Shown: positions 1-64,000 of the stretch, piece after piece | How the letters are laid out: each line of letters begins with the position of its first letter | How positions within the stretch are numbered: the stretch's first letter is position 1 | Assembly (NCBI GenBank): GCA_000004985.1 | Contig: GG738916.1 | From: Naegleria gruberi | Lineage: Eukaryota | Reading direction: 5' to 3' (one strand) | Length of the DNA stretch: 64,000 nt | Notes under the pieces: model-generated | What the model saw: only the letters and a program-made list of their open reading frames with translations | Database searches by the model: none | Told to the model about the DNA's origin: nothing | Translations under genes and position numbers: made by a program

Positions 1-311
1 GAACCCAAACCCAAACCCAAACCCAAACCCAAACCCAAACCCAAACCCAAACCCAAACCCAAACCCAAACCCAAACCCAAACCCAAACCCAAACCCAAAC
101 CCAAACCCAAACCCAAACCCAAACCCAAACCCAAACCCAACCCAAACCCAAACCCAAACCCAAACCCAAACCCAAACCCAAACCCAAACCCAAACCCAAA
201 CCCAAACCCAAACCCAAACCCAAACCCAAAACCAACCAAACCCAAACCCAAACCCAAACCCAAACCCAAACCCAAACCCAAACCCAAACCCAAACCCAAA
301 CCCAAACCCAA
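1..311 (+). repeat. Telomere-type hexamer array (CCCAAA)n on top strand = (TTTGGG)n, about 50 units with a few variant units (CCCAA near 137-150, CCAAAACCAACCAAA near 225-240). Runs off the window start.
   Basis: Perfect 6-nt periodicity read directly. The C-rich strand is 5'-3' at the left edge, as expected for a left chromosome end. Confidence 0.9.
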
Positions 312-861
312 CTCAACTTTGAAATTTCAGACCCAACAGGGTAAAAATCTTTATGTTTTAAGCAGTGCCTTATAACTTTTTCTAGACTTTATATTTTTCA
401 AATATTTTTATGATTATAGTCAACTCATATGTGTATCTATCATATTTGAAATGATTGTGTTCCAAGTCATACTTATTACTAAGAAATGAAAAATAAAAGT
501 TAAACACTAGTTTTCAGAGTTGATTTTCTGAATAAGTACAGTGAATTAAAATTCCATTTCTTTTTTATTATATAGTGCACAACGTCTAGTATGATATTGG
601 TAAAAGTCAATTTTCAACAATTGGACAACTAAATTTGGGTAATGGATTTACCCTACAGTCTCCCAAACCCAAACCCATTTCATATCATAAGAATCAGAAA
701 TGGTACCATGGGAATGTAAATATTGATTTTACAAAGAGGTATTTAAAGATGGACAGGTCAGACAAAGTCTATCAAAAACATCACTTCAATCAACAAATTA
801 TACATGTAAATGCTCCATTCGATGTGTAGAGATTGAATATCAAGTTTATTTTAACTTTCAT

Positions 862-3800
862 NNNNNNNNNNNNNNNNNNNNNNNNNNNNNNNNNNNNNNN
901 NNNNNNNNNNNNNNNNNNNNNNNNNNNNNNNNNNNNNNNNNNNNNNNNNNNNNNNNNNNNNNNNNNNNNNNNNNNNNNNNNNNNNNNNNNNNNNNNNNNN
1001 NNNNNNNNNNNNNNNNNNNNNNNNNNNNNNNNNNNNNNNNNNNNNNNNNNNNNNNNNNNNNNNNNNNNNNNNNNNNNNNNNNNNNNNNNNNNNNNNNNNN
1101 NNNNNNNNNNNNNNNNNNNNNNNNNNNNNNNNNNNNNNNNNNNNNNNNNNNNNNNNNNNNNNNNNNNNNNNNNNNNNNNNNNNNNNNNNNNNNNNNNNNN
1201 NNNNNNNNNNNNNNNNNNNNNNNNNNNNNNNNNNNNNNNNNNNNNNNNNNNNNNNNNNNNNNNNNNNNNNNNNNNNNNNNNNNNNNNNNNNNNNNNNNNN
1301 NNNNNNNNNNNNNNNNNNNNNNNNNNNNNNNNNNNNNNNNNNNNNNNNNNNNNNNNNNNNNNNNNNNNNNNNNNNNNNNNNNNNNNNNNNNNNNNNNNNN
1401 NNNNNNNNNNNNNNNNNNNNNNNNNNNNNNNNNNNNNNNNNNNNNNNNNNNNNNNNNNNNNNNNNNNNNNNNNNNNNNNNNNNNNNNNNNNNNNNNNNNN
1501 NNNNNNNNNNNNNNNNNNNNNNNNNNNNNNNNNNNNNNNNNNNNNNNNNNNNNNNNNNNNNNNNNNNNNNNNNNNNNNNNNNNNNNNNNNNNNNNNNNNN
1601 NNNNNNNNNNNNNNNNNNNNNNNNNNNNNNNNNNNNNNNNNNNNNNNNNNNNNNNNNNNNNNNNNNNNNNNNNNNNNNNNNNNNNNNNNNNNNNNNNNNN
1701 NNNNNNNNNNNNNNNNNNNNNNNNNNNNNNNNNNNNNNNNNNNNNNNNNNNNNNNNNNNNNNNNNNNNNNNNNNNNNNNNNNNNNNNNNNNNNNNNNNNN
1801 NNNNNNNNNNNNNNNNNNNNNNNNNNNNNNNNNNNNNNNNNNNNNNNNNNNNNNNNNNNNNNNNNNNNNNNNNNNNNNNNNNNNNNNNNNNNNNNNNNNN
1901 NNNNNNNNNNNNNNNNNNNNNNNNNNNNNNNNNNNNNNNNNNNNNNNNNNNNNNNNNNNNNNNNNNNNNNNNNNNNNNNNNNNNNNNNNNNNNNNNNNNN
2001 NNNNNNNNNNNNNNNNNNNNNNNNNNNNNNNNNNNNNNNNNNNNNNNNNNNNNNNNNNNNNNNNNNNNNNNNNNNNNNNNNNNNNNNNNNNNNNNNNNNN
2101 NNNNNNNNNNNNNNNNNNNNNNNNNNNNNNNNNNNNNNNNNNNNNNNNNNNNNNNNNNNNNNNNNNNNNNNNNNNNNNNNNNNNNNNNNNNNNNNNNNNN
2201 NNNNNNNNNNNNNNNNNNNNNNNNNNNNNNNNNNNNNNNNNNNNNNNNNNNNNNNNNNNNNNNNNNNNNNNNNNNNNNNNNNNNNNNNNNNNNNNNNNNN
2301 NNNNNNNNNNNNNNNNNNNNNNNNNNNNNNNNNNNNNNNNNNNNNNNNNNNNNNNNNNNNNNNNNNNNNNNNNNNNNNNNNNNNNNNNNNNNNNNNNNNN
2401 NNNNNNNNNNNNNNNNNNNNNNNNNNNNNNNNNNNNNNNNNNNNNNNNNNNNNNNNNNNNNNNNNNNNNNNNNNNNNNNNNNNNNNNNNNNNNNNNNNNN
2501 NNNNNNNNNNNNNNNNNNNNNNNNNNNNNNNNNNNNNNNNNNNNNNNNNNNNNNNNNNNNNNNNNNNNNNNNNNNNNNNNNNNNNNNNNNNNNNNNNNNN
2601 NNNNNNNNNNNNNNNNNNNNNNNNNNNNNNNNNNNNNNNNNNNNNNNNNNNNNNNNNNNNNNNNNNNNNNNNNNNNNNNNNNNNNNNNNNNNNNNNNNNN
2701 NNNNNNNNNNNNNNNNNNNNNNNNNNNNNNNNNNNNNNNNNNNNNNNNNNNNNNNNNNNNNNNNNNNNNNNNNNNNNNNNNNNNNNNNNNNNNNNNNNNN
2801 NNNNNNNNNNNNNNNNNNNNNNNNNNNNNNNNNNNNNNNNNNNNNNNNNNNNNNNNNNNNNNNNNNNNNNNNNNNNNNNNNNNNNNNNNNNNNNNNNNNN
2901 NNNNNNNNNNNNNNNNNNNNNNNNNNNNNNNNNNNNNNNNNNNNNNNNNNNNNNNNNNNNNNNNNNNNNNNNNNNNNNNNNNNNNNNNNNNNNNNNNNNN
3001 NNNNNNNNNNNNNNNNNNNNNNNNNNNNNNNNNNNNNNNNNNNNNNNNNNNNNNNNNNNNNNNNNNNNNNNNNNNNNNNNNNNNNNNNNNNNNNNNNNNN
3101 NNNNNNNNNNNNNNNNNNNNNNNNNNNNNNNNNNNNNNNNNNNNNNNNNNNNNNNNNNNNNNNNNNNNNNNNNNNNNNNNNNNNNNNNNNNNNNNNNNNN
3201 NNNNNNNNNNNNNNNNNNNNNNNNNNNNNNNNNNNNNNNNNNNNNNNNNNNNNNNNNNNNNNNNNNNNNNNNNNNNNNNNNNNNNNNNNNNNNNNNNNNN
3301 NNNNNNNNNNNNNNNNNNNNNNNNNNNNNNNNNNNNNNNNNNNNNNNNNNNNNNNNNNNNNNNNNNNNNNNNNNNNNNNNNNNNNNNNNNNNNNNNNNNN
3401 NNNNNNNNNNNNNNNNNNNNNNNNNNNNNNNNNNNNNNNNNNNNNNNNNNNNNNNNNNNNNNNNNNNNNNNNNNNNNNNNNNNNNNNNNNNNNNNNNNNN
3501 NNNNNNNNNNNNNNNNNNNNNNNNNNNNNNNNNNNNNNNNNNNNNNNNNNNNNNNNNNNNNNNNNNNNNNNNNNNNNNNNNNNNNNNNNNNNNNNNNNNN
3601 NNNNNNNNNNNNNNNNNNNNNNNNNNNNNNNNNNNNNNNNNNNNNNNNNNNNNNNNNNNNNNNNNNNNNNNNNNNNNNNNNNNNNNNNNNNNNNNNNNNN
3701 NNNNNNNNNNNNNNNNNNNNNNNNNNNNNNNNNNNNNNNNNNNNNNNNNNNNNNNNNNNNNNNNNNNNNNNNNNNNNNNNNNNNNNNNNNNNNNNNNNNN

Positions 3801-4885
3801 NNNNNNNNNNNNNNNNNNNNNNNNNNNNNNNNNNNNNNNNNNNNNNNNNNNNNNNNNNNNNNNNNNNNNNNNNNNNNNNNNNNNNNNNNNNNNNNNNNNN
3901 NNNNNNNNNNNNNNNNNNNNNNNNNNNNNNNNNNNNNNNNNNNNNNNNNNNNNNNNNNNNNNNNNNNNNNNNNNNNNNNNNNNNNNNNNNNNNNNNNNNN
4001 NNNNNNNNNNNNNNNNNNNNNNNNNNNNNNNNNNNNNNNNNNNNNNNNNNNNNNNNNNNNNNNNNNNNNNNNNNNNNNNNNNNNNNNNNNNNNNNNNNNN
4101 NNNNNNNNNNNNNNNNNNNNNNNNNNNNNNNNNNNNNNNNNNNNNNNNNNNNNNNNNNNNNNNNNNNNNNNNNNNNNNNNNNNNNNNNNNNNNNNNNNNN
4201 NNNNNNNNNNNNNNNNNNNNNNNNNNNNNNNNNNNNNNNNNNNNNNNNNNNNNNNNNNNNNNNNNNNNNNNNNNNNNNNNNNNNNNNNNNNNNNNNNNNN
4301 NNNNNNNNNNNNNNNNNNNNNNNNNNNNNNNNNNNNNNNNNNNNNNNNNNNNNNNNNNNNNNNNNNNNNNNNNNNNNNNNNNNNNNNNNNNNNNNNNNNN
4401 NNNNNNNNNNNNNNNNNNNNNNNNNNNNNNNNNNNNNNNNNNNNNNNNNNNNNNNNNNNNNNNNNNNNNNNNNNNNNNNNNNNNNNNNNNNNNNNNNNNN
4501 NNNNNNNNNNNNNNNNNNNNNNNNNNNNNNNNNNNNNNNNNNNNNNNNNNNNNNNNNNNNNNNNNNNNNNNNNNNNNNNNNNNNNNNNNNNNNNNNNNNN
4601 NNNNNNNNNNNNNNNNNNNNNNNNNNNNNNNNNNNNNNNNNNNNNNNNNNNNNNNNNNNNNNNNNNNNNNNNNNNNNNNNNNNNNNNNNNNNNNNNNNNN
4701 NNNNNNNNNNNNNNNNNNNNNNNNNNNNNNNNNNNNNNNNNNNNNNNNNNNNNNNNNNNNNNNNNNNNNNNNNNNNNNNNNNNNNNNNNNNNNNNNNNNN
4801 NNNNNNNNNNNNNNNNNNNNNNNNNNNNNNNNNNNNNNNNNNNNNNNNNNNNNNNNNNNNNNNNNNNNNNNNNNNNNNNNNNNNN
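862..4885. other. N-run (4024 nt): assembly gap or masked sequence
   Basis: Continuous n characters. ORF-track 'proteins' consisting of X across it are artefacts. Confidence 0.95.
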
Positions 4886-6186
4886 TTGAGTTTGCTTCCT
4901 GTTTGATTTTCAGGAAACTTCTAGCTGCTCTCAAATCCAACACTAAAATTCCAGTATCTCCAATGATATTATAATATGCTTCATGCTTTTTGAATAGTTC
5001 TTCCTTATTAGAAACGTCACATCTCAAACTTCTTTGATATTCCCAATAAACTTCTCTAGCCAATGAACCAATGTAATAAGGAATACTGCCTGGAGTTTGA
5101 TCTTCCAAATTAGATCCCCAATCATCTCTAATTTCATGATCATCAAGAATCATTTGATTACTGACTTGACTCAAAATATTTCTAGTTGCAATATGATTCC
5201 AATTGAATCTGTGATACTTTCTGAACTCTTCCTTAATGAGTTCTTCTTCCTCTTCACTAACCTTATTTCTTGAATTGCAAATTTTCACTGCTTCATCAAA
5301 TGCATTATGTCCATAATCTAATAAATCATTAAATATGAATTTTGTCAATTAAGGAGTAAAATAACATACCAGCATATATTTGATCTCCAATATGAAGAAG
5401 AACATCTGTGTTATCAATTTGTTCATTCATTCTTTCCCAAGTATCTTTTTCAGGTTCTCTCTTTTCAATAAAATTGCAACTCACACAATTAATGGTCAAC
5501 TTGTGAGATGAATCTGGAATTTGAGCTAATTTTTCTTCATCAATCATTGTCTTGATAATTCCAACACGAGTTTCACTATTACAAATGTTAGTAAACTCAA
5601 CTCTATAAACAGTGTCAGGTTTCAATCCATCTAACTGAAATACGAAAGGAATATTCGATTTTTCAATGGAAACTGTTTTTTGGAAACAAATGCCTTGTTT
5701 CTTCATTTTCATGAGTGAATTATTCAATACTTTCGAATGAGCACTGTTAGATTTCTTCTTGAAAAACGAATCCTCAACACTGAAATGACTTCTCTCACAA
5801 ACTCCAAAAACTTCCATGTTTAAATGAATAGGTTTCGAACACTCGACCAAAATTCTTGCACTTCTACTTGTAACTGTACCAATTACAGGACCAACTGTCA
5901 TGAATGCATTGTCATGTAATTCAGAAATTGCTCTATTTTGATTTGTGGCAATATCATTAAATGGTTGACTTGGGATGGCTTCAAGAATAAGTTCAATACT
6001 TCCTGATTTAGCATCGATCAAAGGAAATGTTCTTCTTAATGACTTTCCAACCTTTAAATTTAATCCAAAAAATTGAAGCATTACAAATCCAAGAACTGTT
6101 GCAAATTAAAAATGTAAAATATGTAAATATTTAAAAACTTTACCTTCATCTTTCATGATGGAATTCTTATCCACTACTCTCACCAT
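4886..6186 (-). CDS. PhoD-like metallophosphatase (alkaline phosphatase D family), partial; both ends run into N-runs. Visible exons 4886..5317 and 5370..6095; a possible 5' exon 6144..6186 behind a 48-nt intron.
   Basis: Translation contains HIGDQIYA..DYGHNAFDE and ..MILDDHEIRDDWGS (GDxIY and DDHE motifs of PhoD-type phosphatases). One GT-AG intron (gtatgtt...ttattag, 52 nt, 5318-5369) restores the frame between the two ORF-track pieces. Confidence 0.7.
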
Positions 6187-9100
6187 NNNNNNNNNNNNNN
6201 NNNNNNNNNNNNNNNNNNNNNNNNNNNNNNNNNNNNNNNNNNNNNNNNNNNNNNNNNNNNNNNNNNNNNNNNNNNNNNNNNNNNNNNNNNNNNNNNNNNN
6301 NNNNNNNNNNNNNNNNNNNNNNNNNNNNNNNNNNNNNNNNNNNNNNNNNNNNNNNNNNNNNNNNNNNNNNNNNNNNNNNNNNNNNNNNNNNNNNNNNNNN
6401 NNNNNNNNNNNNNNNNNNNNNNNNNNNNNNNNNNNNNNNNNNNNNNNNNNNNNNNNNNNNNNNNNNNNNNNNNNNNNNNNNNNNNNNNNNNNNNNNNNNN
6501 NNNNNNNNNNNNNNNNNNNNNNNNNNNNNNNNNNNNNNNNNNNNNNNNNNNNNNNNNNNNNNNNNNNNNNNNNNNNNNNNNNNNNNNNNNNNNNNNNNNN
6601 NNNNNNNNNNNNNNNNNNNNNNNNNNNNNNNNNNNNNNNNNNNNNNNNNNNNNNNNNNNNNNNNNNNNNNNNNNNNNNNNNNNNNNNNNNNNNNNNNNNN
6701 NNNNNNNNNNNNNNNNNNNNNNNNNNNNNNNNNNNNNNNNNNNNNNNNNNNNNNNNNNNNNNNNNNNNNNNNNNNNNNNNNNNNNNNNNNNNNNNNNNNN
6801 NNNNNNNNNNNNNNNNNNNNNNNNNNNNNNNNNNNNNNNNNNNNNNNNNNNNNNNNNNNNNNNNNNNNNNNNNNNNNNNNNNNNNNNNNNNNNNNNNNNN
6901 NNNNNNNNNNNNNNNNNNNNNNNNNNNNNNNNNNNNNNNNNNNNNNNNNNNNNNNNNNNNNNNNNNNNNNNNNNNNNNNNNNNNNNNNNNNNNNNNNNNN
7001 NNNNNNNNNNNNNNNNNNNNNNNNNNNNNNNNNNNNNNNNNNNNNNNNNNNNNNNNNNNNNNNNNNNNNNNNNNNNNNNNNNNNNNNNNNNNNNNNNNNN
7101 NNNNNNNNNNNNNNNNNNNNNNNNNNNNNNNNNNNNNNNNNNNNNNNNNNNNNNNNNNNNNNNNNNNNNNNNNNNNNNNNNNNNNNNNNNNNNNNNNNNN
7201 NNNNNNNNNNNNNNNNNNNNNNNNNNNNNNNNNNNNNNNNNNNNNNNNNNNNNNNNNNNNNNNNNNNNNNNNNNNNNNNNNNNNNNNNNNNNNNNNNNNN
7301 NNNNNNNNNNNNNNNNNNNNNNNNNNNNNNNNNNNNNNNNNNNNNNNNNNNNNNNNNNNNNNNNNNNNNNNNNNNNNNNNNNNNNNNNNNNNNNNNNNNN
7401 NNNNNNNNNNNNNNNNNNNNNNNNNNNNNNNNNNNNNNNNNNNNNNNNNNNNNNNNNNNNNNNNNNNNNNNNNNNNNNNNNNNNNNNNNNNNNNNNNNNN
7501 NNNNNNNNNNNNNNNNNNNNNNNNNNNNNNNNNNNNNNNNNNNNNNNNNNNNNNNNNNNNNNNNNNNNNNNNNNNNNNNNNNNNNNNNNNNNNNNNNNNN
7601 NNNNNNNNNNNNNNNNNNNNNNNNNNNNNNNNNNNNNNNNNNNNNNNNNNNNNNNNNNNNNNNNNNNNNNNNNNNNNNNNNNNNNNNNNNNNNNNNNNNN
7701 NNNNNNNNNNNNNNNNNNNNNNNNNNNNNNNNNNNNNNNNNNNNNNNNNNNNNNNNNNNNNNNNNNNNNNNNNNNNNNNNNNNNNNNNNNNNNNNNNNNN
7801 NNNNNNNNNNNNNNNNNNNNNNNNNNNNNNNNNNNNNNNNNNNNNNNNNNNNNNNNNNNNNNNNNNNNNNNNNNNNNNNNNNNNNNNNNNNNNNNNNNNN
7901 NNNNNNNNNNNNNNNNNNNNNNNNNNNNNNNNNNNNNNNNNNNNNNNNNNNNNNNNNNNNNNNNNNNNNNNNNNNNNNNNNNNNNNNNNNNNNNNNNNNN
8001 NNNNNNNNNNNNNNNNNNNNNNNNNNNNNNNNNNNNNNNNNNNNNNNNNNNNNNNNNNNNNNNNNNNNNNNNNNNNNNNNNNNNNNNNNNNNNNNNNNNN
8101 NNNNNNNNNNNNNNNNNNNNNNNNNNNNNNNNNNNNNNNNNNNNNNNNNNNNNNNNNNNNNNNNNNNNNNNNNNNNNNNNNNNNNNNNNNNNNNNNNNNN
8201 NNNNNNNNNNNNNNNNNNNNNNNNNNNNNNNNNNNNNNNNNNNNNNNNNNNNNNNNNNNNNNNNNNNNNNNNNNNNNNNNNNNNNNNNNNNNNNNNNNNN
8301 NNNNNNNNNNNNNNNNNNNNNNNNNNNNNNNNNNNNNNNNNNNNNNNNNNNNNNNNNNNNNNNNNNNNNNNNNNNNNNNNNNNNNNNNNNNNNNNNNNNN
8401 NNNNNNNNNNNNNNNNNNNNNNNNNNNNNNNNNNNNNNNNNNNNNNNNNNNNNNNNNNNNNNNNNNNNNNNNNNNNNNNNNNNNNNNNNNNNNNNNNNNN
8501 NNNNNNNNNNNNNNNNNNNNNNNNNNNNNNNNNNNNNNNNNNNNNNNNNNNNNNNNNNNNNNNNNNNNNNNNNNNNNNNNNNNNNNNNNNNNNNNNNNNN
8601 NNNNNNNNNNNNNNNNNNNNNNNNNNNNNNNNNNNNNNNNNNNNNNNNNNNNNNNNNNNNNNNNNNNNNNNNNNNNNNNNNNNNNNNNNNNNNNNNNNNN
8701 NNNNNNNNNNNNNNNNNNNNNNNNNNNNNNNNNNNNNNNNNNNNNNNNNNNNNNNNNNNNNNNNNNNNNNNNNNNNNNNNNNNNNNNNNNNNNNNNNNNN
8801 NNNNNNNNNNNNNNNNNNNNNNNNNNNNNNNNNNNNNNNNNNNNNNNNNNNNNNNNNNNNNNNNNNNNNNNNNNNNNNNNNNNNNNNNNNNNNNNNNNNN
8901 NNNNNNNNNNNNNNNNNNNNNNNNNNNNNNNNNNNNNNNNNNNNNNNNNNNNNNNNNNNNNNNNNNNNNNNNNNNNNNNNNNNNNNNNNNNNNNNNNNNN
9001 NNNNNNNNNNNNNNNNNNNNNNNNNNNNNNNNNNNNNNNNNNNNNNNNNNNNNNNNNNNNNNNNNNNNNNNNNNNNNNNNNNNNNNNNNNNNNNNNNNNN

Positions 9101-9990
9101 NNNNNNNNNNNNNNNNNNNNNNNNNNNNNNNNNNNNNNNNNNNNNNNNNNNNNNNNNNNNNNNNNNNNNNNNNNNNNNNNNNNNNNNNNNNNNNNNNNNN
9201 NNNNNNNNNNNNNNNNNNNNNNNNNNNNNNNNNNNNNNNNNNNNNNNNNNNNNNNNNNNNNNNNNNNNNNNNNNNNNNNNNNNNNNNNNNNNNNNNNNNN
9301 NNNNNNNNNNNNNNNNNNNNNNNNNNNNNNNNNNNNNNNNNNNNNNNNNNNNNNNNNNNNNNNNNNNNNNNNNNNNNNNNNNNNNNNNNNNNNNNNNNNN
9401 NNNNNNNNNNNNNNNNNNNNNNNNNNNNNNNNNNNNNNNNNNNNNNNNNNNNNNNNNNNNNNNNNNNNNNNNNNNNNNNNNNNNNNNNNNNNNNNNNNNN
9501 NNNNNNNNNNNNNNNNNNNNNNNNNNNNNNNNNNNNNNNNNNNNNNNNNNNNNNNNNNNNNNNNNNNNNNNNNNNNNNNNNNNNNNNNNNNNNNNNNNNN
9601 NNNNNNNNNNNNNNNNNNNNNNNNNNNNNNNNNNNNNNNNNNNNNNNNNNNNNNNNNNNNNNNNNNNNNNNNNNNNNNNNNNNNNNNNNNNNNNNNNNNN
9701 NNNNNNNNNNNNNNNNNNNNNNNNNNNNNNNNNNNNNNNNNNNNNNNNNNNNNNNNNNNNNNNNNNNNNNNNNNNNNNNNNNNNNNNNNNNNNNNNNNNN
9801 NNNNNNNNNNNNNNNNNNNNNNNNNNNNNNNNNNNNNNNNNNNNNNNNNNNNNNNNNNNNNNNNNNNNNNNNNNNNNNNNNNNNNNNNNNNNNNNNNNNN
9901 NNNNNNNNNNNNNNNNNNNNNNNNNNNNNNNNNNNNNNNNNNNNNNNNNNNNNNNNNNNNNNNNNNNNNNNNNNNNNNNNNNNNNNNNNN
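6187..9990. other. N-run (3804 nt): assembly gap or masked sequence
   Basis: Continuous n characters. Confidence 0.95.
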
Positions 9991-10495
9991 TATTTTTCAA
10001 GCAAGGACGTACAGTAAATGAAAATTAAGGTCAATTCGGATAGATTTCGCATCGCTAAGAAAACCGTACATGTTTATGACTGTAGAGCTAATGGAGATGG
10101 ATTAATTTAGAAATTGGCGCCAACTTTTGAAATAATTTAAACATTGCAGGTATTACAGTTTAATTTTAACGGTCATCAATAGGTGTAAAACATATCCTTG
10201 TCGTGAAGCTGGAAGACTAGCGTCTTGTTAGCCAAGGAAATATTAAAGAATAAGTAGTTCAGTAGCCAGTTGTAAATTCTATTCGATTTTGTATTAATTC
10301 TTTACACTTGTCTGAAATTGCAACATTTCTGTTGATTTTATTGTGAACATGGAGCCCTTAAGAGGAATTTGGGAAATACCTTGATTTCTTTCATGTCACA
10401 TTTCAACACAATATGGCATCAAACAGTGAGGCATGAAATCCAGATTTTAAGCTGGTTGGACTCAATCCACACACCAACTAAAAAAACTTCAAAAC

Positions 10496-12739
10496 ATGCC
10501 AACAACATCAACTCCTCACAAACGATATTCCACCTCCTTGATTTCTACTGAACTATTTCTTCTAACGATTGCTTGTTTCATTATTCTTCTTTGCTTCACA
10601 TGCAATACAATTGCCAACACAACCAAGAGCTCTTCACAATATTCTTCCCGCCTTTTAACCAAGCAACACATCAGCAACAAGAATAAAAAATTACATCAAC
10701 AACAAGATATTGCACCACATGCTTCCTCCATCACACCACAGGAAGCGCTAGACCTTTCAGCACCACCACTCAAATGTTTNNNNNNNNNNNNNNNNNNNNN
10801 NNNNNNNNNNNNNNNNNNNNNNNNNNNNNGTGTTTACGTGTATGGAAGATTGGTATTTTCTACTTCGTCCAAAGTTGTTGTCTTCAATTCAGCCCAAGCA
10901 ATTCTTCTCACCCAACAAGAACTCGAGGAGTTTACCATTGTGAATGTTCGAGATTTGCTGCTGAATATTGTTTCATTGGATAAGAGTCAGGTATTATCTG
11001 CCGTTCAATCACTAAAGAAGAAATTGAACAAGGCAGATGTGGACGATTATGTCCATCTATCCAGTTCCTACTTGGCAACCTCTCGTAGACAACAACCCAA
11101 GCGACCAACATCATTGGAAGAGGATGATTTGGTTGTATCCATCTCTGAAGGTTTATTGAACATGTCCATTCCTCTCTTGGACCAAGTTAGAACCAATACA
11201 ATCAATGATACCAATGTGTTGAGAGGTGTTGCTAGTGATATTCTCAACTGTTCATCCATATTGTTGGGTTCTGGTTTGAGTGTGAATGCTAGTGCAATAA
11301 GAAGAAATTCACACAACTCTAATATTAGGAATACCATCTATTCATCAGCATCATTGCTCTCACTTATTAGAGCACTCGAATCAACAACAACAACAATCAA
11401 GGTAGAAAATAGTGCTTTCAATTTAATTGTTTCTCATCAGCCAGACATGCAACTTGGTGAGACTCAAGTCCAAGTGCCATCATCTCTTCTCTCCAGTGAC
11501 AATATTGATTTCACACTCGTTACCTATTCTAGTGGGATCGACTTTGAATTGCTACCAGATAGTAATACCACTGGTTTACGTTCTGCTGCCAATATTGTAG
11601 AGCTGAGAAGATTAGTTGATGGTGAATATGATCCTCTTAGTGAGTTACAAAATCCAATAATACTCTCCTTTCCATTTTTCAACAACCTTACAATATTTAA
11701 CAGCAATTTTACACAAAATTTCACTTGCCGATACTATAATACAACAACCAGTGGATGGAGGACAAATGGATGTAAATTGGTCGGCAAGGATGACAAGTTT
11801 ATTACTTGCTCTTGTGATCATACAACAAGCTTTTCAGCATTTGTGGAATATTATCCAATAACAACAGATCCAACAACAGATCCCAACAATCCTACAAACT
11901 CAACAAGTCCTACCAACAAGAACACTGCTCTCAAGGCATTGGATAGTGGTCTGGTCATTTTCAAGATTGTCATTTCTGGTATTCTACTTTTGCTGATAGT
12001 ATCTGTAATGGTTGGTCTTATCATTTTCAGAAAGATGCAACCTGTGAAAAGCAGATACATCTTCCCATTTGTTGGATTGATTGCCCTGTTTGTTGATTTG
12101 GCATTTACTGGTATTGCTTCTAAAGCAGCTACTATTAATGTGCCACTCGATGAGCTAGTCTCTAGCAATAACACTCCAAACATTATCAATAGTATTAGCT
12201 TGGTTGTAACAACAAGTTTGACTGCTGTGGCTATTTGCTCTTACATGGTAGTGTGTATTAGATATATAATGTACAGATACTACTATCAGTGGATGTCGGC
12301 AGTAATTTCTCAAAAGTTAGAAAAGGCAACTAGTAGAGGAATTCGTCTTTTCAAGAATAATACCATCCTATTGGTGTCTGTATTTGCATTGGGTATTTCT
12401 ATTATTGCTTACTTTGTTATGCTTGTTATTTTGAGAAGAACTGACCAAATGAATGCAAAACAATTCTCCTATTCCTCATCAATTTCTCACTTTTTGATCA
12501 TGATAAGCTTCTTGATAGTGATTGGTATTGTTTATATGATTGATTTGATAATGGATTTCAGAACCAGACAAATTTCTGATGAGTTGCACGACATTTCCAA
12601 TGAAATTAATTCTACACAACAAAACACTAAAGGAACAATGGTGACCACTTTTAAGAAGGAAAATACTGCTTTTGTTGCATCTGCCAAATTGAAGCAATTA
12701 TTTGGAAAGAATAGTGCTCCATCTAAAATCTATCACTAA
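10496..12739 (+). CDS. GPS-motif (GAIN-type) multipass membrane receptor, adhesion-GPCR-like; contains a 50-nt N gap at 10780-10829.
   Basis: CRYYNTTTSGWRTNGCKLVGKDDKFITCSCDHTTSFSAFV fits the GPS pattern C-x-C-x-H-x-T-x-F-A-V. It is followed immediately by several long hydrophobic helices (LVIFKIVISGILLLLIVSVMVGLIIF, IFPFVGLIALFVDLAFTGIA, ...). N-terminal signal/anchor, with an N/S/T-rich ectodomain. Confidence 0.6.
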   Translation: MPTTSTPHKRYSTSLISTELFLLTIACFIILLCFTCNTIANTTKSSSQYSSRLLTKQHISNKNKKLHQQQDIAPHASSITPQEALDLSAPPLKCXXXXXXXXXXXXXXXXXXVYVYGRLVFSTSSKVVVFNSAQAILLTQQELEEFTIVNVRDLLLNIVSLDKSQVLSAVQSLKKKLNKADVDDYVHLSSSYLATSRRQQPKRPTSLEEDDLVVSISEGLLNMSIPLLDQVRTNTINDTNVLRGVASDILNCSSILLGSGLSVNASAIRRNSHNSNIRNTIYSSASLLSLIRALESTTTTIKVENSAFNLIVSHQPDMQLGETQVQVPSSLLSSDNIDFTLVTYSSGIDFELLPDSNTTGLRSAANIVELRRLVDGEYDPLSELQNPIILSFPFFNNLTIFNSNFTQNFTCRYYNTTTSGWRTNGCKLVGKDDKFITCSCDHTTSFSAFVEYYPITTDPTTDPNNPTNSTSPTNKNTALKALDSGLVIFKIVISGILLLLIVSVMVGLIIFRKMQPVKSRYIFPFVGLIALFVDLAFTGIASKAATINVPLDELVSSNNTPNIINSISLVVTTSLTAVAICSYMVVCIRYIMYRYYYQWMSAVISQKLEKATSRGIRLFKNNTILLVSVFALGISIIAYFVMLVILRRTDQMNAKQFSYSSSISHFLIMISFLIVIGIVYMIDLIMDFRTRQISDELHDISNEINSTQQNTKGTMVTTFKKENTAFVASAKLKQLFGKNSAPSKIYH

Positions 12740-13210
12740 ATTATTCAATTCAAAATATTTTTTTAACAAGCCTTGTTTCTTCAACATCAGTTTATTTTTC
12801 ACCATATTAACTCAAGAATGTTAGATAACCACTCGATTGGAAATTAATCGAGGAATCCAATTTAATGCTCATGTTCATCAAATTATTTCAAATTTTTTAA
12901 CAAGCCTTTGAAAATTATTGTTCACTCATAATTATCACCAAATCAGAAAATTGATCAATTAGTTCTTTCACAATCTCCATTTTTGAGTGACTACATACTC
13001 ATTTGGATAAGGATGTACGATTTGCTTACATTTTACAGACAGCAAACCTTCTATTTGTGAACAACATGAACAATTAAAATCGAATAAATAGTAGTAGCGC
13101 TCAACAACAGAGTTTCTTCCACTGATACAAAAAAAACAAACAATAACATGATTCACCTTAATGAATCTAACAATCATCAATACATTCATTGTATGAATTT
13201 CATTGAATAA

Positions 13211-15718
13211 NNNNNNNNNNNNNNNNNNNNNNNNNNNNNNNNNNNNNNNNNNNNNNNNNNNNNNNNNNNNNNNNNNNNNNNNNNNNNNNNNNNNNNNNNN
13301 NNNNNNNNNNNNNNNNNNNNNNNNNNNNNNNNNNNNNNNNNNNNNNNNNNNNNNNNNNNNNNNNNNNNNNNNNNNNNNNNNNNNNNNNNNNNNNNNNNNN
13401 NNNNNNNNNNNNNNNNNNNNNNNNNNNNNNNNNNNNNNNNNNNNNNNNNNNNNNNNNNNNNNNNNNNNNNNNNNNNNNNNNNNNNNNNNNNNNNNNNNNN
13501 NNNNNNNNNNNNNNNNNNNNNNNNNNNNNNNNNNNNNNNNNNNNNNNNNNNNNNNNNNNNNNNNNNNNNNNNNNNNNNNNNNNNNNNNNNNNNNNNNNNN
13601 NNNNNNNNNNNNNNNNNNNNNNNNNNNNNNNNNNNNNNNNNNNNNNNNNNNNNNNNNNNNNNNNNNNNNNNNNNNNNNNNNNNNNNNNNNNNNNNNNNNN
13701 NNNNNNNNNNNNNNNNNNNNNNNNNNNNNNNNNNNNNNNNNNNNNNNNNNNNNNNNNNNNNNNNNNNNNNNNNNNNNNNNNNNNNNNNNNNNNNNNNNNN
13801 NNNNNNNNNNNNNNNNNNNNNNNNNNNNNNNNNNNNNNNNNNNNNNNNNNNNNNNNNNNNNNNNNNNNNNNNNNNNNNNNNNNNNNNNNNNNNNNNNNNN
13901 NNNNNNNNNNNNNNNNNNNNNNNNNNNNNNNNNNNNNNNNNNNNNNNNNNNNNNNNNNNNNNNNNNNNNNNNNNNNNNNNNNNNNNNNNNNNNNNNNNNN
14001 NNNNNNNNNNNNNNNNNNNNNNNNNNNNNNNNNNNNNNNNNNNNNNNNNNNNNNNNNNNNNNNNNNNNNNNNNNNNNNNNNNNNNNNNNNNNNNNNNNNN
14101 NNNNNNNNNNNNNNNNNNNNNNNNNNNNNNNNNNNNNNNNNNNNNNNNNNNNNNNNNNNNNNNNNNNNNNNNNNNNNNNNNNNNNNNNNNNNNNNNNNNN
14201 NNNNNNNNNNNNNNNNNNNNNNNNNNNNNNNNNNNNNNNNNNNNNNNNNNNNNNNNNNNNNNNNNNNNNNNNNNNNNNNNNNNNNNNNNNNNNNNNNNNN
14301 NNNNNNNNNNNNNNNNNNNNNNNNNNNNNNNNNNNNNNNNNNNNNNNNNNNNNNNNNNNNNNNNNNNNNNNNNNNNNNNNNNNNNNNNNNNNNNNNNNNN
14401 NNNNNNNNNNNNNNNNNNNNNNNNNNNNNNNNNNNNNNNNNNNNNNNNNNNNNNNNNNNNNNNNNNNNNNNNNNNNNNNNNNNNNNNNNNNNNNNNNNNN
14501 NNNNNNNNNNNNNNNNNNNNNNNNNNNNNNNNNNNNNNNNNNNNNNNNNNNNNNNNNNNNNNNNNNNNNNNNNNNNNNNNNNNNNNNNNNNNNNNNNNNN
14601 NNNNNNNNNNNNNNNNNNNNNNNNNNNNNNNNNNNNNNNNNNNNNNNNNNNNNNNNNNNNNNNNNNNNNNNNNNNNNNNNNNNNNNNNNNNNNNNNNNNN
14701 NNNNNNNNNNNNNNNNNNNNNNNNNNNNNNNNNNNNNNNNNNNNNNNNNNNNNNNNNNNNNNNNNNNNNNNNNNNNNNNNNNNNNNNNNNNNNNNNNNNN
14801 NNNNNNNNNNNNNNNNNNNNNNNNNNNNNNNNNNNNNNNNNNNNNNNNNNNNNNNNNNNNNNNNNNNNNNNNNNNNNNNNNNNNNNNNNNNNNNNNNNNN
14901 NNNNNNNNNNNNNNNNNNNNNNNNNNNNNNNNNNNNNNNNNNNNNNNNNNNNNNNNNNNNNNNNNNNNNNNNNNNNNNNNNNNNNNNNNNNNNNNNNNNN
15001 NNNNNNNNNNNNNNNNNNNNNNNNNNNNNNNNNNNNNNNNNNNNNNNNNNNNNNNNNNNNNNNNNNNNNNNNNNNNNNNNNNNNNNNNNNNNNNNNNNNN
15101 NNNNNNNNNNNNNNNNNNNNNNNNNNNNNNNNNNNNNNNNNNNNNNNNNNNNNNNNNNNNNNNNNNNNNNNNNNNNNNNNNNNNNNNNNNNNNNNNNNNN
15201 NNNNNNNNNNNNNNNNNNNNNNNNNNNNNNNNNNNNNNNNNNNNNNNNNNNNNNNNNNNNNNNNNNNNNNNNNNNNNNNNNNNNNNNNNNNNNNNNNNNN
15301 NNNNNNNNNNNNNNNNNNNNNNNNNNNNNNNNNNNNNNNNNNNNNNNNNNNNNNNNNNNNNNNNNNNNNNNNNNNNNNNNNNNNNNNNNNNNNNNNNNNN
15401 NNNNNNNNNNNNNNNNNNNNNNNNNNNNNNNNNNNNNNNNNNNNNNNNNNNNNNNNNNNNNNNNNNNNNNNNNNNNNNNNNNNNNNNNNNNNNNNNNNNN
15501 NNNNNNNNNNNNNNNNNNNNNNNNNNNNNNNNNNNNNNNNNNNNNNNNNNNNNNNNNNNNNNNNNNNNNNNNNNNNNNNNNNNNNNNNNNNNNNNNNNNN
15601 NNNNNNNNNNNNNNNNNNNNNNNNNNNNNNNNNNNNNNNNNNNNNNNNNNNNNNNNNNNNNNNNNNNNNNNNNNNNNNNNNNNNNNNNNNNNNNNNNNNN
15701 NNNNNNNNNNNNNNNNNN
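13211..15718. other. N-run (2508 nt): gap immediately upstream of the internal telomere-type array
   Basis: Continuous n characters. Confidence 0.95.
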
Positions 15719-16190
15719 CCCAAACCCAAACCCAAACCCAAACCCAAACCCAAACCCAAACCCAAACCCAAACCCAAACCCAAACCCAAACCCAAACCCA
15801 AACCCAAACCCAAACCCAAACCCAAACCCAAACCCAAACCCAAACCCAAACCCAAACCCAAACCCAAACCCAAACCCAAACCCAAACCCAAACCCAAACC
15901 CAACCCCAACCCAAACCCAAACCCAAACCCAAACCCAAACCCAAACCCAACCCAAACCCAAACCCAAACCCAAACCCAAACCCAAACCCAAACCCAAACC
16001 CAAACCCAAACCCAAACCCAAACCCAAACCCAAACCCAAACCCAAACCCAAACCCAAACCCAAACCCAAACCCAAACCCAAACCCAAACCCAAACCCAAA
16101 CCCAAACCCAAACCCAAACCCAAACCCAAACCCAAACCCAAACCCAAACCCAAACCCAAACCCAAACCCAAACCCAAACCCAAACCCAAA
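15719..16190 (+). repeat. Interstitial telomere-type array (CCCAAA)n, about 78 units, same orientation as the terminal array; unit irregularities at ~15901 and ~15950.
   Basis: Direct read. The irregular units cause the PN/QT/PK and GL/VW/GF phase changes seen in the ORF track. Confidence 0.9.
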
Positions 16191-16197
16191 CCTGATA

Positions 16198-17043
16198 ATG
16201 ATTGGATCAAATCAAACGTATTTTTATTTCATTTTCAAGGATATGACTATTGTAGTGTATAATCATGAGAGAAATCTTGTGCAAGTAATTGATTTTTGTA
16301 AGGAAAGCGAGAAGGAAATTATTGACATATCTCGAGGTTGTACTGGAGATTGTGCCTATATTCTCACTAGGAAGCAAGATGAGTATGAACTATTGGTGGA
16401 GAAGGATGGTTGTATTGGTAAAGCAGAGATCGGCGATTTGGTAGGTCAACTGAATAATGTGAGATTTCTATCAAAATATGCTGTAGTCACAAATGATAAT
16501 AAGATTTACATTTTGGCCATGATTATTTCTCACAACCAAGGATTTAAATATAGGGAAACAACCTTTGAAAACAAATCACAAATCATACAATTGGAAAGCG
16601 GATTTGATCACTGTGTCGTTCTCACACAAGATGGAAAAGTTTATGCAATGGGAATCAATCAATATTCTCAATGTGGAATGCTTCCAGATCAATCGAATAT
16701 TGTTAGACAATTTGTTGAAATTATTCCACCAACAATGTATCATTCAAGAGTGTTGCGGATTGGATGTGGATCTACTTATACTGCTCTTCTTACAGAAAGT
16801 CATATTCTTATAGTTGGTAGATTTACTGGAAGTACAGGAACTGTGTGTAAGAATAGAATAGTCCATGCAGGTAATGGAACGCCATGGCTTGTTTCTAAAA
16901 ACTTATTTGGAATTAATGATATTTATTGTGCTGGATGGCATTTATGTGCTATTCAAACAACAGAAATCAATAAGGAAAGACTTTTTGCAAGATTGTTAAA
17001 TAATTCTCAATGGTTTTCAGATGTAGAAATTTTACTAACTTGA
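16198..17043 (+). CDS. RCC1-repeat (regulator of chromosome condensation-like) beta-propeller protein. The start may instead be the Met at 16244.
   Basis: Repeated motifs [26 protein letters not shown] and [19 protein letters not shown] are typical of RCC1 blades. The ORF begins 8 bp after the repeat array. Confidence 0.5.
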
Positions 17044-17280
17044 TGATATACTAATTTTAGAAGAAACACATGGATTTTTACCAAATATTGGTTAATGTTT
17101 AGTGTAATGAACTAATTAACCAAACCTGTGAATAATATTGAAATTTGGAAGTTCTATACATCAGTCAACTTAAACAATTGACTGATCTAAATATTAATGG
17201 AAATAATATTGGACATGAATGATAATCAGTGAAATTGGTGATGAAGGAGTTTTGAGTATTTCAGAAAAATACCACAATAA

Positions 17281-18379
17281 TTACATTATAAAACACCTTT
17301 TGCTTGGTTTAATTTCTTGCAGAAGTGCTGAATCTTTGGAAATTACGTTTTGTAAAATTGGCAAACTATCAACTCTATAAAATCTCTCCATTCTTACACC
17401 TTCCTCAAATATCAAATTAATATTTTCTCCTTTTTTGGCACTACTTTCCACAATACTTGTATTCAACAGTGAAAATTCCTTAATAATTAAATTAATTTCC
17501 TTTTTGAACTCGTTCAAAGTTTCGTCTCTATTTGTTTCCAATAAATCAACCTTATTAATTACAAATACAATAGGTGTATCATTCACTGGTCTTTCCTTAA
17601 TCTTGATGATGTATTCCACTCTGTGTCTGAGTGCCTTCACTGTTTCCAAATTATCCACAGAACAAACAGCAACAAAACAGTTTCCAAATGTTGTATAATT
17701 CTGTTTAAAAGCCTCAAAATCTTGATTACCAGCTAATGATTTCACAATTTCAAATCAATCATCTCATTAAATACCTACCTGTATCCATAATTTCCAATAA
17801 AGCAACTCGGTTATCCACCTGTGCTACTTTCCTATACGAATCTTCTATCGTAGGATCATATCTGAATCCAATTTAATCTATCAATGTGTAAATAACAACA
17901 TACAGATCCACAAAGATATTCACAACATAAAAAATAGTGAGAGCTGATTTTCCAACTCCCTCCTCTCCAATCACCACCATTCTATATTCCTCAGCTGCAC
18001 CATTCTTTGCATTCTTTAAAGTACCTTTCACCGTTTGAAATTTAATAAATCTGGCAAGGATAACTTTTCTCCGCAATTCTCCTCTCTTCATCAAATCAAT
18101 TTTAATTAATTCCAAATCATGAAGTGATTTCCTAGATATTGACCCCTGACATTCGTAAACTCTCCACCAAAAATCATTGAAATAATCTTGCATTTCCTTC
18201 GAGTGAGAAATCTTTTTGGAAAGTGATTGAAAATTGGCTATAAAAACAATATCGGAATGAGTTTCATGTTTTGATCGGAATAGTTTTGGATCAATTGCAA
18301 AGGAGAGAATGTGCTGATAAATTTCTGGAGGTAATGATGAAAAATTGGCCAAGAAATTAAACGGTTGTTTGATTGACAT
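17281..18379 (-). CDS. Ras-family small GTPase with an N-terminal ~130-aa F-box-like extension. Three exons: 18379..17904, 17861..17779, 17732..17281; introns of 42 and 46 nt.
   Basis: G-domain reconstructed across two GT-AG introns: ..[28 protein letters not shown]|[27 protein letters not shown]|[27 protein letters not shown]. This aligns residue-for-residue with Ras ([38 protein letters not shown], NKxD, SAK, CaaX). N-terminal [19 protein letters not shown] matches the F-box consensus. True start is the ATG at 18379; the ORF-track start is a TTG. Confidence 0.75.
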
Positions 18380-18495
18380 TTTTTTTGAAATAAAATAAAA
18401 ACAAAAATAATTCAAAATAATTCAAAATAAATTGAAATAGGAATTGAGGAACAATATTTGCAAAATATATGTTTTACCAAAATATAAAATGGAAC

Positions 18496-18567
18496 GGGGA
18501 CCAGTGGGAATCGAACCCACGGCCTCTCGCACCCAAAGCGAGAATCATACCACTAGACCATGGTCCC
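18496..18567 (-). tRNA. tRNA-Pro (anticodon UGG)
   Basis: Reverse-complement gives GGGACCATGGTCTAGTGGTATGATTCTCGCTTTGGGTGCGAGAGGCCGTGGGTTCGATTCCCACTGGTCCCC. Anticodon stem CTCGC/GCGAG with loop TTTGGGT (anticodon TGG, G37). T-arm GTGGGTTCGATTCCCAC. Acceptor GGGACCA/TGGTCCC. C73 discriminator as expected for Pro. Confidence 0.85.
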
Positions 18568-18638
18568 TTACATTAAAATAACTTAACATCTGTTGGTGGT
18601 GAGCTAGAACTCAAATTGGCTCTTATTTCTGCAGTCTT

Positions 18639-20549
18639 TTACAACATTTTTGAAACATGATAACCCAGTGCAAATAAACCCCATACCAGTATCACTATTT
18701 GAGACCACAACTGTATTTCCAAATACAGTGTCATTGTAATTGTTGATAACAAACTCAACAAGCAACCAACTAAGGGAGCATCCTTATATTTCCTCTTTTT
18801 TATCAGCATAAATGGCATGATAATGAACAAGAATGAAAGAAGGAGAAGAAGATATNNNNNNNNNNNNNNNNNNNNNNNNNNNNNNNNNNNNNNNNNNNNN
18901 NNNNNNNNNNNNNNNNNNNNNNNNNNNNNNNNNNNNNNNNNNNNNNNNNNNNNNNNNNNNNNNNNNNNNNNNNNNNNNNNNNNNNNNNNNNNNNNNNNNN
19001 NNNNNNNNNNNNNNNNNNNNNNNNNNNNNNNNNNNNNNNNNNNNNNNNNNNNNNNNNNNNNNNNNNNNNNNNNNNNNNNNNNNNNNNNNNNNNNNNNNNN
19101 NNNNNNNNNNNNNNNNNNNNNNNNNNNNNNNNNNNNNNNNNNNNNNNNNNNNNNNNNNNNNNNNNNNNNNNNNNNNNNNNNNNNNNNNNNNNNNNNNNNN
19201 NNNNNNNNNNNNNNNNNNNNNNNNNNNNNNNNNNNNNNNNNNNNNNNNNNNNNNNNNNNNNNNNNNNNNNNNNNNNNNNNNNNNNNNNNNNNNNNNNNNN
19301 NNNNNNNNNNNNNNNNNNNNNNNNNNNNNNNNNNNNNNNNNNNNNNNNNNNNNNNNNNNNNNNNNNNNNNNNNNNNNNNNNNNNNNNNNNNNNNNNNNNN
19401 NNNNNNNNNNNNNNNNNNNNNNNNNNNNNNNNNNNNNNNNNNNNNNNNNNNNNNNNNNNNNNNNNNNNNNNNNNNNNNNNNNNNNNNNNNNNNNNNNNNN
19501 NNNNNNNNNNNNNNNNNNNNNNNNNNNNNNNNNNNNNNNNNNNNNNNNNNNNNNNNNNNNNNNNNNNNNNNNNNNNNNNNNNNNNNNNNNNNNNNNNNNN
19601 NNNNNNNNNNNNNNNNNNNNNNNNNNNNNNNNNNNNNNNNNNNNNNNNNNNNNNNNNNNNNNNNNNNNNNNNNNNNNNNNNNNNNNNNNNNNNNNNNNNN
19701 NNNNNNNNNNNNNNNNNNNNNNNNNNNNNNNNNNNNNNNNNNNNNNNNNNNNNNNNNNNNNNNNNNNNNNNNNNNNNNNNNNNNNNNNNNNNNNNNNNNN
19801 NNNNNNNNNNNNNNNNNNNNNNNNNNNNNNNNNNNNNNNNNNNNNNNNNNNNNNNNNNNNNNNNNNNNNNNNNNNNNNNNNNNNNNNNNNNNNNNNNNNN
19901 NNNNNNNNNNNNNNNNNNNNNNNNNNNNNNNNNNNNNNNNNNNNNNNNNNNNNNNNNNNNNNNNNNNNNNNNNNNNNNNNNNNNNNNNNNNNNNNNNNNN
20001 NNNNNNNNNNNNNNNNNNNNNNNNNNNNNNNNNNNNNNNNNNNNNNNNNNNNNNNNNNNNNNNNNNNNNNNNNNNNNNNNNNNNNNNNNNNNNNNNNNNN
20101 NNNNNNNNNNNNNNNNNNNNNNNNNNNNNNNNNNNNNNNNNNNNNNNNNNNNNNNNNNNNNNNNNNNNNNNNNNNNNNNNNNNNNNNNNNNNNNNNNNNN
20201 NNNNNNNNNNNNNNNNNNNNNNNNNNNNNNNNNNNNNNNNNNNNNNNNNNNNNNNNNNNNNNNNNNNNNNNNNNNNNNNNNNNNNNNNNNNNNNNNNNNN
20301 NNNNNNNNNNNNNNNNNNNNNNNNNNNNNNNNNNNNNNNNNNNNNNNNNNNNNNNNNNNNNNNNNNNNNNNNNNNNNNNNNNNNNNNNNNNNNNNNNNNN
20401 NNNNNNNNNTGATCGGCAGTTTTTGAAATTTCTTCTAATTGTTCATTGAAAATATATCCCATTAGATACAAGAGTTGACCTAAAAGTGTTGATTTACCAC
20501 TGCCTGATTGCCCGATCAGTGAAATGGTGTGGGTTGGCTTATCGAGCAT
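18639..20549 (-). CDS. Probable ABCG-type half transporter (N-terminal nucleotide-binding domain, C-terminal membrane domain); middle hidden by the 1564-nt N-run at 18846-20409.
   Basis: The N-terminal visible part has Walker A LIGQSGSGKSTLLGQ. The C-terminal visible part ends in a hydrophobic helix (VILVWGLFALGYHV). Whether the two pieces are one gene cannot be verified through the gap. Confidence 0.4.
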   Translation of the reverse strand: MLDKPTHTISLIGQSGSGKSTLLGQLLYLMGYIFNEQLEEISKTADXXXXXXXXXXXXXXXXXXXXXXXXXXXXXXXXXXXXXXXXXXXXXXXXXXXXXXXXXXXXXXXXXXXXXXXXXXXXXXXXXXXXXXXXXXXXXXXXXXXXXXXXXXXXXXXXXXXXXXXXXXXXXXXXXXXXXXXXXXXXXXXXXXXXXXXXXXXXXXXXXXXXXXXXXXXXXXXXXXXXXXXXXXXXXXXXXXXXXXXXXXXXXXXXXXXXXXXXXXXXXXXXXXXXXXXXXXXXXXXXXXXXXXXXXXXXXXXXXXXXXXXXXXXXXXXXXXXXXXXXXXXXXXXXXXXXXXXXXXXXXXXXXXXXXXXXXXXXXXXXXXXXXXXXXXXXXXXXXXXXXXXXXXXXXXXXXXXXXXXXXXXXXXXXXXXXXXXXXXXXXXXXXXXXXXXXXXXXXXXXXXXXXXXXXXXXXXXXXXXXXXXXXXXXXXXXXXXXXXXXXXXXXXXXXXXXXXXXXXXXXXXXXXXXXXXXXXXXXXXXXXXXXXXXXXXXXXXXXXXXXXXXXXXXXXXXXXXXXXXYLLLLLSFLFIIMPFMLIKKRKYKDAPLVGCLLSLLSTITMTLYLEIQLWSQIVILVWGLFALGYHVSKML

Positions 20550-20956
20550 TTTTTTTTGATTTTGTAAAATACGAAAACGAACTAAACTATATTGAAAAAT
20601 CTTGAATCTGCATTGTTACAATTGTAACTTCATTCTTGAGATTACACGATGCTATATAGTAATTTTTGAGAATTTACTCTACCTTTCATGATGAATTGAA
20701 GTCCTATTTTGGCTTTGGATTTATTTTCTTACATTCCCTGCTGAGGTTAATTTCTCGACAGATTGGAAAGATGACTCTTTTTAAATTGAGAAATGGGTAG
20801 ATTAGATAGTAAACTTCTTGTAATTGGTGCAAAATCGCCTACCAAACAACACTAACCAAACAAACCAGTCAACCAGTCAACCATTGCAAACGTTCAAAGC
20901 CGTATCATTATTATTTACATTTATTTACATTGAATTTTCAGATTTTTCAATTTCCT

Positions 20957-21409
20957 TCATTTCATAAAAGTTAAACATTTTTCAATCATTGACCTTTCAT
21001 CAATTTCACTCTTGGTTGAACAATGAATAGTTGCACTCAAACCATTTAATTTTTGTTTAACTGTTTTGACAGTGGCAGCAACTTGAAACTTTTCCTTAAC
21101 ATTGGTTTCGTTTGGACACCAAGTGAGAAACATCATTTTGGTTCTGGTTCCTTCTCTGATTTGACAAGTTTCGTTTTGGGATGGCATTTCGAAACTTAAA
21201 TGATAGCAAATGAAACGAGAATTCTTTGGTGGGAGATTGGCAGTCAATTCATCCAATGAAGAGAGTTGAGACAATTCTTGATCGATTTGAATTGAACTTT
21301 CTTGCATTTTCAATACGAGAAACTTTTTATCCTTATTCGAACCCTTTCCCATTCTCATTTCTTCATAGGTTTTGAGAATTTCATCACTGAATTGACAATT
21401 AAGCATCAT
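20957..21409 (-). CDS. ADF-H domain protein (glia-maturation-factor / cofilin-like actin regulator)
   Basis: PPKNSRFICYHLSF..MMFLTWCPNETNVKEKFQVAATVKT parallels GMF [35 protein letters not shown]. Length of 150 aa is typical. Confidence 0.55.
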   Translation of the reverse strand: MMLNCQFSDEILKTYEEMRMGKGSNKDKKFLVLKMQESSIQIDQELSQLSSLDELTANLPPKNSRFICYHLSFEMPSQNETCQIREGTRTKMMFLTWCPNETNVKEKFQVAATVKTVKQKLNGLSATIHCSTKSEIDERSMIEKCLTFMK

Positions 21410-21802
21410 TTTGATTAGTTTTGAGTTTAGTTGTTTAGATATTTGTTTTGTTGTTGTTTTTCTAAAGTTTCGAATAGTGCATATTTATAACTATTTTAAA
21501 GTTCAAACTTGTTGCAAATTGGGAGTGGAAAGGAGACAATTTTGAAAGATTGGAGGTGTATCAACCAATAGAATTGTTTCGAGTTTGATTGATAAGCGGA
21601 AATAATTTGAAAGATAGGCAAGGAACTTGGAACAGCTTGTTATATTTTTAAGGAAAATGAGAGTGTCAAATCTTTGATTGTTTTCTCGGTGGTTTTAAGA
21701 AGGGAAGCTTTGAAAATTGATATTTAGCTAGTGTACATATCATTCCTCCTATTCTGAAAAAATTAAAACTCAAATATTGTATAAACGAATCAAAAATTAT
21801 TA

Positions 21803-21873
21803 CTCGAGTGCCGGGAATTGAACCCGGGTCGCCAGAGTGACAGTCTGGAATGCTACCACTATACCACACCCGA
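21803..21873 (-). tRNA. tRNA-Asp (anticodon GUC)
   Basis: Reverse-complement TCGGGTGTGGTATAGTGGTAGCATTCCAGACTGTCACTCTGGCGACCCGGGTTCAATTCCCGGCACTCGAG. Anticodon stem CCAGA/TCTGG with loop CTGTCAC (GTC). T-arm CCGGGTTCAATTCCCGG. Closely parallels animal tRNA-Asp. A T5 run follows the 3' end (Pol III terminator). Confidence 0.85.
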
Positions 21874-22074
21874 TTACATATTATTTTCTAAAAATATCTA
21901 ATGTTCAATATTGGCATCCATATTCCTCTTTTAGAAATTGTCTTATCCTCTTCAAATCTATGACAAATACACGGGCATTGCATTTATTAACACTCGCAGC
22001 CTATTTGCAAGAAAGTTCTCCAATTCCAAATTGATCTTTCATTTTGTAAAAATTGAAAATTCAAATTTTAAAAA

Positions 22075-23115
22075 ATGGCAAAACTCGTACAACACAAACT
22101 AATGATCTCTGAAATGAGTCAAACTTTTGATTCAGTGTTTGGATCATCATCGGGTTCGATTCATCACAGCAACAAAAATAAAAATTCATCATCTTCATCA
22201 TCACTATCGAATAGAAAACAACAAGTTGAACTGGAATTCGAAACTGAAGGTGATGAAAATGCTGTTCAAGTCAAGTTTGAAAAATTGAAAGGAGGAAAGT
22301 CTGAGAAACGATACAAATTGATAATTAATTATCCTAAAGAACGCAGTGGTGAAATTAAATTTTCCATCAGCAAGTATTGCATTGAAAAGAAGCAAGTGAT
22401 TGTCTTGATTGAGGATTTTAAATTGGAGAAGAGTGTTTCATTATTTGTTGGACGAATTGCTGCAGAGAGTAAAATTTTCATGATTGAATTGAAAGAGGAA
22501 TATATTGGAATGCCAATTGCAAAGGTGGCTGAGAAATTGTTTGCTCCACATTGCATTGATAAGAGTGTGACTAGTGAGGGATGTATGATAATTAATCCTA
22601 ATTTGTTCTTTGTGGATGAACCCTCCCAAATGATCAAAACGACATGTGATATGGCAATGGGAATGTTCGATCCAAGTGGGAATCATTCACATATTGAACC
22701 AGTTCTACATCAATTGAGCATTGGATACAGAAAGTATAATCAGATTTGGGTGAAAGGCTTTTCATTCATGAATGGATTTTCTCCATTCAAAGCAGTTCTA
22801 AATGCCGCTAATAGAGATACTATTGGAGAACATTCTTTCGGTTTTTGTTTCAAGAATGGAACTTACAAATTCAATAGTGGATATTATTTTGAGAATGTGG
22901 AAAGATATGAATTTGAGGAATGTGTTGAATTTTCTTTAGGATACATGGGAAAGTCAACCAAATTCCAGAAGGGAAACTTTCTAGACTTTGTCTATGTGAG
23001 AGGGAAAGTAAAGAAGGGAACAAAGAGTGTTTGCACATTGACAAGTTGGAAGAGATTATGTATCCTTAATTCCTATTATTCAACTTGGATCACAACAATT
23101 ACTTTGAAAAAATGA
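22075..23115 (+). CDS. Hypothetical protein (346 aa), no domain recognised
   Basis: Long ORF with ATG start and a Ser-rich N-terminus; codon usage matches neighbouring genes. Confidence 0.4.
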   Translation: MAKLVQHKLMISEMSQTFDSVFGSSSGSIHHSNKNKNSSSSSSLSNRKQQVELEFETEGDENAVQVKFEKLKGGKSEKRYKLIINYPKERSGEIKFSISKYCIEKKQVIVLIEDFKLEKSVSLFVGRIAAESKIFMIELKEEYIGMPIAKVAEKLFAPHCIDKSVTSEGCMIINPNLFFVDEPSQMIKTTCDMAMGMFDPSGNHSHIEPVLHQLSIGYRKYNQIWVKGFSFMNGFSPFKAVLNAANRDTIGEHSFGFCFKNGTYKFNSGYYFENVERYEFEECVEFSLGYMGKSTKFQKGNFLDFVYVRGKVKKGTKSVCTLTSWKRLCILNSYYSTWITTITLKK

Positions 23116-23242
23116 AAACTCTGAATTTCAAATTGGAGCTTAATTCCTTTGTAAAACGAGTGTACATATGATTAATATTACAAAATATCAACATTTCAAT
23201 GTCAATACAATAGTTCTTTAAAAATTTTAATAACAAAAAAAA

Positions 23243-25464
23243 ATGATTCAACAACAAGACGTTGATTTTATGAATCCCAAGATTGAACTTTTTCGGATCA
23301 ATGAGTTGGTTCAATCTTCAAACAATGATCGGAATCAACATGATAAAGAAGAAGAATTAAATAATAGCAATATTAATATGAATAATAATACTGATACATC
23401 GTTGTATACAAAACAAGGAAGAATTATTAGAGCAAGAGAGGATATTGATGAAGGAGAAATTCTGGTGATTGAAAAGGCCTATGCAAGTGTATTGCATCAG
23501 TCAAATATTAATTTTAATTCTCATAGTTTTTGTGTAGTTTGTCAAAAGAAGAAAATTATGAAAAATATTGCTAATGCTGATTTAATCAATTCCTCATCGG
23601 CATGTTGTGATAAATCAACAAGTAATTGCAACAATGAATGGATGTTGTGTGGAGATGAAGGTTGTGAATTTTTGAGGAATACAGTGTACAAGGAGAATGA
23701 ATTAATGGATGGACAATCAATGTATGATTACTTGTTGAGGATGGCTGAGGAGTGTGGAATTGAATTTTCACTCCTCTTGTTAGTTTACAGAATTTGTAGG
23801 AAATTTGAGTTTGATTTTAATTCGAGTAATGAGCTTGCTTCTAAGTATTTTGATAGAAACAAGATGGATAATCTATTATCATTAGAAACTCATAGGGATG
23901 AAATTTATCCAGAGCACTTGTTTCTATTCAAGAAAGCCTCATCATGTCTCAAGGAGAGAATCTTTCTCGATAATGTCATTGGTGAGGAATTAATTATTGA
24001 CACATTTTGTAGAATATTTGTAAATGCACACAGTATCACTCATACCAGATGGTGGTGGCATCAATCGGATAACATTATTGAAGTGGAGAAACAAAATGCT
24101 GATACAGCAGAAAAGGAAATGGAGGAAATTTCCCAATTTTTCAAACATGAATCGTTGAAAAGCAAATGTCTCGATTCTCCCTTTTTCATTCCTGCATGCT
24201 CATCTGATAGGGAGGATCATACTGAGAATAGTTGTGCTGATTTTAGAGATATTGGAACAGGACTATTTCCAATGGTTTCCATGTTTGATCATTCATGCTC
24301 TCCAAATTGCTCCTTCCAGACCTTTGATGATATGAAATCGAGAAATTCCTACTCTGGCAATGTCATTCTCGTTCAAACTGTGAAAAAGGTCAAGAAGGGA
24401 GAAGAATTGTGCATTAGTTATATTGACATTATGAATCCAACATGTATACGGAGAAGAGAGTTGTGGTACTCGAAATATTTCGTCTGTCGTTGTTCCAGAT
24501 GCATGAGTGAAACAGAGGAGAATCGAATGGTGAGAGCCTATTCTTGTGGAGAGTCTGAATGCACTGAGGGTTATCTTGTACCCATCTATCATTGCAATGT
24601 GAGTGAGGAACCAAAGGCAGATTTGAGACATGTCAATTTGAATGACTCGGGCGTGCAACCATTTGATTCAGAGAATGATTTTAACCTTGAGGATTTTGAT
24701 GAGGAAGATTATGATAAGGCACTCTCCATGTTTGAGGATATCTATGAGAATGATGAATCTAGAGAATTCAATCACGACCAGAGAGAAATCGATGAAGCTT
24801 ACATTCAAAGGATTTCATATTGGAAATGCACACACTGTGAAAGGAGTATTGAAGGGGAGGCACCTGAAAGTGAGCTCATGCAAAACATGGAGAGACATCT
24901 GAATCAAGAGTTGATTTCTGTTGGACAACAAGTTTCGGAAGACAATTTAAAACTGAATGAGTTGCCAAGAGAGGAGTACTGTTGTGTCCTGTTGGAAATT
25001 GTCGACCAGTTGTGCCAATCCATTGTACATGTTGAGAGTGGTTCCTATCCTGGTTTTGAATCACTCAAGGTACATCCTAACCATTACTTGTTGTTCCAAA
25101 TGAAGGGAAAGTTTGTCACGATGCTCATCAAGCTATTCGAAAGAGGTTGGTGGAAGTACCGTAAGGATGTTACTTCTGCATCGCAGTTGTGGGAGATGCC
25201 ACTTCTACGAATGCTTGTTGTTGTAATGATGCAAGACATTACCTCAACCTTGGATTAAAGTACTTGGGTGAGATGGCAGCAAGTACCAAGCAAATATTTC
25301 CAACTTTCCACACAGAAATTATGCTCTTCCATTGCAAGCTGCTCAAGTACAAATATTGGATGGAAGAGAATCACTTGTTGGATGGACAAGTTTCTTCCAA
25401 CTTACCAAGTGAAGAAGAATTACTATCAAGTCTCTTGGAACAATATCGAGTCATAATCAAATAA
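23243..25464 (+). CDS. SET and MYND domain (SMYD-type) protein lysine methyltransferase. The main ORF 23243..25258 probably continues in a second frame to 25464.
   Basis: MYND-like Cys cluster (CVVCQKKK...C..C). SET core motifs FPMVSMFDHSCSPNC and post-SET ELCISYID. The C-terminal ORF 25189..25464 overlaps in another frame; a 26-nt GT-AG segment (gtaaggatgttacttctgcatcgcag) or a frameshift would join them. Confidence 0.7.
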
Positions 25465-25520
25465 ACAATATCAACTCTTACCATTATGAATTTTGATTAT
25501 AAAGGTTTTATTAAAGAGAT

Positions 25521-25817
25521 TTACAAAGTCTTCTTCTTGGCACCGAGTTCGAAGTGCTTACATCTCTTGATTCCTCTTTGGTTGATTCTCTTACATTCCT
25601 TACATTGGAGTCTGAGAACGATCTTCTTGGTAGTCTTAGCCTTCTTGTGGAAAATTGGTTTGGTTTGACCACCATAACCCTTTTGCTTACGATCGTAACG
25701 TCTCTTACCTTGAGCCCAGAGAGAGGCCTTACCAGCCTTGTATTGGGTAACCTTGTGTTCCTTGTGAGTAGCACACTTTTGACAGTAGGCCTTCAATTGC
25801 TTTGGGAAGTTCACCAT
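25521..25817 (-). CDS. RPL36A: 60S ribosomal protein eL42 (L36a/L44e)
   Basis: [85 protein letters not shown] is near-identical in pattern to eukaryotic L36a/L44e. Confidence 0.9.
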
Positions 25818-27125
25818 TTTTTGGCTCTATTGTGATGAATGTAGAGGAATATTATGATATTAGTAACAACATGATAATATGTTGTAGAGTGAATAGTTGG
25901 TTGTGGAAGGTTAAAGAATATGGTAGAAGTAAGTTTTTGCTTGATGAATAAAATGACTACGTACAGTGTTGACTTTGAGGTATTTTTTTCGAACAAATCT
26001 TTAAGTTGGTTTTGCCTAGCTGTGTTTTACAATGAAAATTTTAGCTGAAAAATATTGCAGCCACAACATCAACCAAAGAAAAACCTTCATGATGACGCTA
26101 ACAAAGACTTGAAAGAGGCTGCTACTTCTTCATCATCAATAATTACTACTCTATCATCCACTTCAAAGCACGAATTGAACATCAATTTGGGAGTCTACTC
26201 TATACATTCAACCAATCGTTTGTTCTTCATCAGCGGATGAAACGAATTCATTGGTGGATTTATTTACAAATACACCATTATTTACACAAATAGTTCTATG
26301 AACAGGAGTCCTGTTCCAAAAAGGCTGTTGGAAAAGGCTTTCTTTTATTTTCCTTTTTGTTTTTGAATTATTCAATTTAAATAATGTTGAACCATGACTA
26401 GCTATTCAAATAGCACATGGTTGATGGAGGAATTCAAATCAAGTACCTCTTCTCATCTGCTTTGGATTTTAGAAAATTTAGGAAGAGCACTTGTTTTATA
26501 TAACGTAATCTTGATATCAGAACATCATGTGTAACACACAATAACAATATTTGCCAATTCGCTCTAATATATTGGACATAATATTCCATCATTGTGAGCC
26601 AATAAGAGTGGTTTAAAACTAGCCGTTACAACAAAGTATCAACATTGTGAAATTCACAAGTGGAGCATGTGTATTTGATGTTCACCCAGCATCACTAACA
26701 TCCTTCCAATAACTGAGAATCAACTTTCACATCTCTTGGAAAATATCCAAGAGCCATAACACCTCCTCTTTAAATTGAACAAGTTGTCAAAAGGTGTTAA
26801 GAATATTCTTCATCTATTGGACTTCTATCTTCGTATGTCTAATGCCAGCTTGTGGTTCAACAAATTTCTTATATAATGGGAACATCCAAATCACCTTATT
26901 CAATTCTGTTGGATTGAATAAATTTCAATTTGATTTAAAAGAATCTCATATATTTTCTACATGAAACTTCATTAACGAACCTTCTAGTGCATTATCCACT
27001 CGAAAATGTCAGTTAATTACAAAACAGGTCTATGAGAAAGGAACTAGTGATCACGTTTTGTGGACTTTTCCTCATTGTCACGCTTGGATTTTCATAAGTC
27101 AACAGAAACAAACGCCTCTACAAGA

Positions 27126-29312
27126 ATGACACATACTCTGAGTTTTGTTATCACTCTTCTGTTAGTGCTAACCTACGGTTCATCTATTACTTTCCAACAA
27201 GATACACTTTCAACCAAGTGCTTTACTGATGTTAGTTACAGTTCTCTCAAGAGTAATGATCTTATTGTTGGAGTGAAGAGCTACTTTACTCTATTTGTTT
27301 GGAGATCAAAATTTGGAAATACAGCAACACAACAAGACGAGAATGTAGCAACTGCCAGTGACAACAAGAATCAATTCATAAGAGAATGGATTGATAAATT
27401 GGAGAAACCTCTTATGGTAGGAGTTGAATACAAATACTTCAACTTGTTTGAAACTCTGATTAGCACTCTTCACATGGATCATTCCAAATTGACCATCAAG
27501 AAAATATATTTAACTGATGAGTTGTGCAGAGTGTCAAACTTGTACGAAGAATTCGATGCTCTCTTTCTTGAACCATACAAATTCACATATTTTGTTAGGA
27601 TTTACAGAGAGCACGACATGAAGAGGACATCAGCCAAGTACATCAATCCGAGTGACTTTTATCCATTCCAAATGTTAGCTTCGAATTTGACAATAATTGA
27701 TAGAAAATCATGCCCCTCAGATGTTGATATTCAATCAGACATTTCAAAACACTATTTAAATTATGAAGAGTTTATGTATTCTCTTGGTAATTATTCGTGC
27801 GAGCATCGACCTGATTATTATGACAATCAACATTTGAGATTATTGAGCGGAATTTCAAATTTTACAGAGAATGATATTATTCTCCTTCAGAACGTTACAG
27901 GAACAAGTCTGTCATTCACAACACAATATTTGAATGAATTTTCGAGCGGCTCAAGCGTTCATTCCATTCATTCATTTAACTCTAGTGTACTAAATCAGAT
28001 TCTTCTTCCCTCTTCATGCCACTTTTGCTCGGCTACTCTGTGTCCAGAGTATCATATCAATAATGATGAGTTGTGGTCGATAGGACAAGTTGGAGTTATT
28101 TTGATTTACTTTTTTGCCTTCTTCATCAGTGGAAGTTTCAAGTCAATGGTTTTCACACAACGTCTGGCACTTCCATATGCTCCAATCCTCTCTTTTATTG
28201 TAATGATATTCTTCTCAAAGAATGTTGCTTCCTACTGCTTTGTTGCTTTTCATATTGTTTCATTACAGTTGAGCTTGTGGTACTTATTATTGTTCACCTT
28301 CACTGTTGCAAGATTAGTCTACATGAGAAACATGTACAAAATTGTAAAGAATAGTACAAACATTAAGATTCACAAAATTGTTGCAAGTCCCTCATTTGGA
28401 TTGATTATTTCACTTGTTGTACTTCCATCAATTTCAACTTTCATTACTTTTTATGGAGCTGCCATGTTTTTCATTAATAATAATCAATTAGATTTATTCA
28501 GAAATATATTCCTCATGGTATTCCTATTTGGAGGATGTTTATTAGGACTAATTTCAATATCATTTGATATGTTTTACAACCGTAGAAATATTAAGGAGAA
28601 GGGATTCTTGAAATTCCTCTTCTTTGATGACCCATATTTGGTGAGATTGGAACTTATATTGTTAGTAATGTTATTACTAATCGGAATATGGACTGTCATT
28701 ATTTCATTGCTGCCTTCAAGTTTAGTAGATATTAGTGGACGATATATCAACTTTCTTGTTTCACTCTTCACAACACTGGCATGTGGAGGAAATGCACTGA
28801 TTGCAGAATTGATCAAAAAGCTAATCTACCGTAAGAAATTCAACACTGAAAAGGATAGATTGGATCATTTACTATTGACAAATCAGGATCTTTACGAATT
28901 ATTCAAGGATTATTGTTCTAAGGAATTCTCTTTGGAGAATATCTTGTTTTTCGAAAAGTTGAAACAAGCAAGTTCTAATTTTACTAGAGCCGATTCAAAA
29001 CTGAGTAAGGAATTGATTGAAGAGATGGAGAAGGATTTCTTTACACCATACGGAAAATACGAATTGAATATTCCAGGCAATGTTCGAAAGCAAATTATTG
29101 AACTATTTCAAAAATCCAAATCAAAGGGAAATTCCACTGAGGAACTTCTTAAAGAGGAAGAAACCATTCTAGTTTCCCAATTAATGGACTTGATATATAT
29201 CGATTTGTTGTTAAATCTAAATGACACTTTCACTCGGTTACAAAGAACAAGAGAATTCCAACGATGGAAAGAAGTTTACACTCTCCAATCCAAAATGAGT
29301 GTTTCCGAATAA
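27126..29312 (+). CDS. 7TM receptor with C-terminal RGS domain (7TM-RGS), paralog 1. Large N-terminal ectodomain, about 7 hydrophobic helices, then an RGS-like domain.
   Basis: Signal-like MTHTLSFVITLLLVLTYG. Helices VGVILIYFFAFFISGSF ... INFLVSLFTTLACGGNALIAELI. C-terminal DLYELFKDYCSKEFSLENILFFEKLKQ matches the RGS core (EFSEENLxFW). Start taken at the ATG at 27126; the ORF-track start is a GTG. Confidence 0.65.
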   Translation: MTHTLSFVITLLLVLTYGSSITFQQDTLSTKCFTDVSYSSLKSNDLIVGVKSYFTLFVWRSKFGNTATQQDENVATASDNKNQFIREWIDKLEKPLMVGVEYKYFNLFETLISTLHMDHSKLTIKKIYLTDELCRVSNLYEEFDALFLEPYKFTYFVRIYREHDMKRTSAKYINPSDFYPFQMLASNLTIIDRKSCPSDVDIQSDISKHYLNYEEFMYSLGNYSCEHRPDYYDNQHLRLLSGISNFTENDIILLQNVTGTSLSFTTQYLNEFSSGSSVHSIHSFNSSVLNQILLPSSCHFCSATLCPEYHINNDELWSIGQVGVILIYFFAFFISGSFKSMVFTQRLALPYAPILSFIVMIFFSKNVASYCFVAFHIVSLQLSLWYLLLFTFTVARLVYMRNMYKIVKNSTNIKIHKIVASPSFGLIISLVVLPSISTFITFYGAAMFFINNNQLDLFRNIFLMVFLFGGCLLGLISISFDMFYNRRNIKEKGFLKFLFFDDPYLVRLELILLVMLLLIGIWTVIISLLPSSLVDISGRYINFLVSLFTTLACGGNALIAELIKKLIYRKKFNTEKDRLDHLLLTNQDLYELFKDYCSKEFSLENILFFEKLKQASSNFTRADSKLSKELIEEMEKDFFTPYGKYELNIPGNVRKQIIELFQKSKSKGNSTEELLKEEETILVSQLMDLIYIDLLLNLNDTFTRLQRTREFQRWKEVYTLQSKMSVSE

Positions 29313-29585
29313 CAGACTTTATTTCAATTAACCATTCCAATTAACCTAATTTTCGAATCAGCTTAAATGATGAAGTTTGTTTTTCCCACCAACTGATATT
29401 CAATCCAACTCGGAACTCACACGAAAAAATACGTTGCATGATGGTGAACCTTGTAATTCAATCTCATCATGAATTAATTAATAAATTAGAGATGAAGATT
29501 TTAGAGAATTTCATAAACAAAAAGAAAGCAATAACTAATATATTGTTAAATATACAACTTGTTGAATAACACATCCCGATAACAA

Positions 29586-30725
29586 ATGACCAAGAATAAT
29601 TCTTCCGAAGATATTACTGAATATTATGATGATCCAACTATTTTGAATGAAAAATTGGATGAATTGGCCCAATTGCTCCAATCATCAAAACATGTTGTCT
29701 TTTATACAGGTGCTGGTATTAGTACTTCTGCAGGTATTTCTGATTTTAGAGGACCTAATGGTATTTGGACAATGAAAGAGAAGGGAATGAAGGCAAAAGC
29801 TTCTTCATCAACTATTAAGCTCCCAACTCCAACTCACATGGCCATTGCAACATTGTATCAGAGAGGAATGATCAAGTATGTGACTAGTCAGAATGTGGAT
29901 GGTTTGCATGTGAAATCTGGATTTAGTAGAAAGGATATTTCAGAATTGCACGGAAATACCAATGTTGAGCTATGTAAAAATTGTAATTGTGAATATTTGA
30001 GAACTTTTAGATGTAGAAATGCAGAACATGTGCATGATCACAAGACTGGAAGAATGTGTGAACATTGTGGACATGAATTGGAGGATAGTATTATCAATTT
30101 TGGAGAAAATTTACCTGAAGATCAATTGGATAGAGCAGAATTGAATGCCAAGAAGGCAGATTTGGCCATCGTTTTGGGAACCTCATTGAGAGTGAGCCCA
30201 GCATGTGACTTGCCTGAAATGTGTTTAAAGAAGGGAGGTAAAATGGTGATTGTAAACTTGCAAAAGACTCCAAAGGATAAAAAGTCATCACTGAGAATTT
30301 TTGCCAAGACTGACGATGTCATTAATGGAATAATGGAAAGATTATCACTCTCCATTCCATCCTATGTATTGAAATCAGAATTTACTCTTGGAGCTACTGA
30401 AAAGGAAGAAAAATCAATATTTGGAAATATTAGAAGAAAGATTGGAGTTTCATTGACCTCACCAATTAAGGGTGCTAGAATATTGTCAGAACTGGAAATG
30501 AGATTGGTATGTGAAAAGAAGATTTTAAAGTATACCACTCCAACTATTGATGAAATTCCACAAGATTGTAAAAAGGTAGTAGCCAGATTGAGCTTTAATT
30601 TAGATCCAAAATTTGGCAAGGAAGCTGAATGTGAATTGGTGTTGGACAATCCACATTCATCAAAGACATTCTTCATCAATGTCGATACTTCTGATAATTC
30701 AGTGCAAGTAACTGAAGCTTTGTAA
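29586..30725 (+). CDS. NAD-dependent protein deacylase, sirtuin class IV (SIRT6/7-like)
   Basis: VVFYTGAGISTSAGISDFRGPNGIWT and HGNTNVELCKNCN..C (zinc ribbon) and GTSLRVSPA are sirtuin catalytic-core motifs. Confidence 0.85.
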   Translation: MTKNNSSEDITEYYDDPTILNEKLDELAQLLQSSKHVVFYTGAGISTSAGISDFRGPNGIWTMKEKGMKAKASSSTIKLPTPTHMAIATLYQRGMIKYVTSQNVDGLHVKSGFSRKDISELHGNTNVELCKNCNCEYLRTFRCRNAEHVHDHKTGRMCEHCGHELEDSIINFGENLPEDQLDRAELNAKKADLAIVLGTSLRVSPACDLPEMCLKKGGKMVIVNLQKTPKDKKSSLRIFAKTDDVINGIMERLSLSIPSYVLKSEFTLGATEKEEKSIFGNIRRKIGVSLTSPIKGARILSELEMRLVCEKKILKYTTPTIDEIPQDCKKVVARLSFNLDPKFGKEAECELVLDNPHSSKTFFINVDTSDNSVQVTEAL

Positions 30726-31051
30726 ATATAAAATTTTGTAAATAATTCATTTCAATCTAAAAGAAAATCTTTTCAATTTTCCTTGCAAAACAAATTAGGA
30801 AAGAAGTGAAACAACTTTTCATTCAAATTGCTTTCAAAAATTTGGGCAAAAGTTGGAAACATATACAGTGTTTCGGCAAGAGTTGAACGCAATAAATGGT
30901 TTCTTCCAAGTTGTACTTTGACTAGGTTACAATCATTCGAATATTTTTAATTGGTCTCCTCTAAATAACAACAAAAATTGGTTAAATGAACGAATATAGT
31001 TCCAAATTCATCTTTCTCATATCACCATCCCACCTCTGACAGCCGAAAAAA

Positions 31052-32449
31052 ATGTCCACACAATATTTCACACTCACAATCGTCTTGTTGCTAGTCTTCT
31101 TTACTTTGCAATCCTTCCAACAAAATTGCACCAGTTCATTGTTTTCAGAAACCGAAACTCCAGCCACCTTGGATGACAGCTGTCCAATTTCTTATGTCAA
31201 TTTTGGTAAAGCATGTCTTCCCTTCTCTACCATTTACAAGCAAAAGAAAGAAATTTCATGTACATCCACTTCTGATTGTCTTTTTACATCCTTGGAATGT
31301 GTTAATCATAAATGTCTGCCAAAAATCAGATTGTCAGGTGATTCTTGTGTAGATGACATGCAATGTATAAGTAATGTTCCTCTAACCATTTCAAGTAGTG
31401 TGGCTGATATTATTGGACCAAAATGTATCAATAATAGATGTCAAAATTTGAAAGTTGAAAGAAAAAATGATGGAGAAGAATGTTTTATTGACAGGTACTC
31501 GAAAATTATTTACGATTGTAAAGTTGGATCGATTTGTTCAACGTATGGTACTGGGAGTAAATGTGTTCCAAAATTGAGTGTAAGAAAGGGTGAAAGTTGC
31601 TTTAATCCAACTACTGACGACAAGTCAACTATTTTCAATTACAAATATTGTGAAAGTGGATCTTATTGTAAAAGTTTGAGTGATGGAAGTCAGATTTGTG
31701 TTGAACCACTTATTAAGGGTTCAATATGTGCAAATTCAACAACCAGATGTCAAGATGGTACTGTTTGTCGTCAAAATTCACCAACTGATTCAACCTTCAC
31801 TTGTCAAAATATTGCAACTTATGGAGAGAGTTGTGTTTTGGATTCTGATTGTGCATATGGTACAACCCAATTTGTAAAGTGTTACAACAACAAATGTCAA
31901 AGAATTTTCGGTACTGTAACTAATGGAATTTGTAAGCAAGACGATGAGTGTTACACCAGATATTGTTCACCTGAAGGGAGATGTGCAGAACGATCGAATA
32001 ATATTCCATGTTCAACAAGTAATGATTGTCCATTTAGAGAAGGTTGTGCCTGTGGAGGTAAAGGTAATTATTCAAATAGTTTTGGAAGATGTGCAAGCAA
32101 TTTACAATGTTATGGACCCTATACTGATATGCTGTCTTGTGTGTTCAATTTGGGGATTACATTTAAAGAGTACTATTTTTTTGGTGGTTTTGGTTACAGT
32201 CAATTTGTAGATGAAGAAAGTTCAGTATTTACCAGATGTAGAAATGCCTATTCGAGATTTTATTCTTGTTTCAGAAAAGTATTTATTTCTACTGGAATTC
32301 CTACTAAGGGGGAAATGGAAGGAGTTGATTTGGATGCTTATTCAGTTTATGCTTCTCCAATTCTTCCAGGTAGAAGTGGAGCAAGTCAAAATCAATTAGT
32401 TTTTGGATTAGCTTTGAGTATTATGATGTTGGTAACTTTGATTTTGTAA
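31052..32449 (+). CDS. Secreted cysteine-rich repeat protein with a C-terminal hydrophobic tail (GPI-anchor-like)
   Basis: N-terminal signal peptide (FTLTIVLLLVFFTLQSF). About 10 repeats of a Cys-spaced module (..C....G..C....C..). Ends in GASQNQLVFGLALSIMMLVTLIL, typical of a GPI attachment signal. Confidence 0.5.
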   Translation: MSTQYFTLTIVLLLVFFTLQSFQQNCTSSLFSETETPATLDDSCPISYVNFGKACLPFSTIYKQKKEISCTSTSDCLFTSLECVNHKCLPKIRLSGDSCVDDMQCISNVPLTISSSVADIIGPKCINNRCQNLKVERKNDGEECFIDRYSKIIYDCKVGSICSTYGTGSKCVPKLSVRKGESCFNPTTDDKSTIFNYKYCESGSYCKSLSDGSQICVEPLIKGSICANSTTRCQDGTVCRQNSPTDSTFTCQNIATYGESCVLDSDCAYGTTQFVKCYNNKCQRIFGTVTNGICKQDDECYTRYCSPEGRCAERSNNIPCSTSNDCPFREGCACGGKGNYSNSFGRCASNLQCYGPYTDMLSCVFNLGITFKEYYFFGGFGYSQFVDEESSVFTRCRNAYSRFYSCFRKVFISTGIPTKGEMEGVDLDAYSVYASPILPGRSGASQNQLVFGLALSIMMLVTLIL

Positions 32450-32564
32450 AATTTATTTCTTCTAATAGTTGAATTTTGTTGAAAATCAATTATTTTTACT
32501 ATTTCTAAAAATGCTAAATTGGATTGATAATATTGATTTTGTAAATTTTTATTAATATTGTAAA

Positions 32565-32930
32565 TCGGGTGTGGTATAGTGGTAGCATTCCAGACTGTCA
32601 CTCTGGCGACCCGGGTTCAATTTGTTTTGTTAGTGTGTGGGTAATAGTTGAATGATATCGGTCATTCCTTATTTGGAAATTTCATTCCCGGTACCCATGG
32701 TATGAACGAGAGTTTTGGTTGTTAATCATTTCTCGAGTGGTTTGGATGAAGTTACAGTTATGAATAATTATCAAGGAATTGGAGACACAATACTACAATA
32801 ATAATGTGTTTATTAAATGTTAATTTAGCGTCACGGTGATTACTCTGTGTTTTTATAATTTAATNNNNNNNNNNNNNNNNNNNNNNNNNNNNNNNNNNNN
32901 NNNNNNNNNNNNNNTATTCCGGCACTCGAG
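32565..32930 (+). pseudogene. Second tRNA-Asp(GUC) copy split in the T-loop. 5' portion 32565-32622 (through GGGTTCAATT). 3' portion 32917-32930 (TTCCGGCACTCGAG plus T5 terminator). About 294 bp of unrelated sequence including a 50-N gap lies between.
   Basis: 58/58 identity to the intact tRNA-Asp at 21803-21873 up to the T-loop. After the N-run, the T-stem 3' strand and acceptor 3' strand reappear with the same T-rich 3' flank. Confidence 0.7.
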
Positions 32931-33195
32931 AAGCAATTTTTATATTTTCTAGTTCAATATTCCTTATTTTTCGTTCAATTTTCATATAATGGTAGTTTAG
33001 ATATCCTGCTTGAATATAGCATTTTTTATTTTTTTAAAATTTTATGTATTTCCTTTTTTAGAAGCCTCAGTTTGAGCCCTATTTTTTTCTCCTTCAAAAA
33101 TGTCCTAAAGATATAATGCTTCTTCCTAGAATGAACAACATCATTCGAGCAATTTTGTGTCACATATTGAATGTGGACTTTCATCAGAAAGTGTT

Positions 33196-35100
33196 TTATT
33201 TCTTTTTCATGTTTTCAATCTTAATTCTTCCAAAACAACATCTGAAAGTTAGGAAAAGAAGTGAAAGAGCAATTGAGCTAACGAAAATCAATGGAATATT
33301 AAGTTGAATATACCAAGAAAGTTTGGTGGAAACATCTCTCAAATGTTCATCCAAATGATCAAAAGCAACATCAATGATAATTTCACCAGCAGTCAGCACA
33401 TTATTCGAAACTATTTCAGTGACATTCTTGAATGATTCTCCAAAACTTTGAATTGTTGAAATGCTCAACTTGGCAGCATTTTGATTAATTCTCATAATTT
33501 CTCTCATTCTCTTCTTAATTTCCATTCTATCTCTCAAAACTGTTTTCATGCTCTTGACAAATGACTTTTCATCTCGATTGTAAATATCTTCAGAAATGTC
33601 AAATCCAAATCCTAAATCTTCTGAACGAACAGAGTTGGAAAATTGATCGGCAAATATTGGGAATGTCAAAATTGGAACCTGATTATCAACTGCTTCAAAT
33701 AGTGAGTGAGCTCCTGCATGTGTTACAAAAACTGAAGTAGCCGAATGTGAAAGAATTAACTCCTGATTGACCCATGTTTGGAACAGAATCTTACTAGAAA
33801 CTGATTCAGACAAATTTAACTTGGCATGTCCTTCATGAACACAAATAACTCGAATATTCTCATCAGATTTTACAATAAAATTCAAAATTGTTGTAATGTG
33901 TTCATGAGAAATTTCCAATTTAGTTCCAAAGGCCACATAAACAATTGAGAATTTTCTTTCCAATTGATCATCCAACCATGCCACCATCTCATCATCCATT
34001 AAATTATCATTCTTCTCATTGAACATTGTAAAATTAGATTCTCCCAAATTGTCGAATAATTTTGGTTTTCCAACAAGTTTGTGATCCTTCTTTGATTTTG
34101 CCTTATAACCAACAAATCGATTATTATGTGAAATTGCATAACTATAATCCAAAACTCCAGGAGCTGTAAAGTGAATGAAAGTTTTTTCTGAGGTTGTGAA
34201 TAAAATTTCATTCTTTTCTGTCATGTTGTTTGCTCGCCTGTCAGAATTCAATTCTTGAATCGATTTAATTCCCTGGAGAATAATTTGACCTTGGATGTAA
34301 ACTTCTTCATAGAGACGTGTCAGTAAATATTTGAAAATTCCTTCTTCTCTGTAAATTCTTTCAAGTTTTGCAAGACTTGTTGTGGTGAAGGGAAATCTGC
34401 CAATATATTGAGGAGTGTGGTGATTGAAAATGACAGATGGCATAATGTTTACAATGACAAAATTAAAACCTTCTCTTTGGACGTAATCAACTGCTGAATG
34501 AGCTGTCATGTCAATCACAAATAAAATATCTTCTGGACGTTCTTCCTTAATTGACCTCATTTCAGAATCTTGTTCAAACATGTTATCAATTGTTTGAATG
34601 ATAGTTGAATAGGCAACTGACAAGATATCGATACCCATGACATATCTTTTCATTTTGGAAGTTTCACTCTTTCTAAAACCATCCATTTCTTTCAATTTAG
34701 CTTTAACTTTCGAATCCTTAATATCATACATCAAAGTTGGAGTGAAATATTGCTCATGTGGGAAATATTCACTCATTGAATTATTGGCAATTTCTTCCAA
34801 CACACTCTTCCATATAAAAACTGTCAAAACTTTAACTTGGGAAATATTAAATCCTTTACATTTGGCATTTAAAATCAAACTTGTAGCTTTTGCAACATCT
34901 GACATATCTCTAACATGAGAACTATCAGGTGTAGGTATAAAAACGAATTGTTTCCTAGTACAATCTTGTTCCGTGGTTGTTCTTGCTAAATTCTTCACAT
35001 CAAATTCCTTGGCGTGAATGTGAACAAAAATTAGCACGAGCGAAAAAGCAAGAAGGGCAAGAAGCGGGAGATAAATTCCAGACTTGTGGCGATGGAACAT
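33196..35100 (-). CDS. UDP-glycosyltransferase (GT1/UGT family), type I membrane protein with signal peptide, C-terminal TM and K-rich tail
   Basis: UGT signature WVNQELILSHSATSVFVTHAGAHSLFEAVDNQVPILTFPIFADQFSN. N-terminal signal LPLLALLAFSLVLIFV. C-terminal helix plus KIENMKKK dilysine-like ER retention tail. Confidence 0.85.
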   Translation of the reverse strand: MFHRHKSGIYLPLLALLAFSLVLIFVHIHAKEFDVKNLARTTTEQDCTRKQFVFIPTPDSSHVRDMSDVAKATSLILNAKCKGFNISQVKVLTVFIWKSVLEEIANNSMSEYFPHEQYFTPTLMYDIKDSKVKAKLKEMDGFRKSETSKMKRYVMGIDILSVAYSTIIQTIDNMFEQDSEMRSIKEERPEDILFVIDMTAHSAVDYVQREGFNFVIVNIMPSVIFNHHTPQYIGRFPFTTTSLAKLERIYREEGIFKYLLTRLYEEVYIQGQIILQGIKSIQELNSDRRANNMTEKNEILFTTSEKTFIHFTAPGVLDYSYAISHNNRFVGYKAKSKKDHKLVGKPKLFDNLGESNFTMFNEKNDNLMDDEMVAWLDDQLERKFSIVYVAFGTKLEISHEHITTILNFIVKSDENIRVICVHEGHAKLNLSESVSSKILFQTWVNQELILSHSATSVFVTHAGAHSLFEAVDNQVPILTFPIFADQFSNSVRSEDLGFGFDISEDIYNRDEKSFVKSMKTVLRDRMEIKKRMREIMRINQNAAKLSISTIQSFGESFKNVTEIVSNNVLTAGEIIIDVAFDHLDEHLRDVSTKLSWYIQLNIPLIFVSSIALSLLFLTFRCCFGRIKIENMKKK

Positions 35101-35389
35101 CTTGTTGGGGATGTGATTTGTTTTTTTTCTTCAATCATTTCAATGTAAAAGTTGAAATGTGGAAAGTTAAAGTTCCAGATTAGAATAACCGTACATTGCG
35201 GCCTTAGAAAACCGCTCCAAATTAGTAAGATTCAATGATTGAACATGATTGAATGGCTTAGCACAGCATGTGTCTCCGCCAAGTTTTTAACTTGAGGAAA
35301 ACTAAGGAAGTCTTTGAATTTCAATGCTATTAAAAATAGCAGTGTTAAGAGAGAGCAGTACTTCAAAGAAAGAGATTAAAATGCTAAAA

Positions 35390-35477
35390 GGCGACTGAGG
35401 GAATTGAACCCTCGACCCTCAGTTATCTCAGCATTTCTGCCTACAAGACTGATGCACTGCCACTGTGCTAAGCCGCC
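35390..35477 (-). tRNA. tRNA-Thr (anticodon UGU) with a 17-nt intron at the canonical 37/38 position
   Basis: Reverse-complement GGCGGCTTAGCACAGTGGCAGTGCATCAGTCTTGTA[GGCAGAAATGCTGAGAT]AACTGAGGGTCGAGGGTTCAATTCCCTCAGTCGCC. Acceptor GGCGGCT/AGTCGCC. D-arm GCAC..GTGC. Anticodon stem TCAGT/ACTGA with loop CTTGTA|A. T-arm GAGGGTTCAATTCCCTC. Confidence 0.7.
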
Positions 35478-35610
35478 TTACGAAGATTTTATATACAACA
35501 TTTTATGTCGATGTTATGTTCTTTAGAAAATCTACAACCACCTTCATCAATCCACCAATAATTATTTTCAAATGTTGGTTGTAGTGGAATGACTTGTTGG
35601 ATAAAATTTA

Positions 35611-38600
35611 TTATTCATAAACCTCAGCAAATTCAGTAGCACTTCTTCCAAATATTTCAGGAGTGTACATTTCCTCTGCCTTTACACTAGGAATCACAAA
35701 TGAACCAATGGATGTTGCTCTGGCAATATATGTGAATTGATGAGTGCCTTCCCATAATAGTGAAGTAAATGCTTCGACTCTTTCATCTCTAATGTTGTGA
35801 TGTTCGTACCAGATTGGATTAATCCACCAACACCAAGAATTTGGTTTGTTGGTTTTACTTCCATTGAGAGAGGAAATCTCTGGAGTTCCTTTCAATTCTG
35901 GATTGATTGGTTCGAGACCAGCTGGTAAATAGTCAACTAAGGCAACATGATATCTACGACTGGTATTTGTCATGGTCAACTTGACACGAATCAATTCTCC
36001 AGCTTTAAATCTCCAAGTATTCTTTTCCTTATCAAATGAAACATGAGAAGAATCAGTAACATGTTCATAGGTTCTTTGAACTTCAAATCCATAATCCAAT
36101 GCATCAACAAGTAAATTCTTTGGTGCATATTCCATTCCAATTCTGTAATATAATCTTCCAGGACCTTGCTTTGAGATGGCAAGAGTCTTTTTTTCATATT
36201 CCAACAAACTCATTGGAATATTTAATTGATTTTCATCCTTGGATCTTCCCTTGAACACTTGTTCTCCACAATAATCTTCACCCAACCACATGTTGGCCAC
36301 AAAATCTGGTGTCACACCTTCGAAAACATTAAAATAGGTATTGAGAGCAAGAAGAATGAAAACGTTTTCTTGAGTATTTCCCCAACGACCCTTCTTTTTG
36401 TGAGCTAGCAATCCCTTAACAATCTTTGGAATGAGATAATTGTTAGGAGTAATATTAATAAGAGCTTCTAAACAAATTCCGTCAGTTCTTCTGTCACTAT
36501 GTAACATGACATGTTTAGTTGACAGTACATCACCATAACTTGTAATAAAGTTGGCAGTTTGTGCAGTTTCATTAACATGCTTATTCAAATGTTCAATGAT
36601 TTGATTGGCTGAGGCGGTAGCTCTATTATTATTAGATAAATACATGGCAGTGGCCAACCAAGCTAAATGTTCAAAGTTTCCATTCAATTTGTAGGTTTGG
36701 TAATGTTTTTCAGCTAAATTCTTGACCTGAGAATCACCCAACAAAGCCAAAGCATAATATGCATAAGCCTTGGTAGATTTAATAGATTCCTCAGAATAAT
36801 CAAGTTCAATACAATAATTTTCAATACTTCTCAATACTGGAATTAATTTTGAGAGGGTTCCTTCATTCACTGAATATCCTGCAATCTTGGCACGTCCAAG
36901 CATGTGGCCAACATGGCAGGTCACATATGGACTGATACGATAATTATTATTATAGGACCAGTATCCAAATCCACCATTTGGAAATTGTCTTGCTTCTAAG
37001 GCAGTAAGAGCATGTTTGATATTATTATCGATTGCTTCCTTACTAGGAATTTGTTGTGAATTGAATGCAAGAAGAATGTCTTTCAAAGAAATAATGGAAA
37101 GTAATCTGCTGGAAATTTGTTCACTGCATTCGTATGGATAATTGTACAAGTATAAGAAACTGTCAGTGAGTGAAGAAAGTGCAGTAGAGCTAGTAGAAAT
37201 CTTTAAGCCTCCAAATTGAGTGAAAACATTTGGAGGAGCCTTAACAGGTTGGAAAACAGAAGAATCTCCATCCATTTCACCATAAGTGGCAAATGCTTCA
37301 GTAGTGGCAGGTGTAAATACTCTAATTTCCTTTTCAATGGCATCAGAAAAGTTAATTCCGATTGTGGCAATCGACACACCAATTTGGAATCGTGCAATAC
37401 CAACTCTATCGGTTGACATTGGGAATCTCAATTCAGTTCTTCCTAAAGCTGGAATCCTAATCTTGAGGCCCTTCTTTGACTCATCCAACAAGTTCAAATT
37501 GGTAAAATTGATAGCTGCATTTACCTCCAAATTCAATTGAGTTTGATTTTGTAAAACACATGTAAATTCTACTCTATCACCAAAGTTCAAGAATCGAGGA
37601 AGAGATGGCCTAATTGACAATGGAAGTTGAGCTATCATGGAAGATTCATGAATTCCAAAATTCCAATCACCCTTAACAGCAACTGCTGTGATTCTATATT
37701 TTGTAAGATTGTCAGGTATCTTGAATTTTACACTTGTGAATCCTTCTGCATTTGTCTTACTAGATGGACTAAAGATTGCCAATGGATTGAAATTTGATCT
37801 CACTGCAATCATTGGTTGTTCAGGTACTGGCATACCAGCAAATGCTGCACTACCAAACGCAAAGCCACCATACGATTGGACTGAAGGAGAAAATGGATCA
37901 GATGCTGGCATTTGTTGCATTTGCATTTGCATCGGATAACTATGATGATTATGAGAAAATGAAAAACCTGAGTTAGTAAGAGAAGTTCCAAACAGGGAAT
38001 TGGTGGTGGTATAAGTTTGCTCCTCTTGGAATATTATTCCCTGATAGCTCTTTACAAATACATTATTTCTGAGAGAGTAAGGTTGATAAGTAGTGTTGTA
38101 TGGTGTAACAAAGGTATCTAGTGGATTACTGATGGAGTAGTTGGTGAGAGAGAGTACAGCTTCGTCCACAGCAATGATACACACTTCACATCCTTCTTGT
38201 GGAGCTCCAGTCATTGGATCCTTAACTAGTACACTGATACTGGTTTCACTTCCAGGTGTCAAATATTCTCTTTCAGGTTTAGATTCCACAGATAAGCTTC
38301 TTGAATTTTTTGAAACCTCAATATCACAAGAACCTGATGAAAAAGCAGGTTGCTTTGGTAAATCTAAAACAGTGCCCGTGGCATCTACTCTTGATTCAGA
38401 ACCTGAGAGTTCAACACTTACTTTAACATTTGGAATGTGATCTAGAGTAATTCCAAGCTCAAATTCTGTATAACCAAGATCAGCATCAATTTGAATTGGA
38501 TATTGACGATGAATTCCATGAAGTTGTGTAAACAGTACGCCTTCAGCTTTGGAATCAAATGGAGATTGAATCAGAATCTTGGCCTTTTCTCCAACTTGAT

Positions 38601-41511
38601 ATTCTTTCTTATCTGTAAGAAGAGTGAGTTGTTTCTTCCCTATCAAAACTTCTCTTGCAGAAAATCCAGTGATAAATAAACTTGTTGATGCTTTGTTTGT
38701 TTGTCCTGTAGCAGAATCAACAATACCAATAGAAAATGAATAGTTGCCACCTTTTTCAAATTTGACAGAATATTCAATTGGTTCATTTTCCGATATGAAA
38801 ACCTTATCAATAACTTCAACAGTTTCAGAAGCATATTTGTATCCTTTCTTGACATTCACTTGAGTAGTGACTTTCAATTGGATTGGTATTCCTGAAACCA
38901 AATTTCCGTCAATATCTGTAACAATCAAAGAGGCAGTTATAGGAACATTTTGTTTTGCAAATTCTCGACTCAACTTGATTCCACAATAATATTTGCAAGG
39001 GTGAACGAGGAAGGATGCTGATGATGTCATTGTTTGTCTATTGATATCTTGAACTGTAGATTCTACAGAAATGGTGATTGGAGCCTTCTTTACACGATTA
39101 CTCTCCTCAAATGCAATTGCAATTTGGTGTTCTCCATCACCATCTGTTGTACCTTCAAAGGTTGTAACACCAACATTTGAGTTGGCCGAGAAAAGTTGCT
39201 TTACAAAGTCGTTTCCAAAGAAATTGAGAGACGTTCCAAAAGTGTATGAGGATTGATTTGGAGGAGTGTAGCTGCTGGTAGTTTGTTTGATAGTGTATCT
39301 GCATTTGGCTCCTGAAATTCCACCTCCACTATAGTAATCTGCATTGGTTGTGCAGATGGCAGATCCACCAACAATGTAATTTCCAGGTGATACTGAAGAT
39401 TTTGATTTGAACTCTGGAGTTCTAAATTCTTGAACCTTGAATGCGTGATTTGATGAAAAATCAGAGAACATAATTGTGTGACTTCCCAAGTTGGCATTAT
39501 CTGGAACTTTGAATTGAATATTAAATGTACCATCAGAGCTTAATTGTACTTTGCCTGATTCGTATCGTTGTTGTCTGGCATCTAAAATTGTGTAAGTGGA
39601 AGAATTTGTTGGAATATCAATGCTAAAAACATTTCCTTTCAAATTAAATCTTCTTACGTAACCCTTAATAGAGACAGTCTCACCTGGCTTGTACAATCCT
39701 CTATCATTGAAAATATGGGCAGTTATTTGAGGAGTAAACGCATTTCTGGCATAATATACATCTGGAATGAAACATGTGTCATGTCCATGAGTTGCTATGG
39801 CATTCAAAGAGCAGGAACCATAACTATTTCCAGAAATATTTTTAATACAACCAATTCCAGTTTTTGCATCTGGTGAACTTGTTGTATGATTATTAAAGTG
39901 GAAGGTCACATTGTCCTTAATAATACTGCCATCAATTAAGGAATTTACCCAATAGTAGGCAATTGAAGAGTTATTATCAATAACGCAATCAACTGCAATC
40001 TTCGTTGTTTGAATCCATGAAACATAACCAGGTCGAGTGTTCCATGAAGCTTTCCAGCTATTCATTTCAGCTTCAACAACCACCAACAATTGGCCAATGC
40101 TCTCAGATGGATACTGAAGATATTCTTGAAGATTAATTTCAGTTTCGACTGGTTCGTCAACTTCTCCCTTTGTTGATATGATTCCATCATAAACTAGAGT
40201 GCCAGGATATTTAATGGTAGCGTCTGTTTGGAATCTGAGTACTGAATGATTGAACATCGTGGATGGATTGACCTGGTAAACCCTGCAACGTACAGCATCC
40301 AAATTTACAGTTACAATAGGATAAGATGGACTTGGATTCAATGTTGGATCCATAACAATAACACCGGTTTTGAATGCTTGGATTGATTGGCGTGCACCTT
40401 TAACTTGAAATTCTACAGTAAGGTCTTTAAGCACTTGCCCCCAAACATCGACAAGATTCTTTACGAAAACCTTGTATGTTGTTCTTCCTTTGATTTTACC
40501 TGAGATGCTAATACTATTTCCAAATGGATTTAATGACATCCGTTCAATTGGTGGTGAAACAGTGAACATATTTTCTGTCAATTTTTCCAAATCAATGCCA
40601 GTTGTGAATTGCAAACTAAAAGCTTGCATTGGGAGCTCTCCTCCATACTTTTTGATAAACTCGAACGCAGGATAATTATTTACAGTGGTGATATGAGAAT
40701 GTAGTGTTGGCAATGGTCCTTCTGTTCCTGTAACTCCGCTCATGATACTCACCTTTACAGAGTTTCCAAAAAGATAATTACTAACATGGAACCACAAATG
40801 TCGTTTCTCTGGAGCATTTTTGAGTTTTCGTTTGTAAGCTTCATAAGTATGATAATCCCTCTTCTCCAAGTCGAAATCTTTGAGTGCTTTGAGGATGAAC
40901 TCCTGTACGAGAGGATTTGAACTCTTGCCGTCATGAATTAAGGTGGCTAAATTACTATTCTCATTAATTGAAATGAATTTGATAACTTCACTTGGATCAA
41001 TGTCTTGATCGAATTCTAAATAGTAAATTGGAACTTCATTCAGAGGATGAATAGTGTGATCAGAAGGAAGGGAGCTGATTAAAGATAATCTTGGAGTTTC
41101 AAAACTAAATGTCAAATCTTCTTTCAAAATTCCTCCAATTTCTGATTTGGTTCCCTTCTTAACAGTGACTGTATACTTGGTGGACATGTCAAATCTGTAT
41201 TTGGCTGCGTAAACTAGAGTTTTTGTGCCCAACCATTTGAATTGACCTCCTTTTTTTGGAAGAGGAGAAACATCCACTGGAACTGTATCCATTACTTCAT
41301 CAATACTGCTGACAGGAACCATCGGTTGAGAGAAGGTAATAGTGATCGATGGCACTGAACGATCCAACACACCTTCAGGCGAATAACGAATCACACTCAA
41401 CTCTGATCCTAAAATCTTTTCCTCCTCTTCAATCAATTCTTTTGGTTTCTCCAAATTCATTTCCGGTGGAAAGGGTACATTATTGATCTCTGCAGTAATT
41501 GGTGCTTTCAA
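35611..41511 (-). CDS. Alpha-2-macroglobulin / thioester-containing-protein family, long (1966 aa) intronless form with a CxEQ-type motif. The true N-terminus is uncertain (first in-frame ATG gives MNLEKPKEL at ~41460).
   Basis: LYLYNYPYECSEQISSRLLSIISL resembles the A2M thioester region (GCGEQ in animal forms; CSEQ here). Size and the ..NGGFGYWS.. region fit the family. No N-terminal signal peptide visible. The ORF-track start is a TTG. Confidence 0.6.
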   Translation of the reverse strand: MKAPITAEINNVPFPPEMNLEKPKELIEEEEKILGSELSVIRYSPEGVLDRSVPSITITFSQPMVPVSSIDEVMDTVPVDVSPLPKKGGQFKWLGTKTLVYAAKYRFDMSTKYTVTVKKGTKSEIGGILKEDLTFSFETPRLSLISSLPSDHTIHPLNEVPIYYLEFDQDIDPSEVIKFISINENSNLATLIHDGKSSNPLVQEFILKALKDFDLEKRDYHTYEAYKRKLKNAPEKRHLWFHVSNYLFGNSVKVSIMSGVTGTEGPLPTLHSHITTVNNYPAFEFIKKYGGELPMQAFSLQFTTGIDLEKLTENMFTVSPPIERMSLNPFGNSISISGKIKGRTTYKVFVKNLVDVWGQVLKDLTVEFQVKGARQSIQAFKTGVIVMDPTLNPSPSYPIVTVNLDAVRCRVYQVNPSTMFNHSVLRFQTDATIKYPGTLVYDGIISTKGEVDEPVETEINLQEYLQYPSESIGQLLVVVEAEMNSWKASWNTRPGYVSWIQTTKIAVDCVIDNNSSIAYYWVNSLIDGSIIKDNVTFHFNNHTTSSPDAKTGIGCIKNISGNSYGSCSLNAIATHGHDTCFIPDVYYARNAFTPQITAHIFNDRGLYKPGETVSIKGYVRRFNLKGNVFSIDIPTNSSTYTILDARQQRYESGKVQLSSDGTFNIQFKVPDNANLGSHTIMFSDFSSNHAFKVQEFRTPEFKSKSSVSPGNYIVGGSAICTTNADYYSGGGISGAKCRYTIKQTTSSYTPPNQSSYTFGTSLNFFGNDFVKQLFSANSNVGVTTFEGTTDGDGEHQIAIAFEESNRVKKAPITISVESTVQDINRQTMTSSASFLVHPCKYYCGIKLSREFAKQNVPITASLIVTDIDGNLVSGIPIQLKVTTQVNVKKGYKYASETVEVIDKVFISENEPIEYSVKFEKGGNYSFSIGIVDSATGQTNKASTSLFITGFSAREVLIGKKQLTLLTDKKEYQVGEKAKILIQSPFDSKAEGVLFTQLHGIHRQYPIQIDADLGYTEFELGITLDHIPNVKVSVELSGSESRVDATGTVLDLPKQPAFSSGSCDIEVSKNSRSLSVESKPEREYLTPGSETSISVLVKDPMTGAPQEGCEVCIIAVDEAVLSLTNYSISNPLDTFVTPYNTTYQPYSLRNNVFVKSYQGIIFQEEQTYTTTNSLFGTSLTNSGFSFSHNHHSYPMQMQMQQMPASDPFSPSVQSYGGFAFGSAAFAGMPVPEQPMIAVRSNFNPLAIFSPSSKTNAEGFTSVKFKIPDNLTKYRITAVAVKGDWNFGIHESSMIAQLPLSIRPSLPRFLNFGDRVEFTCVLQNQTQLNLEVNAAINFTNLNLLDESKKGLKIRIPALGRTELRFPMSTDRVGIARFQIGVSIATIGINFSDAIEKEIRVFTPATTEAFATYGEMDGDSSVFQPVKAPPNVFTQFGGLKISTSSTALSSLTDSFLYLYNYPYECSEQISSRLLSIISLKDILLAFNSQQIPSKEAIDNNIKHALTALEARQFPNGGFGYWSYNNNYRISPYVTCHVGHMLGRAKIAGYSVNEGTLSKLIPVLRSIENYCIELDYSEESIKSTKAYAYYALALLGDSQVKNLAEKHYQTYKLNGNFEHLAWLATAMYLSNNNRATASANQIIEHLNKHVNETAQTANFITSYGDVLSTKHVMLHSDRRTDGICLEALINITPNNYLIPKIVKGLLAHKKKGRWGNTQENVFILLALNTYFNVFEGVTPDFVANMWLGEDYCGEQVFKGRSKDENQLNIPMSLLEYEKKTLAISKQGPGRLYYRIGMEYAPKNLLVDALDYGFEVQRTYEHVTDSSHVSFDKEKNTWRFKAGELIRVKLTMTNTSRRYHVALVDYLPAGLEPINPELKGTPEISSLNGSKTNKPNSWCWWINPIWYEHHNIRDERVEAFTSLLWEGTHQFTYIARATSIGSFVIPSVKAEEMYTPEIFGRSATEFAEVYE

Positions 41512-41552
41512 CGATTTTTCTCTTTGATTAATTCATAATATAAGATATTAAA

Positions 41553-43301
41553 TTATTTAAATTGTAAATTATTATTGTAAAAGAAAACAAACCTCATGAA
41601 GAAATCCTTGCAATCATCCACTTCAGATGCAATATTCGGAAGTCTATTCAATAATTGGCTAGTTTCATTTGCTGACAAACTTTCAATATTTGATGACACA
41701 TCACCACCACCTGATGATGATCCAATATTTACTTTTTCCATCATCATGATCAATGATCGGGTTGTGTCCTCTGCAGTAGGTTCTCTAACAGTCAACTTTA
41801 AGCCATTATTTATGTTGTTCATCATGGAAGAAGCACCACCAAACAAATTAACACCACCGAAAGGAGGAGTTGTTGGAGATAGTTGTGATGGATAGCCACC
41901 ACCAAATAAAACAGAATTTACAGAGGGTAGTTGTGAAAACATTTTTTTGGTATTTTGTTTTGTGAGATGGTGAACCTTTTGAAGGTAATGGTGAACTTGA
42001 AAGTGTACGAAATAGAAGATTAACAGAACATTTTTAATATCCTCTAACAATTGTTTCAATTCCTCACTGCCATCAAATGGTTCGTCTCTGTAGCCAAGTT
42101 GCAGGTCAAAGTTGCCCATTTTCATCAAGCCATGAAACCAACTGTTTGTGAAAAAGTACAATCTTGGAATAGAATATAAAATATTGAGATAGGTTTGGTG
42201 TCGTGTGAATGTAGTTTCGTCTGGAATGGTAACATTTATACCATTCTTTTCCCAAATTGGGACGATAATTTCTATTACTTTGGATCTGACTTGTTTATCA
42301 TCAAATGATGTTTCCATATCTGAAACGGGCATGTCCTTGTTCAGCATTTCTAAAAGACAGGCCCAATGAGCTAGAGTTTCACACTCCTTTACAACTGAAG
42401 TGAATCTGCTTTGTGGCCAATCAAGAACGGCAGATACCTTTGCTGTATCTAAGGATGCATTGCTTTTGATCATTATATTCGATGCATTCAAATCACAATG
42501 ACAAAATTGATAGACATTAGGATCTTCCACTCCATCATCTGTATGCAACAGTTTGGATTTCAAATCAAGAAGAGGTTCTGAATGAAGAGAAACAAAATCA
42601 AGATAATGAGGATAATGAACTTGTTCTCCAGTATTCGAAATTTGATTCAGAGTGAAATCTATTTGCTCAATGACCATTTCTTTCAAATTCTTGAAAGGTC
42701 CCAATGGAGCACAATCACCAACAATTACTCCAAGAGAACTCTTTTCACTTCCCAACAAGGATCCAACTTGATAATCATCCTTCTTATTCTCGGAATTTGT
42801 GTGTAATTTTCCAACAATAACGATCAACTCCTCAAGAAGCTGAACTTTCTGTTTGATTGAGAGAAATCTCCAAGAGTTTGCCAAAGTTTGTCCTTTTGCC
42901 CTCTCTTGCAAAATATATTCGCAACCAAGAGGGGACTCTTCAGCATTATCTGAATAGGAAACAATTTTAGGTGTTGGTATTCCAGCTTTCTCAGCAAATA
43001 GAATGCATTTGACTTCATTCCGAACAGAAATTCCTTTCCAGAAAGTGTGACAATTGGAAATTCGCAAAACCAGTTCAACACCTTCGAGAGTTCCCTCTCT
43101 AACAGCTCGGATCATGAATATTGAATTGATGACTCCTCCAGATTCTTCAAACTTATAAAATTCTTTGAAAATCAAATGGTGTTGTTGTAAGAGAAGAGGA
43201 AGAGTATGTGTGAAATTCTCCAACAAATTATTCATTATTTGATGGTATTTAGTTTCTTGTTCAGAGAAGGTGGGATGGTGGAGAGTAATGCGAGATGACA
43301 T
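41553..43301 (-). CDS. Protein-kinase-like phosphotransferase (APH / choline-ethanolamine-kinase / CHK-like fold) with a low-complexity C-terminal tail
   Basis: Catalytic-loop-like FCHCDLNASNIMI (HxDxxxxN Brenner motif). Ends 41 bp before the A2M-like ORF on the same strand. Confidence 0.5.
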   Translation of the reverse strand: MSSRITLHHPTFSEQETKYHQIMNNLLENFTHTLPLLLQQHHLIFKEFYKFEESGGVINSIFMIRAVREGTLEGVELVLRISNCHTFWKGISVRNEVKCILFAEKAGIPTPKIVSYSDNAEESPLGCEYILQERAKGQTLANSWRFLSIKQKVQLLEELIVIVGKLHTNSENKKDDYQVGSLLGSEKSSLGVIVGDCAPLGPFKNLKEMVIEQIDFTLNQISNTGEQVHYPHYLDFVSLHSEPLLDLKSKLLHTDDGVEDPNVYQFCHCDLNASNIMIKSNASLDTAKVSAVLDWPQSRFTSVVKECETLAHWACLLEMLNKDMPVSDMETSFDDKQVRSKVIEIIVPIWEKNGINVTIPDETTFTRHQTYLNILYSIPRLYFFTNSWFHGLMKMGNFDLQLGYRDEPFDGSEELKQLLEDIKNVLLIFYFVHFQVHHYLQKVHHLTKQNTKKMFSQLPSVNSVLFGGGYPSQLSPTTPPFGGVNLFGGASSMMNNINNGLKLTVREPTAEDTTRSLIMMMEKVNIGSSSGGGDVSSNIESLSANETSQLLNRLPNIASEVDDCKDFFMRFVFFYNNNLQFK

Positions 43302-43411
43302 TTTTTCTAGTGCAACTATTCAATACCCAAGTACTTTCTGGATTTGAAGGAGATTTTTGAGAATGCAAATATCTTATGCAAAGATGAATCACTTGGCATG
43401 TTGACAACAGT

Positions 43412-46400
43412 CTAATATACATCGAGATCATCATCATCACTAAATTCACTACTGTCATATCCAGCAAGCCTGTTTGTTGAAAACACTGGTTCGAAACCAA
43501 TTAGAGAATCCTCCAAGACAATAACCAAATGAACAGTAAATTGATAATAGGTATTGCCATTTTCTTTGGTGATGATTTTAGGTTTGTAAATACCTTGTTC
43601 GAATATGTTAGATTTGCCTCTTATAGCGATATTTTCATAACCAAATATCAAAAAGTTAAGATCGTGAGTTTCGTATAGTGGTTTGTTAATTTTGGAAATA
43701 GCAATTGATTCCTCATCCAAAGTTTCATTAGCAATGAGGTAACTCAATTTTAAATGTGGAGATGAGCTCAAATACGTTCCAAAGTCAATGTAAAAATATC
43801 CTTCAACATTTGGTCGTATGTATAGAATGTGCTTAGATCCAAATATATCCATTTCTTGGCTGGCAAATGCATGGTCTGATAGATCAGTGGTAGTAATAAC
43901 TCTAACGTTTTTGTACTGAACTAGCCTATTCTTGTGAATTTTTCTTGCAAGCCAAGCAGATTTTGTTATCAACGCTTTCACTTCAGGTTCTTGAATAGTT
44001 TTATCCCCCAATAAAGAGGTAATTTCTTCCACTGTGTAATACTTGCTCTCAACTATTTTCATACAAAGAATGAATGGCTCTTCTGGGAAGGAGACATGGT
44101 TATTGTAAGAATAGTCAGACTGTGGTATGAATTTGTTGGTAAACACATGGAAATTGGTCATTCCACTTGGGAAAATAATACAACAGTGGGCTATGGTATG
44201 ACCAAATAATATTCCAGATTCTAATTTTGGCTTAGAAAGTATTAGTTTGAAGGTAACTGATTCATCAATTGAAAGTAGCCATTCATGCCCTTCAATGGTG
44301 AATTTTTTAGTCTTGAACTCGTTAGGTGAAATGTTAATCCTAGTATATTCACTTTCTGCAAAATGAGGAGAAAATAATCTCACCAATTCATCAATAGATA
44401 ATTCCATTTGTTCAGATGAGGAAGAAGGAATAGCTACTCTTTGAACATAATTATCTACGTAATCATTTTCAATAGCCGGCTGGTGTTGTACTATATTATT
44501 TTGGATTTCATCCAACTTATCCAGGTCGTTAGCATTAGGAAATGAAGGAGTTTTGATCAAGTATGTTTGGACAACTAGTTGGAAGAATGATTCGAGCAAT
44601 CTTACATACTCAACGGATATTCCAGAACGGCAGAAAAGATCCATCACACGTTCGATAATTGATAAACTATAGTAATCCAATAGTCTTAATTTTCCCTCCA
44701 CAAATAACTTCATCACTTCTTGGCAAACAGGATTGAGTCTAATAAGACCAACAAATGGCAGATATTTCAAAACTTGTTCATAACGGTTATGATTCAACAA
44801 TATTATTGCCACATCTGAAAATCTGCTGAAAAATCGATGAAGATTTTTAGAAAGACAGTCCAAAATTTCCTCTCTATGCCCATCCATAAACTCATCTGAA
44901 ATTTGGTGAATAATTCTATCTATAAGATATCTTTGAGTATTTCTTTGAGTACTTCTGTCGTTTTGGTTTTCAGTATAGGTGTTAATAATGTGTTTGTAAA
45001 AGAACCATGTAGTTTTACAATCAGCACCACTCAAATAGCCTCTAGATATAAATTCAACAAGTGTGAAATACAACTCTGTCAGTTTCCCGGAAGATGTTAA
45101 TAATTCAATTTGAGATTTCATCTTTGTTATGATAGTTTCTGGTGTACCATCTAAATTTCCTAAATTATTCTTGACAAATAAATGTAAACGTTCAACTGGA
45201 GGTTGCTCAAACTCAGAATAGATAGATGAAAATACAAATCTCTTTTCATATTCGAGCAATGTAATTTCACCACAATCTCTAATTTTTGGACAGTCATCAA
45301 TAAGAACAGTTGTTAAATTGACCATCTTTCTTTCTAGGGGACCAATAATAGAATTTGTTAAATGCTCTGAATATCTGATGATAAGTGAGCTTATTGGAGG
45401 ATTGTCATCCATATTCTCAATCATTTCTATTAAATCTTCATCCCTAAGATTGTGTATAACTAAATTCAAAGTCTTTAGAAATGGAAGTCTAGCTATTTGT
45501 TTTAAAATATTAGAGGATGAATGAAGATTTTCTATTTTCAAATGTTGCAAAGAATTTGGGAGCTCTATTATCACATCCTCATCATGGTTATTCAATGTCA
45601 TTTTTCTCAAGTTGGAAAATTCTCTCAAATCCAAAGCTTCTACTATATTATTTGACGTTTCCAATTCTTCTACAGTGTGCTTATTGGGACACATATCGAT
45701 TAATTTTTCATCAAATGAATATCCCTTTAGAACTTTCAATTTCACTGTGTTTGATTCTTTGAAAAATTTAAATACGTCTAAAAGGTAACTAGAAGGTAAA
45801 TCTATAACCATTTTTTCAAGTAGTGGACAGTTCTTTAGGCATAATAATGGGCTCGACACTATATCGTCATAAATATATTCATCACATAGGGATATCTCCT
45901 TGAGAGAAGGACTGCATAGAAAGACAATTAAACTCATAATTGCCTTGCTCGATAAACAATTCTTAATTTTCAAAGTGTGTAATTTTGAAAACATTACAGG
46001 GGGAAAAGTCTTTTTAGATTCATAGTTGGTATCTTCGTCGAAAGTGAAATCAATACTCTTCAAGTTGGTCAATCCACTGAGTGCACTGTGCAGCAGATCA
46101 ATATTCTTGTCTCTAGAAAAATTAATAGTCAAGTTTTCTAAATATTTTAAACTTTGCAAAGGCTTCAAGTTGAACCTGCTTGCAGTAAATTGGAGAGTAT
46201 TAACATTTGTTAAAAATTGAGTAGATTCTTGGAGAGGGAAAGTTTGAGCATCTACACCTCTCATTATAATACTATTTAAATCCAAATGCTTTAACAGTTT
46301 TGAAATACTACTCCACGATATTATTTCTGGTAACACAATTTCTTTCAAATTCTTACATTGGCTCAATGGTTCTAATATTTGGTTATTGGCCGTGAATCCA

Positions 46401-46972
46401 AACATGAAATACTCCAATGAAGGTGGAAACTGTATACCAGCAATGCCAACAAAACCTTCATCAACACCCTTCACAAAGGATAATCGTTTCAACTTTTTAA
46501 AAGGGGTAAAGTCTAGATGGATAGGTTTTGCCCAAAATTGTGGCAAAACCAACTCGGTCACTGTGTTGGCCAAATCACCACCTTCTGCCAACTCTTCAAC
46601 AAATGATGGCTTTACCTTGATCAATTTATGACAATCCAAATATTCAATATTATTTAAATAACTCAAGCCTTTGATCAAACCATCACCTTCCAAGTCGTAG
46701 AACCTTTGGTTGGCCTCCTCTAAATTTTGTAGAGTGATGGACCGAAGTTTGGGAAGTTTACTCAGGTAGGTTTGTGCAATCCGAATGAATTGCTGATCAA
46801 ACATTCGGAAATGTATTAAATATGAAGTTTTTGTGCATTTCCAATAATCCCAAATAAAGTGATCAAATTCGGAACACACCAACCTAAGATGAATCAAGGA
46901 ATTGTGAGGAATAAATGCTAGAATACTGTGAGTGAGTACTTCCGGGGGTAAAAGATGAAGTAATCCACTCAT
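43412..46972 (-). CDS. F-box-like / leucine-rich-repeat protein (1186 aa, intronless)
   Basis: N-terminal LLPPEVLTHSILAFIPHNSLIHLRLVC (F-box-like), followed by many L-x-x-L-x-L-x-x-N/C-type repeats (LKTLNLVIHNLRDEDLIEMI etc.). Confidence 0.5.
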   Translation of the reverse strand: MSGLLHLLPPEVLTHSILAFIPHNSLIHLRLVCSEFDHFIWDYWKCTKTSYLIHFRMFDQQFIRIAQTYLSKLPKLRSITLQNLEEANQRFYDLEGDGLIKGLSYLNNIEYLDCHKLIKVKPSFVEELAEGGDLANTVTELVLPQFWAKPIHLDFTPFKKLKRLSFVKGVDEGFVGIAGIQFPPSLEYFMFGFTANNQILEPLSQCKNLKEIVLPEIISWSSISKLLKHLDLNSIIMRGVDAQTFPLQESTQFLTNVNTLQFTASRFNLKPLQSLKYLENLTINFSRDKNIDLLHSALSGLTNLKSIDFTFDEDTNYESKKTFPPVMFSKLHTLKIKNCLSSKAIMSLIVFLCSPSLKEISLCDEYIYDDIVSSPLLCLKNCPLLEKMVIDLPSSYLLDVFKFFKESNTVKLKVLKGYSFDEKLIDMCPNKHTVEELETSNNIVEALDLREFSNLRKMTLNNHDEDVIIELPNSLQHLKIENLHSSSNILKQIARLPFLKTLNLVIHNLRDEDLIEMIENMDDNPPISSLIIRYSEHLTNSIIGPLERKMVNLTTVLIDDCPKIRDCGEITLLEYEKRFVFSSIYSEFEQPPVERLHLFVKNNLGNLDGTPETIITKMKSQIELLTSSGKLTELYFTLVEFISRGYLSGADCKTTWFFYKHIINTYTENQNDRSTQRNTQRYLIDRIIHQISDEFMDGHREEILDCLSKNLHRFFSRFSDVAIILLNHNRYEQVLKYLPFVGLIRLNPVCQEVMKLFVEGKLRLLDYYSLSIIERVMDLFCRSGISVEYVRLLESFFQLVVQTYLIKTPSFPNANDLDKLDEIQNNIVQHQPAIENDYVDNYVQRVAIPSSSSEQMELSIDELVRLFSPHFAESEYTRINISPNEFKTKKFTIEGHEWLLSIDESVTFKLILSKPKLESGILFGHTIAHCCIIFPSGMTNFHVFTNKFIPQSDYSYNNHVSFPEEPFILCMKIVESKYYTVEEITSLLGDKTIQEPEVKALITKSAWLARKIHKNRLVQYKNVRVITTTDLSDHAFASQEMDIFGSKHILYIRPNVEGYFYIDFGTYLSSSPHLKLSYLIANETLDEESIAISKINKPLYETHDLNFLIFGYENIAIRGKSNIFEQGIYKPKIITKENGNTYYQFTVHLVIVLEDSLIGFEPVFSTNRLAGYDSSEFSDDDDLDVY

Positions 46973-47165
46973 TTTTTTAGTGGGTTCCTATTCCGTTCAA
47001 TGGTTTGGAAACTTGAAAGAACTAATTCCGTTCTTTCCTGGTTTTCCAGTTTACAACATGTCATTCATGATGAAGCATTGCAGTGCAAATGTTGTTTTCA
47101 ATTCTATAACAATCTGAAATAAGCAAAAAAACAAAAGTGATGATGATTAGAATCTTTGTAAAATA

Positions 47166-47957
47166 TTATTGAATATCAATTCCAAACTGTTCTTTCAATT
47201 CCTCCTTACTGAGTTTCTTATAATTGGTCAAGTCATGAACAGAATTAACACAATAGAAAGAGCACTTGCTCAATAATAAATCATCTCGTAAAATAACACC
47301 CAAATCCCAATCCGTAAATCCAGGATATAAATCATTAGGGCAATTCATGATTGCTTTTTCTTCCTCCGTCCATTTTGTGTTAAACTTCAAGTGTGGAACG
47401 TGTCTATATCTACCAGATGTATTGTAATTTTTAACAAATTCATATTCTAACCATTTAACATTCTCATCATTTTCCATCAATGAAAAGTATCTATCCTTCA
47501 CTACTTGAATTCTCTCTTTCGAATAACCAGCCAAATTGAAATGGATTCCATCTTCAATACCACCAGTCAAGATCATCCTAGCAATGGCATCAGTCCACCA
47601 AGAAACGAATTTTCTGTAGAGCTCATAATTTTCATTCTCCTTGTTGTGCATTGCTTCAAACAAGATGGTACAATTTGCAAAGAGAGGAGCATTCGGACAA
47701 GGCTCTACAATGCCATATTCCTTTCCCTGAACATACAAATCATGATAACAAACAGCCTGAACACTCCTACAGAATGGAACCAAAAGATCATCAGAGGACC
47801 CAGTGAAGGCTTTGTGCTCTGATGGATGTTCTTTGGAAAAACCAACACTAAAAGGTTGTTGATCAGGTCTCACTAATCTGCCATCACTTTTGTTGTTAGG
47901 ATGATCAAGTTGTTGATCTGATGATGATGTTGTATTATCGGATGATAGTGCAGACAT
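47166..47957 (-). CDS. Hypothetical protein (263 aa)
   Basis: Clean ATG-initiated ORF; no motif recognised. Confidence 0.35.
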   Translation of the reverse strand: MSALSSDNTTSSSDQQLDHPNNKSDGRLVRPDQQPFSVGFSKEHPSEHKAFTGSSDDLLVPFCRSVQAVCYHDLYVQGKEYGIVEPCPNAPLFANCTILFEAMHNKENENYELYRKFVSWWTDAIARMILTGGIEDGIHFNLAGYSKERIQVVKDRYFSLMENDENVKWLEYEFVKNYNTSGRYRHVPHLKFNTKWTEEEKAIMNCPNDLYPGFTDWDLGVILRDDLLLSKCSFYCVNSVHDLTNYKKLSKEELKEQFGIDIQ

Positions 47958-48389
47958 TTTTTGTTTTGATTAATAATTGTAACAAAGAGCAACAGATGCG
48001 ATAGATGATGAAAGTAAACTTTGAGATTGAATCATATGAATTTCGAAGATGTGCAATTACATGTTTGTGTACAATAAAATCTTTAAGGCCATGCGCAACT
48101 ACATGTACGCAGTGGCTTGTTTTTTTAGAGTTTGTTATTTCAAACTTTTAAAAATATTATTTTTATTCAAAAGATTTTTCTGAAGCTGTAACGGTAAGCT
48201 TGAAAAAATGGCGGCAAAAATTAAGATATTCTATCATTTTCATTGTAATCTCACACCAGTCAAACTCAACCTGAAATATCGTCCAAGAGACAATTTGTCC
48301 TTTGCATTACAACTAATTCACTAACCCGACGTCAGAGGAATTATGTGAAAAGTGTACGTCAATAATTGCGACAGATTGACTTGAAAAAA

Positions 48390-49901
48390 ATGTATCCAAA
48401 CCCGACAGGAAATCCTCCTCAATATGGACAACCCATGGATACTATTCAACAAGAGCAATATCCTCTTCAGCAGCCTCCTGTTGGCATGTTTCAACCTCCT
48501 GTGCAAATGGCTCAAGGTCAACCACCAGTGGGAAAACCTCTTCCTCAACCACCAATGATGTTGAATACTATGATGGCTACTACTCAGGTAACTTCTACTA
48601 CTATGGAACAGAAAGGTTCTTTCTATGGAAGTCAACAAAGTGTCGACATTGCTGTCGTTCCTCAACCAATGATGCAAAATCAACCTGTCATGATTAAACC
48701 TCTTCCTCAACCAATGGCTATGAATCCAGTTATGGTTCCTCAACCAATGGTAATTCCCCAACAACCAATTGCCTATCCTTCTATGAATCAACCCATGATG
48801 GTCACCAGCTCTCCAATGATGGTCAACCCAAACGTTGTTTATCCTCAACAAACATTCATTCCTTCAGTCAACCCATGTGATTTAAAAAACATTGACGATT
48901 ATGATCTATTGAACAACAACCTGAAATCATGTCGTTTTGCAGATGGTGAAACAATGCTCATGTTTCTCACCAAATTAATCATTGAATGTGCCTTCTTTCC
49001 AGGAATTGGAACTTTTCTTTGCATTAATTTCAGGAAAAGAAGAGAAGTTAAGGAAATGATGTTTGGGAATCGCATGCTAAGATACAAATCGAGAGGAAAC
49101 TACAAGTTGGCACTCTTGTATTTTGTAGATGCCATTTTGATTGTCTTTACTTTTGGTTTGTGGTATATTTTGGGTAAATCTCATGAATTCTTCTGGTCGC
49201 ACATAGACGAAAGGATTTACTGGGGAAAACCAGTTCAAATGAAGAAGAGAAAGAAGGCCACCTTTCAAGATTTCCTAGTTTGGGAGCCTGTCTGTGAGGG
49301 AAACGGCATGGGAACAATGAAGATCTATAATGTCTATCTGGGAGTAGTAGACGAATTGATCTATCTCATTCTGAAATTTGTTTCCACTTCAACATTTGGT
49401 TTATTCCAACCTTTCGTAGACTCTTTCTACTATCCAAAATACTTTGCCAAAGTTGATTTGGGAGTTGGCAGATTCTGCGTCATTCATCCTCAAATGGTTC
49501 CAGCCATCAATGAACATGCCAAAAAGAAGAAACTCAAAAAGGCACCTCCTCCAGAAGTTCCCCTCGATATCTATCCAAGTCCATATCCAGTTTATGGTTA
49601 TCCACATCGTCCAGAACATGATTTATACAAGTTACGTTTGAATTTCGATACGAAAGGTGGAAAAATGTGTAAATTAATCTCATACCACATGTGTGAAAGA
49701 ACCATTACTTGCATGACATGCACATTATTTCAAGTGACAGGTTTGAATGAACTCTATCAACACCATTTCAGAAATAAGTTTATTAGAATGTATGTTGAAA
49801 AGTGTGTCATTGAACAACAACCACCACCTGTCTATTACACACAGGCAAATGTTGCAACTGTAAACTCAACAACTGTCGTTACCGTCAACTCTCAAATATA
49901 A
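48390..49901 (+). CDS. Pro/Gln/Met-rich N-terminal low-complexity protein with hydrophobic segments (probable membrane protein). The ORF-track start at 48366 is a TTG; first ATG is at 48390.
   Basis: N-terminus ..PPVGMFQPPVQMAQGQPPVGKPLPQPPMM.. repeated. Later helices LIIECAFFPGIGTFLCINF and LALLYFVDAILIVFTFGLWYILG. Confidence 0.4.
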   Translation: MYPNPTGNPPQYGQPMDTIQQEQYPLQQPPVGMFQPPVQMAQGQPPVGKPLPQPPMMLNTMMATTQVTSTTMEQKGSFYGSQQSVDIAVVPQPMMQNQPVMIKPLPQPMAMNPVMVPQPMVIPQQPIAYPSMNQPMMVTSSPMMVNPNVVYPQQTFIPSVNPCDLKNIDDYDLLNNNLKSCRFADGETMLMFLTKLIIECAFFPGIGTFLCINFRKRREVKEMMFGNRMLRYKSRGNYKLALLYFVDAILIVFTFGLWYILGKSHEFFWSHIDERIYWGKPVQMKKRKKATFQDFLVWEPVCEGNGMGTMKIYNVYLGVVDELIYLILKFVSTSTFGLFQPFVDSFYYPKYFAKVDLGVGRFCVIHPQMVPAINEHAKKKKLKKAPPPEVPLDIYPSPYPVYGYPHRPEHDLYKLRLNFDTKGGKMCKLISYHMCERTITCMTCTLFQVTGLNELYQHHFRNKFIRMYVEKCVIEQQPPPVYYTQANVATVNSTTVVTVNSQI

Positions 49902-49911
49902 AACTATTCGA

Positions 49912-51018
49912 ATGATTCATTTATTTACGTTTTCCTTATTTAGCACAGTTCAACCCATTACAGTAGATTACGATTTGGATTATGCTCCCAAAAAAATGTT
50001 TCAACGTTCAACCTTAGTGTTCATCATGGTTGTGATGATGATAATGATGGTCGGTTCATCATTAGCTCTCGACGCATGTCAACTCTTGAAAACTAAACAA
50101 CAACAATATCAAGACCTTAATAACTCTATGGAGGAATTAAACTTGATGATTAAGGCACTCGGAGGATTATCCAAGAACAAGCAATCAAATTTTAGTAACG
50201 TTGCTGTGAATGATCAAATTGATAGCATGAATAGAAATGTTCAAGACCTGTTGGAAATTAAGAAGAATTTGGAAATGCATATTGCTGCATTGCAGTTGTT
50301 ATGTGCTTTTCCTTCATCATCTTCAAAAAGTGGAGAAAGTCAACCAACTGTATCAACAACAACAACCAAGATGAGTCCTTTGAGTACTCCTGTAACTACT
50401 CCAATCATCAATACTCCACCACCACCACCACCATTATCAGATACTAGTAAAATGGAAGAAGCAATTAGTATTGGAGATGGTTTGGCATCATGTCAAGAAT
50501 ATATGAAATCAATGACAAAGGCACCAAGTGGATTGTATTGGATTAAGCCAGATGAAAGTCAATCTAAATATATTGTATATTGTGATCAAGTGACTTCTGG
50601 TGGTGGTTGGATTTTAGTTTCCTCAAGAAAGAATGCACTTTCTCCTAAAGTTGCATCCATAATTGTCAAACCAAGTTTTAATGGCGATTCATTGAGTAAG
50701 GAAAAGTGGACTGTTCTCAGAAATATTGCAAAAGAACTTATGGTAAAGAGTATCGATAATAGAACTGCCATTGCTGATATGAGTGAGCTTAAAGCACCAA
50801 ATATTTGTAAGAGTTTGGCAAGTGACTTGACGGACTCTCTTCTCTACCATCGTGAAAATAGTGGTTGTCAAATGACTGGTCTTGATTATTGTTTATTAGG
50901 TGTTCAAGTGGGTAGAACTGCAGAAATCTATGGTCAATGTTCTCCAAATCCATGGAAAACTTATGGATTCCAAGGAAAATATGAACAATTGCCAGAATCA
51001 AACATTTTTGTTAGATAA
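49912..51018 (+). CDS. Fibrinogen-related-domain (FReD) protein with N-terminal hydrophobic anchor/signal, coiled-coil and Thr/Pro-rich linker
   Basis: C-terminal CQEYMKSMTKAPSGLYWIKPDESQSKYIVYCDQVTSGGGWILVSSRKN matches the FReD core (C..G.Y.I.P......VYCDM...GGGWTV.QRR). Confidence 0.65.
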   Translation: MIHLFTFSLFSTVQPITVDYDLDYAPKKMFQRSTLVFIMVVMMIMMVGSSLALDACQLLKTKQQQYQDLNNSMEELNLMIKALGGLSKNKQSNFSNVAVNDQIDSMNRNVQDLLEIKKNLEMHIAALQLLCAFPSSSSKSGESQPTVSTTTTKMSPLSTPVTTPIINTPPPPPPLSDTSKMEEAISIGDGLASCQEYMKSMTKAPSGLYWIKPDESQSKYIVYCDQVTSGGGWILVSSRKNALSPKVASIIVKPSFNGDSLSKEKWTVLRNIAKELMVKSIDNRTAIADMSELKAPNICKSLASDLTDSLLYHRENSGCQMTGLDYCLLGVQVGRTAEIYGQCSPNPWKTYGFQGKYEQLPESNIFVR

Positions 51019-51301
51019 ACTGTTCAATTTCATAGTGAAACCTTCTTTGCATTCCGATGTATGTTGTTTCTTGATGTTTCGGAATTTTTTTCGTGTTAAA
51101 ATTGAGTGAAAATTCATTAAACACGTGTTATTACCAAAAATGTTTAAAAAGTTAAAAATAGAACTCTATAATTATTTCAAACACGTGTGGAGCTAATTGT
51201 CGAAACATTATAAAATGCAAGATAATTATCCTCAATTCTAAAAACAAGTCAAAAAGAAATTCAAAACATCAAATTATTAGAATAACAAATTACTCCGCAA
51301 A

Positions 51302-52279
51302 ATGTTAAAGTCAAATATCAAAGTATTGCTCATTGCTTGTTTGTTGGCAGCTCTAATGTTAGCAATGAATGTAAAGGCCATTGAAGAGGAAATTATTGTA
51401 GAGAAGGAAGGTGATACAGCATCTACTGATTCCACCACTCCACAAGTTGGGACTAAACCAAAAGAAACTAAACCAGCTCCAACCAAACAACAAAACGAAA
51501 CTCCACAAGCCCCACCACAACTCAAGAGAACACACGGTCGTAGAAACTTACATCAAGATCACTCTGAACAAAGAGCCTTAAGAGACTTGATGAGAGAAAT
51601 GAGAAACTACCAATTCGGTTCAGATTTATTCGATTTCCATCATCCAAGATCCAATTTCTTCCTCAATTCCTTCCTCCCAAGAACATCCCTCTTTGGAAAT
51701 AGCTTACTTGGTGATGATTTCAGTGACATGTTCCTCAATTTTGATAGTTCTTTTGAAATGATGAGAAGAAGAATGAATAACATGTGGAAGAGATCCTTCT
51801 TACCATCATTATTCGATGAAAATCATCAATTTTTGGAAAATTACTTGAATTCCCAAAGAATGAATCAATTGGATCAAGAAAAATCTCAAAAAGTTGAAAC
51901 TCCAATTAAGGAAGAACCAAAGCCAATTGTTGAAAAGAAGAAGAGAGAACCAATTTCATCTCTCATCAAAACTGAAACCTTGGAAGATGGTAAATTACAA
52001 TACGCCTTGGATATCAATAATATTCCAAGAGATGTCTTTGAAAAGAAGGATATTGAAATTAAGGTGAGTGAAAACTCAAATGGTGAGCTAGTCACTGTCA
52101 GAGCTGAAAAGAAAACTGAGAATGGACATTTTGAATTTTCCAAGTCTTTTAGATTTCCAAAGGGCTCTGTTGATTTTGAAAAGGTGAAAGCCTCTCTTTC
52201 AGATGCAGGAACTTTGAGTGTGAAAATTCCAAGAATTGACCCAGTTCCAGAAAGAATCAAATCAATTAATGTTGAATAA
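51302..52279 (+). CDS. Secreted small-heat-shock-protein-like protein (alpha-crystallin/Hsp20 domain at the C-terminus)
   Basis: Signal peptide MLKSNIKVLLIACLLAALMLAMNVKA. C-terminal GELVTVRAEKKTENGHFEFSKSFRFPKGSVDFEKVKASLSDAGTLSVKIPR follows the ACD pattern (G.L.I...K.....F.R.F.LP..VD...V.A...DGVL.V..PK). Confidence 0.5.
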   Translation: MLKSNIKVLLIACLLAALMLAMNVKAIEEEIIVEKEGDTASTDSTTPQVGTKPKETKPAPTKQQNETPQAPPQLKRTHGRRNLHQDHSEQRALRDLMREMRNYQFGSDLFDFHHPRSNFFLNSFLPRTSLFGNSLLGDDFSDMFLNFDSSFEMMRRRMNNMWKRSFLPSLFDENHQFLENYLNSQRMNQLDQEKSQKVETPIKEEPKPIVEKKKREPISSLIKTETLEDGKLQYALDINNIPRDVFEKKDIEIKVSENSNGELVTVRAEKKTENGHFEFSKSFRFPKGSVDFEKVKASLSDAGTLSVKIPRIDPVPERIKSINVE

Positions 52280-52324
52280 ATAATAATTTGATATACTCCT
52301 CGTCGACATGTTGAAAGAATGTTT

Positions 52325-53344
52325 CTACTCTTCAAAATCTACCAATTCTGCTTCAACACTTAATTTCTCTTTGTAGTGTAAATGGGCATACTCGAATACC
52401 AATCTTTCTTCTTCTTCACCTATATCGTCCTTGTTGAAATCTATCAAGTTTGGTGCATCATGTTTGACAACTTCGAAAACAATTTGCTTATCTTTTCTCA
52501 GTTGATTGGGTAAATAATAAAAAACCCTTCTACATTGTTTAACAGCTGCTAGGGCAACCTCTCTATCATTTAATAGTTCTTCAGAAGCAAAAATAATATT
52601 CATTCCATTTGATTTAACATATTCCAAAACTATTTCCTTATCATTTTTAACTAGAAATAAGAATTCTAAATTTGAGTTTTGACGAAGAGCTTCTAATATG
52701 AATTCTCTGTCGTTTTTTAGTTGATCAGAACAATATTGAAGTGCGTTTCCATTAATCTTGACAGCTTTCAGAGCTAGTTCTCTATCATTTCTCAATTCTT
52801 TAGAAGCATATGCGAATACGTTACTTCCATATTTCTCAACAAGTGGCAAAACAAATGATTTCCTTCTCCACAAGTCCAAAAACGTTGGAATTTTGTAAAA
52901 TCTTGAACAAGAGCAAGGATGAAAAATTGAACAGGTAGTGCAGAAATTATTTGGCGTAAATAAATCCATAAATCGTCTTGTAAAGTATTCGCCATCCCTC
53001 TCCCAATTCGAAACTAAACGAGAACTTTCATAATAATTAATCGAACAGTTCACCACCCCGACTACAGGAAAATACAATGTCGGTTGAATTAGTAATTCCC
53101 ACTTGTGTTTTGATGGTAAATCTCTAATTTGACAAATTAATAGATCGGAAGCAAAATTCAAATCCAAATACAACACCACCCCATCTGGTAAACAACAATT
53201 AATTTCATCATTATTCGCACCATCATCATTAGAAGAAGACATAATTTCATGATTGTACAGATGGTGATGATTTAAATTCCTCCGTTTTGAATCTGAATAA
53301 TAACCGGCAGAAGAATAAGAATTTTCAAAACAACTTCTTTTCAT
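52325..53344 (-). CDS. DUF4116-repeat protein
   Basis: Tandem ~30-aa repeats: RELALKAVKINGNALQYCSDQLKNDREFILEALRQN / KEIVLEYVKSNGMNIIFASEELLNDREVALAAVKQ. Confidence 0.6.
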   Translation of the reverse strand: MKRSCFENSYSSAGYYSDSKRRNLNHHHLYNHEIMSSSNDDGANNDEINCCLPDGVVLYLDLNFASDLLICQIRDLPSKHKWELLIQPTLYFPVVGVVNCSINYYESSRLVSNWERDGEYFTRRFMDLFTPNNFCTTCSIFHPCSCSRFYKIPTFLDLWRRKSFVLPLVEKYGSNVFAYASKELRNDRELALKAVKINGNALQYCSDQLKNDREFILEALRQNSNLEFLFLVKNDKEIVLEYVKSNGMNIIFASEELLNDREVALAAVKQCRRVFYYLPNQLRKDKQIVFEVVKHDAPNLIDFNKDDIGEEEERLVFEYAHLHYKEKLSVEAELVDFEE

Positions 53345-53383
53345 TTTTTTGTTATTTGTTACAATAATAAAATTGTGGCCATT
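53171..53383 (+). repeat. Copy A of a ~200-bp direct repeat (spans the start codon and first ~60 codons of the DUF4116 gene plus its 5' flank). Copy B is at 56351-56538.
   Basis: By eye, about 80-85% identity with indels (caacaccacccca..gtaaacaacaattaatttc..catcatcattagaagaag..ataatttcatgattgtac.gatggtgatgatttaaattcctccgtttt..cttcttttcattttttt). Confidence 0.75.
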
Positions 53384-54148
53384 GGACAGAGTATTCTCTC
53401 CAGATGAAATTTGGATGCAAGACTTTACCTGGTTTACTAATCGTGGAACATTTTCTCAATTACCAAATTTCTAGTCCTTTGGTCAACAATATCGAACACA
53501 ACCTCCAAACCAAAAGCAGTTTTGCATACTTACGAAATATTAATTAAGAATACTATTATTAATCATAGCGTGTATGATTTACGTTCCATAATCATGGCAT
53601 GTCTTGAAATCTACTCCGTGTAAAATTTGTAATTCATTCAGCATTTGACTTAGATGTTGTTCAACAGTTTCAGCATCTTTGTGCTTTATTGGATTGACCC
53701 AAAGATACTTTGTGAATGCTTCAATCACCAAAAGGTATCCAACATAACCTTTGATTTTGAAACAAGAGCTATATCCATGGAGAAGCATGGCCTTGTACCA
53801 CATGTCATTTCATATTTAAACTTAATTACAATCTCAAATCAATATATCAATGAAAATTAACGTTGGAATTTAACCGAACTAGATCATGCATGATGGTTGG
53901 CAACAATCAAAAATGTTATGTCCTTAGTTATGTCTTATAAACGTAACCGCAACTGCTTTGGAAATGACAATCATTTAAAGGAGGGCTAAATGGAAGGTAT
54001 GTCAAAATAAGTCAAGTAATCAATCTCTCACTAATTAACCGTGATAAATGATTCTAAAATACTATGAGACACGGCTAAATGGATGAAAAGAAGTCTCGTG
54101 GCAGGTCTTTCAATAAGCACGTATTGTGAAAGATGTGCTACAAAAAAA

Positions 54149-56305
54149 ATGAAATACTTAGTTCATCTATTGTTTCTAATAGTTTTGTTGCTTTCACTTG
54201 TTCGGTCAACTTGTTGTGTGGAAAGTAATGGGACTATGACTTCTATTCAAAGCTATTATAATCAAATAGATCCTTCATATACTGTTGTCTATCCTTCATC
54301 ATTTATCAAGGCAATCATGTGGAAGGATAATCCCAATCTCGTTTCATATAATTTAACAGACAAGAATAGTATTCTAAACATGCTAAAACAACATGCTATT
54401 ACACAAACTCTTCAAATAGGATTTGTTTCCTACGGTTTCGAAGGTAGTAATACCAAACAATTCTTAAAAGACTTCTTAACATTTCATCAACTGGAAAGTG
54501 TTGCTCCATTCATTTCACATAGATACTTTTTCCATGGTACATGTCAACCCAATTTATTTGATCTATTTGATGTCATCTTGATAAGTAGTGAATTATTTCC
54601 TTTGGCAATACGGTCTCATCGAAGTGGAAATAGAAAACATGGACTGTATTCAGCAAGTGACTTTGTGTCAGTTTATTTAGAACCATTTAGAGTATTTCAA
54701 TCTTCCTCTGGTGTTGCTTTGAATTTTCGTAATCATTCCCACGAAATATTCTGTAATGAAACTATTCCTTTAAACAGTATTTTGATAGCATATGAAGGGG
54801 AAATTGAAAGCTACTTTCGAATATTGAATGGTGAAAACAACACACTGTTTTCAGAAAGTGAAGTATTGTTTCTGAATCGTTTCAATTCTTTTGCAGTTCC
54901 ATATTTAATTTCTCAAAATATTTCAAATCAATTGAAAGAGAGCATTGTGAATTTCTATAATATTTCACCAAATTCCACTTATTTGTCTTTCCTTTTTCCT
55001 GAATGTACCGTCTGTCAAAAAGATTTTTGCGAAGATTTTTTTATTGAAGATTATTGGTTTATTCCAGTAGCAGTGCTAACAATCTTTCATTATCTTGTAT
55101 TATTCATTTCTGGAGCGTTTAAAAGTCCAGCTTTGAAAATTAGATTGTTAGTTCCATATTTGTTGCCTTTGGGATCTCTCTATTTTGAAACACAATACAG
55201 TCCTATGATAGCCAATGTTTGTCCATTTGTTAGAATTATATTTGTAGGGTATATAATTACATGGTTCACTATTACATATGGATTTACAATTTTCAGATTT
55301 TACTATTTGAGAAACTTATATCATATTATCTCAATTAAGAATGTGGAATCAACAAATAAGAAAATAGCCTTTCAAAGAAAGATTTCAAGACCCTTTTGGG
55401 GTATTTTATTGACTGTAGGAATGGCTTTGATTGCTACTTTAATTCTGGGTTCTCCTTTTCTTGTTATTGTTGATACTTCAATTTCAGCTGAATTTGGTTT
55501 TTTATCAAATCTATTATATGCAATAGTTATTGGAATAGGTTGTGTAATTGGTGGAATTGCCATCATTATTGACGTGATTTTTAATAGAAAAATATTGAAA
55601 GAGAAGGGACTGAATTATTATCTCTTTTTTGATGATCCATTCTTGATTCGTTTAGAATTATTCACTCTTTCCTTAACAATTATATTCATGGTAATTTGCT
55701 ATTTTGGAAACTATTATATCTTCAAGGTTTCCATATTAATAATCTATTGTTTGGTAATTATGAGCTCTGGCTTTCTAGCAAGTTTCAAACACATATTGAC
55801 CAAGTTCATGAATAGAAAGAAGAAAGAGATCTCAAATTTGGAAATTTATTTGAACAATGATTCTTTTAAACACATGTTAAGAGAATATTGTATTAAGGAA
55901 ATGTCACTTGAAAATTACAAATGTTACATGAGTTTGGAACAATTTAAAATGAAGAAAGACAAAGTGATTGATTTGGAATTAATGAAACAATTCGAAACGG
56001 ATTACATTTCGTTAAATTCAATTTATGAAGTCAATATTCCATCAAATGTGAGAAAATCATTTTATGAATTGATGAAACAAGTGGAAAGTTCGCATTCTCA
56101 ATTGTGTGAAATGGCTGAGGATGGAAATGATTTCCAACAAGCAACAAATTCTCAAAACATGCCAATCTATTCGAATCTTATAGAACTATTGAGTGTTCAT
56201 TTACTTACAAATTTGGGAGATACTCTTTCAAGATTAGAAACAACAAAAGAATATAAAGTTTGGCAACAACTTTATGAGATTCAATCCAAATCTGCTGTTA
56301 TTTAA
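54149..56305 (+). CDS. 7TM receptor with C-terminal RGS domain (7TM-RGS), paralog 2
   Basis: Same architecture as 27126..29312. Shared blocks: CxxCxxxxC before TM1, FISGAFKS, KEKGLNYYLFFDDPFLIRLEL (paralog 1: KEKGFLKFLFFDDPYLVRLEL). C-terminal RGS-like MLREYCIKEMSLENYKCYMSLEQFK. Start taken at the ATG at 54149. Confidence 0.65.
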   Translation: MKYLVHLLFLIVLLLSLVRSTCCVESNGTMTSIQSYYNQIDPSYTVVYPSSFIKAIMWKDNPNLVSYNLTDKNSILNMLKQHAITQTLQIGFVSYGFEGSNTKQFLKDFLTFHQLESVAPFISHRYFFHGTCQPNLFDLFDVILISSELFPLAIRSHRSGNRKHGLYSASDFVSVYLEPFRVFQSSSGVALNFRNHSHEIFCNETIPLNSILIAYEGEIESYFRILNGENNTLFSESEVLFLNRFNSFAVPYLISQNISNQLKESIVNFYNISPNSTYLSFLFPECTVCQKDFCEDFFIEDYWFIPVAVLTIFHYLVLFISGAFKSPALKIRLLVPYLLPLGSLYFETQYSPMIANVCPFVRIIFVGYIITWFTITYGFTIFRFYYLRNLYHIISIKNVESTNKKIAFQRKISRPFWGILLTVGMALIATLILGSPFLVIVDTSISAEFGFLSNLLYAIVIGIGCVIGGIAIIIDVIFNRKILKEKGLNYYLFFDDPFLIRLELFTLSLTIIFMVICYFGNYYIFKVSILIIYCLVIMSSGFLASFKHILTKFMNRKKKEISNLEIYLNNDSFKHMLREYCIKEMSLENYKCYMSLEQFKMKKDKVIDLELMKQFETDYISLNSIYEVNIPSNVRKSFYELMKQVESSHSQLCEMAEDGNDFQQATNSQNMPIYSNLIELLSVHLLTNLGDTLSRLETTKEYKVWQQLYEIQSKSAVI

Positions 56306-56350
56306 TTCAAAATAAACTGTATTATGGCCTTTCACTATATTTATTATATA

Positions 56351-56538
56351 CAACACCACCCCAGCTTGTAAACAACAATTAATTTCGCGTCATCATCATT
56401 AGAAGAAGAAATAATTTCATGATTGTACGGATGGTGATGATTTAAATTCCTCCGTTTTTAATATGAATAATAGACGAATTTTCACAACTGCTTCTTTTCA
56501 TTTTTTTGTAATTTATTACAATAATAAACTGCGGCCAC
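56351..56538 (+). pseudogene. Copy B of the direct repeat: degenerate 5' fragment of the DUF4116 gene (start codon retained, stop after ~19 codons)
   Basis: Minus-strand reading gives MKRSSCENSSIIHIKNGGI*, against MKRSCFENSYSS... in the intact gene. Confidence 0.65.
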
Positions 56539-56647
56539 TATATAAGAATACAATAATATTAATAGATTCCGTGATGAGGAAAATTATATTGATGATGATC
56601 ATCATGAAATTCTAAAAAAAAATATATTAAGGCACAAATATTTTTAT

Positions 56648-57976
56648 ATGAGTAGTTGTACTAAGAGCAGCAACAGCAGCGAGAATCAAATGATTGTCTA
56701 TGCAAAGATTAAAAAGAATAAGCACTTGAATAAGGCATGTACAAGAACAGATCCGGAAAAAGTAGAAGAGGTGATGAAGAATTTTGCCTCAATTCTCTCC
56801 GATCCTCAATTATTGAAAAAGGAGTACTTTCAGACAGATTGGGCACAGAGTGTTATTAATGCCATTCAGGACTATTCAAAGATGTGCCTCTCACCTTGTA
56901 CTAGAGGATCATCGTTGGCTATGAAAAGGAAAAAGGGAATTTTCGAGAGAATGTCATCGAGGAGTACGGAGGAAGATCAGGAACAAAAGGAGTACTACTC
57001 TATTAATTCTGTTAGTTCTATTGAATTAGACTTGGATGATGAAGAAGAGGAAGAAGAGGATGAGTTGAATACAATTGAACATTTGGAAATTCAAAAGTCG
57101 TTAATGAATAGAGACAAGTTGAGAGTCAAGATTATTGTAACAGAAATTACAGATTCTGCAGGAACTAAGGCTATTAGACAAATTCTCAGCCCTCTCTTAT
57201 CAAAAACCAAATTTTTACCTGATATGGGAATGTTTCACTCTGCAATAATGGTAGGTCCGTGGAAATTGGAATGGAACGACTCGGGTCTGTGTATTCCTAA
57301 ACAACTTGTATCAACAAATGCCTTAATTGCGTGCGACCTTACTGAAGACATGACTCTCACTGGATCGAATATAGATGAAATTGCTGGAAATCTTGTTGAT
57401 ATTATTATCAAGTGGAATACCACTGTAGAATATGAGAGTGTTGGAGGAGATGGAGTGAAAAGTGGAAACTGTCAACAATTTGTGGATGCTGTTTTAGAAA
57501 CTATTGGAATTAATAAGAGTAATATTTATAAAGGAGCTATGGGAAGTTATTTTGAAAGATTAAAAAAGAAAGGAAAGGGAAATATGAAATTTGTACTGGA
57601 GGAAGGTAAGTTTATTGAAACAATGAAAGTTTATCTGTGTTGTATCTTCGTTTTAGAATTTAAAAAGAGGTTTAACATTCCAACGACTCAAAAATCTGTT
57701 AAATTTAAAACTCACTGTGAATTGGATCAGTTTGTTTTACAGCTTTTAGATATTGATCCATTGGCAGATAAAAATTACCCAAATGAATTCAAATTACTGA
57801 AATCATTTGATCGTGCCTTTTGGTTGAGACACTTGTCAGGTAAAAAATCAATGGCTGATCCAAGGTGGCAACCCTATCGTGAAGAGGAACCATCTTTTGA
57901 TGGAGTTGCACTGGTATTGAAATGTCATTTTGGAGATCCAAGAGAAAGGTTCTCATTTGTATATGAATCAAAATAA
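56648..57976 (+). CDS. Hypothetical protein (442 aa) with an acidic stretch (DLDDEEEEEEDELN)
   Basis: ATG-initiated ORF; no confident domain. Confidence 0.4.
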   Translation: MSSCTKSSNSSENQMIVYAKIKKNKHLNKACTRTDPEKVEEVMKNFASILSDPQLLKKEYFQTDWAQSVINAIQDYSKMCLSPCTRGSSLAMKRKKGIFERMSSRSTEEDQEQKEYYSINSVSSIELDLDDEEEEEEDELNTIEHLEIQKSLMNRDKLRVKIIVTEITDSAGTKAIRQILSPLLSKTKFLPDMGMFHSAIMVGPWKLEWNDSGLCIPKQLVSTNALIACDLTEDMTLTGSNIDEIAGNLVDIIIKWNTTVEYESVGGDGVKSGNCQQFVDAVLETIGINKSNIYKGAMGSYFERLKKKGKGNMKFVLEEGKFIETMKVYLCCIFVLEFKKRFNIPTTQKSVKFKTHCELDQFVLQLLDIDPLADKNYPNEFKLLKSFDRAFWLRHLSGKKSMADPRWQPYREEEPSFDGVALVLKCHFGDPRERFSFVYESK

Positions 57977-58042
57977 AAACCAAATCTAACCTGGTCAAAA
58001 GAGATACAAATTTTTAGGTTTTTAATAAATTACACTAGCATA

Positions 58043-59040
58043 TTATTCTATTTTTTTCATTTCTCTTAATATTGGAACTTCAGATGTGGGAATGTTGATT
58101 ACTTCTATAAGAGGAAGAGTTGGAACGGCAGGAGCCTTATTCTCTGATCCAAAGCCCATAAATGTGAGAAGAGAGGTAGTATTAGATGCAGTGAAACCGG
58201 CAATACATTTGTTAGTAGAACCCTTGATACAGAAATACTTGGCAATTTGCCACCCAATAATTAAAAGAACCATAGCAATAATTACAATAATAAAGATAAT
58301 GACAACAGCCTTATCACATGCAGTACCTCTCATAAAGGCATTAAGTTCCTTCTTGGCTCTCTTTAAACCATCACCAAGATCATCCAAATCCTTTTGAATT
58401 GCATTCATTCTTTCAGTTTGTTGTCTAAGTTTTTCGGCAGCTGCAGCACCAACTTGAATCATTTCATCACCCATCTTGATCATATTGTTAAGCATGTCAT
58501 TATTCTTATCATAAATATCGAGTACCTCATCAACTCTAGAGTGACCTTTTTGCATTTGTTTTGGTCCTGAACCGCCTCCATTATCATCATCATCAAGATT
58601 GGTAATTTGAATTTCATCATGATCATCATTCCTCTTTGGTTGATTCTTTGTACCAGAACTTTTACCAGCTGATGGAACATCATTAGTTGATCCAGATGTC
58701 TTTGTTGGCTTTCTATTACCTGAAGAACTTGTTGTTGAATTAGCAGGTGAAGCACTTCCAGCAGCAGGTTCTCTATTTTCCTTGATTTGAGTCAAATCAG
58801 CATAATTCTTAGATACGGATTGTTCCAGCTTTTTCAATTCTTGTTGGAAAGTCCTCTTCTTATTTCCTGTATAATCATTCAAATCATCCTTTGCGAAGGA
58901 AATATTTTCCTTTGCTCCTTTATAGGCTGACTCTGCTTTTTTAATTAGAGTATCACGTTGTTCCTTTGATGAAGCCTTGGAAAGATTATAGACGGCATCA
59001 CGTAAGAGTTTGTCCTTCTCTTTGATTTCCTATTATTTTT
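58043..59040 (-). CDS. SNARE-domain protein with C-terminal transmembrane anchor. The ORF 58043..58882 extends in frame upstream to ~59040; a possible first exon with ATG lies at 59352.
   Basis: Heptad SNARE-like segment EKLRQQTERMNAIQKDLDDLGDGLKRAKKELNAF followed by TM VVIIFIIVIIAMVLLIIGWQI. The ORF-track start is a TTG. The upstream in-frame EIKEKDKLLRDAVYNLSKASSKEQRDTLIKKAESAYKGAKENISFAKDDL is preceded by an acceptor-like ataatag. Confidence 0.5.
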
Positions 59041-59537
59041 TTGTTGTTGTATTTTAAATTTTACAAGTATTTGTTGTTGTTGTTGTTTTGTTATTAATGT
59101 TCATCATCAAATGTATCATCACGGAATGAATAATAAAATTCGTATGATGAAAATAAAAAATTAAAAAATCGTGATGAGCGGGAGTTTCAATTACCGAAAA
59201 GCAGTTAGTGATTTTGGCGGCAAAAAGAAATAGTTTGTGGTCGTATTAGAAAGTTTGTTGTTGTTGTTTGTGTGATGATGAAGAAAACCTACATCAAAGT
59301 AAACTTGAATACCATCTTCGGCTTCGTCAATACTCAAGCTGTCGTCACTCATATTTTTTTCTGTTTATTTTTCCATCAGACAACTGACGTTTCTAACGTT
59401 CAATGTTTTAGAAATTGAAAGGAAGCCGAAAACAAGTGCTATCTCCTATTATCGCAATGGATTTTTTACAAATTTAATACAATTTAATACAATTTACAAC
59501 AGTAAATATTTAAAGATTATTTAAATATTTAAAAAAA

Positions 59538-61016
59538 ATGCAAGAAGAAGAATCGGAGGATGGCTTTTCATTGTATGAATTCTACATGAATCACAATAAA
59601 AAATCAAAAATTGCTGTTGAGGGAGTGAATAGAAAACCAAAGGAAGATTTTTGCTTTTGGAATAAACTTTGTTCCGATGTTGAAGATGTTTTTGATGAAG
59701 AAACAGGCTTTGCAACTCAACCCGAGAGGAGAATTGGTCATTCTGCTGTTTATTTGGCTGGAACTGATGGTAGGTTGATCAATTATTGAAAGAATATATT
59801 TGGAAATATTGTAAATATATTATTATTTACTGTAAATATATTGAATGGAAAATGATTTAAAAAAGAAATTTATATTTTTGGCGGAAGAGAATCTGAAGAT
59901 TTGTGTGATATGTGGAGTTTTCATATTCCTACGAGAGAGTGGACTGAATTTTATGCAAAGAGTCGAACAGAATGTTGGCCTTCCCCAATGTTTGATCATA
60001 CTGCAGTTTCGATTAGTTTATCCAGAAAGAGATTTGAAAAATTCTTGATGAGATATCCAGAAATTGGAAAATTGAGTGATTTGCAACAAGATGAAAACTG
60101 CTTTCCTTTTGTCGAAAAATTCTATAATCAAATGTACATATTTGGAGGGTACAATTCGAGCAAACACTTTTCCAATGATTTGTATTGTTATGATTTTACA
60201 TTTAAGAAATTTATCAAGATTGAGTATACTGGGAAGGAATCTGAAATGATTATGGAACGATCCAGACATTGCATGGTTTCAGTTAAGGATCAATATTTGT
60301 ACATTATTGGTGGAATGACTGACAAATCCAAAACATTGATGGATGTTTGGGAGTATGATATTGATAGAAATGTAATGAAATGCCTATCAAAACATTCAGA
60401 TCAATATTCTGAATCATTTCCCAACTCGAGAACTTATCACTCGTGTGTTTATTCAAAACTTAATCATTCCATTTACATGTTCGGAGGAATTAGAAATAAT
60501 GAAGCATTCCAAGATTTGTGGAGATTTGATTTGAGAGCTTTGCAATGGTTTCCCATAGATAACATGAAAGGTTTCGTTCCAGTGGAGAGGTTTAGACATA
60601 ATTGTTTTATTCCCAATGAGGAATCTGGATATTTCTTTGTGTATGGAGGTTACAATTTCAGACATTCATTTCTGGATTACATTTATCAATTTGATTTTTC
60701 AACATTGGAATGGACACGTTTACAGAATAGGAATTATACACAAGGTGGAGATTTTCAAAGTAAGGGATCTTTAATGTTTGTGGATTATGATGAAATTCCC
60801 TGTGCAAGATCAGGCATGACCAGTATCATTACAAAGTCTGGAGATTTGATAATATTTGGAGGCAAATCAGTGACTTGCTTGAATGACATGTTTTCATGTC
60901 GATTGCCAGGTTATTCCAAACTCAGAGCAGGAAGGCACAATTTACTCATGGAAAAGATGTATCAAAAATTGCATTCTGCTGATTCATTTGTGGACATTAC
61001 TTTTCAAATGAATTGA
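59538..61016 (+). CDS. Kelch-repeat beta-propeller protein; 2 exons 59538..59769 and 59866..61016 (96-nt intron)
   Basis: Kelch blades: RIGHSAVYLAGTDG|E-IYIFGG, LYIIGGMTDKSKTLMDVWEYD, IYMFGGIRNNEAFQDLWRFD, FFVYGGYNFRHSFLDYIYQFD. Intron gtaggttg...aaaaag joins the frames (phase 1) exactly within a kelch motif. Confidence 0.7.
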
Positions 61017-61339
61017 AATATAATACAAATAGCTTGCAAGCCATTCAAACTTGCGGAAAACAATCTTGGCAAGATCAATAAGCGAAATCTCCTCATATAT
61101 ATTGAAAAGATGCATTCGGGTTTGATCGAAACGCTCATAAGATTACGGTTATCTAGATTAGTACATCAATACCAAAGTTATTAGATACCGTAGTGTACTG
61201 TAAAAATCCTTTGAGATGCAATCCACGCTCTCTGTGGTATTTAATATCAACAACATCAGCTGATGCCATTATTAAGCAATAAGCAGGCGCACTGCTTGCA
61301 TCTCAACAACAACAACTGTAGTGTGATAGTAACAAAAAA

Positions 61340-62332
61340 ATGTATAGACAACAACCAAGCAGCAGCAAATTAACCTCAATTATTGGACTATTCATTGCGG
61401 TCTTTTCAATCCTTAGCATGCTTGCTACTTCGCCAATTTATGCAGCAGCAACGACATGTACTGATTCGTCTGATTGCACGGTTAGATCATGGCTTGCATC
61501 ACTGCAGGCAGAGGCATCATTATTGGATTGTGCTAGTGTGAAATTGCAAAAATCCATCACTGTGTTGAATGCCACGGCTAATGCCAACACAACTGACATG
61601 TTAACAATAATTAACAAGAGAGTGGTACAACTTAACAAACTCAAGTCAGCAATTTATTCGCTATCACTCGAAATTCAAGCTATCAATTCAACATGTACCA
61701 AGTTTGATGGACCAGATTGTAATCTTACTAAGGCAGCTACTACTACTACTACCACCACAACAACACCAAGTCCATTCTCCACTGCCGCGTTATTAAGCAT
61801 GGGTGATATGGCCAATTCCACAATTTTGAACATGACCCAAGCTGATAGATTTGTCAGGGAAATTGTAAATGGAACTTCATCGACTATTGCATTAAAATTG
61901 ATTTATAGGGGAAGTAGAGATGGCCTGTCAGTGGCTAGCTTCCATGCCAAATGTGATAATAAGGGAGCTACAGTAACTCTTATCAAATCAACTTCAGGAG
62001 CTGTGTTTGGAGGTTATACTTCATTGAGTTGGCGTTCAGAGGCCTCACTCACTGCTAATGCAGATGCTTCTGCCTTTATGTTTAGCGTCATTTCTGCGAC
62101 GAAAGAAGAACGTTTCGTTAAGGTTCTTCAGAATGCCAACAAGGCCTATGCCATGTACAATTATGTGACTTATGGTCCGACTTTTGGAGGAGGACACGAC
62201 ATGTGTGTAAAATTTAATACTTTAAGTTACTTTAATCCTAACACTTATGGTTATGGTATAATTACCAATGATTACTATTCGGGTGGACAATATTTCACAG
62301 AAGCAGAAATTGAAATTTACACAATTCAATAA
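61340..62332 (+). CDS. TLDc-domain protein with N-terminal signal/anchor and Thr-rich linker
   Basis: LIYRGSRDGLSVASFHAKCDNKGATVTLIKSTSGAVFGGYTSLSW resembles the TLDc core (L.YR.SRDG.S...FH..CD..GPT..LIK...G..FG.YT...W). Confidence 0.5.
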   Translation: MYRQQPSSSKLTSIIGLFIAVFSILSMLATSPIYAAATTCTDSSDCTVRSWLASLQAEASLLDCASVKLQKSITVLNATANANTTDMLTIINKRVVQLNKLKSAIYSLSLEIQAINSTCTKFDGPDCNLTKAATTTTTTTTTPSPFSTAALLSMGDMANSTILNMTQADRFVREIVNGTSSTIALKLIYRGSRDGLSVASFHAKCDNKGATVTLIKSTSGAVFGGYTSLSWRSEASLTANADASAFMFSVISATKEERFVKVLQNANKAYAMYNYVTYGPTFGGGHDMCVKFNTLSYFNPNTYGYGIITNDYYSGGQYFTEAEIEIYTIQ

Positions 62333-62570
62333 AATCATAAAATCTGAATTTACAGAAATGAACTATTGAAGCAAAATAAAGGACGTTGTTTATAATGAAC
62401 AAATTTGAAAGGGTTGGTTTATTCGTCATCACGCCATCTCATTCCTTTGTTTTAAACAAGTTGTTAAAAGGAAATACATTCATGGTTACTAACCAATTCA
62501 ATAGATGTATCATTAGGAACTTCACAATATTTATTTTGCTGAATACGCTCACTATATAGAAAATACATGA

Positions 62571-63927
62571 CTATTCCATTTCGGCACTCTTTTTCAATTT
62601 ACCAAGAGCAGTCGAAATTAAATCCAAATTATTTTGAACAGTCTTGGTGAGGGCAATCAATTTGGCTTCACTATCCAAGACGTCAACTGTATTGGTATAT
62701 GGATTATACTTGACAACAAATTCCTTTTCCAAATTATTCATTGTGAAACCCTTAATGAGCTCTTTACAAGATTCTAAACTATCTACAACATAATACATTG
62801 GTTGGTAGTGAGTAATTGGATAGGATCTCTCAGCTGCCTCTGTCGGAACAAAGTTTCTATACTCTGGTGGAGGTACCTTACCATTTCTATCCTTTCCAGT
62901 GCAACTGAATTCCAATTCACCAAAAGAACTCAACAAGCCAGCTCCATAAGCTTTCAATTCATTATTCTCTTTCACCAAGCCAAATTCTAAACAGTACCAA
63001 TACAATCTAACGAGTCTATCAATGTCAGCATCTGAGGCACCCAGAGAGGCAAGACCAATTTGTTGGGAGAATTCAGCAAAATCTGGATCTGCCAACATGA
63101 TTGAATGTCCCAACAATTCATGAACTACATCAGGTTCTGGTGTGTAAAATGGAGAACTGTGATGTCTAATATATTGTGTGCTGTGAAAAACTCTAAAGGC
63201 CAATCCATTCAAGAAATCTCTAGCCGACAACAAGCCAGCAACTGGACGATATCTGAAACCAGTGACTTCTACAAGGAAATCATTGACATCTTGCAATTGA
63301 GGAATATTTTCAGCTCTAAATCCACAATTTTCCTGGAATAACGGAAACAAGTAATTGTACTGTTCACAGGCATACTTTGGATAGAGTTCTGTCAATTTTT
63401 CATAAACTACCTTCCATGTATTATTCTCATTTTGTGTGTATTGGATTCTTGGAATTGGTTCTCCGTGTTTGTAATTAATGGCAATGTCAGAAATCATTTT
63501 TCTACGATCTCTATATTCTTTATCATGGAAACCTGGATGATCACTTTCTAAATCACCTCCAGCTTCAAGTGTTTGTCTATATAATTGGTCAATATTTCCA
63601 AAAAATTCAACAAGAAACAAACCTTGTGAAAAAATCAATATCCGAAATCTTTCTTGGAAACCAAGGCAATTCCTCCCCACCAAGGAATTTCACCTTCTCT
63701 GCCTTTCCATTCTCAATCATATCCTTAATGGCACTATCAACATCCTCTTTACTTGCCTGTTCATCAATATCTACGTGGAAATTAAACACACGTGTGGAAA
63801 TCTTGGAAGGTTTCGACTCAATCTTGGTCAAATTAATATTATGCTTGGAAAAGGTATCGAGGGATGATTTGAGAGCACCAACTCGATGTGGTAAAGTAAT
63901 TAACAAGGAACGATACTTGGAGGACAT
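62571..63927 (-). CDS. Biopterin-dependent aromatic amino-acid hydroxylase (phenylalanine-4-hydroxylase-like) with N-terminal ACT regulatory domain; 2 exons 63927..63623 and 63576..62571 (46-nt intron)
   Basis: Exon 1 carries the ACT-like region (ITLPHRVGALKSSLDTFSKHNINLTKIESKPSK). Exon 2 carries the catalytic motifs PEPDVVHELLGHSIMLADPDFAEFSQQIGLASLGASD and KAYGAGLLSSFGEL. Splicing gtttgt...tatatag gives DIDFFTRQTLEAGGDLESDHPGF, colinear with PAH [23 protein letters not shown]. Confidence 0.85.
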
Positions 63928-64000
63928 GTTTACAAAGTTTCTGCTATAATGAAATCAACTGCTGCTTGTTTTTAAAAGGGTAAAATAATGTAGTGATCGG

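Follow-up and report, generated by a model that had tools for sequence, protein, structure and literature searches.

Terminal minisatellites of the TnAmGo type were surveyed in 143 genome assemblies by Fulneckova et al. (2013, Genome Biol Evol; PMC3622300), who put forward TTTGGG as the telomere candidate for Naegleria gruberi from assembly position and orientation alone, counted this organism among the genomes with a convincing terminal pattern and stated that experimental tests of the candidate were still required. Internal blocks were also present in most genomes with terminal repeats in that survey (PMC3622300). The TTTGGG motif of N. gruberi is therefore already known since 2013 (PMC3622300), and finding the motif alone adds nothing beyond the published claim. 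Within the searchable literature, no account of Naegleria telomeres beyond this survey and no Bal31 or TRAP tests of terminal position in Naegleria were found, and telomeres are mentioned neither in the nanopore paper on N. fowleri nor in the pangenome paper on Naegleria. Units of the same type are known from Paramecium, in which TTGGGG and TTTGGG are mixed via template stuttering (PMC5855555). De novo telomere addition is well known for yeast, for Plasmodium falciparum (pfhrp2 deletions) and for human terminal deletions (PMC10055226, PMC5550746, PMC11458181, PMC4427916); in Naegleria, telomere healing is not reported in the searchable literature. Naegleria is described as mainly a heterozygous diploid that shows aneuploidy and loss of heterozygosity and whose chromosome sizes vary by strain (PMC9928731).

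The window, i.e. the whole stretch of 64,000 nucleotides analysed here, forms the left end of a 245-kb scaffold from the NEG-M assembly of Naegleria gruberi. The product of ORF 41553-43301 (-) is 100% identical to EFC37631.1, annotated as 'predicted protein [Naegleria gruberi]' on the 245,038-bp NEG-M scaffold, and the order of the UniProt accessions fits a position at the scaffold start, with D2VZT2 (GPS gene) at about 10.5 kb, then D2VZT3 (Ras gene), and D2VZU3, eleven entries on, at 41.5 kb. The window is gap-rich and has a GC content of about 35%, which fits the figures published for NEG-M (35% GC, 784 scaffolds and 1977 contigs; PMC6831594). Its first 15,718 bases include 10,386 N in four gaps and thus hold 5.3 kb of actual sequence. 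Eukaryotic Pfam domains (RGS, SET, GPS, RCC1 and Ras) are present. ORFs read with the standard code stay open up to 1973 aa, little length is gained by relaxing the stops, and of the 22 long ORFs, 16 stop at TAA, 3 at TGA and 3 at TAG, which bears out the original prediction that no ciliate with a reassigned code is involved. Given the use of all three stops and the 100% identity to an N. gruberi protein, a ciliate origin was rejected.

The window opens with the letters gaa followed by (CCCAAA)n, so that the assembled molecule bears, at its very end, an array starting at base 2. Tandem Repeats Finder delimited this array to positions 2-311 (+), with a period of 6, 52.2 copies, 97% matches and a score of 592. 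The telomere-type array that had been predicted for the extreme left is accordingly confirmed, except that it cannot be called 'pure', since its 47 perfect CCCAAA units are accompanied by five variants (CCCAA at 136 and 307, CCCAAAA at 225, CCAA at 232 and CCAAA at 236). Where dinucleotide shuffles predict 0.01 copies of the dimer CCCAAACCCAAA, the window contains 119, and all 119 lie on the + strand of the 64 kb. The C-rich strand thus runs 5' to 3' inward and stands on top at the left end, as predicted, and the G-run of the T3G3 unit lies on the strand that runs 5' to 3' toward the end. Over the 64 kb, the motif is confined to the scaffold start, one contig edge and a remnant of 16 bp, without any change of strand, and no TTAGGG- or TTGGGG-type arrays were found in the window. 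The array at 2-311 has no sequence on its left and hence lacks the two unique flanks of an interstitial repeat or microsatellite. A mixture of T2G4 and T3G3 units as in Paramecium is not seen either, the two long arrays together holding a single CCCCAA unit, and TAA, TAG and TGA all terminate long ORFs. Position and orientation, together with the published naming of TTTGGG as the candidate for exactly N. gruberi (PMC3622300), support (TTTGGG)n as the telomeric repeat of this species, as had been proposed from the sequence. The coordinates of the features of the window are collected in the table below.

Table. Features of the 64,000-nucleotide window at the left end of the 245-kb NEG-M scaffold, with metagenome contigs that end in the same repeat in the last row.
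Feature	Position	Strand	Basis or detail
Terminal telomere array, (CCCAAA)n, i.e. (TTTGGG)n on the strand 5' to 3' toward the end	2..311	+	repeat finder, unit count
AT-rich (28% GC) telomere-adjacent stretch without coding signal, up to the first gap	312..861		composition
Telomere-like remnant CCCAAACCCAAACCCA, 16 bp, 2.7 copies, 350 bp inside the terminal array	662..677	+ (array strand)	Tandem Repeats Finder
N runs	862-4885, 6187-9990, 10780-10829, 13211-15718, 18856-20409, 32865-32914		gapped scaffold
PhoD-like phosphatase fragment, two exons, gap-cut on both sides	4887..6105	-	readable part of the outer segment
GPS-motif membrane protein gene NAEGRDRAFT_74608, EFC37583.1, annotated on the 245,038-bp scaffold	10496..12739	+	collinear with L121 421-2985
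Assembly gap, 2508 N	13211..15718		N run
Inner telomere array, 474 bp, orientation as terminal array	15719..16192	+	76 perfect units, 2 CCCAA, 1 CCCCAA
3' part (codon 171 to stop) of RCC1-like gene NAEGRDRAFT_76344	16193..17043	+	protein identity, L121 alignment
Ras-family small GTPase gene EFC37626.1, on the 245,038-bp scaffold	17284..18421	-	next gene in window and L121, anchors synteny right of the breakpoint
tRNA-Pro (TGG)	18496-18567	-	Rfam
tRNA-Asp (GTC)	21803-21873	-	Rfam
tRNA-Thr (TGT), 91 bases	35388-35478	-	Rfam
JAESGV01 contigs L006, L028, L030, L041, L053, L076, L077, L081, L082, L083, L101, L114, L119			GC 22-39%

A second array was detected by Tandem Repeats Finder at 15719-16192 (+; 79.3 copies, 98% matches, score 927). 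This array, which is longer than the terminal one, and the remnant at 662-677 are both absent from the original prediction. The inner array begins at the first base after the 2508-N gap and stops exactly at 16192/16193, where it meets the interior of a coding sequence (CCCAAACC joined to TGATAATG). Homology to the intact sequence resumes exactly at 16193, which corresponds to codon 171 of an RCC1-like gene. Read on the G-strand, the window continues from ...CCAATCATTATCA into GGTTTGGGTTTGGG, whereas the intact allele continues from the same ...CCAATCATTATCA into AATTTCTC (also displayed as ...CCAATCATTATCA followed by AATTTCTCTTTTCG); the short-form junction is CCCAAACC / TGATAATGATTGG as against GAGAAATT / TGATAATGATTGG in the intact form. 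The primer end shows no microhomology or complementarity to the repeat at the 16192/16193 junction. The inner array does not have unique sequence on both sides, for an assembly gap lies on its left and the contig beyond, ending at 13210, closes in unique sequence. At 16192/16193, the repeats adjoin unique sequence directly and are oriented as at a newly made end.

The ORF at 16198-17043 starts 5 bp past the inner array and encodes 281 aa with RCC1 repeats. The sole database match of its product was the intact 453-aa protein EFC35992.1 / XP_002668736.1, with which it shares residues 173-453 at 100% identity. This intact gene, NAEGRDRAFT_76344, sits on another NEG-M scaffold, of 18,443 bp, tied to the locus of the window by this one protein. 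In the window copy, telomere repeats stand in place of the promoter and the first 170 codons, and no product matching the truncated 281-aa form is recorded in other assemblies. The 90% cluster of EFC35992.1 has a second 453-aa member, which comes from an ENA metagenome (ERZ929261 / ERR1078381). The contig of this member, an independent N. gruberi-like sequence of 8644 bp here called L121 (project PRJEB11402), is 98-99% identical to NEG-M over 8.6 kb and carries, in this order, the GPS-motif gene, about 2.9 kb with small ORFs only, the full RCC1-like gene and the Ras gene, which is also the gene order of the window. Using BLAST, window positions 10830-13208 were aligned with L121 1088-3456 at 99.0% identity and positions 16193-18397 with L121 6443-8644 at 98.4%; two shorter matches between L121 and the window lie further left. 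No CCCAAA dimer is present in L121. An intact allele showing the lost distal sequence thus exists both as EFC35992.1 in NEG-M and in the collinear L121. The metagenome from which L121 derives is a possible second-strain source for comparison with NEG-M.

The spacing of the two alignments agrees with the intact form. The gap of 2508 N, the array of 474 bp and 2 further bases add up to 2984 bp, and the corresponding intact interval of L121 (3457-6442), which includes codons 1-170 of the RCC1-like gene, measures 2986 bp. The order of the scaffold therefore reflects the intact form, and the gap estimate evidently derives from clones of that form. In the reference, the GPS and Ras genes of NEG-M are annotated on the 245,038-bp scaffold only, as the consecutive entries D2VZT2 and D2VZT3, the truncated RCC1-like copy at 16193-17043 has no gene model between them, and no copy of either neighbour is annotated on the 18,443-bp scaffold. 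The reference assembly hence appears to be split or composite at the RCC1-like locus.

Taken together, these observations make it very probable that the terminal array is a telomere, and probable that two versions of the same chromosome end are combined in the scaffold, the shorter being a capped terminal deletion of 15.7 kb. The inner array itself is probably a neotelomere, formed on a terminal deletion that was stabilised by de novo telomere addition. On balance, we also favour the more detailed proposal that two end forms coexist in the NEG-M reference, with the break at codon 171 of NAEGRDRAFT_76344 and (TTTGGG)n added without primer microhomology. The original prediction held that a repeat missing from other scaffold ends and abundant internally would be an ordinary microsatellite. 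At face value, the array at 15719-16192 is such an internal copy; best read as a second, truncated chromosome end, it strengthens the telomere interpretation instead.

In the long form, the arm would extend out to the terminal array at 2-311. In the short form, a break inside the RCC1-like coding sequence would have removed the outer 15.7 kb, and the broken end ...ATTATCA-3' would have been capped directly by de novo TTTGGG repeats, of which at least 474 bp (15719-16192) are represented. Telomerase extends the 3' G-rich strand of a chromosome end by means of its RNA template. Here, one would expect a template holding some 1.5 CCCAAA units, such as CCCAAACCC, and the first bases added onto ...TCA-3' would be GG, followed by TTTGGG. 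We infer from the junction that telomerase made these repeats and that the short form is present in cells, beyond one clone. The retained part is protein-identical to the intact NEG-M allele, which suggests that the event was recent and concerned one chromosome copy or part of the culture. Given the heterozygous diploidy, aneuploidy and variable chromosome sizes of Naegleria (PMC9928731), such a variant could be tolerated.

A different explanation keeps the terminal array as a true telomere and takes the inner one for a chimeric plasmid insert or read that the assembler used to extend a contig into the gap. The 474 bp of the array are short enough for one Sanger read, the array sits exactly at the contig edge beside the gap, the size of that gap matches the intact allele and the truncated product is absent from other datasets, all of which speak for such an origin. 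At a Sanger coverage of NEG-M that we take to be about 8x, however, intact reads should outvote a single chimera. Moreover, the intact gene was assigned to a scaffold of its own, of 18,443 bp, and D2VZT2 and D2VZT3 have no gene model between them, which suggests that the assembler had two well-supported paths, and the array is in the orientation that a real end requires, an outcome that a chimera would give with a 50% chance. We therefore consider a chimeric origin of the inner array unlikely.

The inner array could also be a true interstitial telomeric sequence, inserted during the repair of a double-strand break that cost the RCC1-like gene its 5' half, with the chromosome continuing leftward. 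The scaffold does place contigs to the left of the inner array, and internal blocks are frequent in genomes with terminal repeats (PMC3622300). However, in no contig of the window does unique sequence on the left pass into CCCAAA, the one ending at 13210 stopping in unique sequence collinear with L121, and the spacing equals the repeat-free intact distance within 2 bp, so that the intact form suffices to account for the links by which the contigs were ordered. This makes an interstitial array highly improbable. As for CCCAAA being an ordinary microsatellite at the scaffold edge, with another repeat as the real telomere, 91 of the 125 (CCCAAA)6 arrays found in metagenome contigs are internal, so the motif is also a plain microsatellite in other organisms, but its restriction to three sites and one strand of the window, the lack of any TTAGGG-type array there, the terminal pattern judged convincing assembly-wide (PMC3622300) and the clean gene truncation that the inner array abuts render this idea hardly credible.

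The metagenome scan that yielded these arrays comprised 120 loci with (CCCAAA)6, none of which showed DNA or protein similarity to the window. Besides the internal arrays, 26 were at a locus end in telomere orientation and 8 at a locus end in the opposite orientation (locus ends being mostly those of whole contigs). Thirteen JAESGV01 contigs each end in (TTTGGG)n in telomere orientation, each with a different unique junction. Among them, L082 has TTGGGG units beside the junction, L101, L053 and L028 contain ORFs that become much longer if TGA is the sole stop, as in ciliates, and L083 carries two PPR-DYW genes. A similarity search from these contigs gave, beyond the match to itself, plant PPR proteins alone, at 22-24% identity. 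Two further loci, L063 (LUMJ01000369.1) and L075 (VFQO010000557.1), have TTTGGG caps in telomere orientation and are gene-dense, apparently intron-poor and of 31-36% GC, with housekeeping genes for NFACT, a class II tRNA synthetase and a copper P-type ATPase. Pure TTTGGG ends are thus present in other eukaryotes that are uncultured; on Naegleria, the scan adds nothing further.

The original prediction had also marked the first ~13 kb as subtelomeric. This designation holds by position; it does not hold in the sense of a repeated element, for the readable parts are ordinary genes that are single-copy in the window. In a self-BLAST of the contigs of the window, 1-13210 had no similarity to the rest of the window except through the arrays, which indicates that the outer segment does not duplicate the neighbouring region as a haplotig and is no subtelomeric element repeated inside the window. 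The region of the GPS-motif gene (from 10143) is 95-99% conserved in L121, which represents another strain. In the telomere-adjacent stretch, neither the remnant at 662-677 nor the whole of 312-861 matched an RNA family in Rfam at E<=1, and the fold z-score of the 662-677 region, -0.67, is not unusual. On these two results, the remnant was rejected as a telomerase RNA template.

Elsewhere in the window, Rfam families other than the three tRNAs were not detected, hence no match to a telomerase RNA, a gene that need not lie here. The tRNA-Thr gene probably contains an intron, given its length of 91 bases. An uninterrupted ORF of 1966 aa at 35611-41511 (-) carries the domain series of a bacterial alpha-2-macroglobulin (Big_5, MG2, A2M bait region, A2M and bacterial MG10), and this gene was possibly acquired from bacteria.

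As far as the searchable literature shows, the description of the inner array as a probable neotelomere is new. If true, it would be the first case of telomere healing at sequence level in Heterolobosea, and would provide functional evidence, beyond the positional, that the telomerase of Naegleria synthesises TTTGGG. The clean junction of TTTGGG with the interior of a gene, combined with the intact allele, would be the signature of a telomerase-made end and is ready for a PCR assay. The locus also flags a composite region of the reference, with an unannotated truncated gene copy here and the intact copy on the 18-kb scaffold, and it would offer a concrete instance of structural variation at a chromosome end in an organism for which shifts in ploidy and differences in chromosome size are on record without being well resolved.

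Compared with the candidate of the 2013 survey, the present case shares species, assembly, unit and kind of evidence. The motif itself is no different, whereas the main text of the survey contains no locus-level description and no mention of the inner array or of its junction within a gene (PMC3622300). TTTGGG units are common to N. gruberi and Paramecium, but one CCCCAA stands among about 131 units in the N. gruberi arrays, and the source here is a heterolobosean amoeba with the standard code. Interstitial telomeric sequences at the boundaries of subtelomeric blocks, such as the X / Y' junctions of yeast, likewise give two head-to-tail arrays kilobases apart near a chromosome end. Unlike those blocks, the outer 15.7 kb have no second copy in the window, and the part covered by L121 (from 10143) is syntenic in another strain and repeat-free between the GPS and RCC1-like genes.

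When telomerase heals a broken end in yeast or in humans, some microhomology at the junction is usual. The N. gruberi junction, which is drawn from an assembly and not from reads or PCR, differs from such typical healing in having none. As in the healed ends of S. cerevisiae, in those of P. falciparum and in human neotelomeres, the repeats are joined to unique sequence (coding sequence in N. gruberi) in the orientation of a new end, an intact allele can be set beside the broken one, and the distal segment is missing.

What the first reader, a model, noticed from the sequence alone, without database searches (positions are those of the whole stretch)
13211..16190. Second telomere-type array 15.7 kb inside the scaffold, same orientation, abutting a gap
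The array at 15719-16190 (~78 units) has the same polarity as the terminal one, so it cannot be the opposite telomere of a short chromosome. Either it is a genuine interstitial telomeric sequence (a fusion or healing scar). Or the scaffolder joined two independent chromosome-end contigs head-to-tail across the 2.5-kb N-run, which would make region 1-13210 a different subtelomere from region 16191 onward. A predicted gene (RCC1-like) starts only 8 bp after the array.
Basis: seen in the sequence. Interest (0 to 1): 0.5.

Follow-up and report, generated by a model that had tools for sequence, protein, structure and literature searches.

The report
Telomere cap on a truncated gene copy
The internal telomere array in this Naegleria gruberi scaffold is fused into the middle of a gene whose intact copy exists elsewhere, so it most likely marks a broken, telomere-healed version of this chromosome end that the assembler folded into the full-length version.

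Summary
A 474-bp (CCCAAA)79 array lies at 15719-16192, directly after a 2508-N gap, with the polarity of the terminal array at 2-311. The window is Naegleria gruberi NEG-M, whose candidate telomere repeat is TTTGGG.

- An independent 8.6-kb contig from a close relative (L001, 98-99% identical) runs from the GPS-motif gene left of the gap to the Ras gene right of the array. It contains no telomere repeat. Its anchor spacing (2983 bp) matches gap plus array (2982 bp). The two flanks are therefore true neighbours, not unrelated chromosome ends.
- Homology stops exactly at 16193, inside codon 171 of a 453-aa RCC1-like gene. The "gene start" 8 bp after the array is internal Met173.
- The intact gene (XP_002668736.1) sits on a separate 18,443-bp scaffold of the same assembly.

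Best reading (about 0.55): the sequenced DNA held a full-length chromosome end and a copy broken in this gene and capped by new telomere repeats. The assembler kept the capped contig, and mate pairs from intact molecules placed it. Main rival: a chimeric clone (about 0.25). A true interstitial insertion is unlikely (about 0.1). The mechanism is well known, so interest is modest.

The parts
2..311 (+). Terminal telomere array of the scaffold, (CCCAAA)n with 52 copies. Its inner part is slightly degenerate (CCCAAAA CCAA CCAAA), and a 12-bp relic lies at 662-673.
10143..13210 (+). Left flank of the gap. It holds the GPS-motif protein gene (ORF 10496-12739; XP_002670327.1 / NAEGRDRAFT_74608). It is colinear with L001 1-3459.
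13211..15718 (.). Scaffold gap of 2508 N. In the related contig L001 the matching stretch is ordinary unique sequence followed by the first 511 bp of the RCC1-like coding sequence.
15719..16192 (+). Internal telomere-type array, (CCCAAA)79. It starts at the contig edge and is perfect for the 40 units nearest the junction. Its polarity is that of a telomere capping the sequence to its right.
16191..16200 (+). Junction. Homology to the intact gene begins at 16193, the second base of codon 171. Window reads ...CCCAAACC|TGATAATG; L001 reads ...GAGAAATT|TGATAATG.
16193..17043 (+). 5'-truncated copy of the RCC1-like gene. It covers codons 171-453 plus the stop of XP_002668736.1 / NAEGRDRAFT_76344 and retains the RCC1 repeats. 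It lacks 511 bp of coding sequence and the promoter, and it is not annotated on this scaffold.
17281..18415 (-). Ras-family GTPase gene with short intron(s) (XP_002670370.1). It is the right-hand neighbour both here and in L001.

Best explanation
The sequenced N. gruberi NEG-M DNA contained two versions of this chromosome end. The full-length version runs GPS-motif gene, about 2.5 kb of spacer, intact 453-aa RCC1-like gene, Ras gene, and extends about 16 kb further out to the terminal telomere at window position 1. The second version was broken inside the RCC1-like gene (codon 171, window 16193). It was stabilised by TTTGGG repeats added directly to the broken end, i.e. chromosome healing, presumably by telomerase. 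It could be one homologue or a subclone of the culture.

The two versions are identical to the right of 16193 and differ to the left, which gave the assembler a fork. The contig at 15719-18855 kept the telomere-bearing left end. The intact left extension, carrying the whole gene, ended up on a separate 18,443-bp scaffold. Mate pairs from intact molecules placed the telomere-bearing contig at its true distance from the GPS contig. On this reading the array is a real telomere of a shorter molecule, not an interstitial tract of the long one.

Shown here: the junction lies inside a coding sequence; an intact copy exists in the same assembly; the flanks are adjacent, at matching spacing, in an independent contig. 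Inferred: that the truncated form exists in cells, that it is allelic or subclonal, and that telomerase added the repeats.
For: 1. Organism and repeat. The Sir2 ORF is 100% identical to N. gruberi XP_002670331.1 on a 245,038-bp record. TTTGGG is the candidate N. gruberi telomere repeat (PMC3622300).
2. Truncated gene. ORF 16198-17043 equals the C-terminal 281 aa of the 453-aa XP_002668736.1. The first ~170 residues are encoded nowhere in the window.
3. Intact copy. That protein is recorded on one record only, of 18,443 bp. The flanking GPS and Ras proteins are recorded on the 245,038-bp scaffold, with consecutive UniProt accessions D2VZT2 and D2VZT3.
4. Independent contig. L001 (ENA ERZ929261, 98.4-99.0% identical) carries GPS gene, spacer, full RCC1-like gene, Ras gene. 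It has no CCCAAA unit at all.
5. Spacing. The anchors are 2983 bp apart in L001 and 2982 bp apart in the window (2508 N + 474 bp of array).
6. Junction. Homology ends exactly at the array edge. The repeats next to the junction are perfect, and no subtelomeric sequence intervenes.
7. Polarity. The array is oriented as a telomere capping the right-hand sequence.
8. Copy number. The gene has a single homologue cluster among 5.8 billion proteins, so it is not a multi-copy subtelomeric family.
9. Precedent. Telomere repeats fused into truncated coding regions without subtelomeric elements are the stated hallmark of telomere healing in cultured P. falciparum (PMC5550746).
10. Assembly quality. 64% of 1-16192 is gap, against 3.4% of 16193-64000 (computed). 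This fits reduced or split read support for the distal segment.
Against: - No reads, read depths or clone-mate data could be examined, so the number of clones supporting the junction is unknown. A single chimeric clone could produce the same contig.
- The DNA of the 18,443-bp scaffold could not be fetched. The fork model, and the allelic rather than paralogous status of the intact copy, are therefore inferred from protein records only.
- Gap estimates in this assembly can be poor. The 50-N gap at 10780-10829 corresponds to 380 bp in L001. The near-exact spacing match is suggestive, not decisive.
- Measured against L001, the retained end (...CATTATCA-3' on the G-rich strand) has no G/T seed. 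The junction microhomology in NEG-M itself (0-5 nt) is undetermined.
- Terminal position was not shown, because the array abuts a gap.
- The junction sequence was not found in any other dataset.
Confidence: 0.55

Rival explanations
1. Cloning or assembly artefact. One chimeric shotgun clone ligated a telomeric fragment to a sheared fragment that began inside the RCC1-like gene. Its unmatched overhang blocked the merge with the intact contig. The assembly was left with a telomere-tipped contig plus a separate scaffold carrying the intact gene. No truncated chromosome exists in cells.
For: The array begins at a contig edge next to a gap, and its 474 bp would fit inside one Sanger read. The intact gene exists in the same assembly. 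The spacing shows that spanning clones lack the array. There is no evident G/T seed at the junction relative to L001. The junction was not found elsewhere.
Against: Telomeric DNA is a tiny fraction of the genome, so a chimera with a telomere fragment in the biologically correct orientation is a rare event (inference). The junction has every hallmark of healing. A single discordant read would normally be out-voted rather than define the contig end (general knowledge of overlap assemblers, not tested).
Confidence: 0.25
2. Genuine interstitial telomeric sequence. Telomere repeats were inserted at a repaired double-strand break inside the RCC1-like gene on one homologue. The chromosome continues to the left of the array with the gene's 5' part.
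For: The scaffold places the array 15.7 kb inside. The left edge is hidden by the gap, so continuation cannot be excluded. Many genome assemblies contain internal telomeric blocks (PMC3622300).
Against: Gap plus array (2982 bp) equals the repeat-free spacing in L001 (2983 bp). An insertion would need a gap about 474 bp longer. The relative has no repeats there. Seventy-nine near-perfect units are far more than break-repair insertions usually contain (general knowledge). If the left flank were present, a 474-bp array could have been bridged by reads and mate pairs.
Confidence: 0.1
3. Mis-scaffolding of two different chromosome ends. In its only surviving form, a recent paralogous copy of the RCC1-Ras segment sits at another chromosome end and was collapsed with the internal locus.
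For: The array has telomere polarity, and the scaffold is heavily gapped over its first 20 kb. Contiguity of 1-10142 with the rest was not independently verified.
Against: The immediate flanks are true neighbours in an independent contig with the same gene order and spacing. Only one Ras protein and one full RCC1-like protein are recorded for N. gruberi, and the RCC1-like gene has no other homologue. A paralogue would have to be near-identical over at least 2.6 kb.
Confidence: 0.08

Closest known systems
Telomere healing (de novo telomere addition) at subtelomeric breaks in cultured Plasmodium falciparum (Calhoun et al. 2017, PMC5550746)
   Same: [quoted passage not shown] No subtelomeric repeat elements intervene. 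The event lies near a chromosome end in a long-cultured clonal protist and deletes the distal genes.
   Different: In this case the full-length version co-exists in the same DNA preparation. Terminal position and telomerase involvement were not shown. Seed complementarity at the junction is unknown. The organism is a heterolobosean with a TTTGGG repeat, in which healing has not been described in the papers searched.
Human terminal deletions stabilised by neotelomeres (e.g. 18q and 22q13; PMC4427916 and PMC3136441, titles and abstract openings only)
   Same: A heterozygous terminal deletion in which one homologue ends in telomere repeats added to unique sequence, while the other homologue is intact.
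   Different: Those cases were proven by breakpoint cloning from patients. The present evidence comes only from an assembly.
Interstitial telomeric sequences (ITS)
   Same: Telomere-type repeats at an internal coordinate of an assembled sequence.
   Different: An ITS has chromosomal DNA on both sides on one molecule. In this case the left side is a gap, a close relative lacks the array, and the spacing leaves no room for an insertion. Repeat degeneracy, common in old ITS, is absent.
Programmed chromosome fragmentation with de novo telomere addition (ciliate macronuclei, Ascaris chromatin diminution); from general knowledge, not tested here
   Same: Telomere repeats are added to non-telomeric ends with little or no seed homology. 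Alternative long and short chromosome forms co-exist.
   Different: No evidence was found for a programme, for recurrence, or for breakage signals. Only one site was seen in 64 kb.

Membership tests
Functional (terminal) telomere | Tandem array of the species' telomere repeat | tested here: met
   (CCCAAA)79, 98% matches. TTTGGG is the candidate N. gruberi repeat and is identical to the scaffold-terminal array.
Functional (terminal) telomere | G-rich strand runs 5'->3' towards the end, away from the capped sequence | tested here: met
   The C-rich strand reads 5'->3' into 16193 onward. All matches are on the + strand.
Functional (terminal) telomere | Physically terminal on a DNA molecule (Bal31-sensitive, nothing distal) | not testable with these tools
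   The array abuts a 2508-N gap. No reads were available.
Chromosome healing / de novo telomere addition | Repeats joined directly to sequence that is internal and non-telomeric in the unbroken version | tested here: met
   The junction is at codon 171 of a gene that is intact in XP_002668736.1 and in L001.
Chromosome healing / de novo telomere addition | No subtelomeric elements or degenerate repeats between the unique sequence and the array | tested here: met
   Forty perfect units run up to the junction.
Chromosome healing / de novo telomere addition | Distal segment absent from the same molecule (terminal deletion) | not testable with these tools
   This needs long reads, a depth step or a Southern blot. 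It is indirectly compatible with 64% gaps distal to the junction against 3.4% proximal.
Chromosome healing / de novo telomere addition | Short complementarity between the broken 3' end and the telomerase template | tested here: inconclusive
   Against L001 the retained end is ...CATTATCA with no seed. NEG-M's own intact DNA was not obtainable, so 0-5 nt of microhomology remain possible.
Interstitial telomeric sequence | Non-telomeric chromosomal DNA on both sides of the array on one molecule | tested here: inconclusive
   The right flank is seen and the left flank is a gap. The spacing argument (2982 versus 2983 bp) and the absence of repeats in L001 speak against it.
Scaffolding error joining unrelated contigs | The two flanks are not adjacent in the real genome | tested here: not met
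   The flanks are adjacent, in the same order, orientation and spacing, on independent contig L001.

The most novel reading that the evidence does not exclude
Naegleria gruberi amoebae may undergo recurrent or regulated breakage of chromosome ends, with seed-independent de novo telomere addition. Long and short forms of the same chromosome end would then co-exist in a clonal culture, a ciliate- or Ascaris-like somatic genome plasticity in a heterolobosean. This site would be one sampled instance.
Probability: 0.04. Interest if true: 0.75.

Novelty: new member of a known kind. Interest (0 to 1): 0.33.

Why it matters
If the truncated form is real, three things follow.
- It would be the first sequence-level example of chromosome breakage and telomere healing in a heterolobosean.
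- It would be functional support, through de novo addition, that TTTGGG is the Naegleria telomere repeat. So far that repeat is only a candidate inferred from assembly positions (PMC3622300).
- It would show that homologues or subclones of the reference strain NEG-M differ structurally at chromosome ends. This bears on the open questions of ploidy and clonality in Naegleria.

There is also a practical consequence. The reference scaffold is wrong at 13211-16192: the gap and array should be replaced by about 2.98 kb of unique sequence that includes the 5' third of NAEGRDRAFT_76344. That gene's 18.4-kb scaffold probably belongs at this position. Internal telomere arrays next to gaps in draft assemblies should be checked for truncated genes before they are called interstitial arrays or misjoins.

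Tried and rejected
- Ciliate origin. CCCAAA is one of the Paramecium repeat variants (my own knowledge). This was rejected because the ORFs read in the standard code and the proteins are 100% N. gruberi.
- Exact-protein look-ups of the 281-aa ORF, the Sir2 ORF, P0121, the GPS ORF and the 250-aa ORF at 5329-6081 found nothing on record. The N. gruberi assembly is evidently not in that index, so the 18,443-bp scaffold's DNA could not be retrieved.
- The Ras ORF look-up returned only the same sample as L001.
- JGI metagenome scans for the telomere-gene junction and for the flank just right of it found nothing.
- The N-terminal 170 residues of the gene were searched for in the window, to test whether the gene model spans the gap. 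They are absent.
- Similarity between the two post-array sequences (312-861 and 16193-18855), or to anywhere else in the window, was searched for. There is none, so no shared subtelomeric element exists.
- Literature searches on Naegleria telomeres, TERT or long-read assemblies gave only the Fulneckova et al. candidate repeat. The Fritz-Laylin 2010 genome paper and the supplement of PMC3622300 are not held. The project PRJEB11402 is not mentioned in any held paper.

Full report
**Observation.** The window contains six N runs. One covers 13211-15718 (2508 N). It is followed at once by a CCCAAA array at 15719-16192 with 79.3 copies, 98% matches and TRF score 927. Seventy-six of its units are perfect, and the 40 units nearest the unique sequence are all perfect. 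A second array of the same repeat and polarity opens the window at 2-311. The 18-mer (CCCAAA)3 matches 112 times, only on the + strand and only inside these two arrays. None is expected in shuffled sequence. The description is therefore accurate and far beyond chance.

**Source and repeat identity.**
- The ORFs read through in the standard code and encode eukaryotic signalling proteins (GPS motif, Ras, SET, RGS, Sir2).
- The Sir2 ORF at 29586-30725 is 100% identical over its full length to N. gruberi XP_002670331.1, which is recorded on a 245,038-bp record. The window is thus one end of a scaffold of the N. gruberi NEG-M draft assembly.
- TTTGGG was proposed as the N. gruberi telomere repeat purely from its position in that assembly. 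The authors note that experimental confirmation is lacking and that many assemblies also show internal blocks (PMC3622300).

**What lies to the right of the array.**
- ORF 16198-17043 (281 aa, RCC1 repeats) has a single homologue cluster among 5.8 billion proteins: N. gruberi XP_002668736.1 / NAEGRDRAFT_76344.
- That protein is 453 aa long, and the window ORF is exactly its C-terminal 281 residues. The first ~170 residues are encoded nowhere in the window.
The array sits inside a coding sequence.
- XP_002668736.1 is recorded on one record only, of 18,443 bp.
- The two neighbouring proteins are recorded on the 245,038-bp scaffold: GPS-motif XP_002670327.1 (D2VZT2) and Ras XP_002670370.1 (D2VZT3). 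Their UniProt accessions are consecutive, so nothing is annotated between them there.
- The same assembly thus holds an intact copy of the gene on a small scaffold and an unannotated, telomere-tipped 3' fragment on this scaffold.

**An independent contig spans the region.**
- The second member of the protein's 90% cluster (P0122, 99% identical) is encoded on an 8,644-bp ENA metagenome contig, L001 (ERZ929261 / ERR1078381).
- L001 carries, in order: the GPS-motif gene, about 2.9 kb of spacer, the complete 453-aa RCC1-like gene, the Ras gene, and the next gene on the minus strand. This is the window's gene order.
- BLASTN gives L001 1088-3456 = window 10830-13208 (99.0%) and L001 6443-8644 = window 16193-18397 (98.4%).
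- L001 has no CCCAAA unit anywhere.
- After adjusting for the ragged contig end, L001 has 2983 bp between the anchors. The window has 2982 bp, i.e. 2508 N plus the 474-bp array.
- Homology to L001 stops exactly at the array edge. L001 reads ...GAAAAGAGAAATT|TGATAATGATTGG; the window reads ...CCCAAACCCAAACC|TGATAATGATTGG. This places the junction at the second base of codon 171, with 511 bp of coding sequence missing.

**What this excludes.**
- The two sides of the gap are true neighbours, so the scaffolder did not join two unrelated chromosome ends. This holds at least for 10143-13210 against 16193 onward. The more distal 1-10142 depends on two further large gaps and was not verified.
- A simple insertion of repeats into a continuous chromosome is disfavoured. 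The distance estimated across the gap leaves no room for the array on top of the normal sequence.
- That spacing argument is suggestive rather than decisive. Gap estimates in this assembly can be off by hundreds of bases: the 50-N gap at 10780-10829 corresponds to 380 bp in L001.

**Best explanation.**
- The read set contained two left-hand continuations of the sequence starting at 16193: the normal one (the rest of the gene) and telomere repeats.
- That fork explains three things. The contig starts with the array. The intact gene assembled separately. Mate pairs from intact molecules placed the telomere-tipped contig at the correct distance.
- The telomere-bearing continuation has the hallmarks of chromosome healing. 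[quoted passage not shown] They have the polarity that caps the retained side. No subtelomeric or degenerate repeats intervene.
- The same hallmarks were used to call healing events in the P. falciparum 3D7 reference and in cultured clones (PMC5550746).
- The mechanism I propose is a double-strand break in one homologue, or in a subclone of the long-cultured strain NEG-M. The break is followed by resection and addition of TTTGGG repeats, with loss of the distal ~16 kb from that molecule.
- The heavy gapping of 1-16192 (64% N, against 3.4% beyond) is compatible with reduced or split read support for the distal segment. It has other possible causes.

**Rivals.**
- The serious rival is a chimeric shotgun clone. 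Its unmatched telomeric overhang would have prevented the contigs from merging. I cannot exclude it without the reads.
- Measured against L001, the retained end has no G/T seed for telomerase. However, NEG-M's own intact sequence at codons 170-171 is unknown, and 0-5 nt of microhomology remain possible.
- A true interstitial insertion and a near-identical paralogue at another chromosome end remain possible at low probability. The second is weakened because the gene is single-copy in the protein record and no second Ras copy is recorded.

**Comparison with what is known, and novelty.**
- The feature works like classical telomere healing of terminal deletions, as in Plasmodium. Yeast and human neotelomere papers were also listed.
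- It differs from an ITS in lacking a demonstrated left flank and any degeneracy.
- In the papers searched, nothing describes healing, or any telomere biology beyond the candidate repeat, in Naegleria.
- It is at most a new instance of a well-known process in a new lineage. It may be only an assembly or cloning artefact. Its firm value is as a correction to the reference scaffold and as a pointer to a simple experiment.

**Dead ends.**
- The N. gruberi scaffolds themselves are not retrievable with these tools.
- JGI metagenomes contain neither the junction nor the flank.
- The genome paper and the relevant supplementary table are not held.

Noticed in passing
window 35611-41511 (-): An uninterrupted 1966-aa ORF has a bacterial-type alpha-2-macroglobulin architecture (Big_5, MG2, A2M_BRD, A2M, bMG10). 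It is a candidate gene of bacterial origin in a Naegleria chromosome end region.
   Followed up: no
window 1-20409: The first 20 kb consist of very small contigs (861, 1301, 789, 2381 and 3137 bp) separated by gaps of 4024, 3804, 50, 2508 and 1554 N. The next 44 kb have a single 50-N gap. The separate 18,443-bp scaffold that carries the intact RCC1-like gene is about the size of the span from the first to the last of these gaps. It may interleave with this scaffold, which is speculation.
   Followed up: partly
window 10780-10829 versus L001 708-1087: The 50-N gap corresponds to 380 bp in the related contig. The 50-N runs therefore do not reflect true gap length here.
   Followed up: yes
window 10143-10779 versus L001 1-707: This stretch, upstream and at the 5' end of the GPS-motif gene, is only 95-96% identical to L001. 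The adjacent 10830-13208 is 99.0% identical. This is a local divergence hotspot between strains.
   Followed up: no
window 662-673: An isolated CCCAAACCCAAA lies 350 bp inside the terminal array. It looks like a short subtelomeric relic of telomere repeats. The internal array has nothing comparable on its proximal side.
   Followed up: no
window 18496-18567 (-), 21803-21873 (-), 35388-35478 (-): Three tRNA genes (Pro-TGG, Asp-GTC, Thr-TGT) lie in the subtelomeric 36 kb. The 91-nt tRNA-Thr is long enough to contain an intron.
   Followed up: no
window 29586-30725 (+): A Sir2-family deacetylase gene lies about 30 kb from the chromosome end. N. gruberi has several paralogues of 49-55% identity. 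The position is probably coincidental.
   Followed up: no

Follow-up and report, generated by a model that had tools for sequence, protein, structure and literature searches.

Does Naegleria gruberi encode a Ras-type GTPase that is tied, within one polypeptide, to the SCF ubiquitin ligase, and can this GTPase still switch itself off? These questions are raised by a minus-strand gene at positions 17281-18379 of the window, i.e. the whole stretch of 64,000 nucleotides of contig GG738916.1 that was analysed, for which an earlier note had proposed an F-box-like N-terminus in front of a G domain with GTPase-dead substitutions. The reading favoured here, with modest confidence, is that of a Ras GTPase anchored to the membrane via a farnesylated CaaX box, which would belong to a heterolobosean clade characterized by a helical module of about 125 residues that starts in a strongly diverged F-box.

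A Three-Exon Ras Gene

The Ras-family gene combines exons of 476, 83 and 452 nt into a 1011-nt in-frame coding sequence for 336 amino acids. Its features are as follows:

17904..18379, minus strand: exon 1, with the ATG at 18379-18377; a single uninterrupted ORF for residues 1-158, comprising the N-terminal extension and β1, P-loop and α1 of the G domain
17862..17903, minus strand: intron 1, 42 nt, GTATGT...CAG, phase 2, between IFVDL and YDPTIED
17779..17861, minus strand: exon 2, 83 nt, switch region as far as LEIMDT(A)
17733..17778, minus strand: intron 2, 46 nt, GTAGGT...TAG, phase 1, within the Ala codon of DTAG
17281..17732, minus strand: exon 3, remaining G domain, conserved C-terminal tail, CFIM and TAA stop
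17987..18379, minus strand: N-terminal extension, residues 1-131, predicted to be all-helical
18278..18334, minus strand: F-box-like H1 motif, residues 16-34
18215..18259, minus strand: putative divergent equivalent of F-box H2-H3, residues 41-55, by transitive alignment only
17945..17968, minus strand: P-loop GEEGVGKS, residues 138-145, with Ras A11 and G12 both changed to E
17725..17785, minus strand: switch II DTAGN, residues 185-189, spanning intron 2, with N189 (position of Ras Q61) at 17725-17727
17545..17556, minus strand: G4 motif NKVD, intact
17434..17442, minus strand: G5 motif SAK, intact
17284..17295, minus strand: CaaX box CFIM (17281-17295 with the stop codon), preceded by the basic residues KPSKR

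Coordinates, GT..AG borders and reading frame of the previously proposed three-exon model with its 42- and 46-nt introns were all verified. Without splicing, the exon-1 frame runs into a stop codon within intron 1, and splicing is hence needed for a complete G domain; the two remaining frames of the coding sequence contain 20 and 33 stops. Removal of intron 1 restores the Ras switch-I sequence, while the second junction yields DT(A)/GNQD; in a paralogue (P0127), genomic read-through breaks at the site of intron 2 (...ILDT/GKFLK). A search for the spliced junction 1 in metagenome contigs returned 0 matches and is uninformative.

The spliced 336-aa product is letter-for-letter identical to XP_002670370.1 (EFC37626.1, UniProt D2VZT3), a "ras family small GTPase" of N. 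gruberi NEG-M. The three-exon model thus matches the public annotation, and gene and intron-exon structure are, judged by this identity, already published; that the gene might be unannotated was ruled out by the same exact sequence look-up. In the full-length homology search, the top identity was 51%, the best full-length homologue reached 48%, and the protein's own database entry was missing from the results. Probably, the self-match is hidden by its 90% cluster, whose representative is a 154-aa exon-3 fragment (Logan/ENA).

The surrounding DNA is ordinary, gene-dense Naegleria sequence with an RCC1-repeat ORF, tRNAs, cofilin, SET, RGS, SIR2, UDP-glycosyltransferase and GPS-motif proteins. 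The SIR2 ORF (29586-30725) is 100% identical to an N. gruberi protein from the same contig as XP_002670370.1, and the adjacent cofilin is XP_002670371.1. Further elements of the window are:

18496-18567, minus strand: tRNA-Pro(UGG), same strand as the Ras gene, 116 nt upstream of its ATG
35388-35478, minus strand: tRNA-Thr(UGU), 91 nt, exceeding the standard tRNA length
21803-21873: tRNA-Asp(GUC), standard length
16198-17043, plus strand: RCC1-repeat ORF, 281 aa, converging on the Ras gene, stop codons 237 nt apart
10496-12739, plus strand: ORF with GPS (GPCR proteolysis site) motif, 747 aa
27060-29312, plus strand: RGS-domain ORF, 750 aa
862-4885, 6187-9990, 13211-15718 and 18856-20409: four long N runs (1.5-4 kb)
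10780-10829 and 32865-32914: two 50-N gaps, with 11,990 N overall in the window

Owing to the tRNA-Pro gene 116 nt upstream, only a very short AT-rich spacer is left for a promoter and 5' UTR of the Ras gene. Exact look-ups of neighbouring ORFs and of homologues, made to trace contigs that encode them, gave no entry. The tRNA-Thr(UGU) gene probably contains an intron. The exact product of the RCC1-repeat ORF was absent from the protein collection searched, and the public model of this gene probably differs, for example, by introns or extra exons. The N run at 18856-20409 interrupts a minus-strand ORF (18639-20549), whose N-terminal P-loop GQSGSGKST resembles that of a translation-type GTPase. 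The GPS and RGS ORFs are G-protein-signalling genes near the Ras gene; adhesion-GPCR-like proteins of Naegleria have been catalogued by Herman et al. (PMC8296547).

The G Domain and Its Catalytic Positions

Residues 133-300 match the Ras family model PF00071 with 99.3 bits (E 2.3e-28), far above the curated cut-off of 21.6. Among PDB entries, Rap1b (E 8e-31) and K-Ras (E 6e-30) are its best relatives, and the product can be aligned with both H-Ras and Rap1b without gaps. All five signature motifs are present, i.e. G1 (GxxxxGKS), G2 (T35), G3 (DxxG), G4 (NKxD) and G5 (SAK). The elements that bind nucleotide and Mg are intact (K144/S145, T163, D185/G188, NKVD, SAK), and the effector loop YDPTIEDSY is identical to that of Ras/Rap. 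At the C-terminus, CFIM is followed by the stop codon, and the Met in the X position of this CaaX box predicts farnesylation. The earlier description of a canonical Ras-like G domain with a C-terminal CaaX box is therefore well founded.

The segment that connects G domain and CaaX box (residues 300-332, about 17296-17480) carries a pattern, VR..R.G..D....LK.VI..D..., that is conserved throughout the family, unlike the usually hypervariable C-terminus of Ras. This segment may pack against the N-terminal module.

What the G domain lacks are the catalytic Gly12 and Gln61, in whose place E140 and N189 are found. The alignments with H-Ras and Rap1b equate E139/E140 with Ras positions 11/12 and N189 with position 61, in agreement with the equivalences assigned before. 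Intrinsic as well as RasGAP-stimulated hydrolysis is crippled when Ras carries anything but Gly or Pro at position 12, or almost anything but Gln at position 61. Hydrolysis can nonetheless proceed by another route: Rap, which has no Q61 by nature, is inactivated by RapGAPs through an Asn provided in trans, and GAPs of this type neither require Q61 nor lose their activity on Rap G12V. As likeliest, we infer a slow-hydrolysing, largely GTP-bound state for XP_002670370.1. Yet, since its G domain resembles Rap1 no less than K-Ras and RapGAPs work without Q61, a dead GTPase is not assured, and hydrolysis could be catalysed in trans by a RapGAP-type GAP. Of the earlier claim of a GTPase-dead, constitutively GTP-bound protein, both substitutions are thus real, while "dead", plausible as a deduction from the sequence, is overstated.

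The N-Terminal Extension

The earlier note had described the start of the extension as F-box-like and suggested a comparison with F-box profiles, the outcome of which depends on whether the single protein or its family is considered. Against the F-box-like model PF12937, XP_002670370.1 scores 12.0-14.8 bits (E 0.024-0.18) over profile positions 1-19 of 47 and thus falls below the Pfam gathering cut-off of 24.3 bits. Among 23 scanned family members, however, 13 match PF12937 (best E 9.9e-6) and 9 match PF00646, with further matches to the PRANC, F-box_4 and F-box-like_2 models; matches by more than two of the 23 are confined to F-box models, and any unrelated family accounts for one member at most. 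The best full-length member from Willaertia magna reaches 21.7 bits (E 1.8e-4) with an F-box profile.

Family profiles were further compared via hhalign with ten F-boxes, each of which scores above the Pfam thresholds. Eight of these were Skp2, Fbw7, beta-TrCP, Cdc4, TIR1, cyclin F, FBXO2 and FBXL2, and the other two were one Naegleria F-box-Rab protein from Table S8 of Herman et al. (PMC8296547) and the plant F-box repeat P0142, itself taken from a search hit. The profile of the Willaertia-type members aligned with this set over 38 columns that cover H1-H3 with a 10-residue insertion (94.9% probability, E 4.5e-8), while the alignment of the Naegleria type, to which XP_002670370.1 belongs, comprised 23 columns and H1 only (about 92-94%, E 1e-7 to 7e-7). 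When columns were permuted as a control, 149 of 150 runs reached scores of at most 17.5, compared with the observed 42.2 and 37.1; the remaining one (score 131 over 5 and 13 columns for the two queries) was disregarded as a numerical artefact. Although H2-H3 (..L..V[CS]K.W..L..) could not be aligned directly in the subfamily of XP_002670370.1, where the conserved Trp is absent, its residues 41-55 can be matched to the Willaertia-type segment FVKTINNLYLVNKQFNE and this segment, for its part, to LLKVSGVCKRWYRLA of the F-box. With the Willaertia type as intermediate, residues 41-55 would hence correspond to the H2-H3 segment by transitivity.

The first helix of XP_002670370.1 contains the pattern L-P-x-E-[IL]-x-x-x-I-[LF]-x-x-L, i.e. 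the Skp1-contacting core of F-boxes. Four residues of the extension do not vary across 18 Naegleria-type members, namely P in LP, I in HIL, W in FWW and R in KRK, and L and E in LPxE reach at least 90% conservation, so that the F-box signature belongs to the most constrained portions of this region. Among 1.84 billion proteins, the sole credible match of the extension profile outside the family is a plant multi-F-box/LRR protein, aligned at its F-boxes. Another match, the G-patch repeat protein P0131, was rejected as spurious and repeat-summed. A comparison with the Naegleria F-box-Rab-like proteins gave no evidence for a shared module, as only H1 aligns with these (85% and 26% probability).

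Structure prediction gave a less F-box-like picture. With an alignment of 28 sequences, AlphaFold2 produced an all-helical model of residues 1-131 (pLDDT 84, pTM 0.75; a model from 9 sequences was unusable with a pLDDT of 49.6), in which residues 37-53 form a single continuous helix in place of the H2-turn-H3 of a canonical F-box. Foldseek comparison of the extension model with PDB and BFVD yielded no matches, and fold searches with it returned nothing F-box-specific. Likewise, a search of PDB sequences with the extension profile found no F-box protein, the sole chance match being a terpene synthase (E 0.26).

Conceivably, the extension is a lineage-specific helical domain, the first helix of which resembles that of an F-box without binding Skp1, for instance, an autoregulatory or dimerisation element that packs on the G domain or the tail. 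XP_002670370.1 would then be an atypical Ras protein that hydrolyses GTP slowly and has no link to ubiquitination. The missing F-box-specific fold match would suit such a domain, as would the sub-threshold Pfam match to merely the first 19 of 47 profile positions and the resemblance, limited to H1, to those F-box extensions that Pfam recognizes in Naegleria Rab-like GTPases. Moreover, the extension has conserved motifs of its own that are foreign to F-boxes, FWW and (M/L)KRK, with invariant W and R. A helix that merely resembles H1 is, however, difficult to reconcile with the Skp1-contacting signature L-P-x-E..I being among the most conserved positions, with Willaertia-type members aligning to F-boxes over H1-H3, and with a genome in which F-box-GTPase fusions are rampant, those that Pfam detects numbering in the dozens (PMC8296547). 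We regard a helical domain of this kind as somewhat unlikely, though it is the alternative that fares best. The earlier F-box reading is thus supported only in the sense of divergent homology, carried by the family profiles and the H1 signature, while the score of XP_002670370.1 stays below the Pfam threshold. Altogether, the extension is probably homologous to the F-box and strongly diverged from it; that Skp1 binding has been retained can be predicted only tentatively.

A Clade of Extended Ras Proteins

The architecture of extension, Ras domain and C-x-x-M is common to homologues from N. gruberi, N. fowleri, N. lovaniensis and W. magna. A homology search located further N. gruberi proteins of this kind, as had been suggested for the same genome: XP_002668509/XP_002673033 (48% identity over 93% of the length), XP_002669149/XP_002669123 and XP_002673059; no further paralogue lies within the window. 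Other homologues include XP_044551453 of N. lovaniensis, XP_044559755 of N. fowleri and KAL9647497 of Willaertia magna. When 1.84 billion cluster representatives were searched exhaustively with the extension profile using HMMER, 28 proteins were matched at E<1e-3, each representing one 50%-identity cluster, and 26 of the 28 are family members; many of the matches are genomic fragments ending near an intron. In total, the extension is kept in at least 25 Ras paralogues and homologues from four species of Naegleria and Willaertia, and C-x-x-M occurs in every full-length member. In the searches made, the clade with this extension was found only in these two heterolobosean genera.

Two types of extension can be distinguished by their patterns, LPxEIxxHILSF...FQSLNKK...YFNxFWW...MKRKxLL in the Naegleria type and LPDEIICHIL...INNLYLVNKQFNE...FYKDLL in the Willaertia type, which are homologous to each other (hhalign 93.5%, 83 columns). 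They also differ at the catalytic positions of the G domain. All Naegleria-type members have replaced Q61 (by N, P, L, H or S), and the Willaertia-type members retain Q, so that loss of the catalytic Gln is a trait of the clade and not peculiar to XP_002670370.1. Glu at position 12 occurs, among the family members compared, only in XP_002670370.1 and XP_002673059. This pattern fits either a hydrolysis cycle that was abandoned by the family or relaxed constraint.

If constraint has been relaxed, XP_002670370.1 might be one copy of a birth-and-death family that is decaying or drifts neutrally, and G12E and Q61N would not represent a designed GTP lock. Catalytic positions indeed vary widely between paralogues, and recent birth-and-death turnover with pseudogenes has been described by Herman et al. 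(PMC8296547), but for Rab-like clades. The closest paralogue found, XP_002669178.1 (53% identity; sequence from Table S8), begins with MEDYFNEFWW and thus lacks the F-box H1 helix; its switch II reads DTAGP, and the same table marks it as a putative pseudogene (PMC8296547), which points to ongoing birth-and-death evolution in its subclade. XP_002670370.1 itself carries no such flag in Table S8 (PMC8296547), its frame of 336 codons is intact over three exons with canonical splice sites, and nucleotide-binding motifs, effector loop and CaaX box are all preserved. For this protein, drift is hence very unlikely. That F-box-like region and G domain might instead be separate genes or transcripts, a scenario raised in the earlier note, can practically be dismissed, because exon 1 alone holds the whole extension and the P-loop in one continuous ORF from Met1 through α1 (residues 1-158), and the same fusion is kept in the at least 25 homologues from four species.

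A Possible Link to the SCF Ligase

If the extension is a diverged F-box in front of a farnesylated Ras domain, as favoured here, the following mechanism can be envisaged. The G domain would still bind guanine nucleotide, since K and S of G1, T35, D57/G60, NKxD and SAK are intact. As G12 and Q61 are missing, both intrinsic hydrolysis and hydrolysis stimulated by an Arg-finger GAP would be very slow, and the protein would be mostly GTP-bound. The L-P-x-E-I...I-L helix could then dock on Skp1 and thereby tie the GTPase to an SCF (Cul1) ligase. Two outcomes are conceivable. Either the GTPase itself would be short-lived and turned off by degradation in place of hydrolysis, or YDPTIEDSY, its Ras effector face, would bring partners to a membrane-located ligase. 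Extended to the family, this would mean that at least 25 farnesylated Ras paralogues are membrane-bound, nucleotide-gated SCF substrate receptors or self-destructing switches, and that in the Naegleria type, which lacks G12/Q61, F-box-driven proteasomal turnover replaces hydrolysis. In this far-reaching form, the proposal is speculative and unlikely to hold as a whole.

Relation to Known GTPase Fusions

Several known systems share individual aspects with XP_002670370.1. Rnd3/RhoE, RhoH and kappaB-Ras are constitutively GTP-bound, carry substitutions at the equivalents of Ras positions 12/61 and are controlled by expression or degradation, but are stand-alone GTPases without a ligase-adaptor domain. 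FBXL2/FBXL20 and yeast Rcy1 are F-box proteins that are tethered to membranes by C-terminal prenylation; in contrast to XP_002670370.1, they have LRRs or a Sec10-like region for substrate binding and no GTPase domain. RhoBTB is a fusion of a small GTPase with a cullin adaptor, in which an atypical Rho domain is combined with BTB domains, and represents the functional analogue of a GTPase that forms part of a cullin-RING ligase. It differs in employing BTB and Cul3 instead of F-box, Skp1 and Cul1, in the C-terminal position of its adaptor domains and in the absence of a CaaX box. RhoBTB is also named in the study of Naegleria GTPases by Herman et al. (PMC8296547).

In this study (Herman et al. 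2021, BMC Biol, PMC8296547, Supplementary Material 4), more than 350 Ras-superfamily genes of N. gruberi were re-annotated, and F-box-GTPase fusions emerged as the most frequent novel GTPase architecture in Naegleria, involving Rab-like, Rho, Ran and Galpha GTPases. Three divergent Rab-like clades bear N-terminal F-box extensions, one of them together with a CaaX box, and "GTPase-dependent ubiquitination" was proposed by the authors (PMC8296547). These fusions occur in the same organism and have the order of F-box, helical linker of about 60-100 aa and Ras-superfamily G domain that is proposed here for XP_002670370.1. Their F-boxes, however, are detectable by Pfam/SMART, whereas the candidate F-box of XP_002670370.1 lies below the thresholds and shares only H1 with the Rab-like proteins. 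Table S8 contains 72 "F-box" flags, yet XP_002670370.1 and its paralogues are listed as plain "Ras" with an empty column for additional domains (PMC8296547); the table names XP_002670370.1 by accession only, and motif strings are absent there. Presumably, this silence is due to SMART, Pfam and CDD missing the divergent F-box.

A further precedent comes from the Euglenozoa, where TbFRP of trypanosomes combines FYVE, F-box and a Ras-like GTPase (PMC3593210). Its authors considered the F-box as a possible turnover device and found no orthologue in N. gruberi (PMC3593210). TbFRP differs from the Naegleria Ras proteins in that an N-terminal FYVE domain, which attaches it to membranes via PI3P, takes the place of the CaaX box, and in that the nearest relative of its G domain is Rab18. 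The two are probably independent fusions. The view that this architecture is without parallel in characterised families, as put forward in the earlier note, can therefore not be upheld, given the F-box-GTPase fusions of Naegleria (PMC8296547) and the FYVE-F-box-GTPase of Euglenozoa (PMC3593210). The new point is rather the candidate cryptic F-box in the Ras clade proper, where an F-box has probably not been reported before. Also new is that XP_002670370.1 is substituted at both position 12 and position 61.

Taken together, these results at present amount to a refinement of annotation, in that one Ras clade probably carries, as its N-terminal extension, a divergent F-box missed by SMART, Pfam and CDD. 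If this cryptic F-box is functional, the set of F-box-GTPases in Naegleria would extend to the Ras family proper, with about two dozen genes added. A Ras switch without its catalytic residues would then be wired to a cullin-RING ligase, as a Cul1 counterpart of the RhoBTB/Cul3 system.

What the first reader, a model, noticed from the sequence alone, without database searches (positions are those of the whole stretch)
27126..56305. Two paralogous 7TM-RGS receptors 25 kb apart
Both genes encode a large ectodomain, about seven transmembrane helices and a C-terminal RGS-like domain (EFSLENILFF / EMSLENYKCY). This is the architecture of plant AtRGS1 and some fungal GprK-type receptors, a self-contained GPCR-plus-GAP unit. 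It is unexpected alongside metazoan-type genes (FReD, GPS receptor, dilysine UGT). The paralogs share conserved blocks (KEKG..LFFDDP.L.RLEL) but are diverged at the DNA level, indicating an old duplication.
Basis: partly seen in the sequence, partly recalled or inferred. Interest (0 to 1): 0.5.

Follow-up and report, generated by a model that had tools for sequence, protein, structure and literature searches.

The report
Two Naegleria 7TM-RGS receptor genes
The window is Naegleria gruberi DNA and the two genes are real members of the amoeba's already published family of seven-helix membrane receptors with a built-in G-protein "off switch"; the one new detail is that their outer domain looks like a bacterial-type nutrient-binding protein.

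Summary
It concerns two intact, intron-less genes on the + strand: A at 27126-29312 (728 aa) and B at 54083-56305 (740 aa).

- **Architecture:** each encodes a signal peptide, a ~290-aa N-glycosylated ectodomain, a CxxCxxxxC linker, seven TM helices and a C-terminal RGS domain.
- **RGS domain:** the RGS4 G-alpha contact residues (E83, E87, N88, E126, N128, D163, R167) are kept in both genes.
- **Organism:** both genes are 100% identical to Naegleria gruberi predicted proteins.
- **Prior knowledge:** the 7TM-RGS architecture is published for Naegleria. N. fowleri has 28 such genes, and three RGS domains were shown to be GAPs (Bosch et al. 2022). The finding is therefore a new member of a known kind, and the surprise about "metazoan-type neighbours" is moot.
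A and B are distant paralogs, not a tandem pair. A+B was sister in 0/100 NJ bootstraps, and each has closer relatives elsewhere. With roughly 35 family genes in 41 Mb, a pair within 27 kb is expected by chance. The 7TM has no detectable sequence relation to plant or fungal 7TM-RGS.
- **New detail:** the ectodomain has a type II periplasmic-binding-protein fold (NMT1/SsuA/TauA-like). The 7TM's best natural structural matches are class C GPCRs, only marginally ahead of class A.
- **Likely function:** a ligand-regulated GAP for self-activating G-alpha subunits.

The parts
27126..29312 (+). Gene A: 728-aa 7TM-RGS receptor, single exon, identical to the NCBI N. gruberi predicted protein P0001
   Evidence: ORF. 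100% identity to P0001. Pfam RGS 35 bits, above the gathering score. AF2 pLDDT 84.3.
27126..27194 (+). Gene A signal peptide (residues 1-23, hydrophobic core 4-22)
   Evidence: Hydropathy peak at 4-23. N-terminal helix 3-22 followed by a low-confidence linker in the model.
27195..28061 (+). Gene A ectodomain (residues 24-312): alpha/beta domain with a type II periplasmic-binding-protein-like fold, five NxS/T sequons, ending in the conserved C298-x2-C301-x4-C306 linker
28062..28805 (+). Gene A 7TM domain (residues 313-560), with invariant R396 at the cytoplasmic end of TM3, the ICL3/TM6 motif KEKGFLKFLFFDDPYLVRLEL (residues 490-510) and invariant G554 in TM7
28872..29300 (+). Gene A RGS domain (about residues 583-725), ending 3 residues before the stop, so there is no C-terminal tail
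   Evidence: Pfam PF00615 over residues 583-677. Helices continue to residue 725. RGS4 contact residues are conserved as E600, E604, N605, E646, N648, D700, R704. Foldseek matches RGS9 at TMt 0.69.
54083..56305 (+). Gene B: 740-aa ORF with the same architecture. The NCBI model P0004 starts at M52 (window 54236); the likely true start is ATG 54083 or ATG 54149.
   Evidence: ORF. 100% identity to P0004 over 93% of the ORF. Family HMM E=3e-183 over model positions 2-708. Its N-terminal hydrophobic segment aligns with A's signal peptide.
55043..55789 (+). Gene B 7TM domain (residues 321-569), defined by alignment to A's seven helices; ICL3 motif KEKGLNYYLFFDDPFLIRLEL
   Evidence: Aligned segments have mean KD hydropathy 0.68-2.11. 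K+R counts are 11 in the intracellular loops and 0 in the extracellular loops. Motif seen.
55850..56299 (+). Gene B RGS domain (about residues 590-739)
   Evidence: Pfam RGS E=1.5e-3, 19.4 bits, below the gathering score. phmmer hits RGS17, RGS10 and GAIP. Contact residues are conserved. The home-built RGS HMM gives E=5e-62.

Best explanation
Genes A and B are two diverged members of the Naegleria/Willaertia 7TM-RGS receptor family.

Each protein is a plasma-membrane receptor oriented N-out and C-in. From outside to inside it has a glycosylated ectodomain with a type II periplasmic-binding-protein (NMT1/SsuA/TauA-like) fold, a short cysteine knot (CxxCxxxxC), a GPCR-fold seven-helix bundle, and a canonical RGS box directly after TM7.

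The proposed mechanism is as follows. The RGS box acts as a GTPase-activating protein for one or more of the many Naegleria G-alpha subunits, some of which load GTP without a receptor. The receptor therefore holds G-alpha off. Binding of a small soluble ligand in the ectodomain cleft changes the 7TM conformation, oligomeric state or localisation, and so changes access of the RGS box to G-alpha.

What is shown here: the gene structures, the domain architecture, the topology, conservation of the G-alpha contact residues, the restricted taxonomic range, and the old divergence of A and B.

What is inferred: GAP activity (by analogy with three N. fowleri 7TM-RGS domains tested in vitro), ligand regulation, the kind of ligand, and plasma-membrane location.
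For: - Organism and annotation.
- RGS domain: Pfam. The family profile hits 35 solved RGS domains, from 1.5e-7 for RGS17 down to RGS4 and EhRGS-RhoGEF.
- RGS4 residues E83, E87, N88, E126, N128, D163 and R167 are conserved in A and B. They are invariant or nearly invariant in 42 members.
- Fusion stability: 78 of 102 proteins found with a profile that excluded the RGS region carry the C-terminal RGS; most of the rest are fragments.
- Function by analogy: N. fowleri encodes 28 7TM-RGS proteins. [quoted passage not shown] P0017 from N. fowleri belongs to the present subfamily.
- The strongest family motif, FLFFDDPxxxR with invariant D502, lies on the cytoplasmic face at ICL3/TM6. Invariant R396 sits at the cytoplasmic end of TM3. 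This is consistent with a conserved intracellular interaction.
Against: - No experiment exists for A, B or any member with this ectodomain. The N. fowleri proteins tested biochemically have EGF, lectin or GPS ectodomains.
- B's RGS is below the Pfam gathering score.
- None of the 23 ectodomains scanned hits a PBP Pfam family. The only sequence-level link is one distant member.
- No ligand-binding residues were identified.
- Gene B was not modelled on its own.
Confidence: 0.72

Rival explanations
1. They are true GPCRs (exchange factors for G-alpha) of a divergent class C-like type. The fused RGS box serves only to sharpen signal termination, so the receptor is both GEF and GAP.
Against: The class C lead over class A is small (16.0 vs 14.9). 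No Pfam 7tm family is detected even at E<=1, or at 0.01 in 42 members. No GEF activity is known for any 7TM-RGS protein. The precedent from AtRGS1 and N. fowleri is GAP-only.
Confidence: 0.15
2. The RGS-like domain is not a GAP. It is a docking or effector module (as in RGS-RhoGEF, GRK or sorting-nexin RGS-homology domains), so the proteins are G-alpha effectors or scaffolds.
For: B scores below the Pfam RGS threshold. The family profile also hits EhRGS-RhoGEF at 6e-5. Similarity to solved RGS domains covers mainly helices 3-6.
Against: All residues that contact G-alpha switch regions in RGS4 are conserved, including the catalytic-helper N128 equivalent (N648) and D163/R167 in helix 8. The best profile hits are RZ/R4-type GAPs. 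In N. fowleri even the RGS-RhoGEF domain showed GAP activity.
Confidence: 0.08
3. A and B are a local tandem duplicate pair, and their linkage is functionally meaningful (co-regulated receptor cluster).
For: Both are on the same strand, 27 kb apart, and belong to the same subfamily with the same ectodomain.
Against: Twelve unrelated ORFs with their own Pfam families or no family lie between them. A+B was sister in 0/100 bootstraps. B's nearest relative P0005 (49% identity) is on another scaffold, and A's nearest relative is a N. lovaniensis ortholog. No flanking DNA similarity was found. With about 35 N. gruberi members in about 41 Mb, roughly 0.8 pairs within 27 kb are expected by chance. The member estimate comes; the genome size is from general knowledge of the published genome.
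Confidence: 0.1

Closest known systems
Naegleria fowleri 7TM RGS proteins (Bosch, Jeck & Siderovski 2022, J Biol Chem, PMC9283941)
   Same: Same genus. Same architecture of extracellular N-terminus, seven TM helices and a C-terminal RGS box. Both are large expanded families (28 genes in N. fowleri). An N. fowleri protein (P0017, FDP41_008785) falls in the same ectodomain subfamily as A and B. RGS domains of three members are shown GAPs for Nf G-alpha subunits.
   Different: The members characterised and drawn in that paper have EGF-like, lectin/carbohydrate-binding and GPS ectodomains. A periplasmic-binding-protein-like ectodomain is not mentioned. A and B themselves are N. gruberi genes with no experimental data.
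Arabidopsis AtRGS1 (plant 7TM-RGS)
   Same: A 7TM domain fused to a C-terminal RGS box that acts as a GAP on a self-activating G-alpha. It is the functional model of a receptor that holds G-alpha off until a ligand arrives.
   Different: AtRGS1 has only a short extracellular N-terminus and a phosphorylated C-terminal tail (general knowledge). A and B have a ~290-aa ectodomain, and their RGS ends 3 residues before the stop. There is no detectable sequence relation of the 7TM: no plant protein was found among the named hits of the ectodomain+7TM profile search.
Class C (glutamate-family) GPCRs, including OpuAC-7tm_3 architectures of non-metazoan eukaryotes (PMC3971589)
   Different: No 7tm_3 sequence signal was found. 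The binding-protein fold is type II (NMT1/SsuA-like), not the type I ANF Venus flytrap. The linker is three cysteines, not a nine-cysteine CRD. The output is a covalently fused RGS GAP.
Bacterial NMT1/THI5, SsuA, TauA, NrtA/CmpA, PhnD/PtxB solute-binding proteins
   Same: These are the fold of the ectodomain. Pfam NMT1 matches one family member.
   Different: Sequence identity is only 4-13%, about half of the domain superposes, and there is an extra helical C-terminal part. The domain is fused to a eukaryotic 7TM receptor rather than serving an ABC transporter.

Membership tests
RGS domain superfamily (PF00615) | Profile match above the curated threshold | tested here: met
   A scores 35.0 bits against a gathering score of 23.9. 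B alone scores 19.4 bits, below it. The 42-member family profile hits 35 solved RGS domains, best 1.5e-7, and 30 of 42 members hit PF00615 at E<=0.01.
RGS domain superfamily (PF00615) | G-alpha contact residues of RGS4 (E83, E87, N88, E126, N128, D163, R167) | tested here: met
   All seven are conserved in A and B. The corresponding columns are invariant or at least 90% conserved in 42 members.
RGS domain superfamily (PF00615) | GAP activity on G-alpha-GTP | not testable with these tools
   Shown only for three N. fowleri 7TM RGS domains with other ectodomains (PMC9283941).
Naegleria 7TM-RGS family | Seven TM helices N-terminal to the RGS box, with the C-terminus cytoplasmic | tested here: met
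Naegleria 7TM-RGS family | Homologs in Naegleria species with the same fusion | tested here: met
   100 representatives were found with a profile lacking the RGS region, and 78 of 102 sequences carry the RGS. Named members are N. gruberi, N. lovaniensis, N. fowleri and Willaertia magna.
Plant AtRGS1-type 7TM-RGS | 7TM domain homologous to plant RGS1 | tested here: not met
   The HMMER profile of ectodomain+7TM against 1.84 billion representatives found no named plant or fungal protein among the 30 hits looked up. AtRGS1 itself was not compared directly, and the AlphaFold database library was unavailable.
Plant AtRGS1-type 7TM-RGS | Short extracellular N-terminus and a C-terminal phospho-regulated tail after the RGS box | tested here: not met
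   A has a 312-residue N-terminal region before TM1, and its last RGS helix ends at residue 725 of 728. The AtRGS1 features are from general knowledge.
Fungal GprK-type 7TM-RGS | Sequence relation to fungal class VI receptors | not tested
   No fungal sequence was available for direct comparison. None appeared among the named hits.
Class C GPCR (7tm_3) | 7tm_3 profile match | tested here: not met
   No 7tm family was found at E<=1 in A or B, nor at E<=0.01 in 42 members.
Class C GPCR (7tm_3) | 7TM bundle structurally closest to class C | tested here: inconclusive
Type II periplasmic binding protein fold (NMT1/SsuA-like) | Two-lobed alpha/beta fold matching solved binding proteins | tested here: met
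Type II periplasmic binding protein fold (NMT1/SsuA-like) | Sequence-profile membership | tested here: inconclusive
   Only member P0050 passes the NMT1 gathering score (22.3 vs 20.5 bits). None of the 23 scanned ectodomains does, A and B included, and the ectodomain profile finds nothing in PDB sequences.

The most novel reading that the evidence does not exclude
A and B belong to a heterolobosean-specific receptor class. In it, a type II solute-binding-protein ectodomain (NMT1/SsuA/TauA-like, the kind that binds small anions and nutrients) is wired through a class C-like 7TM bundle to a fused RGS GAP. This would be a 'Venus-flytrap receptor of reversed polarity' that switches G-alpha off or on in response to a small soluble nutrient. 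The domain combination is not described in the papers found here. It could show how ligand binding controls a receptor-GAP, which remains unresolved even for AtRGS1.
Probability: 0.35. Interest if true: 0.55.

Novelty: new member of a known kind. Interest (0 to 1): 0.3.

Why it matters
The finding itself adds little. Fused 7TM-RGS receptors are documented in Naegleria, plants, Trichomonas and other protists, and these two genes are already in the databases as predicted proteins, gene A with the RGS domain precomputed, gene B with none.

The modest added value is threefold.
- About half of the ~100 detectable relatives share a binding-protein-like ectodomain that earlier work did not describe. 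This suggests small-molecule ligands rather than adhesion cues for this subfamily.
- It gives a concrete handle (ectodomain ligand screens) on the open question of how an extracellular signal controls a receptor-GAP.
- It offers a possible sensory target class in the relatives of the pathogen N. fowleri.

The report also corrects the gene model of B and shows that the 25-kb proximity should not be read as a gene cluster.

Tried and rejected
1. Word-indexed protein searches with A, B and the 42-member alignment returned only 2-4 hits each, so they were useless for counting the family or labelling organisms. The exhaustive HMMER search was needed.
2. The AlphaFold-database fold library was not available. 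No structural comparison with AtRGS1 or other predicted 7TM-RGS proteins could be made.
3. The ectodomain profile against PDB sequences found nothing. Pfam scans of 23 ectodomains gave only noise.
4. I suspected that the GPS-motif protein at 10496-12739 was a third family member, from look-alike motifs (KSRYIFPF, RYIMYRYYY). The family HMM does not hit it even at E<=10, so the idea was rejected.
5. The exact-sequence contig look-up for P0001 found no record.
6. The first NJ/bootstrap script timed out. It was redone with a fast distance routine.
7. The tandem-duplication and gene-cluster readings were rejected on phylogeny, intervening genes and chance expectation.
8. A pseudogene or artefact reading was rejected. 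Both genes are full-length ORFs, conserved end to end against a family profile.


Full report
**What is in the sequence**

The window has about 35% G+C where sequenced and carries 11,990 N, almost all in the first 20 kb. It consists of long intron-less ORFs.

Two ORFs lie on the + strand at the finding's limits. Gene A runs from ATG 27126 to the stop at 29312 (728 aa). Gene B runs from ATG 54083 to the stop at 56305 (740 aa).

Both are 100% identical to 'predicted protein [Naegleria gruberi]' on a 245-kb scaffold, so the window is N. gruberi nuclear DNA. The NCBI model of B begins at M52. The ORF upstream of that point encodes MKYLVHLLFLIVLLLSLVRSTCC, which aligns with the signal peptide of A. 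The deposited model is therefore probably 5'-truncated.

**Paralogy**

BLASTP of A against B gives 30% identity over 526 residues, E=6e-48. The alignment includes the block KEKG(F/L)..(F/Y)LFFDDP(Y/F)L(V/I)RLEL. An HMM built from 42 relatives matches both ORFs over essentially its whole length (E=1e-213 and 3e-183), and matches nothing else in the six-frame translation of the window.

At the DNA level only one 54-bp stretch (78% identity) is detectable, and no flanking similarity was found.

**RGS domain**

- Pfam PF00615 scores 35.0 bits in A against a gathering score of 23.9. In B it scores 19.4 bits (E=1.5e-3), below the threshold.
- The family profile hits 35 distinct solved RGS domains and nothing else of note. 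The best are RGS17 at 1.5e-7, then RGS18, RGS10, RGS5, RGS2 and RGS1, down to RGS4 at 3e-3 and EhRGS-RhoGEF at 6e-5.
- I aligned the domains to rat RGS4. Both genes keep E83, E87, N88, E126, N128, D163 and R167.
- In A these are E600, E604, N605, E646, N648, D700 and R704. All are invariant or at least 90% conserved across 42 members.
- Foldseek matches the model's C-terminus to RGS9 (TMt 0.69) and RGS18.

B's sub-threshold Pfam score therefore reflects divergence, not loss of the domain.

**Transmembrane domain and topology**

An AlphaFold2 model of A built from a 42-sequence alignment has mean pLDDT 84.3 and pTM 0.73. It shows seven long helices at 313-335, 341-368, 372-401, 422-448, 452-484, 506-528 and 531-560.

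Segments predicted to be cytoplasmic hold 15 Lys+Arg; the extracellular loops hold none. The same seven segments align to hydrophobic stretches in B with the same charge bias.

With a signal peptide and five (A) or eight (B) NxS/T sequons in the N-terminal region, the topology is N-out and C-in. This puts the RGS box in the cytoplasm.

- a designed soluble GPCR-like protein at 17.2;
- class C receptors: TAS1R3 16.0, GPR156 15.5, mGlu2 15.5, GPR158 15.4, GABA-B2 15.3, GPRC5D 15.0;
- class A receptors from 14.9 downward.

The fold is therefore GPCR-like. The class C preference is too slight to assign a class, and no Pfam 7tm family is detected by sequence.

The most conserved family positions are R396 at the cytoplasmic end of TM3, the FLFFDDPxxxR motif (D502 invariant) in ICL3 and the start of TM6, and G554 in TM7. 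I infer a conserved interaction on the cytoplasmic face.

**Ectodomain**

Residues 24-312 of A were modelled alone (pLDDT 79.8, pTM 0.83). The result is an alpha/beta domain followed by a helical part and the conserved C298-x2-C301-x4-C306 linker.

Three lines of evidence point to a type II periplasmic-binding-protein fold:
- **Foldseek.** For the full model, the top hits are yeast Thi5 (NMT1 family) and OpuBC.
- **Pfam.** One family member, P0050, passes the gathering score for NMT1/THI5 in the homologous region: residues 73-145, 22.3 bits against a cutoff of 20.5.

Against this, the ectodomain profile finds no solved binding protein by sequence, and none of the 23 scanned ectodomains hits a binding-protein Pfam family. 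I rate the fold assignment at about 0.65.

**The family**

A profile of ectodomain+7TM only, with the RGS region excluded, was scored against 1.84 billion representatives. It found just 100 proteins at E<=1e-3.

About half of these cover both ectodomain and 7TM. The others match only the 7TM and have longer, different N-termini of up to 1,371 aa.

Of the 102 sequences (the 97 representative hits other than A itself, plus P0003, A and B), 78 carry the C-terminal RGS, and those without it are mostly fragments. Of the 30 representatives looked up, every named one is N. gruberi (10), N. lovaniensis (6), N. fowleri (1) or Willaertia magna (1). The rest are unnamed metagenome or transcriptome sequences. 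No plant or fungal protein appeared.

**Relationship of A and B**

B is only the 32nd-best family hit of A, and A is the 21st-best of B. B's nearest relative is P0005 (49% identity), an N. gruberi gene on another scaffold. A's nearest relatives are a N. lovaniensis protein and an unnamed sequence, both at 41% identity.

In a neighbour-joining tree on 628 columns:
- A + P0002 + P0003 were recovered in 100/100 bootstraps;
- B + P0005 were recovered in 100/100;
- A + B as sisters were recovered in 0/100.

The duplication is old, predating the N. gruberi/N. lovaniensis split. A and B are not a tandem pair.

Between them lie unrelated genes: SIR2, a Cys-rich secreted protein, a UDP-glycosyltransferase, a bacterial-type alpha-2-macroglobulin, an APH-type kinase, an F-box-like protein, a fibrinogen-related fragment, a DUF4116 protein and others.

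I estimate roughly 35 N. gruberi members, from 10 of 30 sampled representatives plus A, B and P0005. For a ~41-Mb genome (published figure, from general knowledge), the expected number of pairs within 27 kb is about 595 x 0.0013 = 0.8. The proximity is therefore what chance would give.

**Comparison with what is known**

Bosch, Jeck and Siderovski (2022, PMC9283941) reported 28 expressed 7TM-RGS genes in N. fowleri. They noted EGF, lectin and GPS ectodomains. They showed that the RGS domains of three of these proteins are selective GAPs for Nf G-alpha subunits, including self-activating ones.

De Mendoza et al. (2014, PMC3971589) reported 7TM-RGS architectures in many bikonts and an independent RGS radiation in heteroloboseans. 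They also reported OpuAC-7tm_3 receptors in eukaryotes. N. gruberi is cited as having about 44 G-alpha subunits (PMC8584482).

The architecture found here is therefore known in this genus. I found no mention of a binding-protein-like ectodomain on 7TM-RGS proteins. That search covers only the held library.

**Mechanism**

The best-supported reading is a ligand-regulated receptor-GAP working like AtRGS1 and the N. fowleri proteins (confidence about 0.7). The architecture, topology and contact residues are shown. GAP activity, ligand control and ligand type are inferred.

The rivals are:
- a class C-like GPCR with a built-in RGS (0.15);
- a non-catalytic RGS-homology scaffold (0.08);
- a meaningful local gene cluster (0.1, and largely independent of the mechanism).

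**Verdict**

The finding is a new member of a known kind, with one modestly new feature, the ectodomain fold. Interest is 0.3.

Noticed in passing
window 54083-54238: The NCBI model of gene B (P0004, 689 aa) starts at M52. The ORF extends 51 codons upstream, and ATG 54149 would give a signal-peptide-like N-terminus (MKYLVHLLFLIVLLLSLVRSTCC) that aligns with gene A's signal peptide. The deposited model, and that of the paralog P0005, is probably 5'-truncated.
   Followed up: partly
window 35611-41511 (-): A single 1,966-aa ORF encodes a bacterial-type alpha-2-macroglobulin (bMG10 1e-32, A2M_BRD, A2M, MG2, Big_5). This is a candidate horizontal transfer from bacteria into Naegleria.
   Followed up: no
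window 10496-12739 (+): A protein with a GPS motif (PF01825, 6e-9) followed by TM helices. The ORF crosses a 50-N gap and stops after about four TM helices, close to a 2.5-kb assembly gap. No RGS was found, and the A/B family HMM does not hit it, so it may be an incomplete adhesion-type receptor gene.
   Followed up: partly
window 49912-51018 (+): The fibrinogen-related match covers only profile positions 4-51 of 221 (E=5e-8), after a Ser/Thr/Pro-rich stalk. It is a partial or highly divergent FReD rather than a complete metazoan-type domain.
   Followed up: no
window 862-20409: Five assembly gaps of 1.5-4 kb plus two 50-N gaps (11,990 N in all). ORF calls across them are artefacts.
   Followed up: no
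P0050 (family member, organism not named), residues 73-145: This is the only family member whose ectodomain passes the Pfam gathering score for NMT1/THI5 (22.3 vs 20.5 bits). It is the sequence-level bridge between this receptor ectodomain and bacterial-type solute-binding proteins.
   Followed up: partly
P0055 (family member), residues 11-45 and 176-213: It has weak F-box and LRR matches at the N-terminus in place of the usual ectodomain start. This may be a fused gene model.
   Followed up: no
window 62571-63683 (-) and 52325-53344 (-): A biopterin-dependent aromatic amino-acid hydroxylase (E=1e-149) and a four-repeat DUF4116 protein. These are ordinary neighbours, unrelated to the finding.
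   Followed up: no

What the first reader, a model, noticed from the sequence alone, without database searches (positions are those of the whole stretch)
32565..32930. tRNA-Asp gene split inside the T-loop by a ~0.3-kb insertion that contains a scaffold gap
The 5' 58 nt of tRNA-Asp (identical to the intact copy at 21803-21873) stop after GGGTTCAATT. The matching T-stem 3' strand, acceptor 3' strand and T5 terminator (TTCCGGCACTCGAG-aagcaattttt) resume 294 bp later, immediately after a 50-N gap. The two halves would fold into a complete tRNA, so a functional gene was interrupted at a precise point. Candidates are a mobile-element insertion into a tRNA gene, a tRNA-derived SINE-like rearrangement, or a local assembly artefact at a repeated tRNA.
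Basis: seen in the sequence. Interest (0 to 1): 0.55.

Follow-up and report, generated by a model that had tools for sequence, protein, structure and literature searches.

The report
Interrupted tRNA-Asp gene at assembly gap
One copy of a multi-copy aspartate tRNA gene near a chromosome end in the draft Naegleria gruberi genome is broken in its T-loop by at least 242 bp of unrelated non-coding DNA that runs into an assembly gap; this is probably an ordinary gene-killing insertion or an assembly error, and only sequencing reads can tell which.

Summary
Window 32565-32622 is the first 58 nt of tRNA-Asp(GTC), identical to the intact copy at 21803-21873. It joins, inside a contig, to 242 bp of unrelated DNA. 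After a 50-N gap come 16 nt of tRNA 3' end and a T5 terminator at +7, the spacing seen at every tRNA gene in the window. The window is a gap-rich, subtelomeric Naegleria gruberi draft scaffold. The intervening DNA has no ORF, significant fold, Rfam match, second copy in the window, or match to E. coli, plasmid, phage, IMG/VR or JGI metagenome sequence. It starts TGTT, has TTTT at +3 and ends in pure A/T at the gap. A SINE-type origin, an intron, a bacterial-style tRNA-restoring integration and a diverged allele of the downstream flank were each tested or considered and are not supported. A genuine, possibly one-haplotype, insertion (about 0.5) cannot be separated from an assembly artefact (about 0.35) without reads. 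Both are ordinary. Interest is low.

The parts
32498..32564 (+). Native 5' flank of the interrupted tRNA-Asp gene, sharing upstream motifs with the intact copy (ATTTCTAAAA at about -65, AATATTGA at about -35, GTAA just before +1)
   Evidence: Alignment with the upstream flank of the intact copy; BLAST 82% over 130 bp including the tRNA part; upstream flanks listed
32565..32622 (+). 5' fragment of tRNA-Asp(GTC), nt 1-58: acceptor 5' strand, D arm with A box, anticodon arm, T-stem 5' strand and T-loop up to TTCAATT. It carries a truncated B box (GGTTCAATT then TG instead of CC).
   Evidence: 58/58 identity to 21803-21873(-); unique beyond chance
32623..32864 (.). 242 bp of unrelated intervening DNA, the visible proximal part of the interruption. 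It starts TGTTTTG, has T4 at 32625-32628, and its last 15 nt (32850-32864) are pure A/T.
   Evidence: Stops in all six frames and 32% GC; fold z = +1.09; no Rfam hit at E<=10; no other copy in the window; not homologous to the downstream flank, z = -0.36; no match in E. coli genomes, plasmids or phages by blastn; exact probes from it absent from JGI metagenomes (one probe) and IMG/VR (two probes)
32865..32914 (.). Scaffold gap of 50 N, apparently a placeholder of unknown true size, hiding the distal end of the interruption and the right-hand junction
   Evidence: N-run table
32915..32930 (+). 3' fragment of tRNA-Asp: T, then ATT (duplicating nt 56-58), then CCGG (T-stem 3' strand lacking one C), then CACTCGAG (acceptor 3' strand plus discriminator)
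   Evidence: CCGGCACTCGAG unique beyond chance; ARAGORN calls tRNA-Asp after in-silico joining
32937..32941 (+). T5 Pol III terminator of the original gene, starting at +7 after the tRNA 3' end
   Evidence: All four tRNA 3' ends in the window have their first T>=4 run at +7
21803..21873 (-). Intact tRNA-Asp(GTC) reference copy, 71 nt
   Evidence: ARAGORN; Rfam RF00005, 57.1 bits

Best explanation
A once-functional copy of the multi-copy tRNA-Asp(GTC) gene in a subtelomeric intergenic spacer of Naegleria gruberi was interrupted between nt 58 and 59 (T-loop, inside the Pol III B box) by foreign non-coding DNA of at least 242 bp. The distal part of that DNA, probably A/T-rich simple sequence, could not be assembled. 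The insertion may be present on only one haplotype. Shown: the in-contig left junction, the authentic gene context on both sides, and the unrelatedness of the intervening DNA. Inferred: that the DNA is an insertion, most likely a short non-autonomous mobile element, solo terminal repeat or retroposed/filler fragment whose class is undetermined. Also inferred: that the gene copy is dead. The B box loses its 3' CC, and a TTTT lies 3 nt past the junction. T4 serves as the first terminator at two other tRNA genes here, so Pol III would release a ~61-64-nt RNA lacking the T-stem and acceptor 3' strands. Intact copies elsewhere supply tRNA-Asp.
For: The left junction lies inside a contig, 242 bp from the gap, with 58/58 identity followed by an abrupt loss of similarity. 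The right contig begins within 1-4 nt of the same point in the tRNA and duplicates ATT. That coincidence is expected if the discontinuity is real on both sides and is hard to obtain from a randomly placed chimeric clone junction (inference). Both flanks are genuine tRNA-gene context: upstream motifs are shared with the intact copy, and the terminator sits at +7 as at all other tRNA genes. The insert is not a diverged allele of the downstream flank, and blastn against E. coli genomes, plasmids and phages finds no match, so host or vector contamination is unlikely. Its GC content is 32% and it has no ORF. It starts TGTT, as many LTR/TIR ends do, and becomes pure A/T at the gap edge, a plausible reason for the Sanger assembly break. 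The missing C in the 3' piece fits a decaying dead copy. N. gruberi is reported to carry DNA transposons and retrotransposons, including young insertions (PMC12344493).
Against: No element hallmark is demonstrable. The right end and any full target-site duplication are in the gap. No second copy was found in the window or in any searchable collection, and the rest of the N. gruberi genome could not be queried. There is no transposase, RT or integrase gene nearby. The scaffold is 19% N and shows other signs of assembly trouble, including an internal telomere array. If the gap really is about 50 bp, ordinary Sanger reads should have spanned a ~300-bp insertion, so some extra factor such as heterozygosity or simple sequence has to be assumed.
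Confidence: 0.5

Rival explanations
1. Assembly artefact. The tRNA-Asp gene is intact in the genome. The 242-bp tail of the left contig comes from a chimeric clone or read, or from a mis-joined repeat or haplotype path. The assembler could not merge the two contigs, so it placed a minimum-size 50-N gap between sequences that actually abut or overlap at ATT.
For: The draft scaffold has six gaps in 33 kb (19% N), and two of them are exactly 50 N, the apparent placeholder size. The region is subtelomeric, with a second telomere-type array 15 kb inside the scaffold, which suggests scaffolding problems. The first bases of the right contig differ from the intact copy in ways typical of poor read ends or GC compression (A->T, CCC->CC). 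The insert has no element hallmark and no second copy in the window. Removing the tail and the gap restores a callable tRNA-Asp.
Against: A chimeric junction would fall at a random position, yet the independent right contig starts within a few nt of it. With normal coverage, reads spanning an intact 71-nt gene would have merged the contigs. The tRNA repeat is only 71 nt, and repeat-induced breaks would be expected at its borders, not inside the T-loop. The tail is Naegleria-like in composition and blastn finds no E. coli or plasmid match.
Confidence: 0.35
2. Site-specific mobile element that targets the conserved T-loop/B-box sequence GGGTTCAATTCCC of tRNA genes. This would be a heterolobosean counterpart of the Dada DNA transposons or of target-specific retroelements, and this locus would be one of many such insertions. 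It is a special case of the insertion explanation.
For: The break falls in the most conserved tRNA motif. The identical GGGTTCAATTCCC is also present in tRNA-Thr in the window. Dada elements insert inside tRNA genes, including tRNA-Asp-GTC, have no TIRs and occur in a protist, Perkinsus. At least 3 nt are duplicated at the break.
Against: Only one case was seen. The other T-loops in the window are intact. Documented Dada targets are the anticodon region and the A box, not the T-loop, and neither paper mentions Naegleria. No transposase was seen. The 6-7-bp TSD cannot be checked.
Confidence: 0.05
3. Biologically split gene: a non-canonical, very long intron in the T-loop that is spliced out to give a functional tRNA-Asp.
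For: The two exon-like pieces are colinear, lie on the same strand and are called tRNA-Asp when joined. Non-canonical tRNA intron positions are known in archaea, a red alga and nucleomorphs (my own knowledge, not checked here).
Against: The length (at least 293 nt) is far beyond known tRNA introns. TTTT at +3 of the putative intron would terminate Pol III, since T4 is the first terminator at tRNA-Pro and tRNA-Thr here. The B box is split. The joined product lacks one T-stem C. The insert has no significant structure. The intron-containing tRNA-Thr in the window is a normal 91-nt call with its anticodon at position 34. The bulge-helix-bulge motif cannot be assessed because the 3' junction is in the gap.
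Confidence: 0.01

Closest known systems
Dada DNA transposons (Kojima & Jurka 2013, PMC3706591; Kojima 2022, PMC8869645)
   Same: Insertion inside, not beside, multi-copy tRNA genes, including tRNA-Asp-GTC. The logic is that a conserved multi-copy target makes the insertion harmless. They have no terminal inverted repeats and are present in at least one protist, Perkinsus.
   Different: Documented targets are the anticodon region and the A box, with 6-7-bp TSDs. They encode a DDE transposase and occur in many copies at the same site. Here the site is the T-loop/B box, only about 3 nt of duplication is visible, no transposase is seen, and a single copy is known. Membership is not shown.
tRNA-gene-targeted retrotransposons of compact genomes (Dictyostelium TRE5/TRE3 and DGLT-A, yeast Ty3; PMC6101501 listed, details from my own knowledge)
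   Same: Mobile elements associated with Pol III genes in gene-dense protist or yeast genomes. The insert begins TGTT, as many LTRs do.
   Different: Those elements integrate at fixed distances upstream or downstream and leave the tRNA gene intact. Here the gene body itself is broken.
Bacterial and archaeal integrative elements at tRNA genes (tyrosine-integrase att sites in the T-loop or anticodon loop; my own knowledge)
   Same: The break point is in the T-loop, and a displaced 3' tRNA fragment lies at the far side of the inserted DNA.
   Different: Those elements carry a replacement 3' end, so the gene stays intact at the proximal junction. Here no tRNA is callable at the left junction, and the host is a eukaryote.
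Contig-end artefacts in Sanger whole-genome shotgun drafts (chimeric clones, haplotype splits at heterozygous indels)
   Same: The feature touches a placeholder gap in a gap-rich, subtelomeric scaffold that has other anomalies.
   Different: The artefact model does not readily explain why the two independent contig ends meet at the same 3 nt of the tRNA.

Membership tests
tRNA gene (tRNA-Asp GTC) | Complete cloverleaf recognised by a tRNA detector or covariance model at the locus as assembled | tested here: not met
   ARAGORN and Rfam RF00005 call only 18496-18567, 21803-21873 and 35388-35478. There is no Rfam hit at E<=10 in 32450-33050.
tRNA gene (tRNA-Asp GTC) | The two fragments together reconstitute the gene | tested here: met
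   ARAGORN calls tRNA-Asp(gtc) on the in-silico joins. The product is 70 nt with one T-stem C missing and a 6-nt T-loop.
tRNA gene (tRNA-Asp GTC) | Native Pol III gene context (upstream motifs, T-run terminator) | tested here: met
   Upstream motifs are shared with the intact copy. T5 lies at +7, as at all tRNA genes in the window.
Dada DNA transposon | DDE transposase encoded by the element | not testable with these tools
   The visible 242 bp has stops in all frames, and the rest is in the gap. No transposase was found among ten neighbouring ORFs.
Dada DNA transposon | 6-7-bp target-site duplication | tested here: inconclusive
   Only ATT (3 nt) is visibly duplicated before the gap cuts the right junction.
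Dada DNA transposon | Insertion at a family-specific site, around the anticodon or the A box in known families, recurring in many gene copies | tested here: not met
   The site is the T-loop/B box, whereas known targets are the anticodon region and the A box. Recurrence could not be tested. The other tRNAs in the window are intact, and the metagenome scan for this tRNA returned nothing.
LTR retrotransposon / solo LTR | 5'-TG...CA-3' termini flanked by a 4-6-bp TSD | tested here: inconclusive
   The insert starts TGTT. The single base visible before the duplicated ATT is T, not A, and the end is otherwise hidden by the gap.
tRNA-derived SINE | Retroposed tRNA-like head detached from native gene flanks, plus body and tail, in many copies | tested here: not met
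   The 5' fragment is 100% identical to the gene and keeps the gene's upstream motifs. The insert's own tRNA resemblance is not significant: local z = 0.85, semi-global z = 1.77, no hit with relaxed ARAGORN, no CM hit.
Non-canonical tRNA intron (bulge-helix-bulge type) | Bulge-helix-bulge motif formed by both exon-intron junctions | not testable with these tools
   The 3' junction lies in the 50-N gap. Indirect evidence is negative: T4 at +3, length of at least 293 nt, no stable fold.
Integrase-type island at a tRNA gene | The element supplies a replacement 3' end, so the tRNA is intact at the proximal junction | tested here: not met
   No tRNA is callable at the left junction. A CCCGGTACCC motif 64 nt into the insert is not significant.

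The most novel reading that the evidence does not exclude
The 242 bp is the end of a previously undescribed mobile element of Heterolobosea that integrates site-specifically into the universally conserved T-loop/B-box motif (GGTTCAATTCC) of tRNA genes. That target region is not used by any described Dada family or other tRNA-targeting element.
Probability: 0.04. Interest if true: 0.6.

Novelty: new member of a known kind. Interest (0 to 1): 0.15.

Why it matters
If the insertion is real, it is one more dead copy of a redundant tRNA gene in a subtelomeric region, of interest mainly to annotators: the locus should be labelled a tRNA pseudogene and not be missed or 'repaired'. It would matter more only if the same sequence turned out to sit in the T-loops of other tRNA genes, which would define a new target-specific element class in a deep-branching eukaryote. 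If it is an artefact, it flags a mis-assembled spot in the reference, together with the nearby internal telomere array.

Tried and rejected
(1) Independent assembly of the locus. Exact-protein look-ups of both neighbouring genes and of the NCBI protein P0001 found nothing. The only relative, P0002 (69% identity, from a metagenome), sits on a 2-kb contig that ends 96 bp after the gene, too short to reach the tRNA.
(2) Other copies of the insert. Exact probes from the insert found nothing in JGI metagenomes (one probe) or in IMG/VR (two probes). The tRNA's own 24-mer also found nothing in metagenomes, so that collection is uninformative for this organism.
(3) Contamination. No blastn match in E. 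coli genomes, plasmids or phages.
(4) 'The insert is a diverged allele or paralogue of the true downstream flank', prompted by an 11-mer at the same offset on both sides. Rejected: global alignment z = -0.36.
(5) 'The insert begins with a degenerate tRNA-like unit (SINE head or tandem copy)'. Not supported.
(6) The 10-nt inverted match TTCTCGAGTG/CACTCGAGAA. Six of the ten bases are the XhoI palindrome, so I judged it chance.
(7) Calibrating the meaning of '50 N' from the other 50-N gap. No continuous ORF or overlap was usable.
(8) The original genome paper could not be read, so the assembler's gap convention and the heterozygosity figures are not cited.
(9) RNA structure or RNA family in the insert. 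None found.

Full report
Source and setting. The ORF at 33196-35100(-) is 100% identical over its full 634 aa to an NCBI Naegleria gruberi UDP-glucosyltransferase encoded on a 245,038-bp scaffold. The window is therefore part of the N. gruberi draft genome. It holds six N-runs (862-4885, 6187-9990, 10780-10829, 13211-15718, 18856-20409 and 32865-32914), which make up 19% of the sequence. Two of them are exactly 50 N, which looks like a placeholder size. The window opens with (AACCCA)52 at 2-311 and has a second array in the same orientation, (CCCAAA)79, at 15719-16192, directly after a gap. TTTGGG is the published candidate telomere repeat of N. gruberi (PMC3622300). The locus under study is thus subtelomeric, about 32 kb from the scaffold's telomeric end, in a stretch whose scaffolding is questionable. 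Neighbouring genes are ordinary (SET, RGS, Sir2, UDPGT, APH, RCC1), and there are no mobile-element genes. The feature lies in the 746-bp spacer between two convergent genes, ending at 32449 and 33196.

The observation. 32565-32622 matches the first 58 nt of the intact tRNA-Asp(GTC) at 21803-21873(-) at every position and then loses all similarity. After 242 bp and 50 N, the sequence resumes with TATTCCGGCACTCGAG followed by AAGCAATTTTT. Both fragments occur only here and at the intact copy, with zero expected by chance. First, the intact gene reads AATTCCCGG where the post-gap piece reads TATTCCGG. One C of the T-stem 3' strand is missing, so a simple join gives a 70-nt gene with a 6-nt T-loop. 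ARAGORN nevertheless calls such joins tRNA-Asp(gtc). Second, ATT (nt 56-58) is present on both sides of the interruption. Third, the locus as assembled is not recognised as a tRNA by ARAGORN or by Rfam, even at E<=10.

Both flanks are authentic gene context. The upstream 70 nt share ATTTCTAAAA, AATATTGA and a terminal GTAA with the upstream flank of the intact copy. All four tRNA 3' ends in the window, including the post-gap fragment, have their first T>=4 run at exactly +7. The post-gap flank also resembles the intact copy's downstream region more than shuffles do (z = 3.5). This was therefore a normal tRNA-Asp gene and not a retroposed tRNA-derived head.

The intervening 242 bp. It has stops in all six frames and is 32% GC, against about 29% for the flanking 0.6-kb stretches. 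Its predicted fold is no more stable than shuffles (z = +1.09). It has no Rfam match, no significant internal or terminal repeat and no other copy in the window. It matches nothing in E. coli genomes, plasmids or phages by blastn, and exact probes from it are absent from IMG/VR and JGI metagenomes. An 11-mer at the same offset on both sides suggested that it might be a diverged allele of the true downstream flank. A global alignment rejects this (z = -0.36). By eye, its first 78 nt resemble a degenerate tRNA-Asp in three colinear blocks. The resemblance is not significant: the local score is reached by 210 of 1000 shuffles and the semi-global score by 50 of 1000. Relaxed ARAGORN finds nothing in it. 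Directly visible features are a TGTT start, a TTTT at +3 to +6 (32625-32628), and a pure A/T final 15 nt at the gap edge.

Consequences for the gene (inference). The break removes the 3' CC of the B box: GGTTCAATTCC becomes GGTTCAATTTG. It also places a T4 three nt past the junction. tRNA-Pro and tRNA-Thr in the window have only T4 as their first downstream T-run, so Pol III would probably stop there. The product would be a ~61-64-nt RNA without the T-stem and acceptor 3' strands, which could not function as a tRNA. The intact copy 10.7 kb away, and presumably others elsewhere in the genome, cover tRNA-Asp function.

Real insertion or artefact. The left junction is inside a contig, 242 bp from the gap, so the gap alone does not create the break. 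The right contig starts within a few nucleotides of the same point in the tRNA. If the left tail were a randomly placed chimeric clone junction, that coincidence would be unlikely, and reads spanning an intact 71-nt gene should have merged the contigs. A repeat-induced break would be expected at the borders of the 71-nt repeat and not inside the T-loop. These arguments are inference from how shotgun assembly behaves, and they favour a true discontinuity in at least part of the sequenced DNA. A heterozygous insertion, or an A/T-rich simple tract at the distal end of the insert, would explain why the assembler stopped. Against this, the region is demonstrably poorly assembled. The first bases of the right contig differ from the intact copy in ways typical of poor read ends. 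No hallmark of any element class can be shown. I put a genuine insertion at about 0.5 and an artefact at about 0.35. The rest is spread over special cases.

Comparison with known systems. Dada DNA transposons are the closest concept. They insert inside multi-copy tRNA and snRNA genes, including tRNA-Asp-GTC, lack TIRs, make 6-7-bp TSDs and occur in animals and Perkinsus. Their documented targets are the anticodon region and the A box, not the T-loop. No transposase, full TSD or recurrence can be shown here, so membership is not established. tRNA-targeted retrotransposons of Dictyostelium and yeast integrate beside tRNA genes and not inside them. Prokaryote-type integrases at tRNA T-loops regenerate the gene at the proximal junction, which is not the case here. 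A non-canonical T-loop intron is disfavoured by the length, the T4 at +3, the split B box, the missing C and the lack of structure.

Verdict. The interpretation stays open between two ordinary alternatives, and the SINE-type, intron, integrase-type and allelic-flank readings were tested or considered and are not supported. Public NEG-M Nanopore reads exist and would settle the matter in one mapping step. Interest is low unless the same 242 bp is found in the T-loops of other tRNA genes.

Noticed in passing
window 2-311 and 15719-16192: Two arrays of the N. gruberi candidate telomere repeat lie in the same orientation: (AACCCA)52 at the very start of the window and (CCCAAA)79 immediately right of the 2508-N gap. 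TTTGGG is the published candidate telomere motif (PMC3622300). An internal 474-bp telomere array 15 kb from a terminal one suggests a scaffold mis-join of two chromosome ends or an interstitial telomeric site. The unique DNA on the two sides shares no similarity.
   Followed up: partly
window 1-20409: Five of the six assembly gaps, about 12 kb of N, fall in the first 20 kb next to the telomere arrays, so this subtelomeric stretch is very poorly assembled.
   Followed up: no
window 18496-18567(-), 21803-21873(-), 32565-32930(+), 35388-35478(-): All four tRNA loci have their first downstream T>=4 run at exactly +7. Three of them (Pro, intact Asp, split Asp) have GTAA at or within 1 nt of the 5' end, and Thr has CGTA. 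The two Asp loci also share ATTTCTAAAA (about -65) and AATATTGA (about -35). These may be conserved Pol III flanking signals in Naegleria.
   Followed up: partly
window 35388-35478(-): tRNA-Thr(TGT) is 91 nt and so presumably contains an intron. Its T-arm core GGGTTCAATTCCC is identical to that of tRNA-Asp.
   Followed up: no
window 53168-53381 and 56348-56537: A ~200-bp direct repeat at 81% identity, 3.2 kb apart, is the only other sizeable intra-window repeat besides the tRNA-Asp loci.
   Followed up: no
L001/L002 (ERR1078381, PRJEB11402 metagenome): An environmental metagenome contig encodes a UDP-glycosyltransferase 69% identical to the N. gruberi neighbour gene, indicating a Naegleria relative in that sample.
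   Followed up: no
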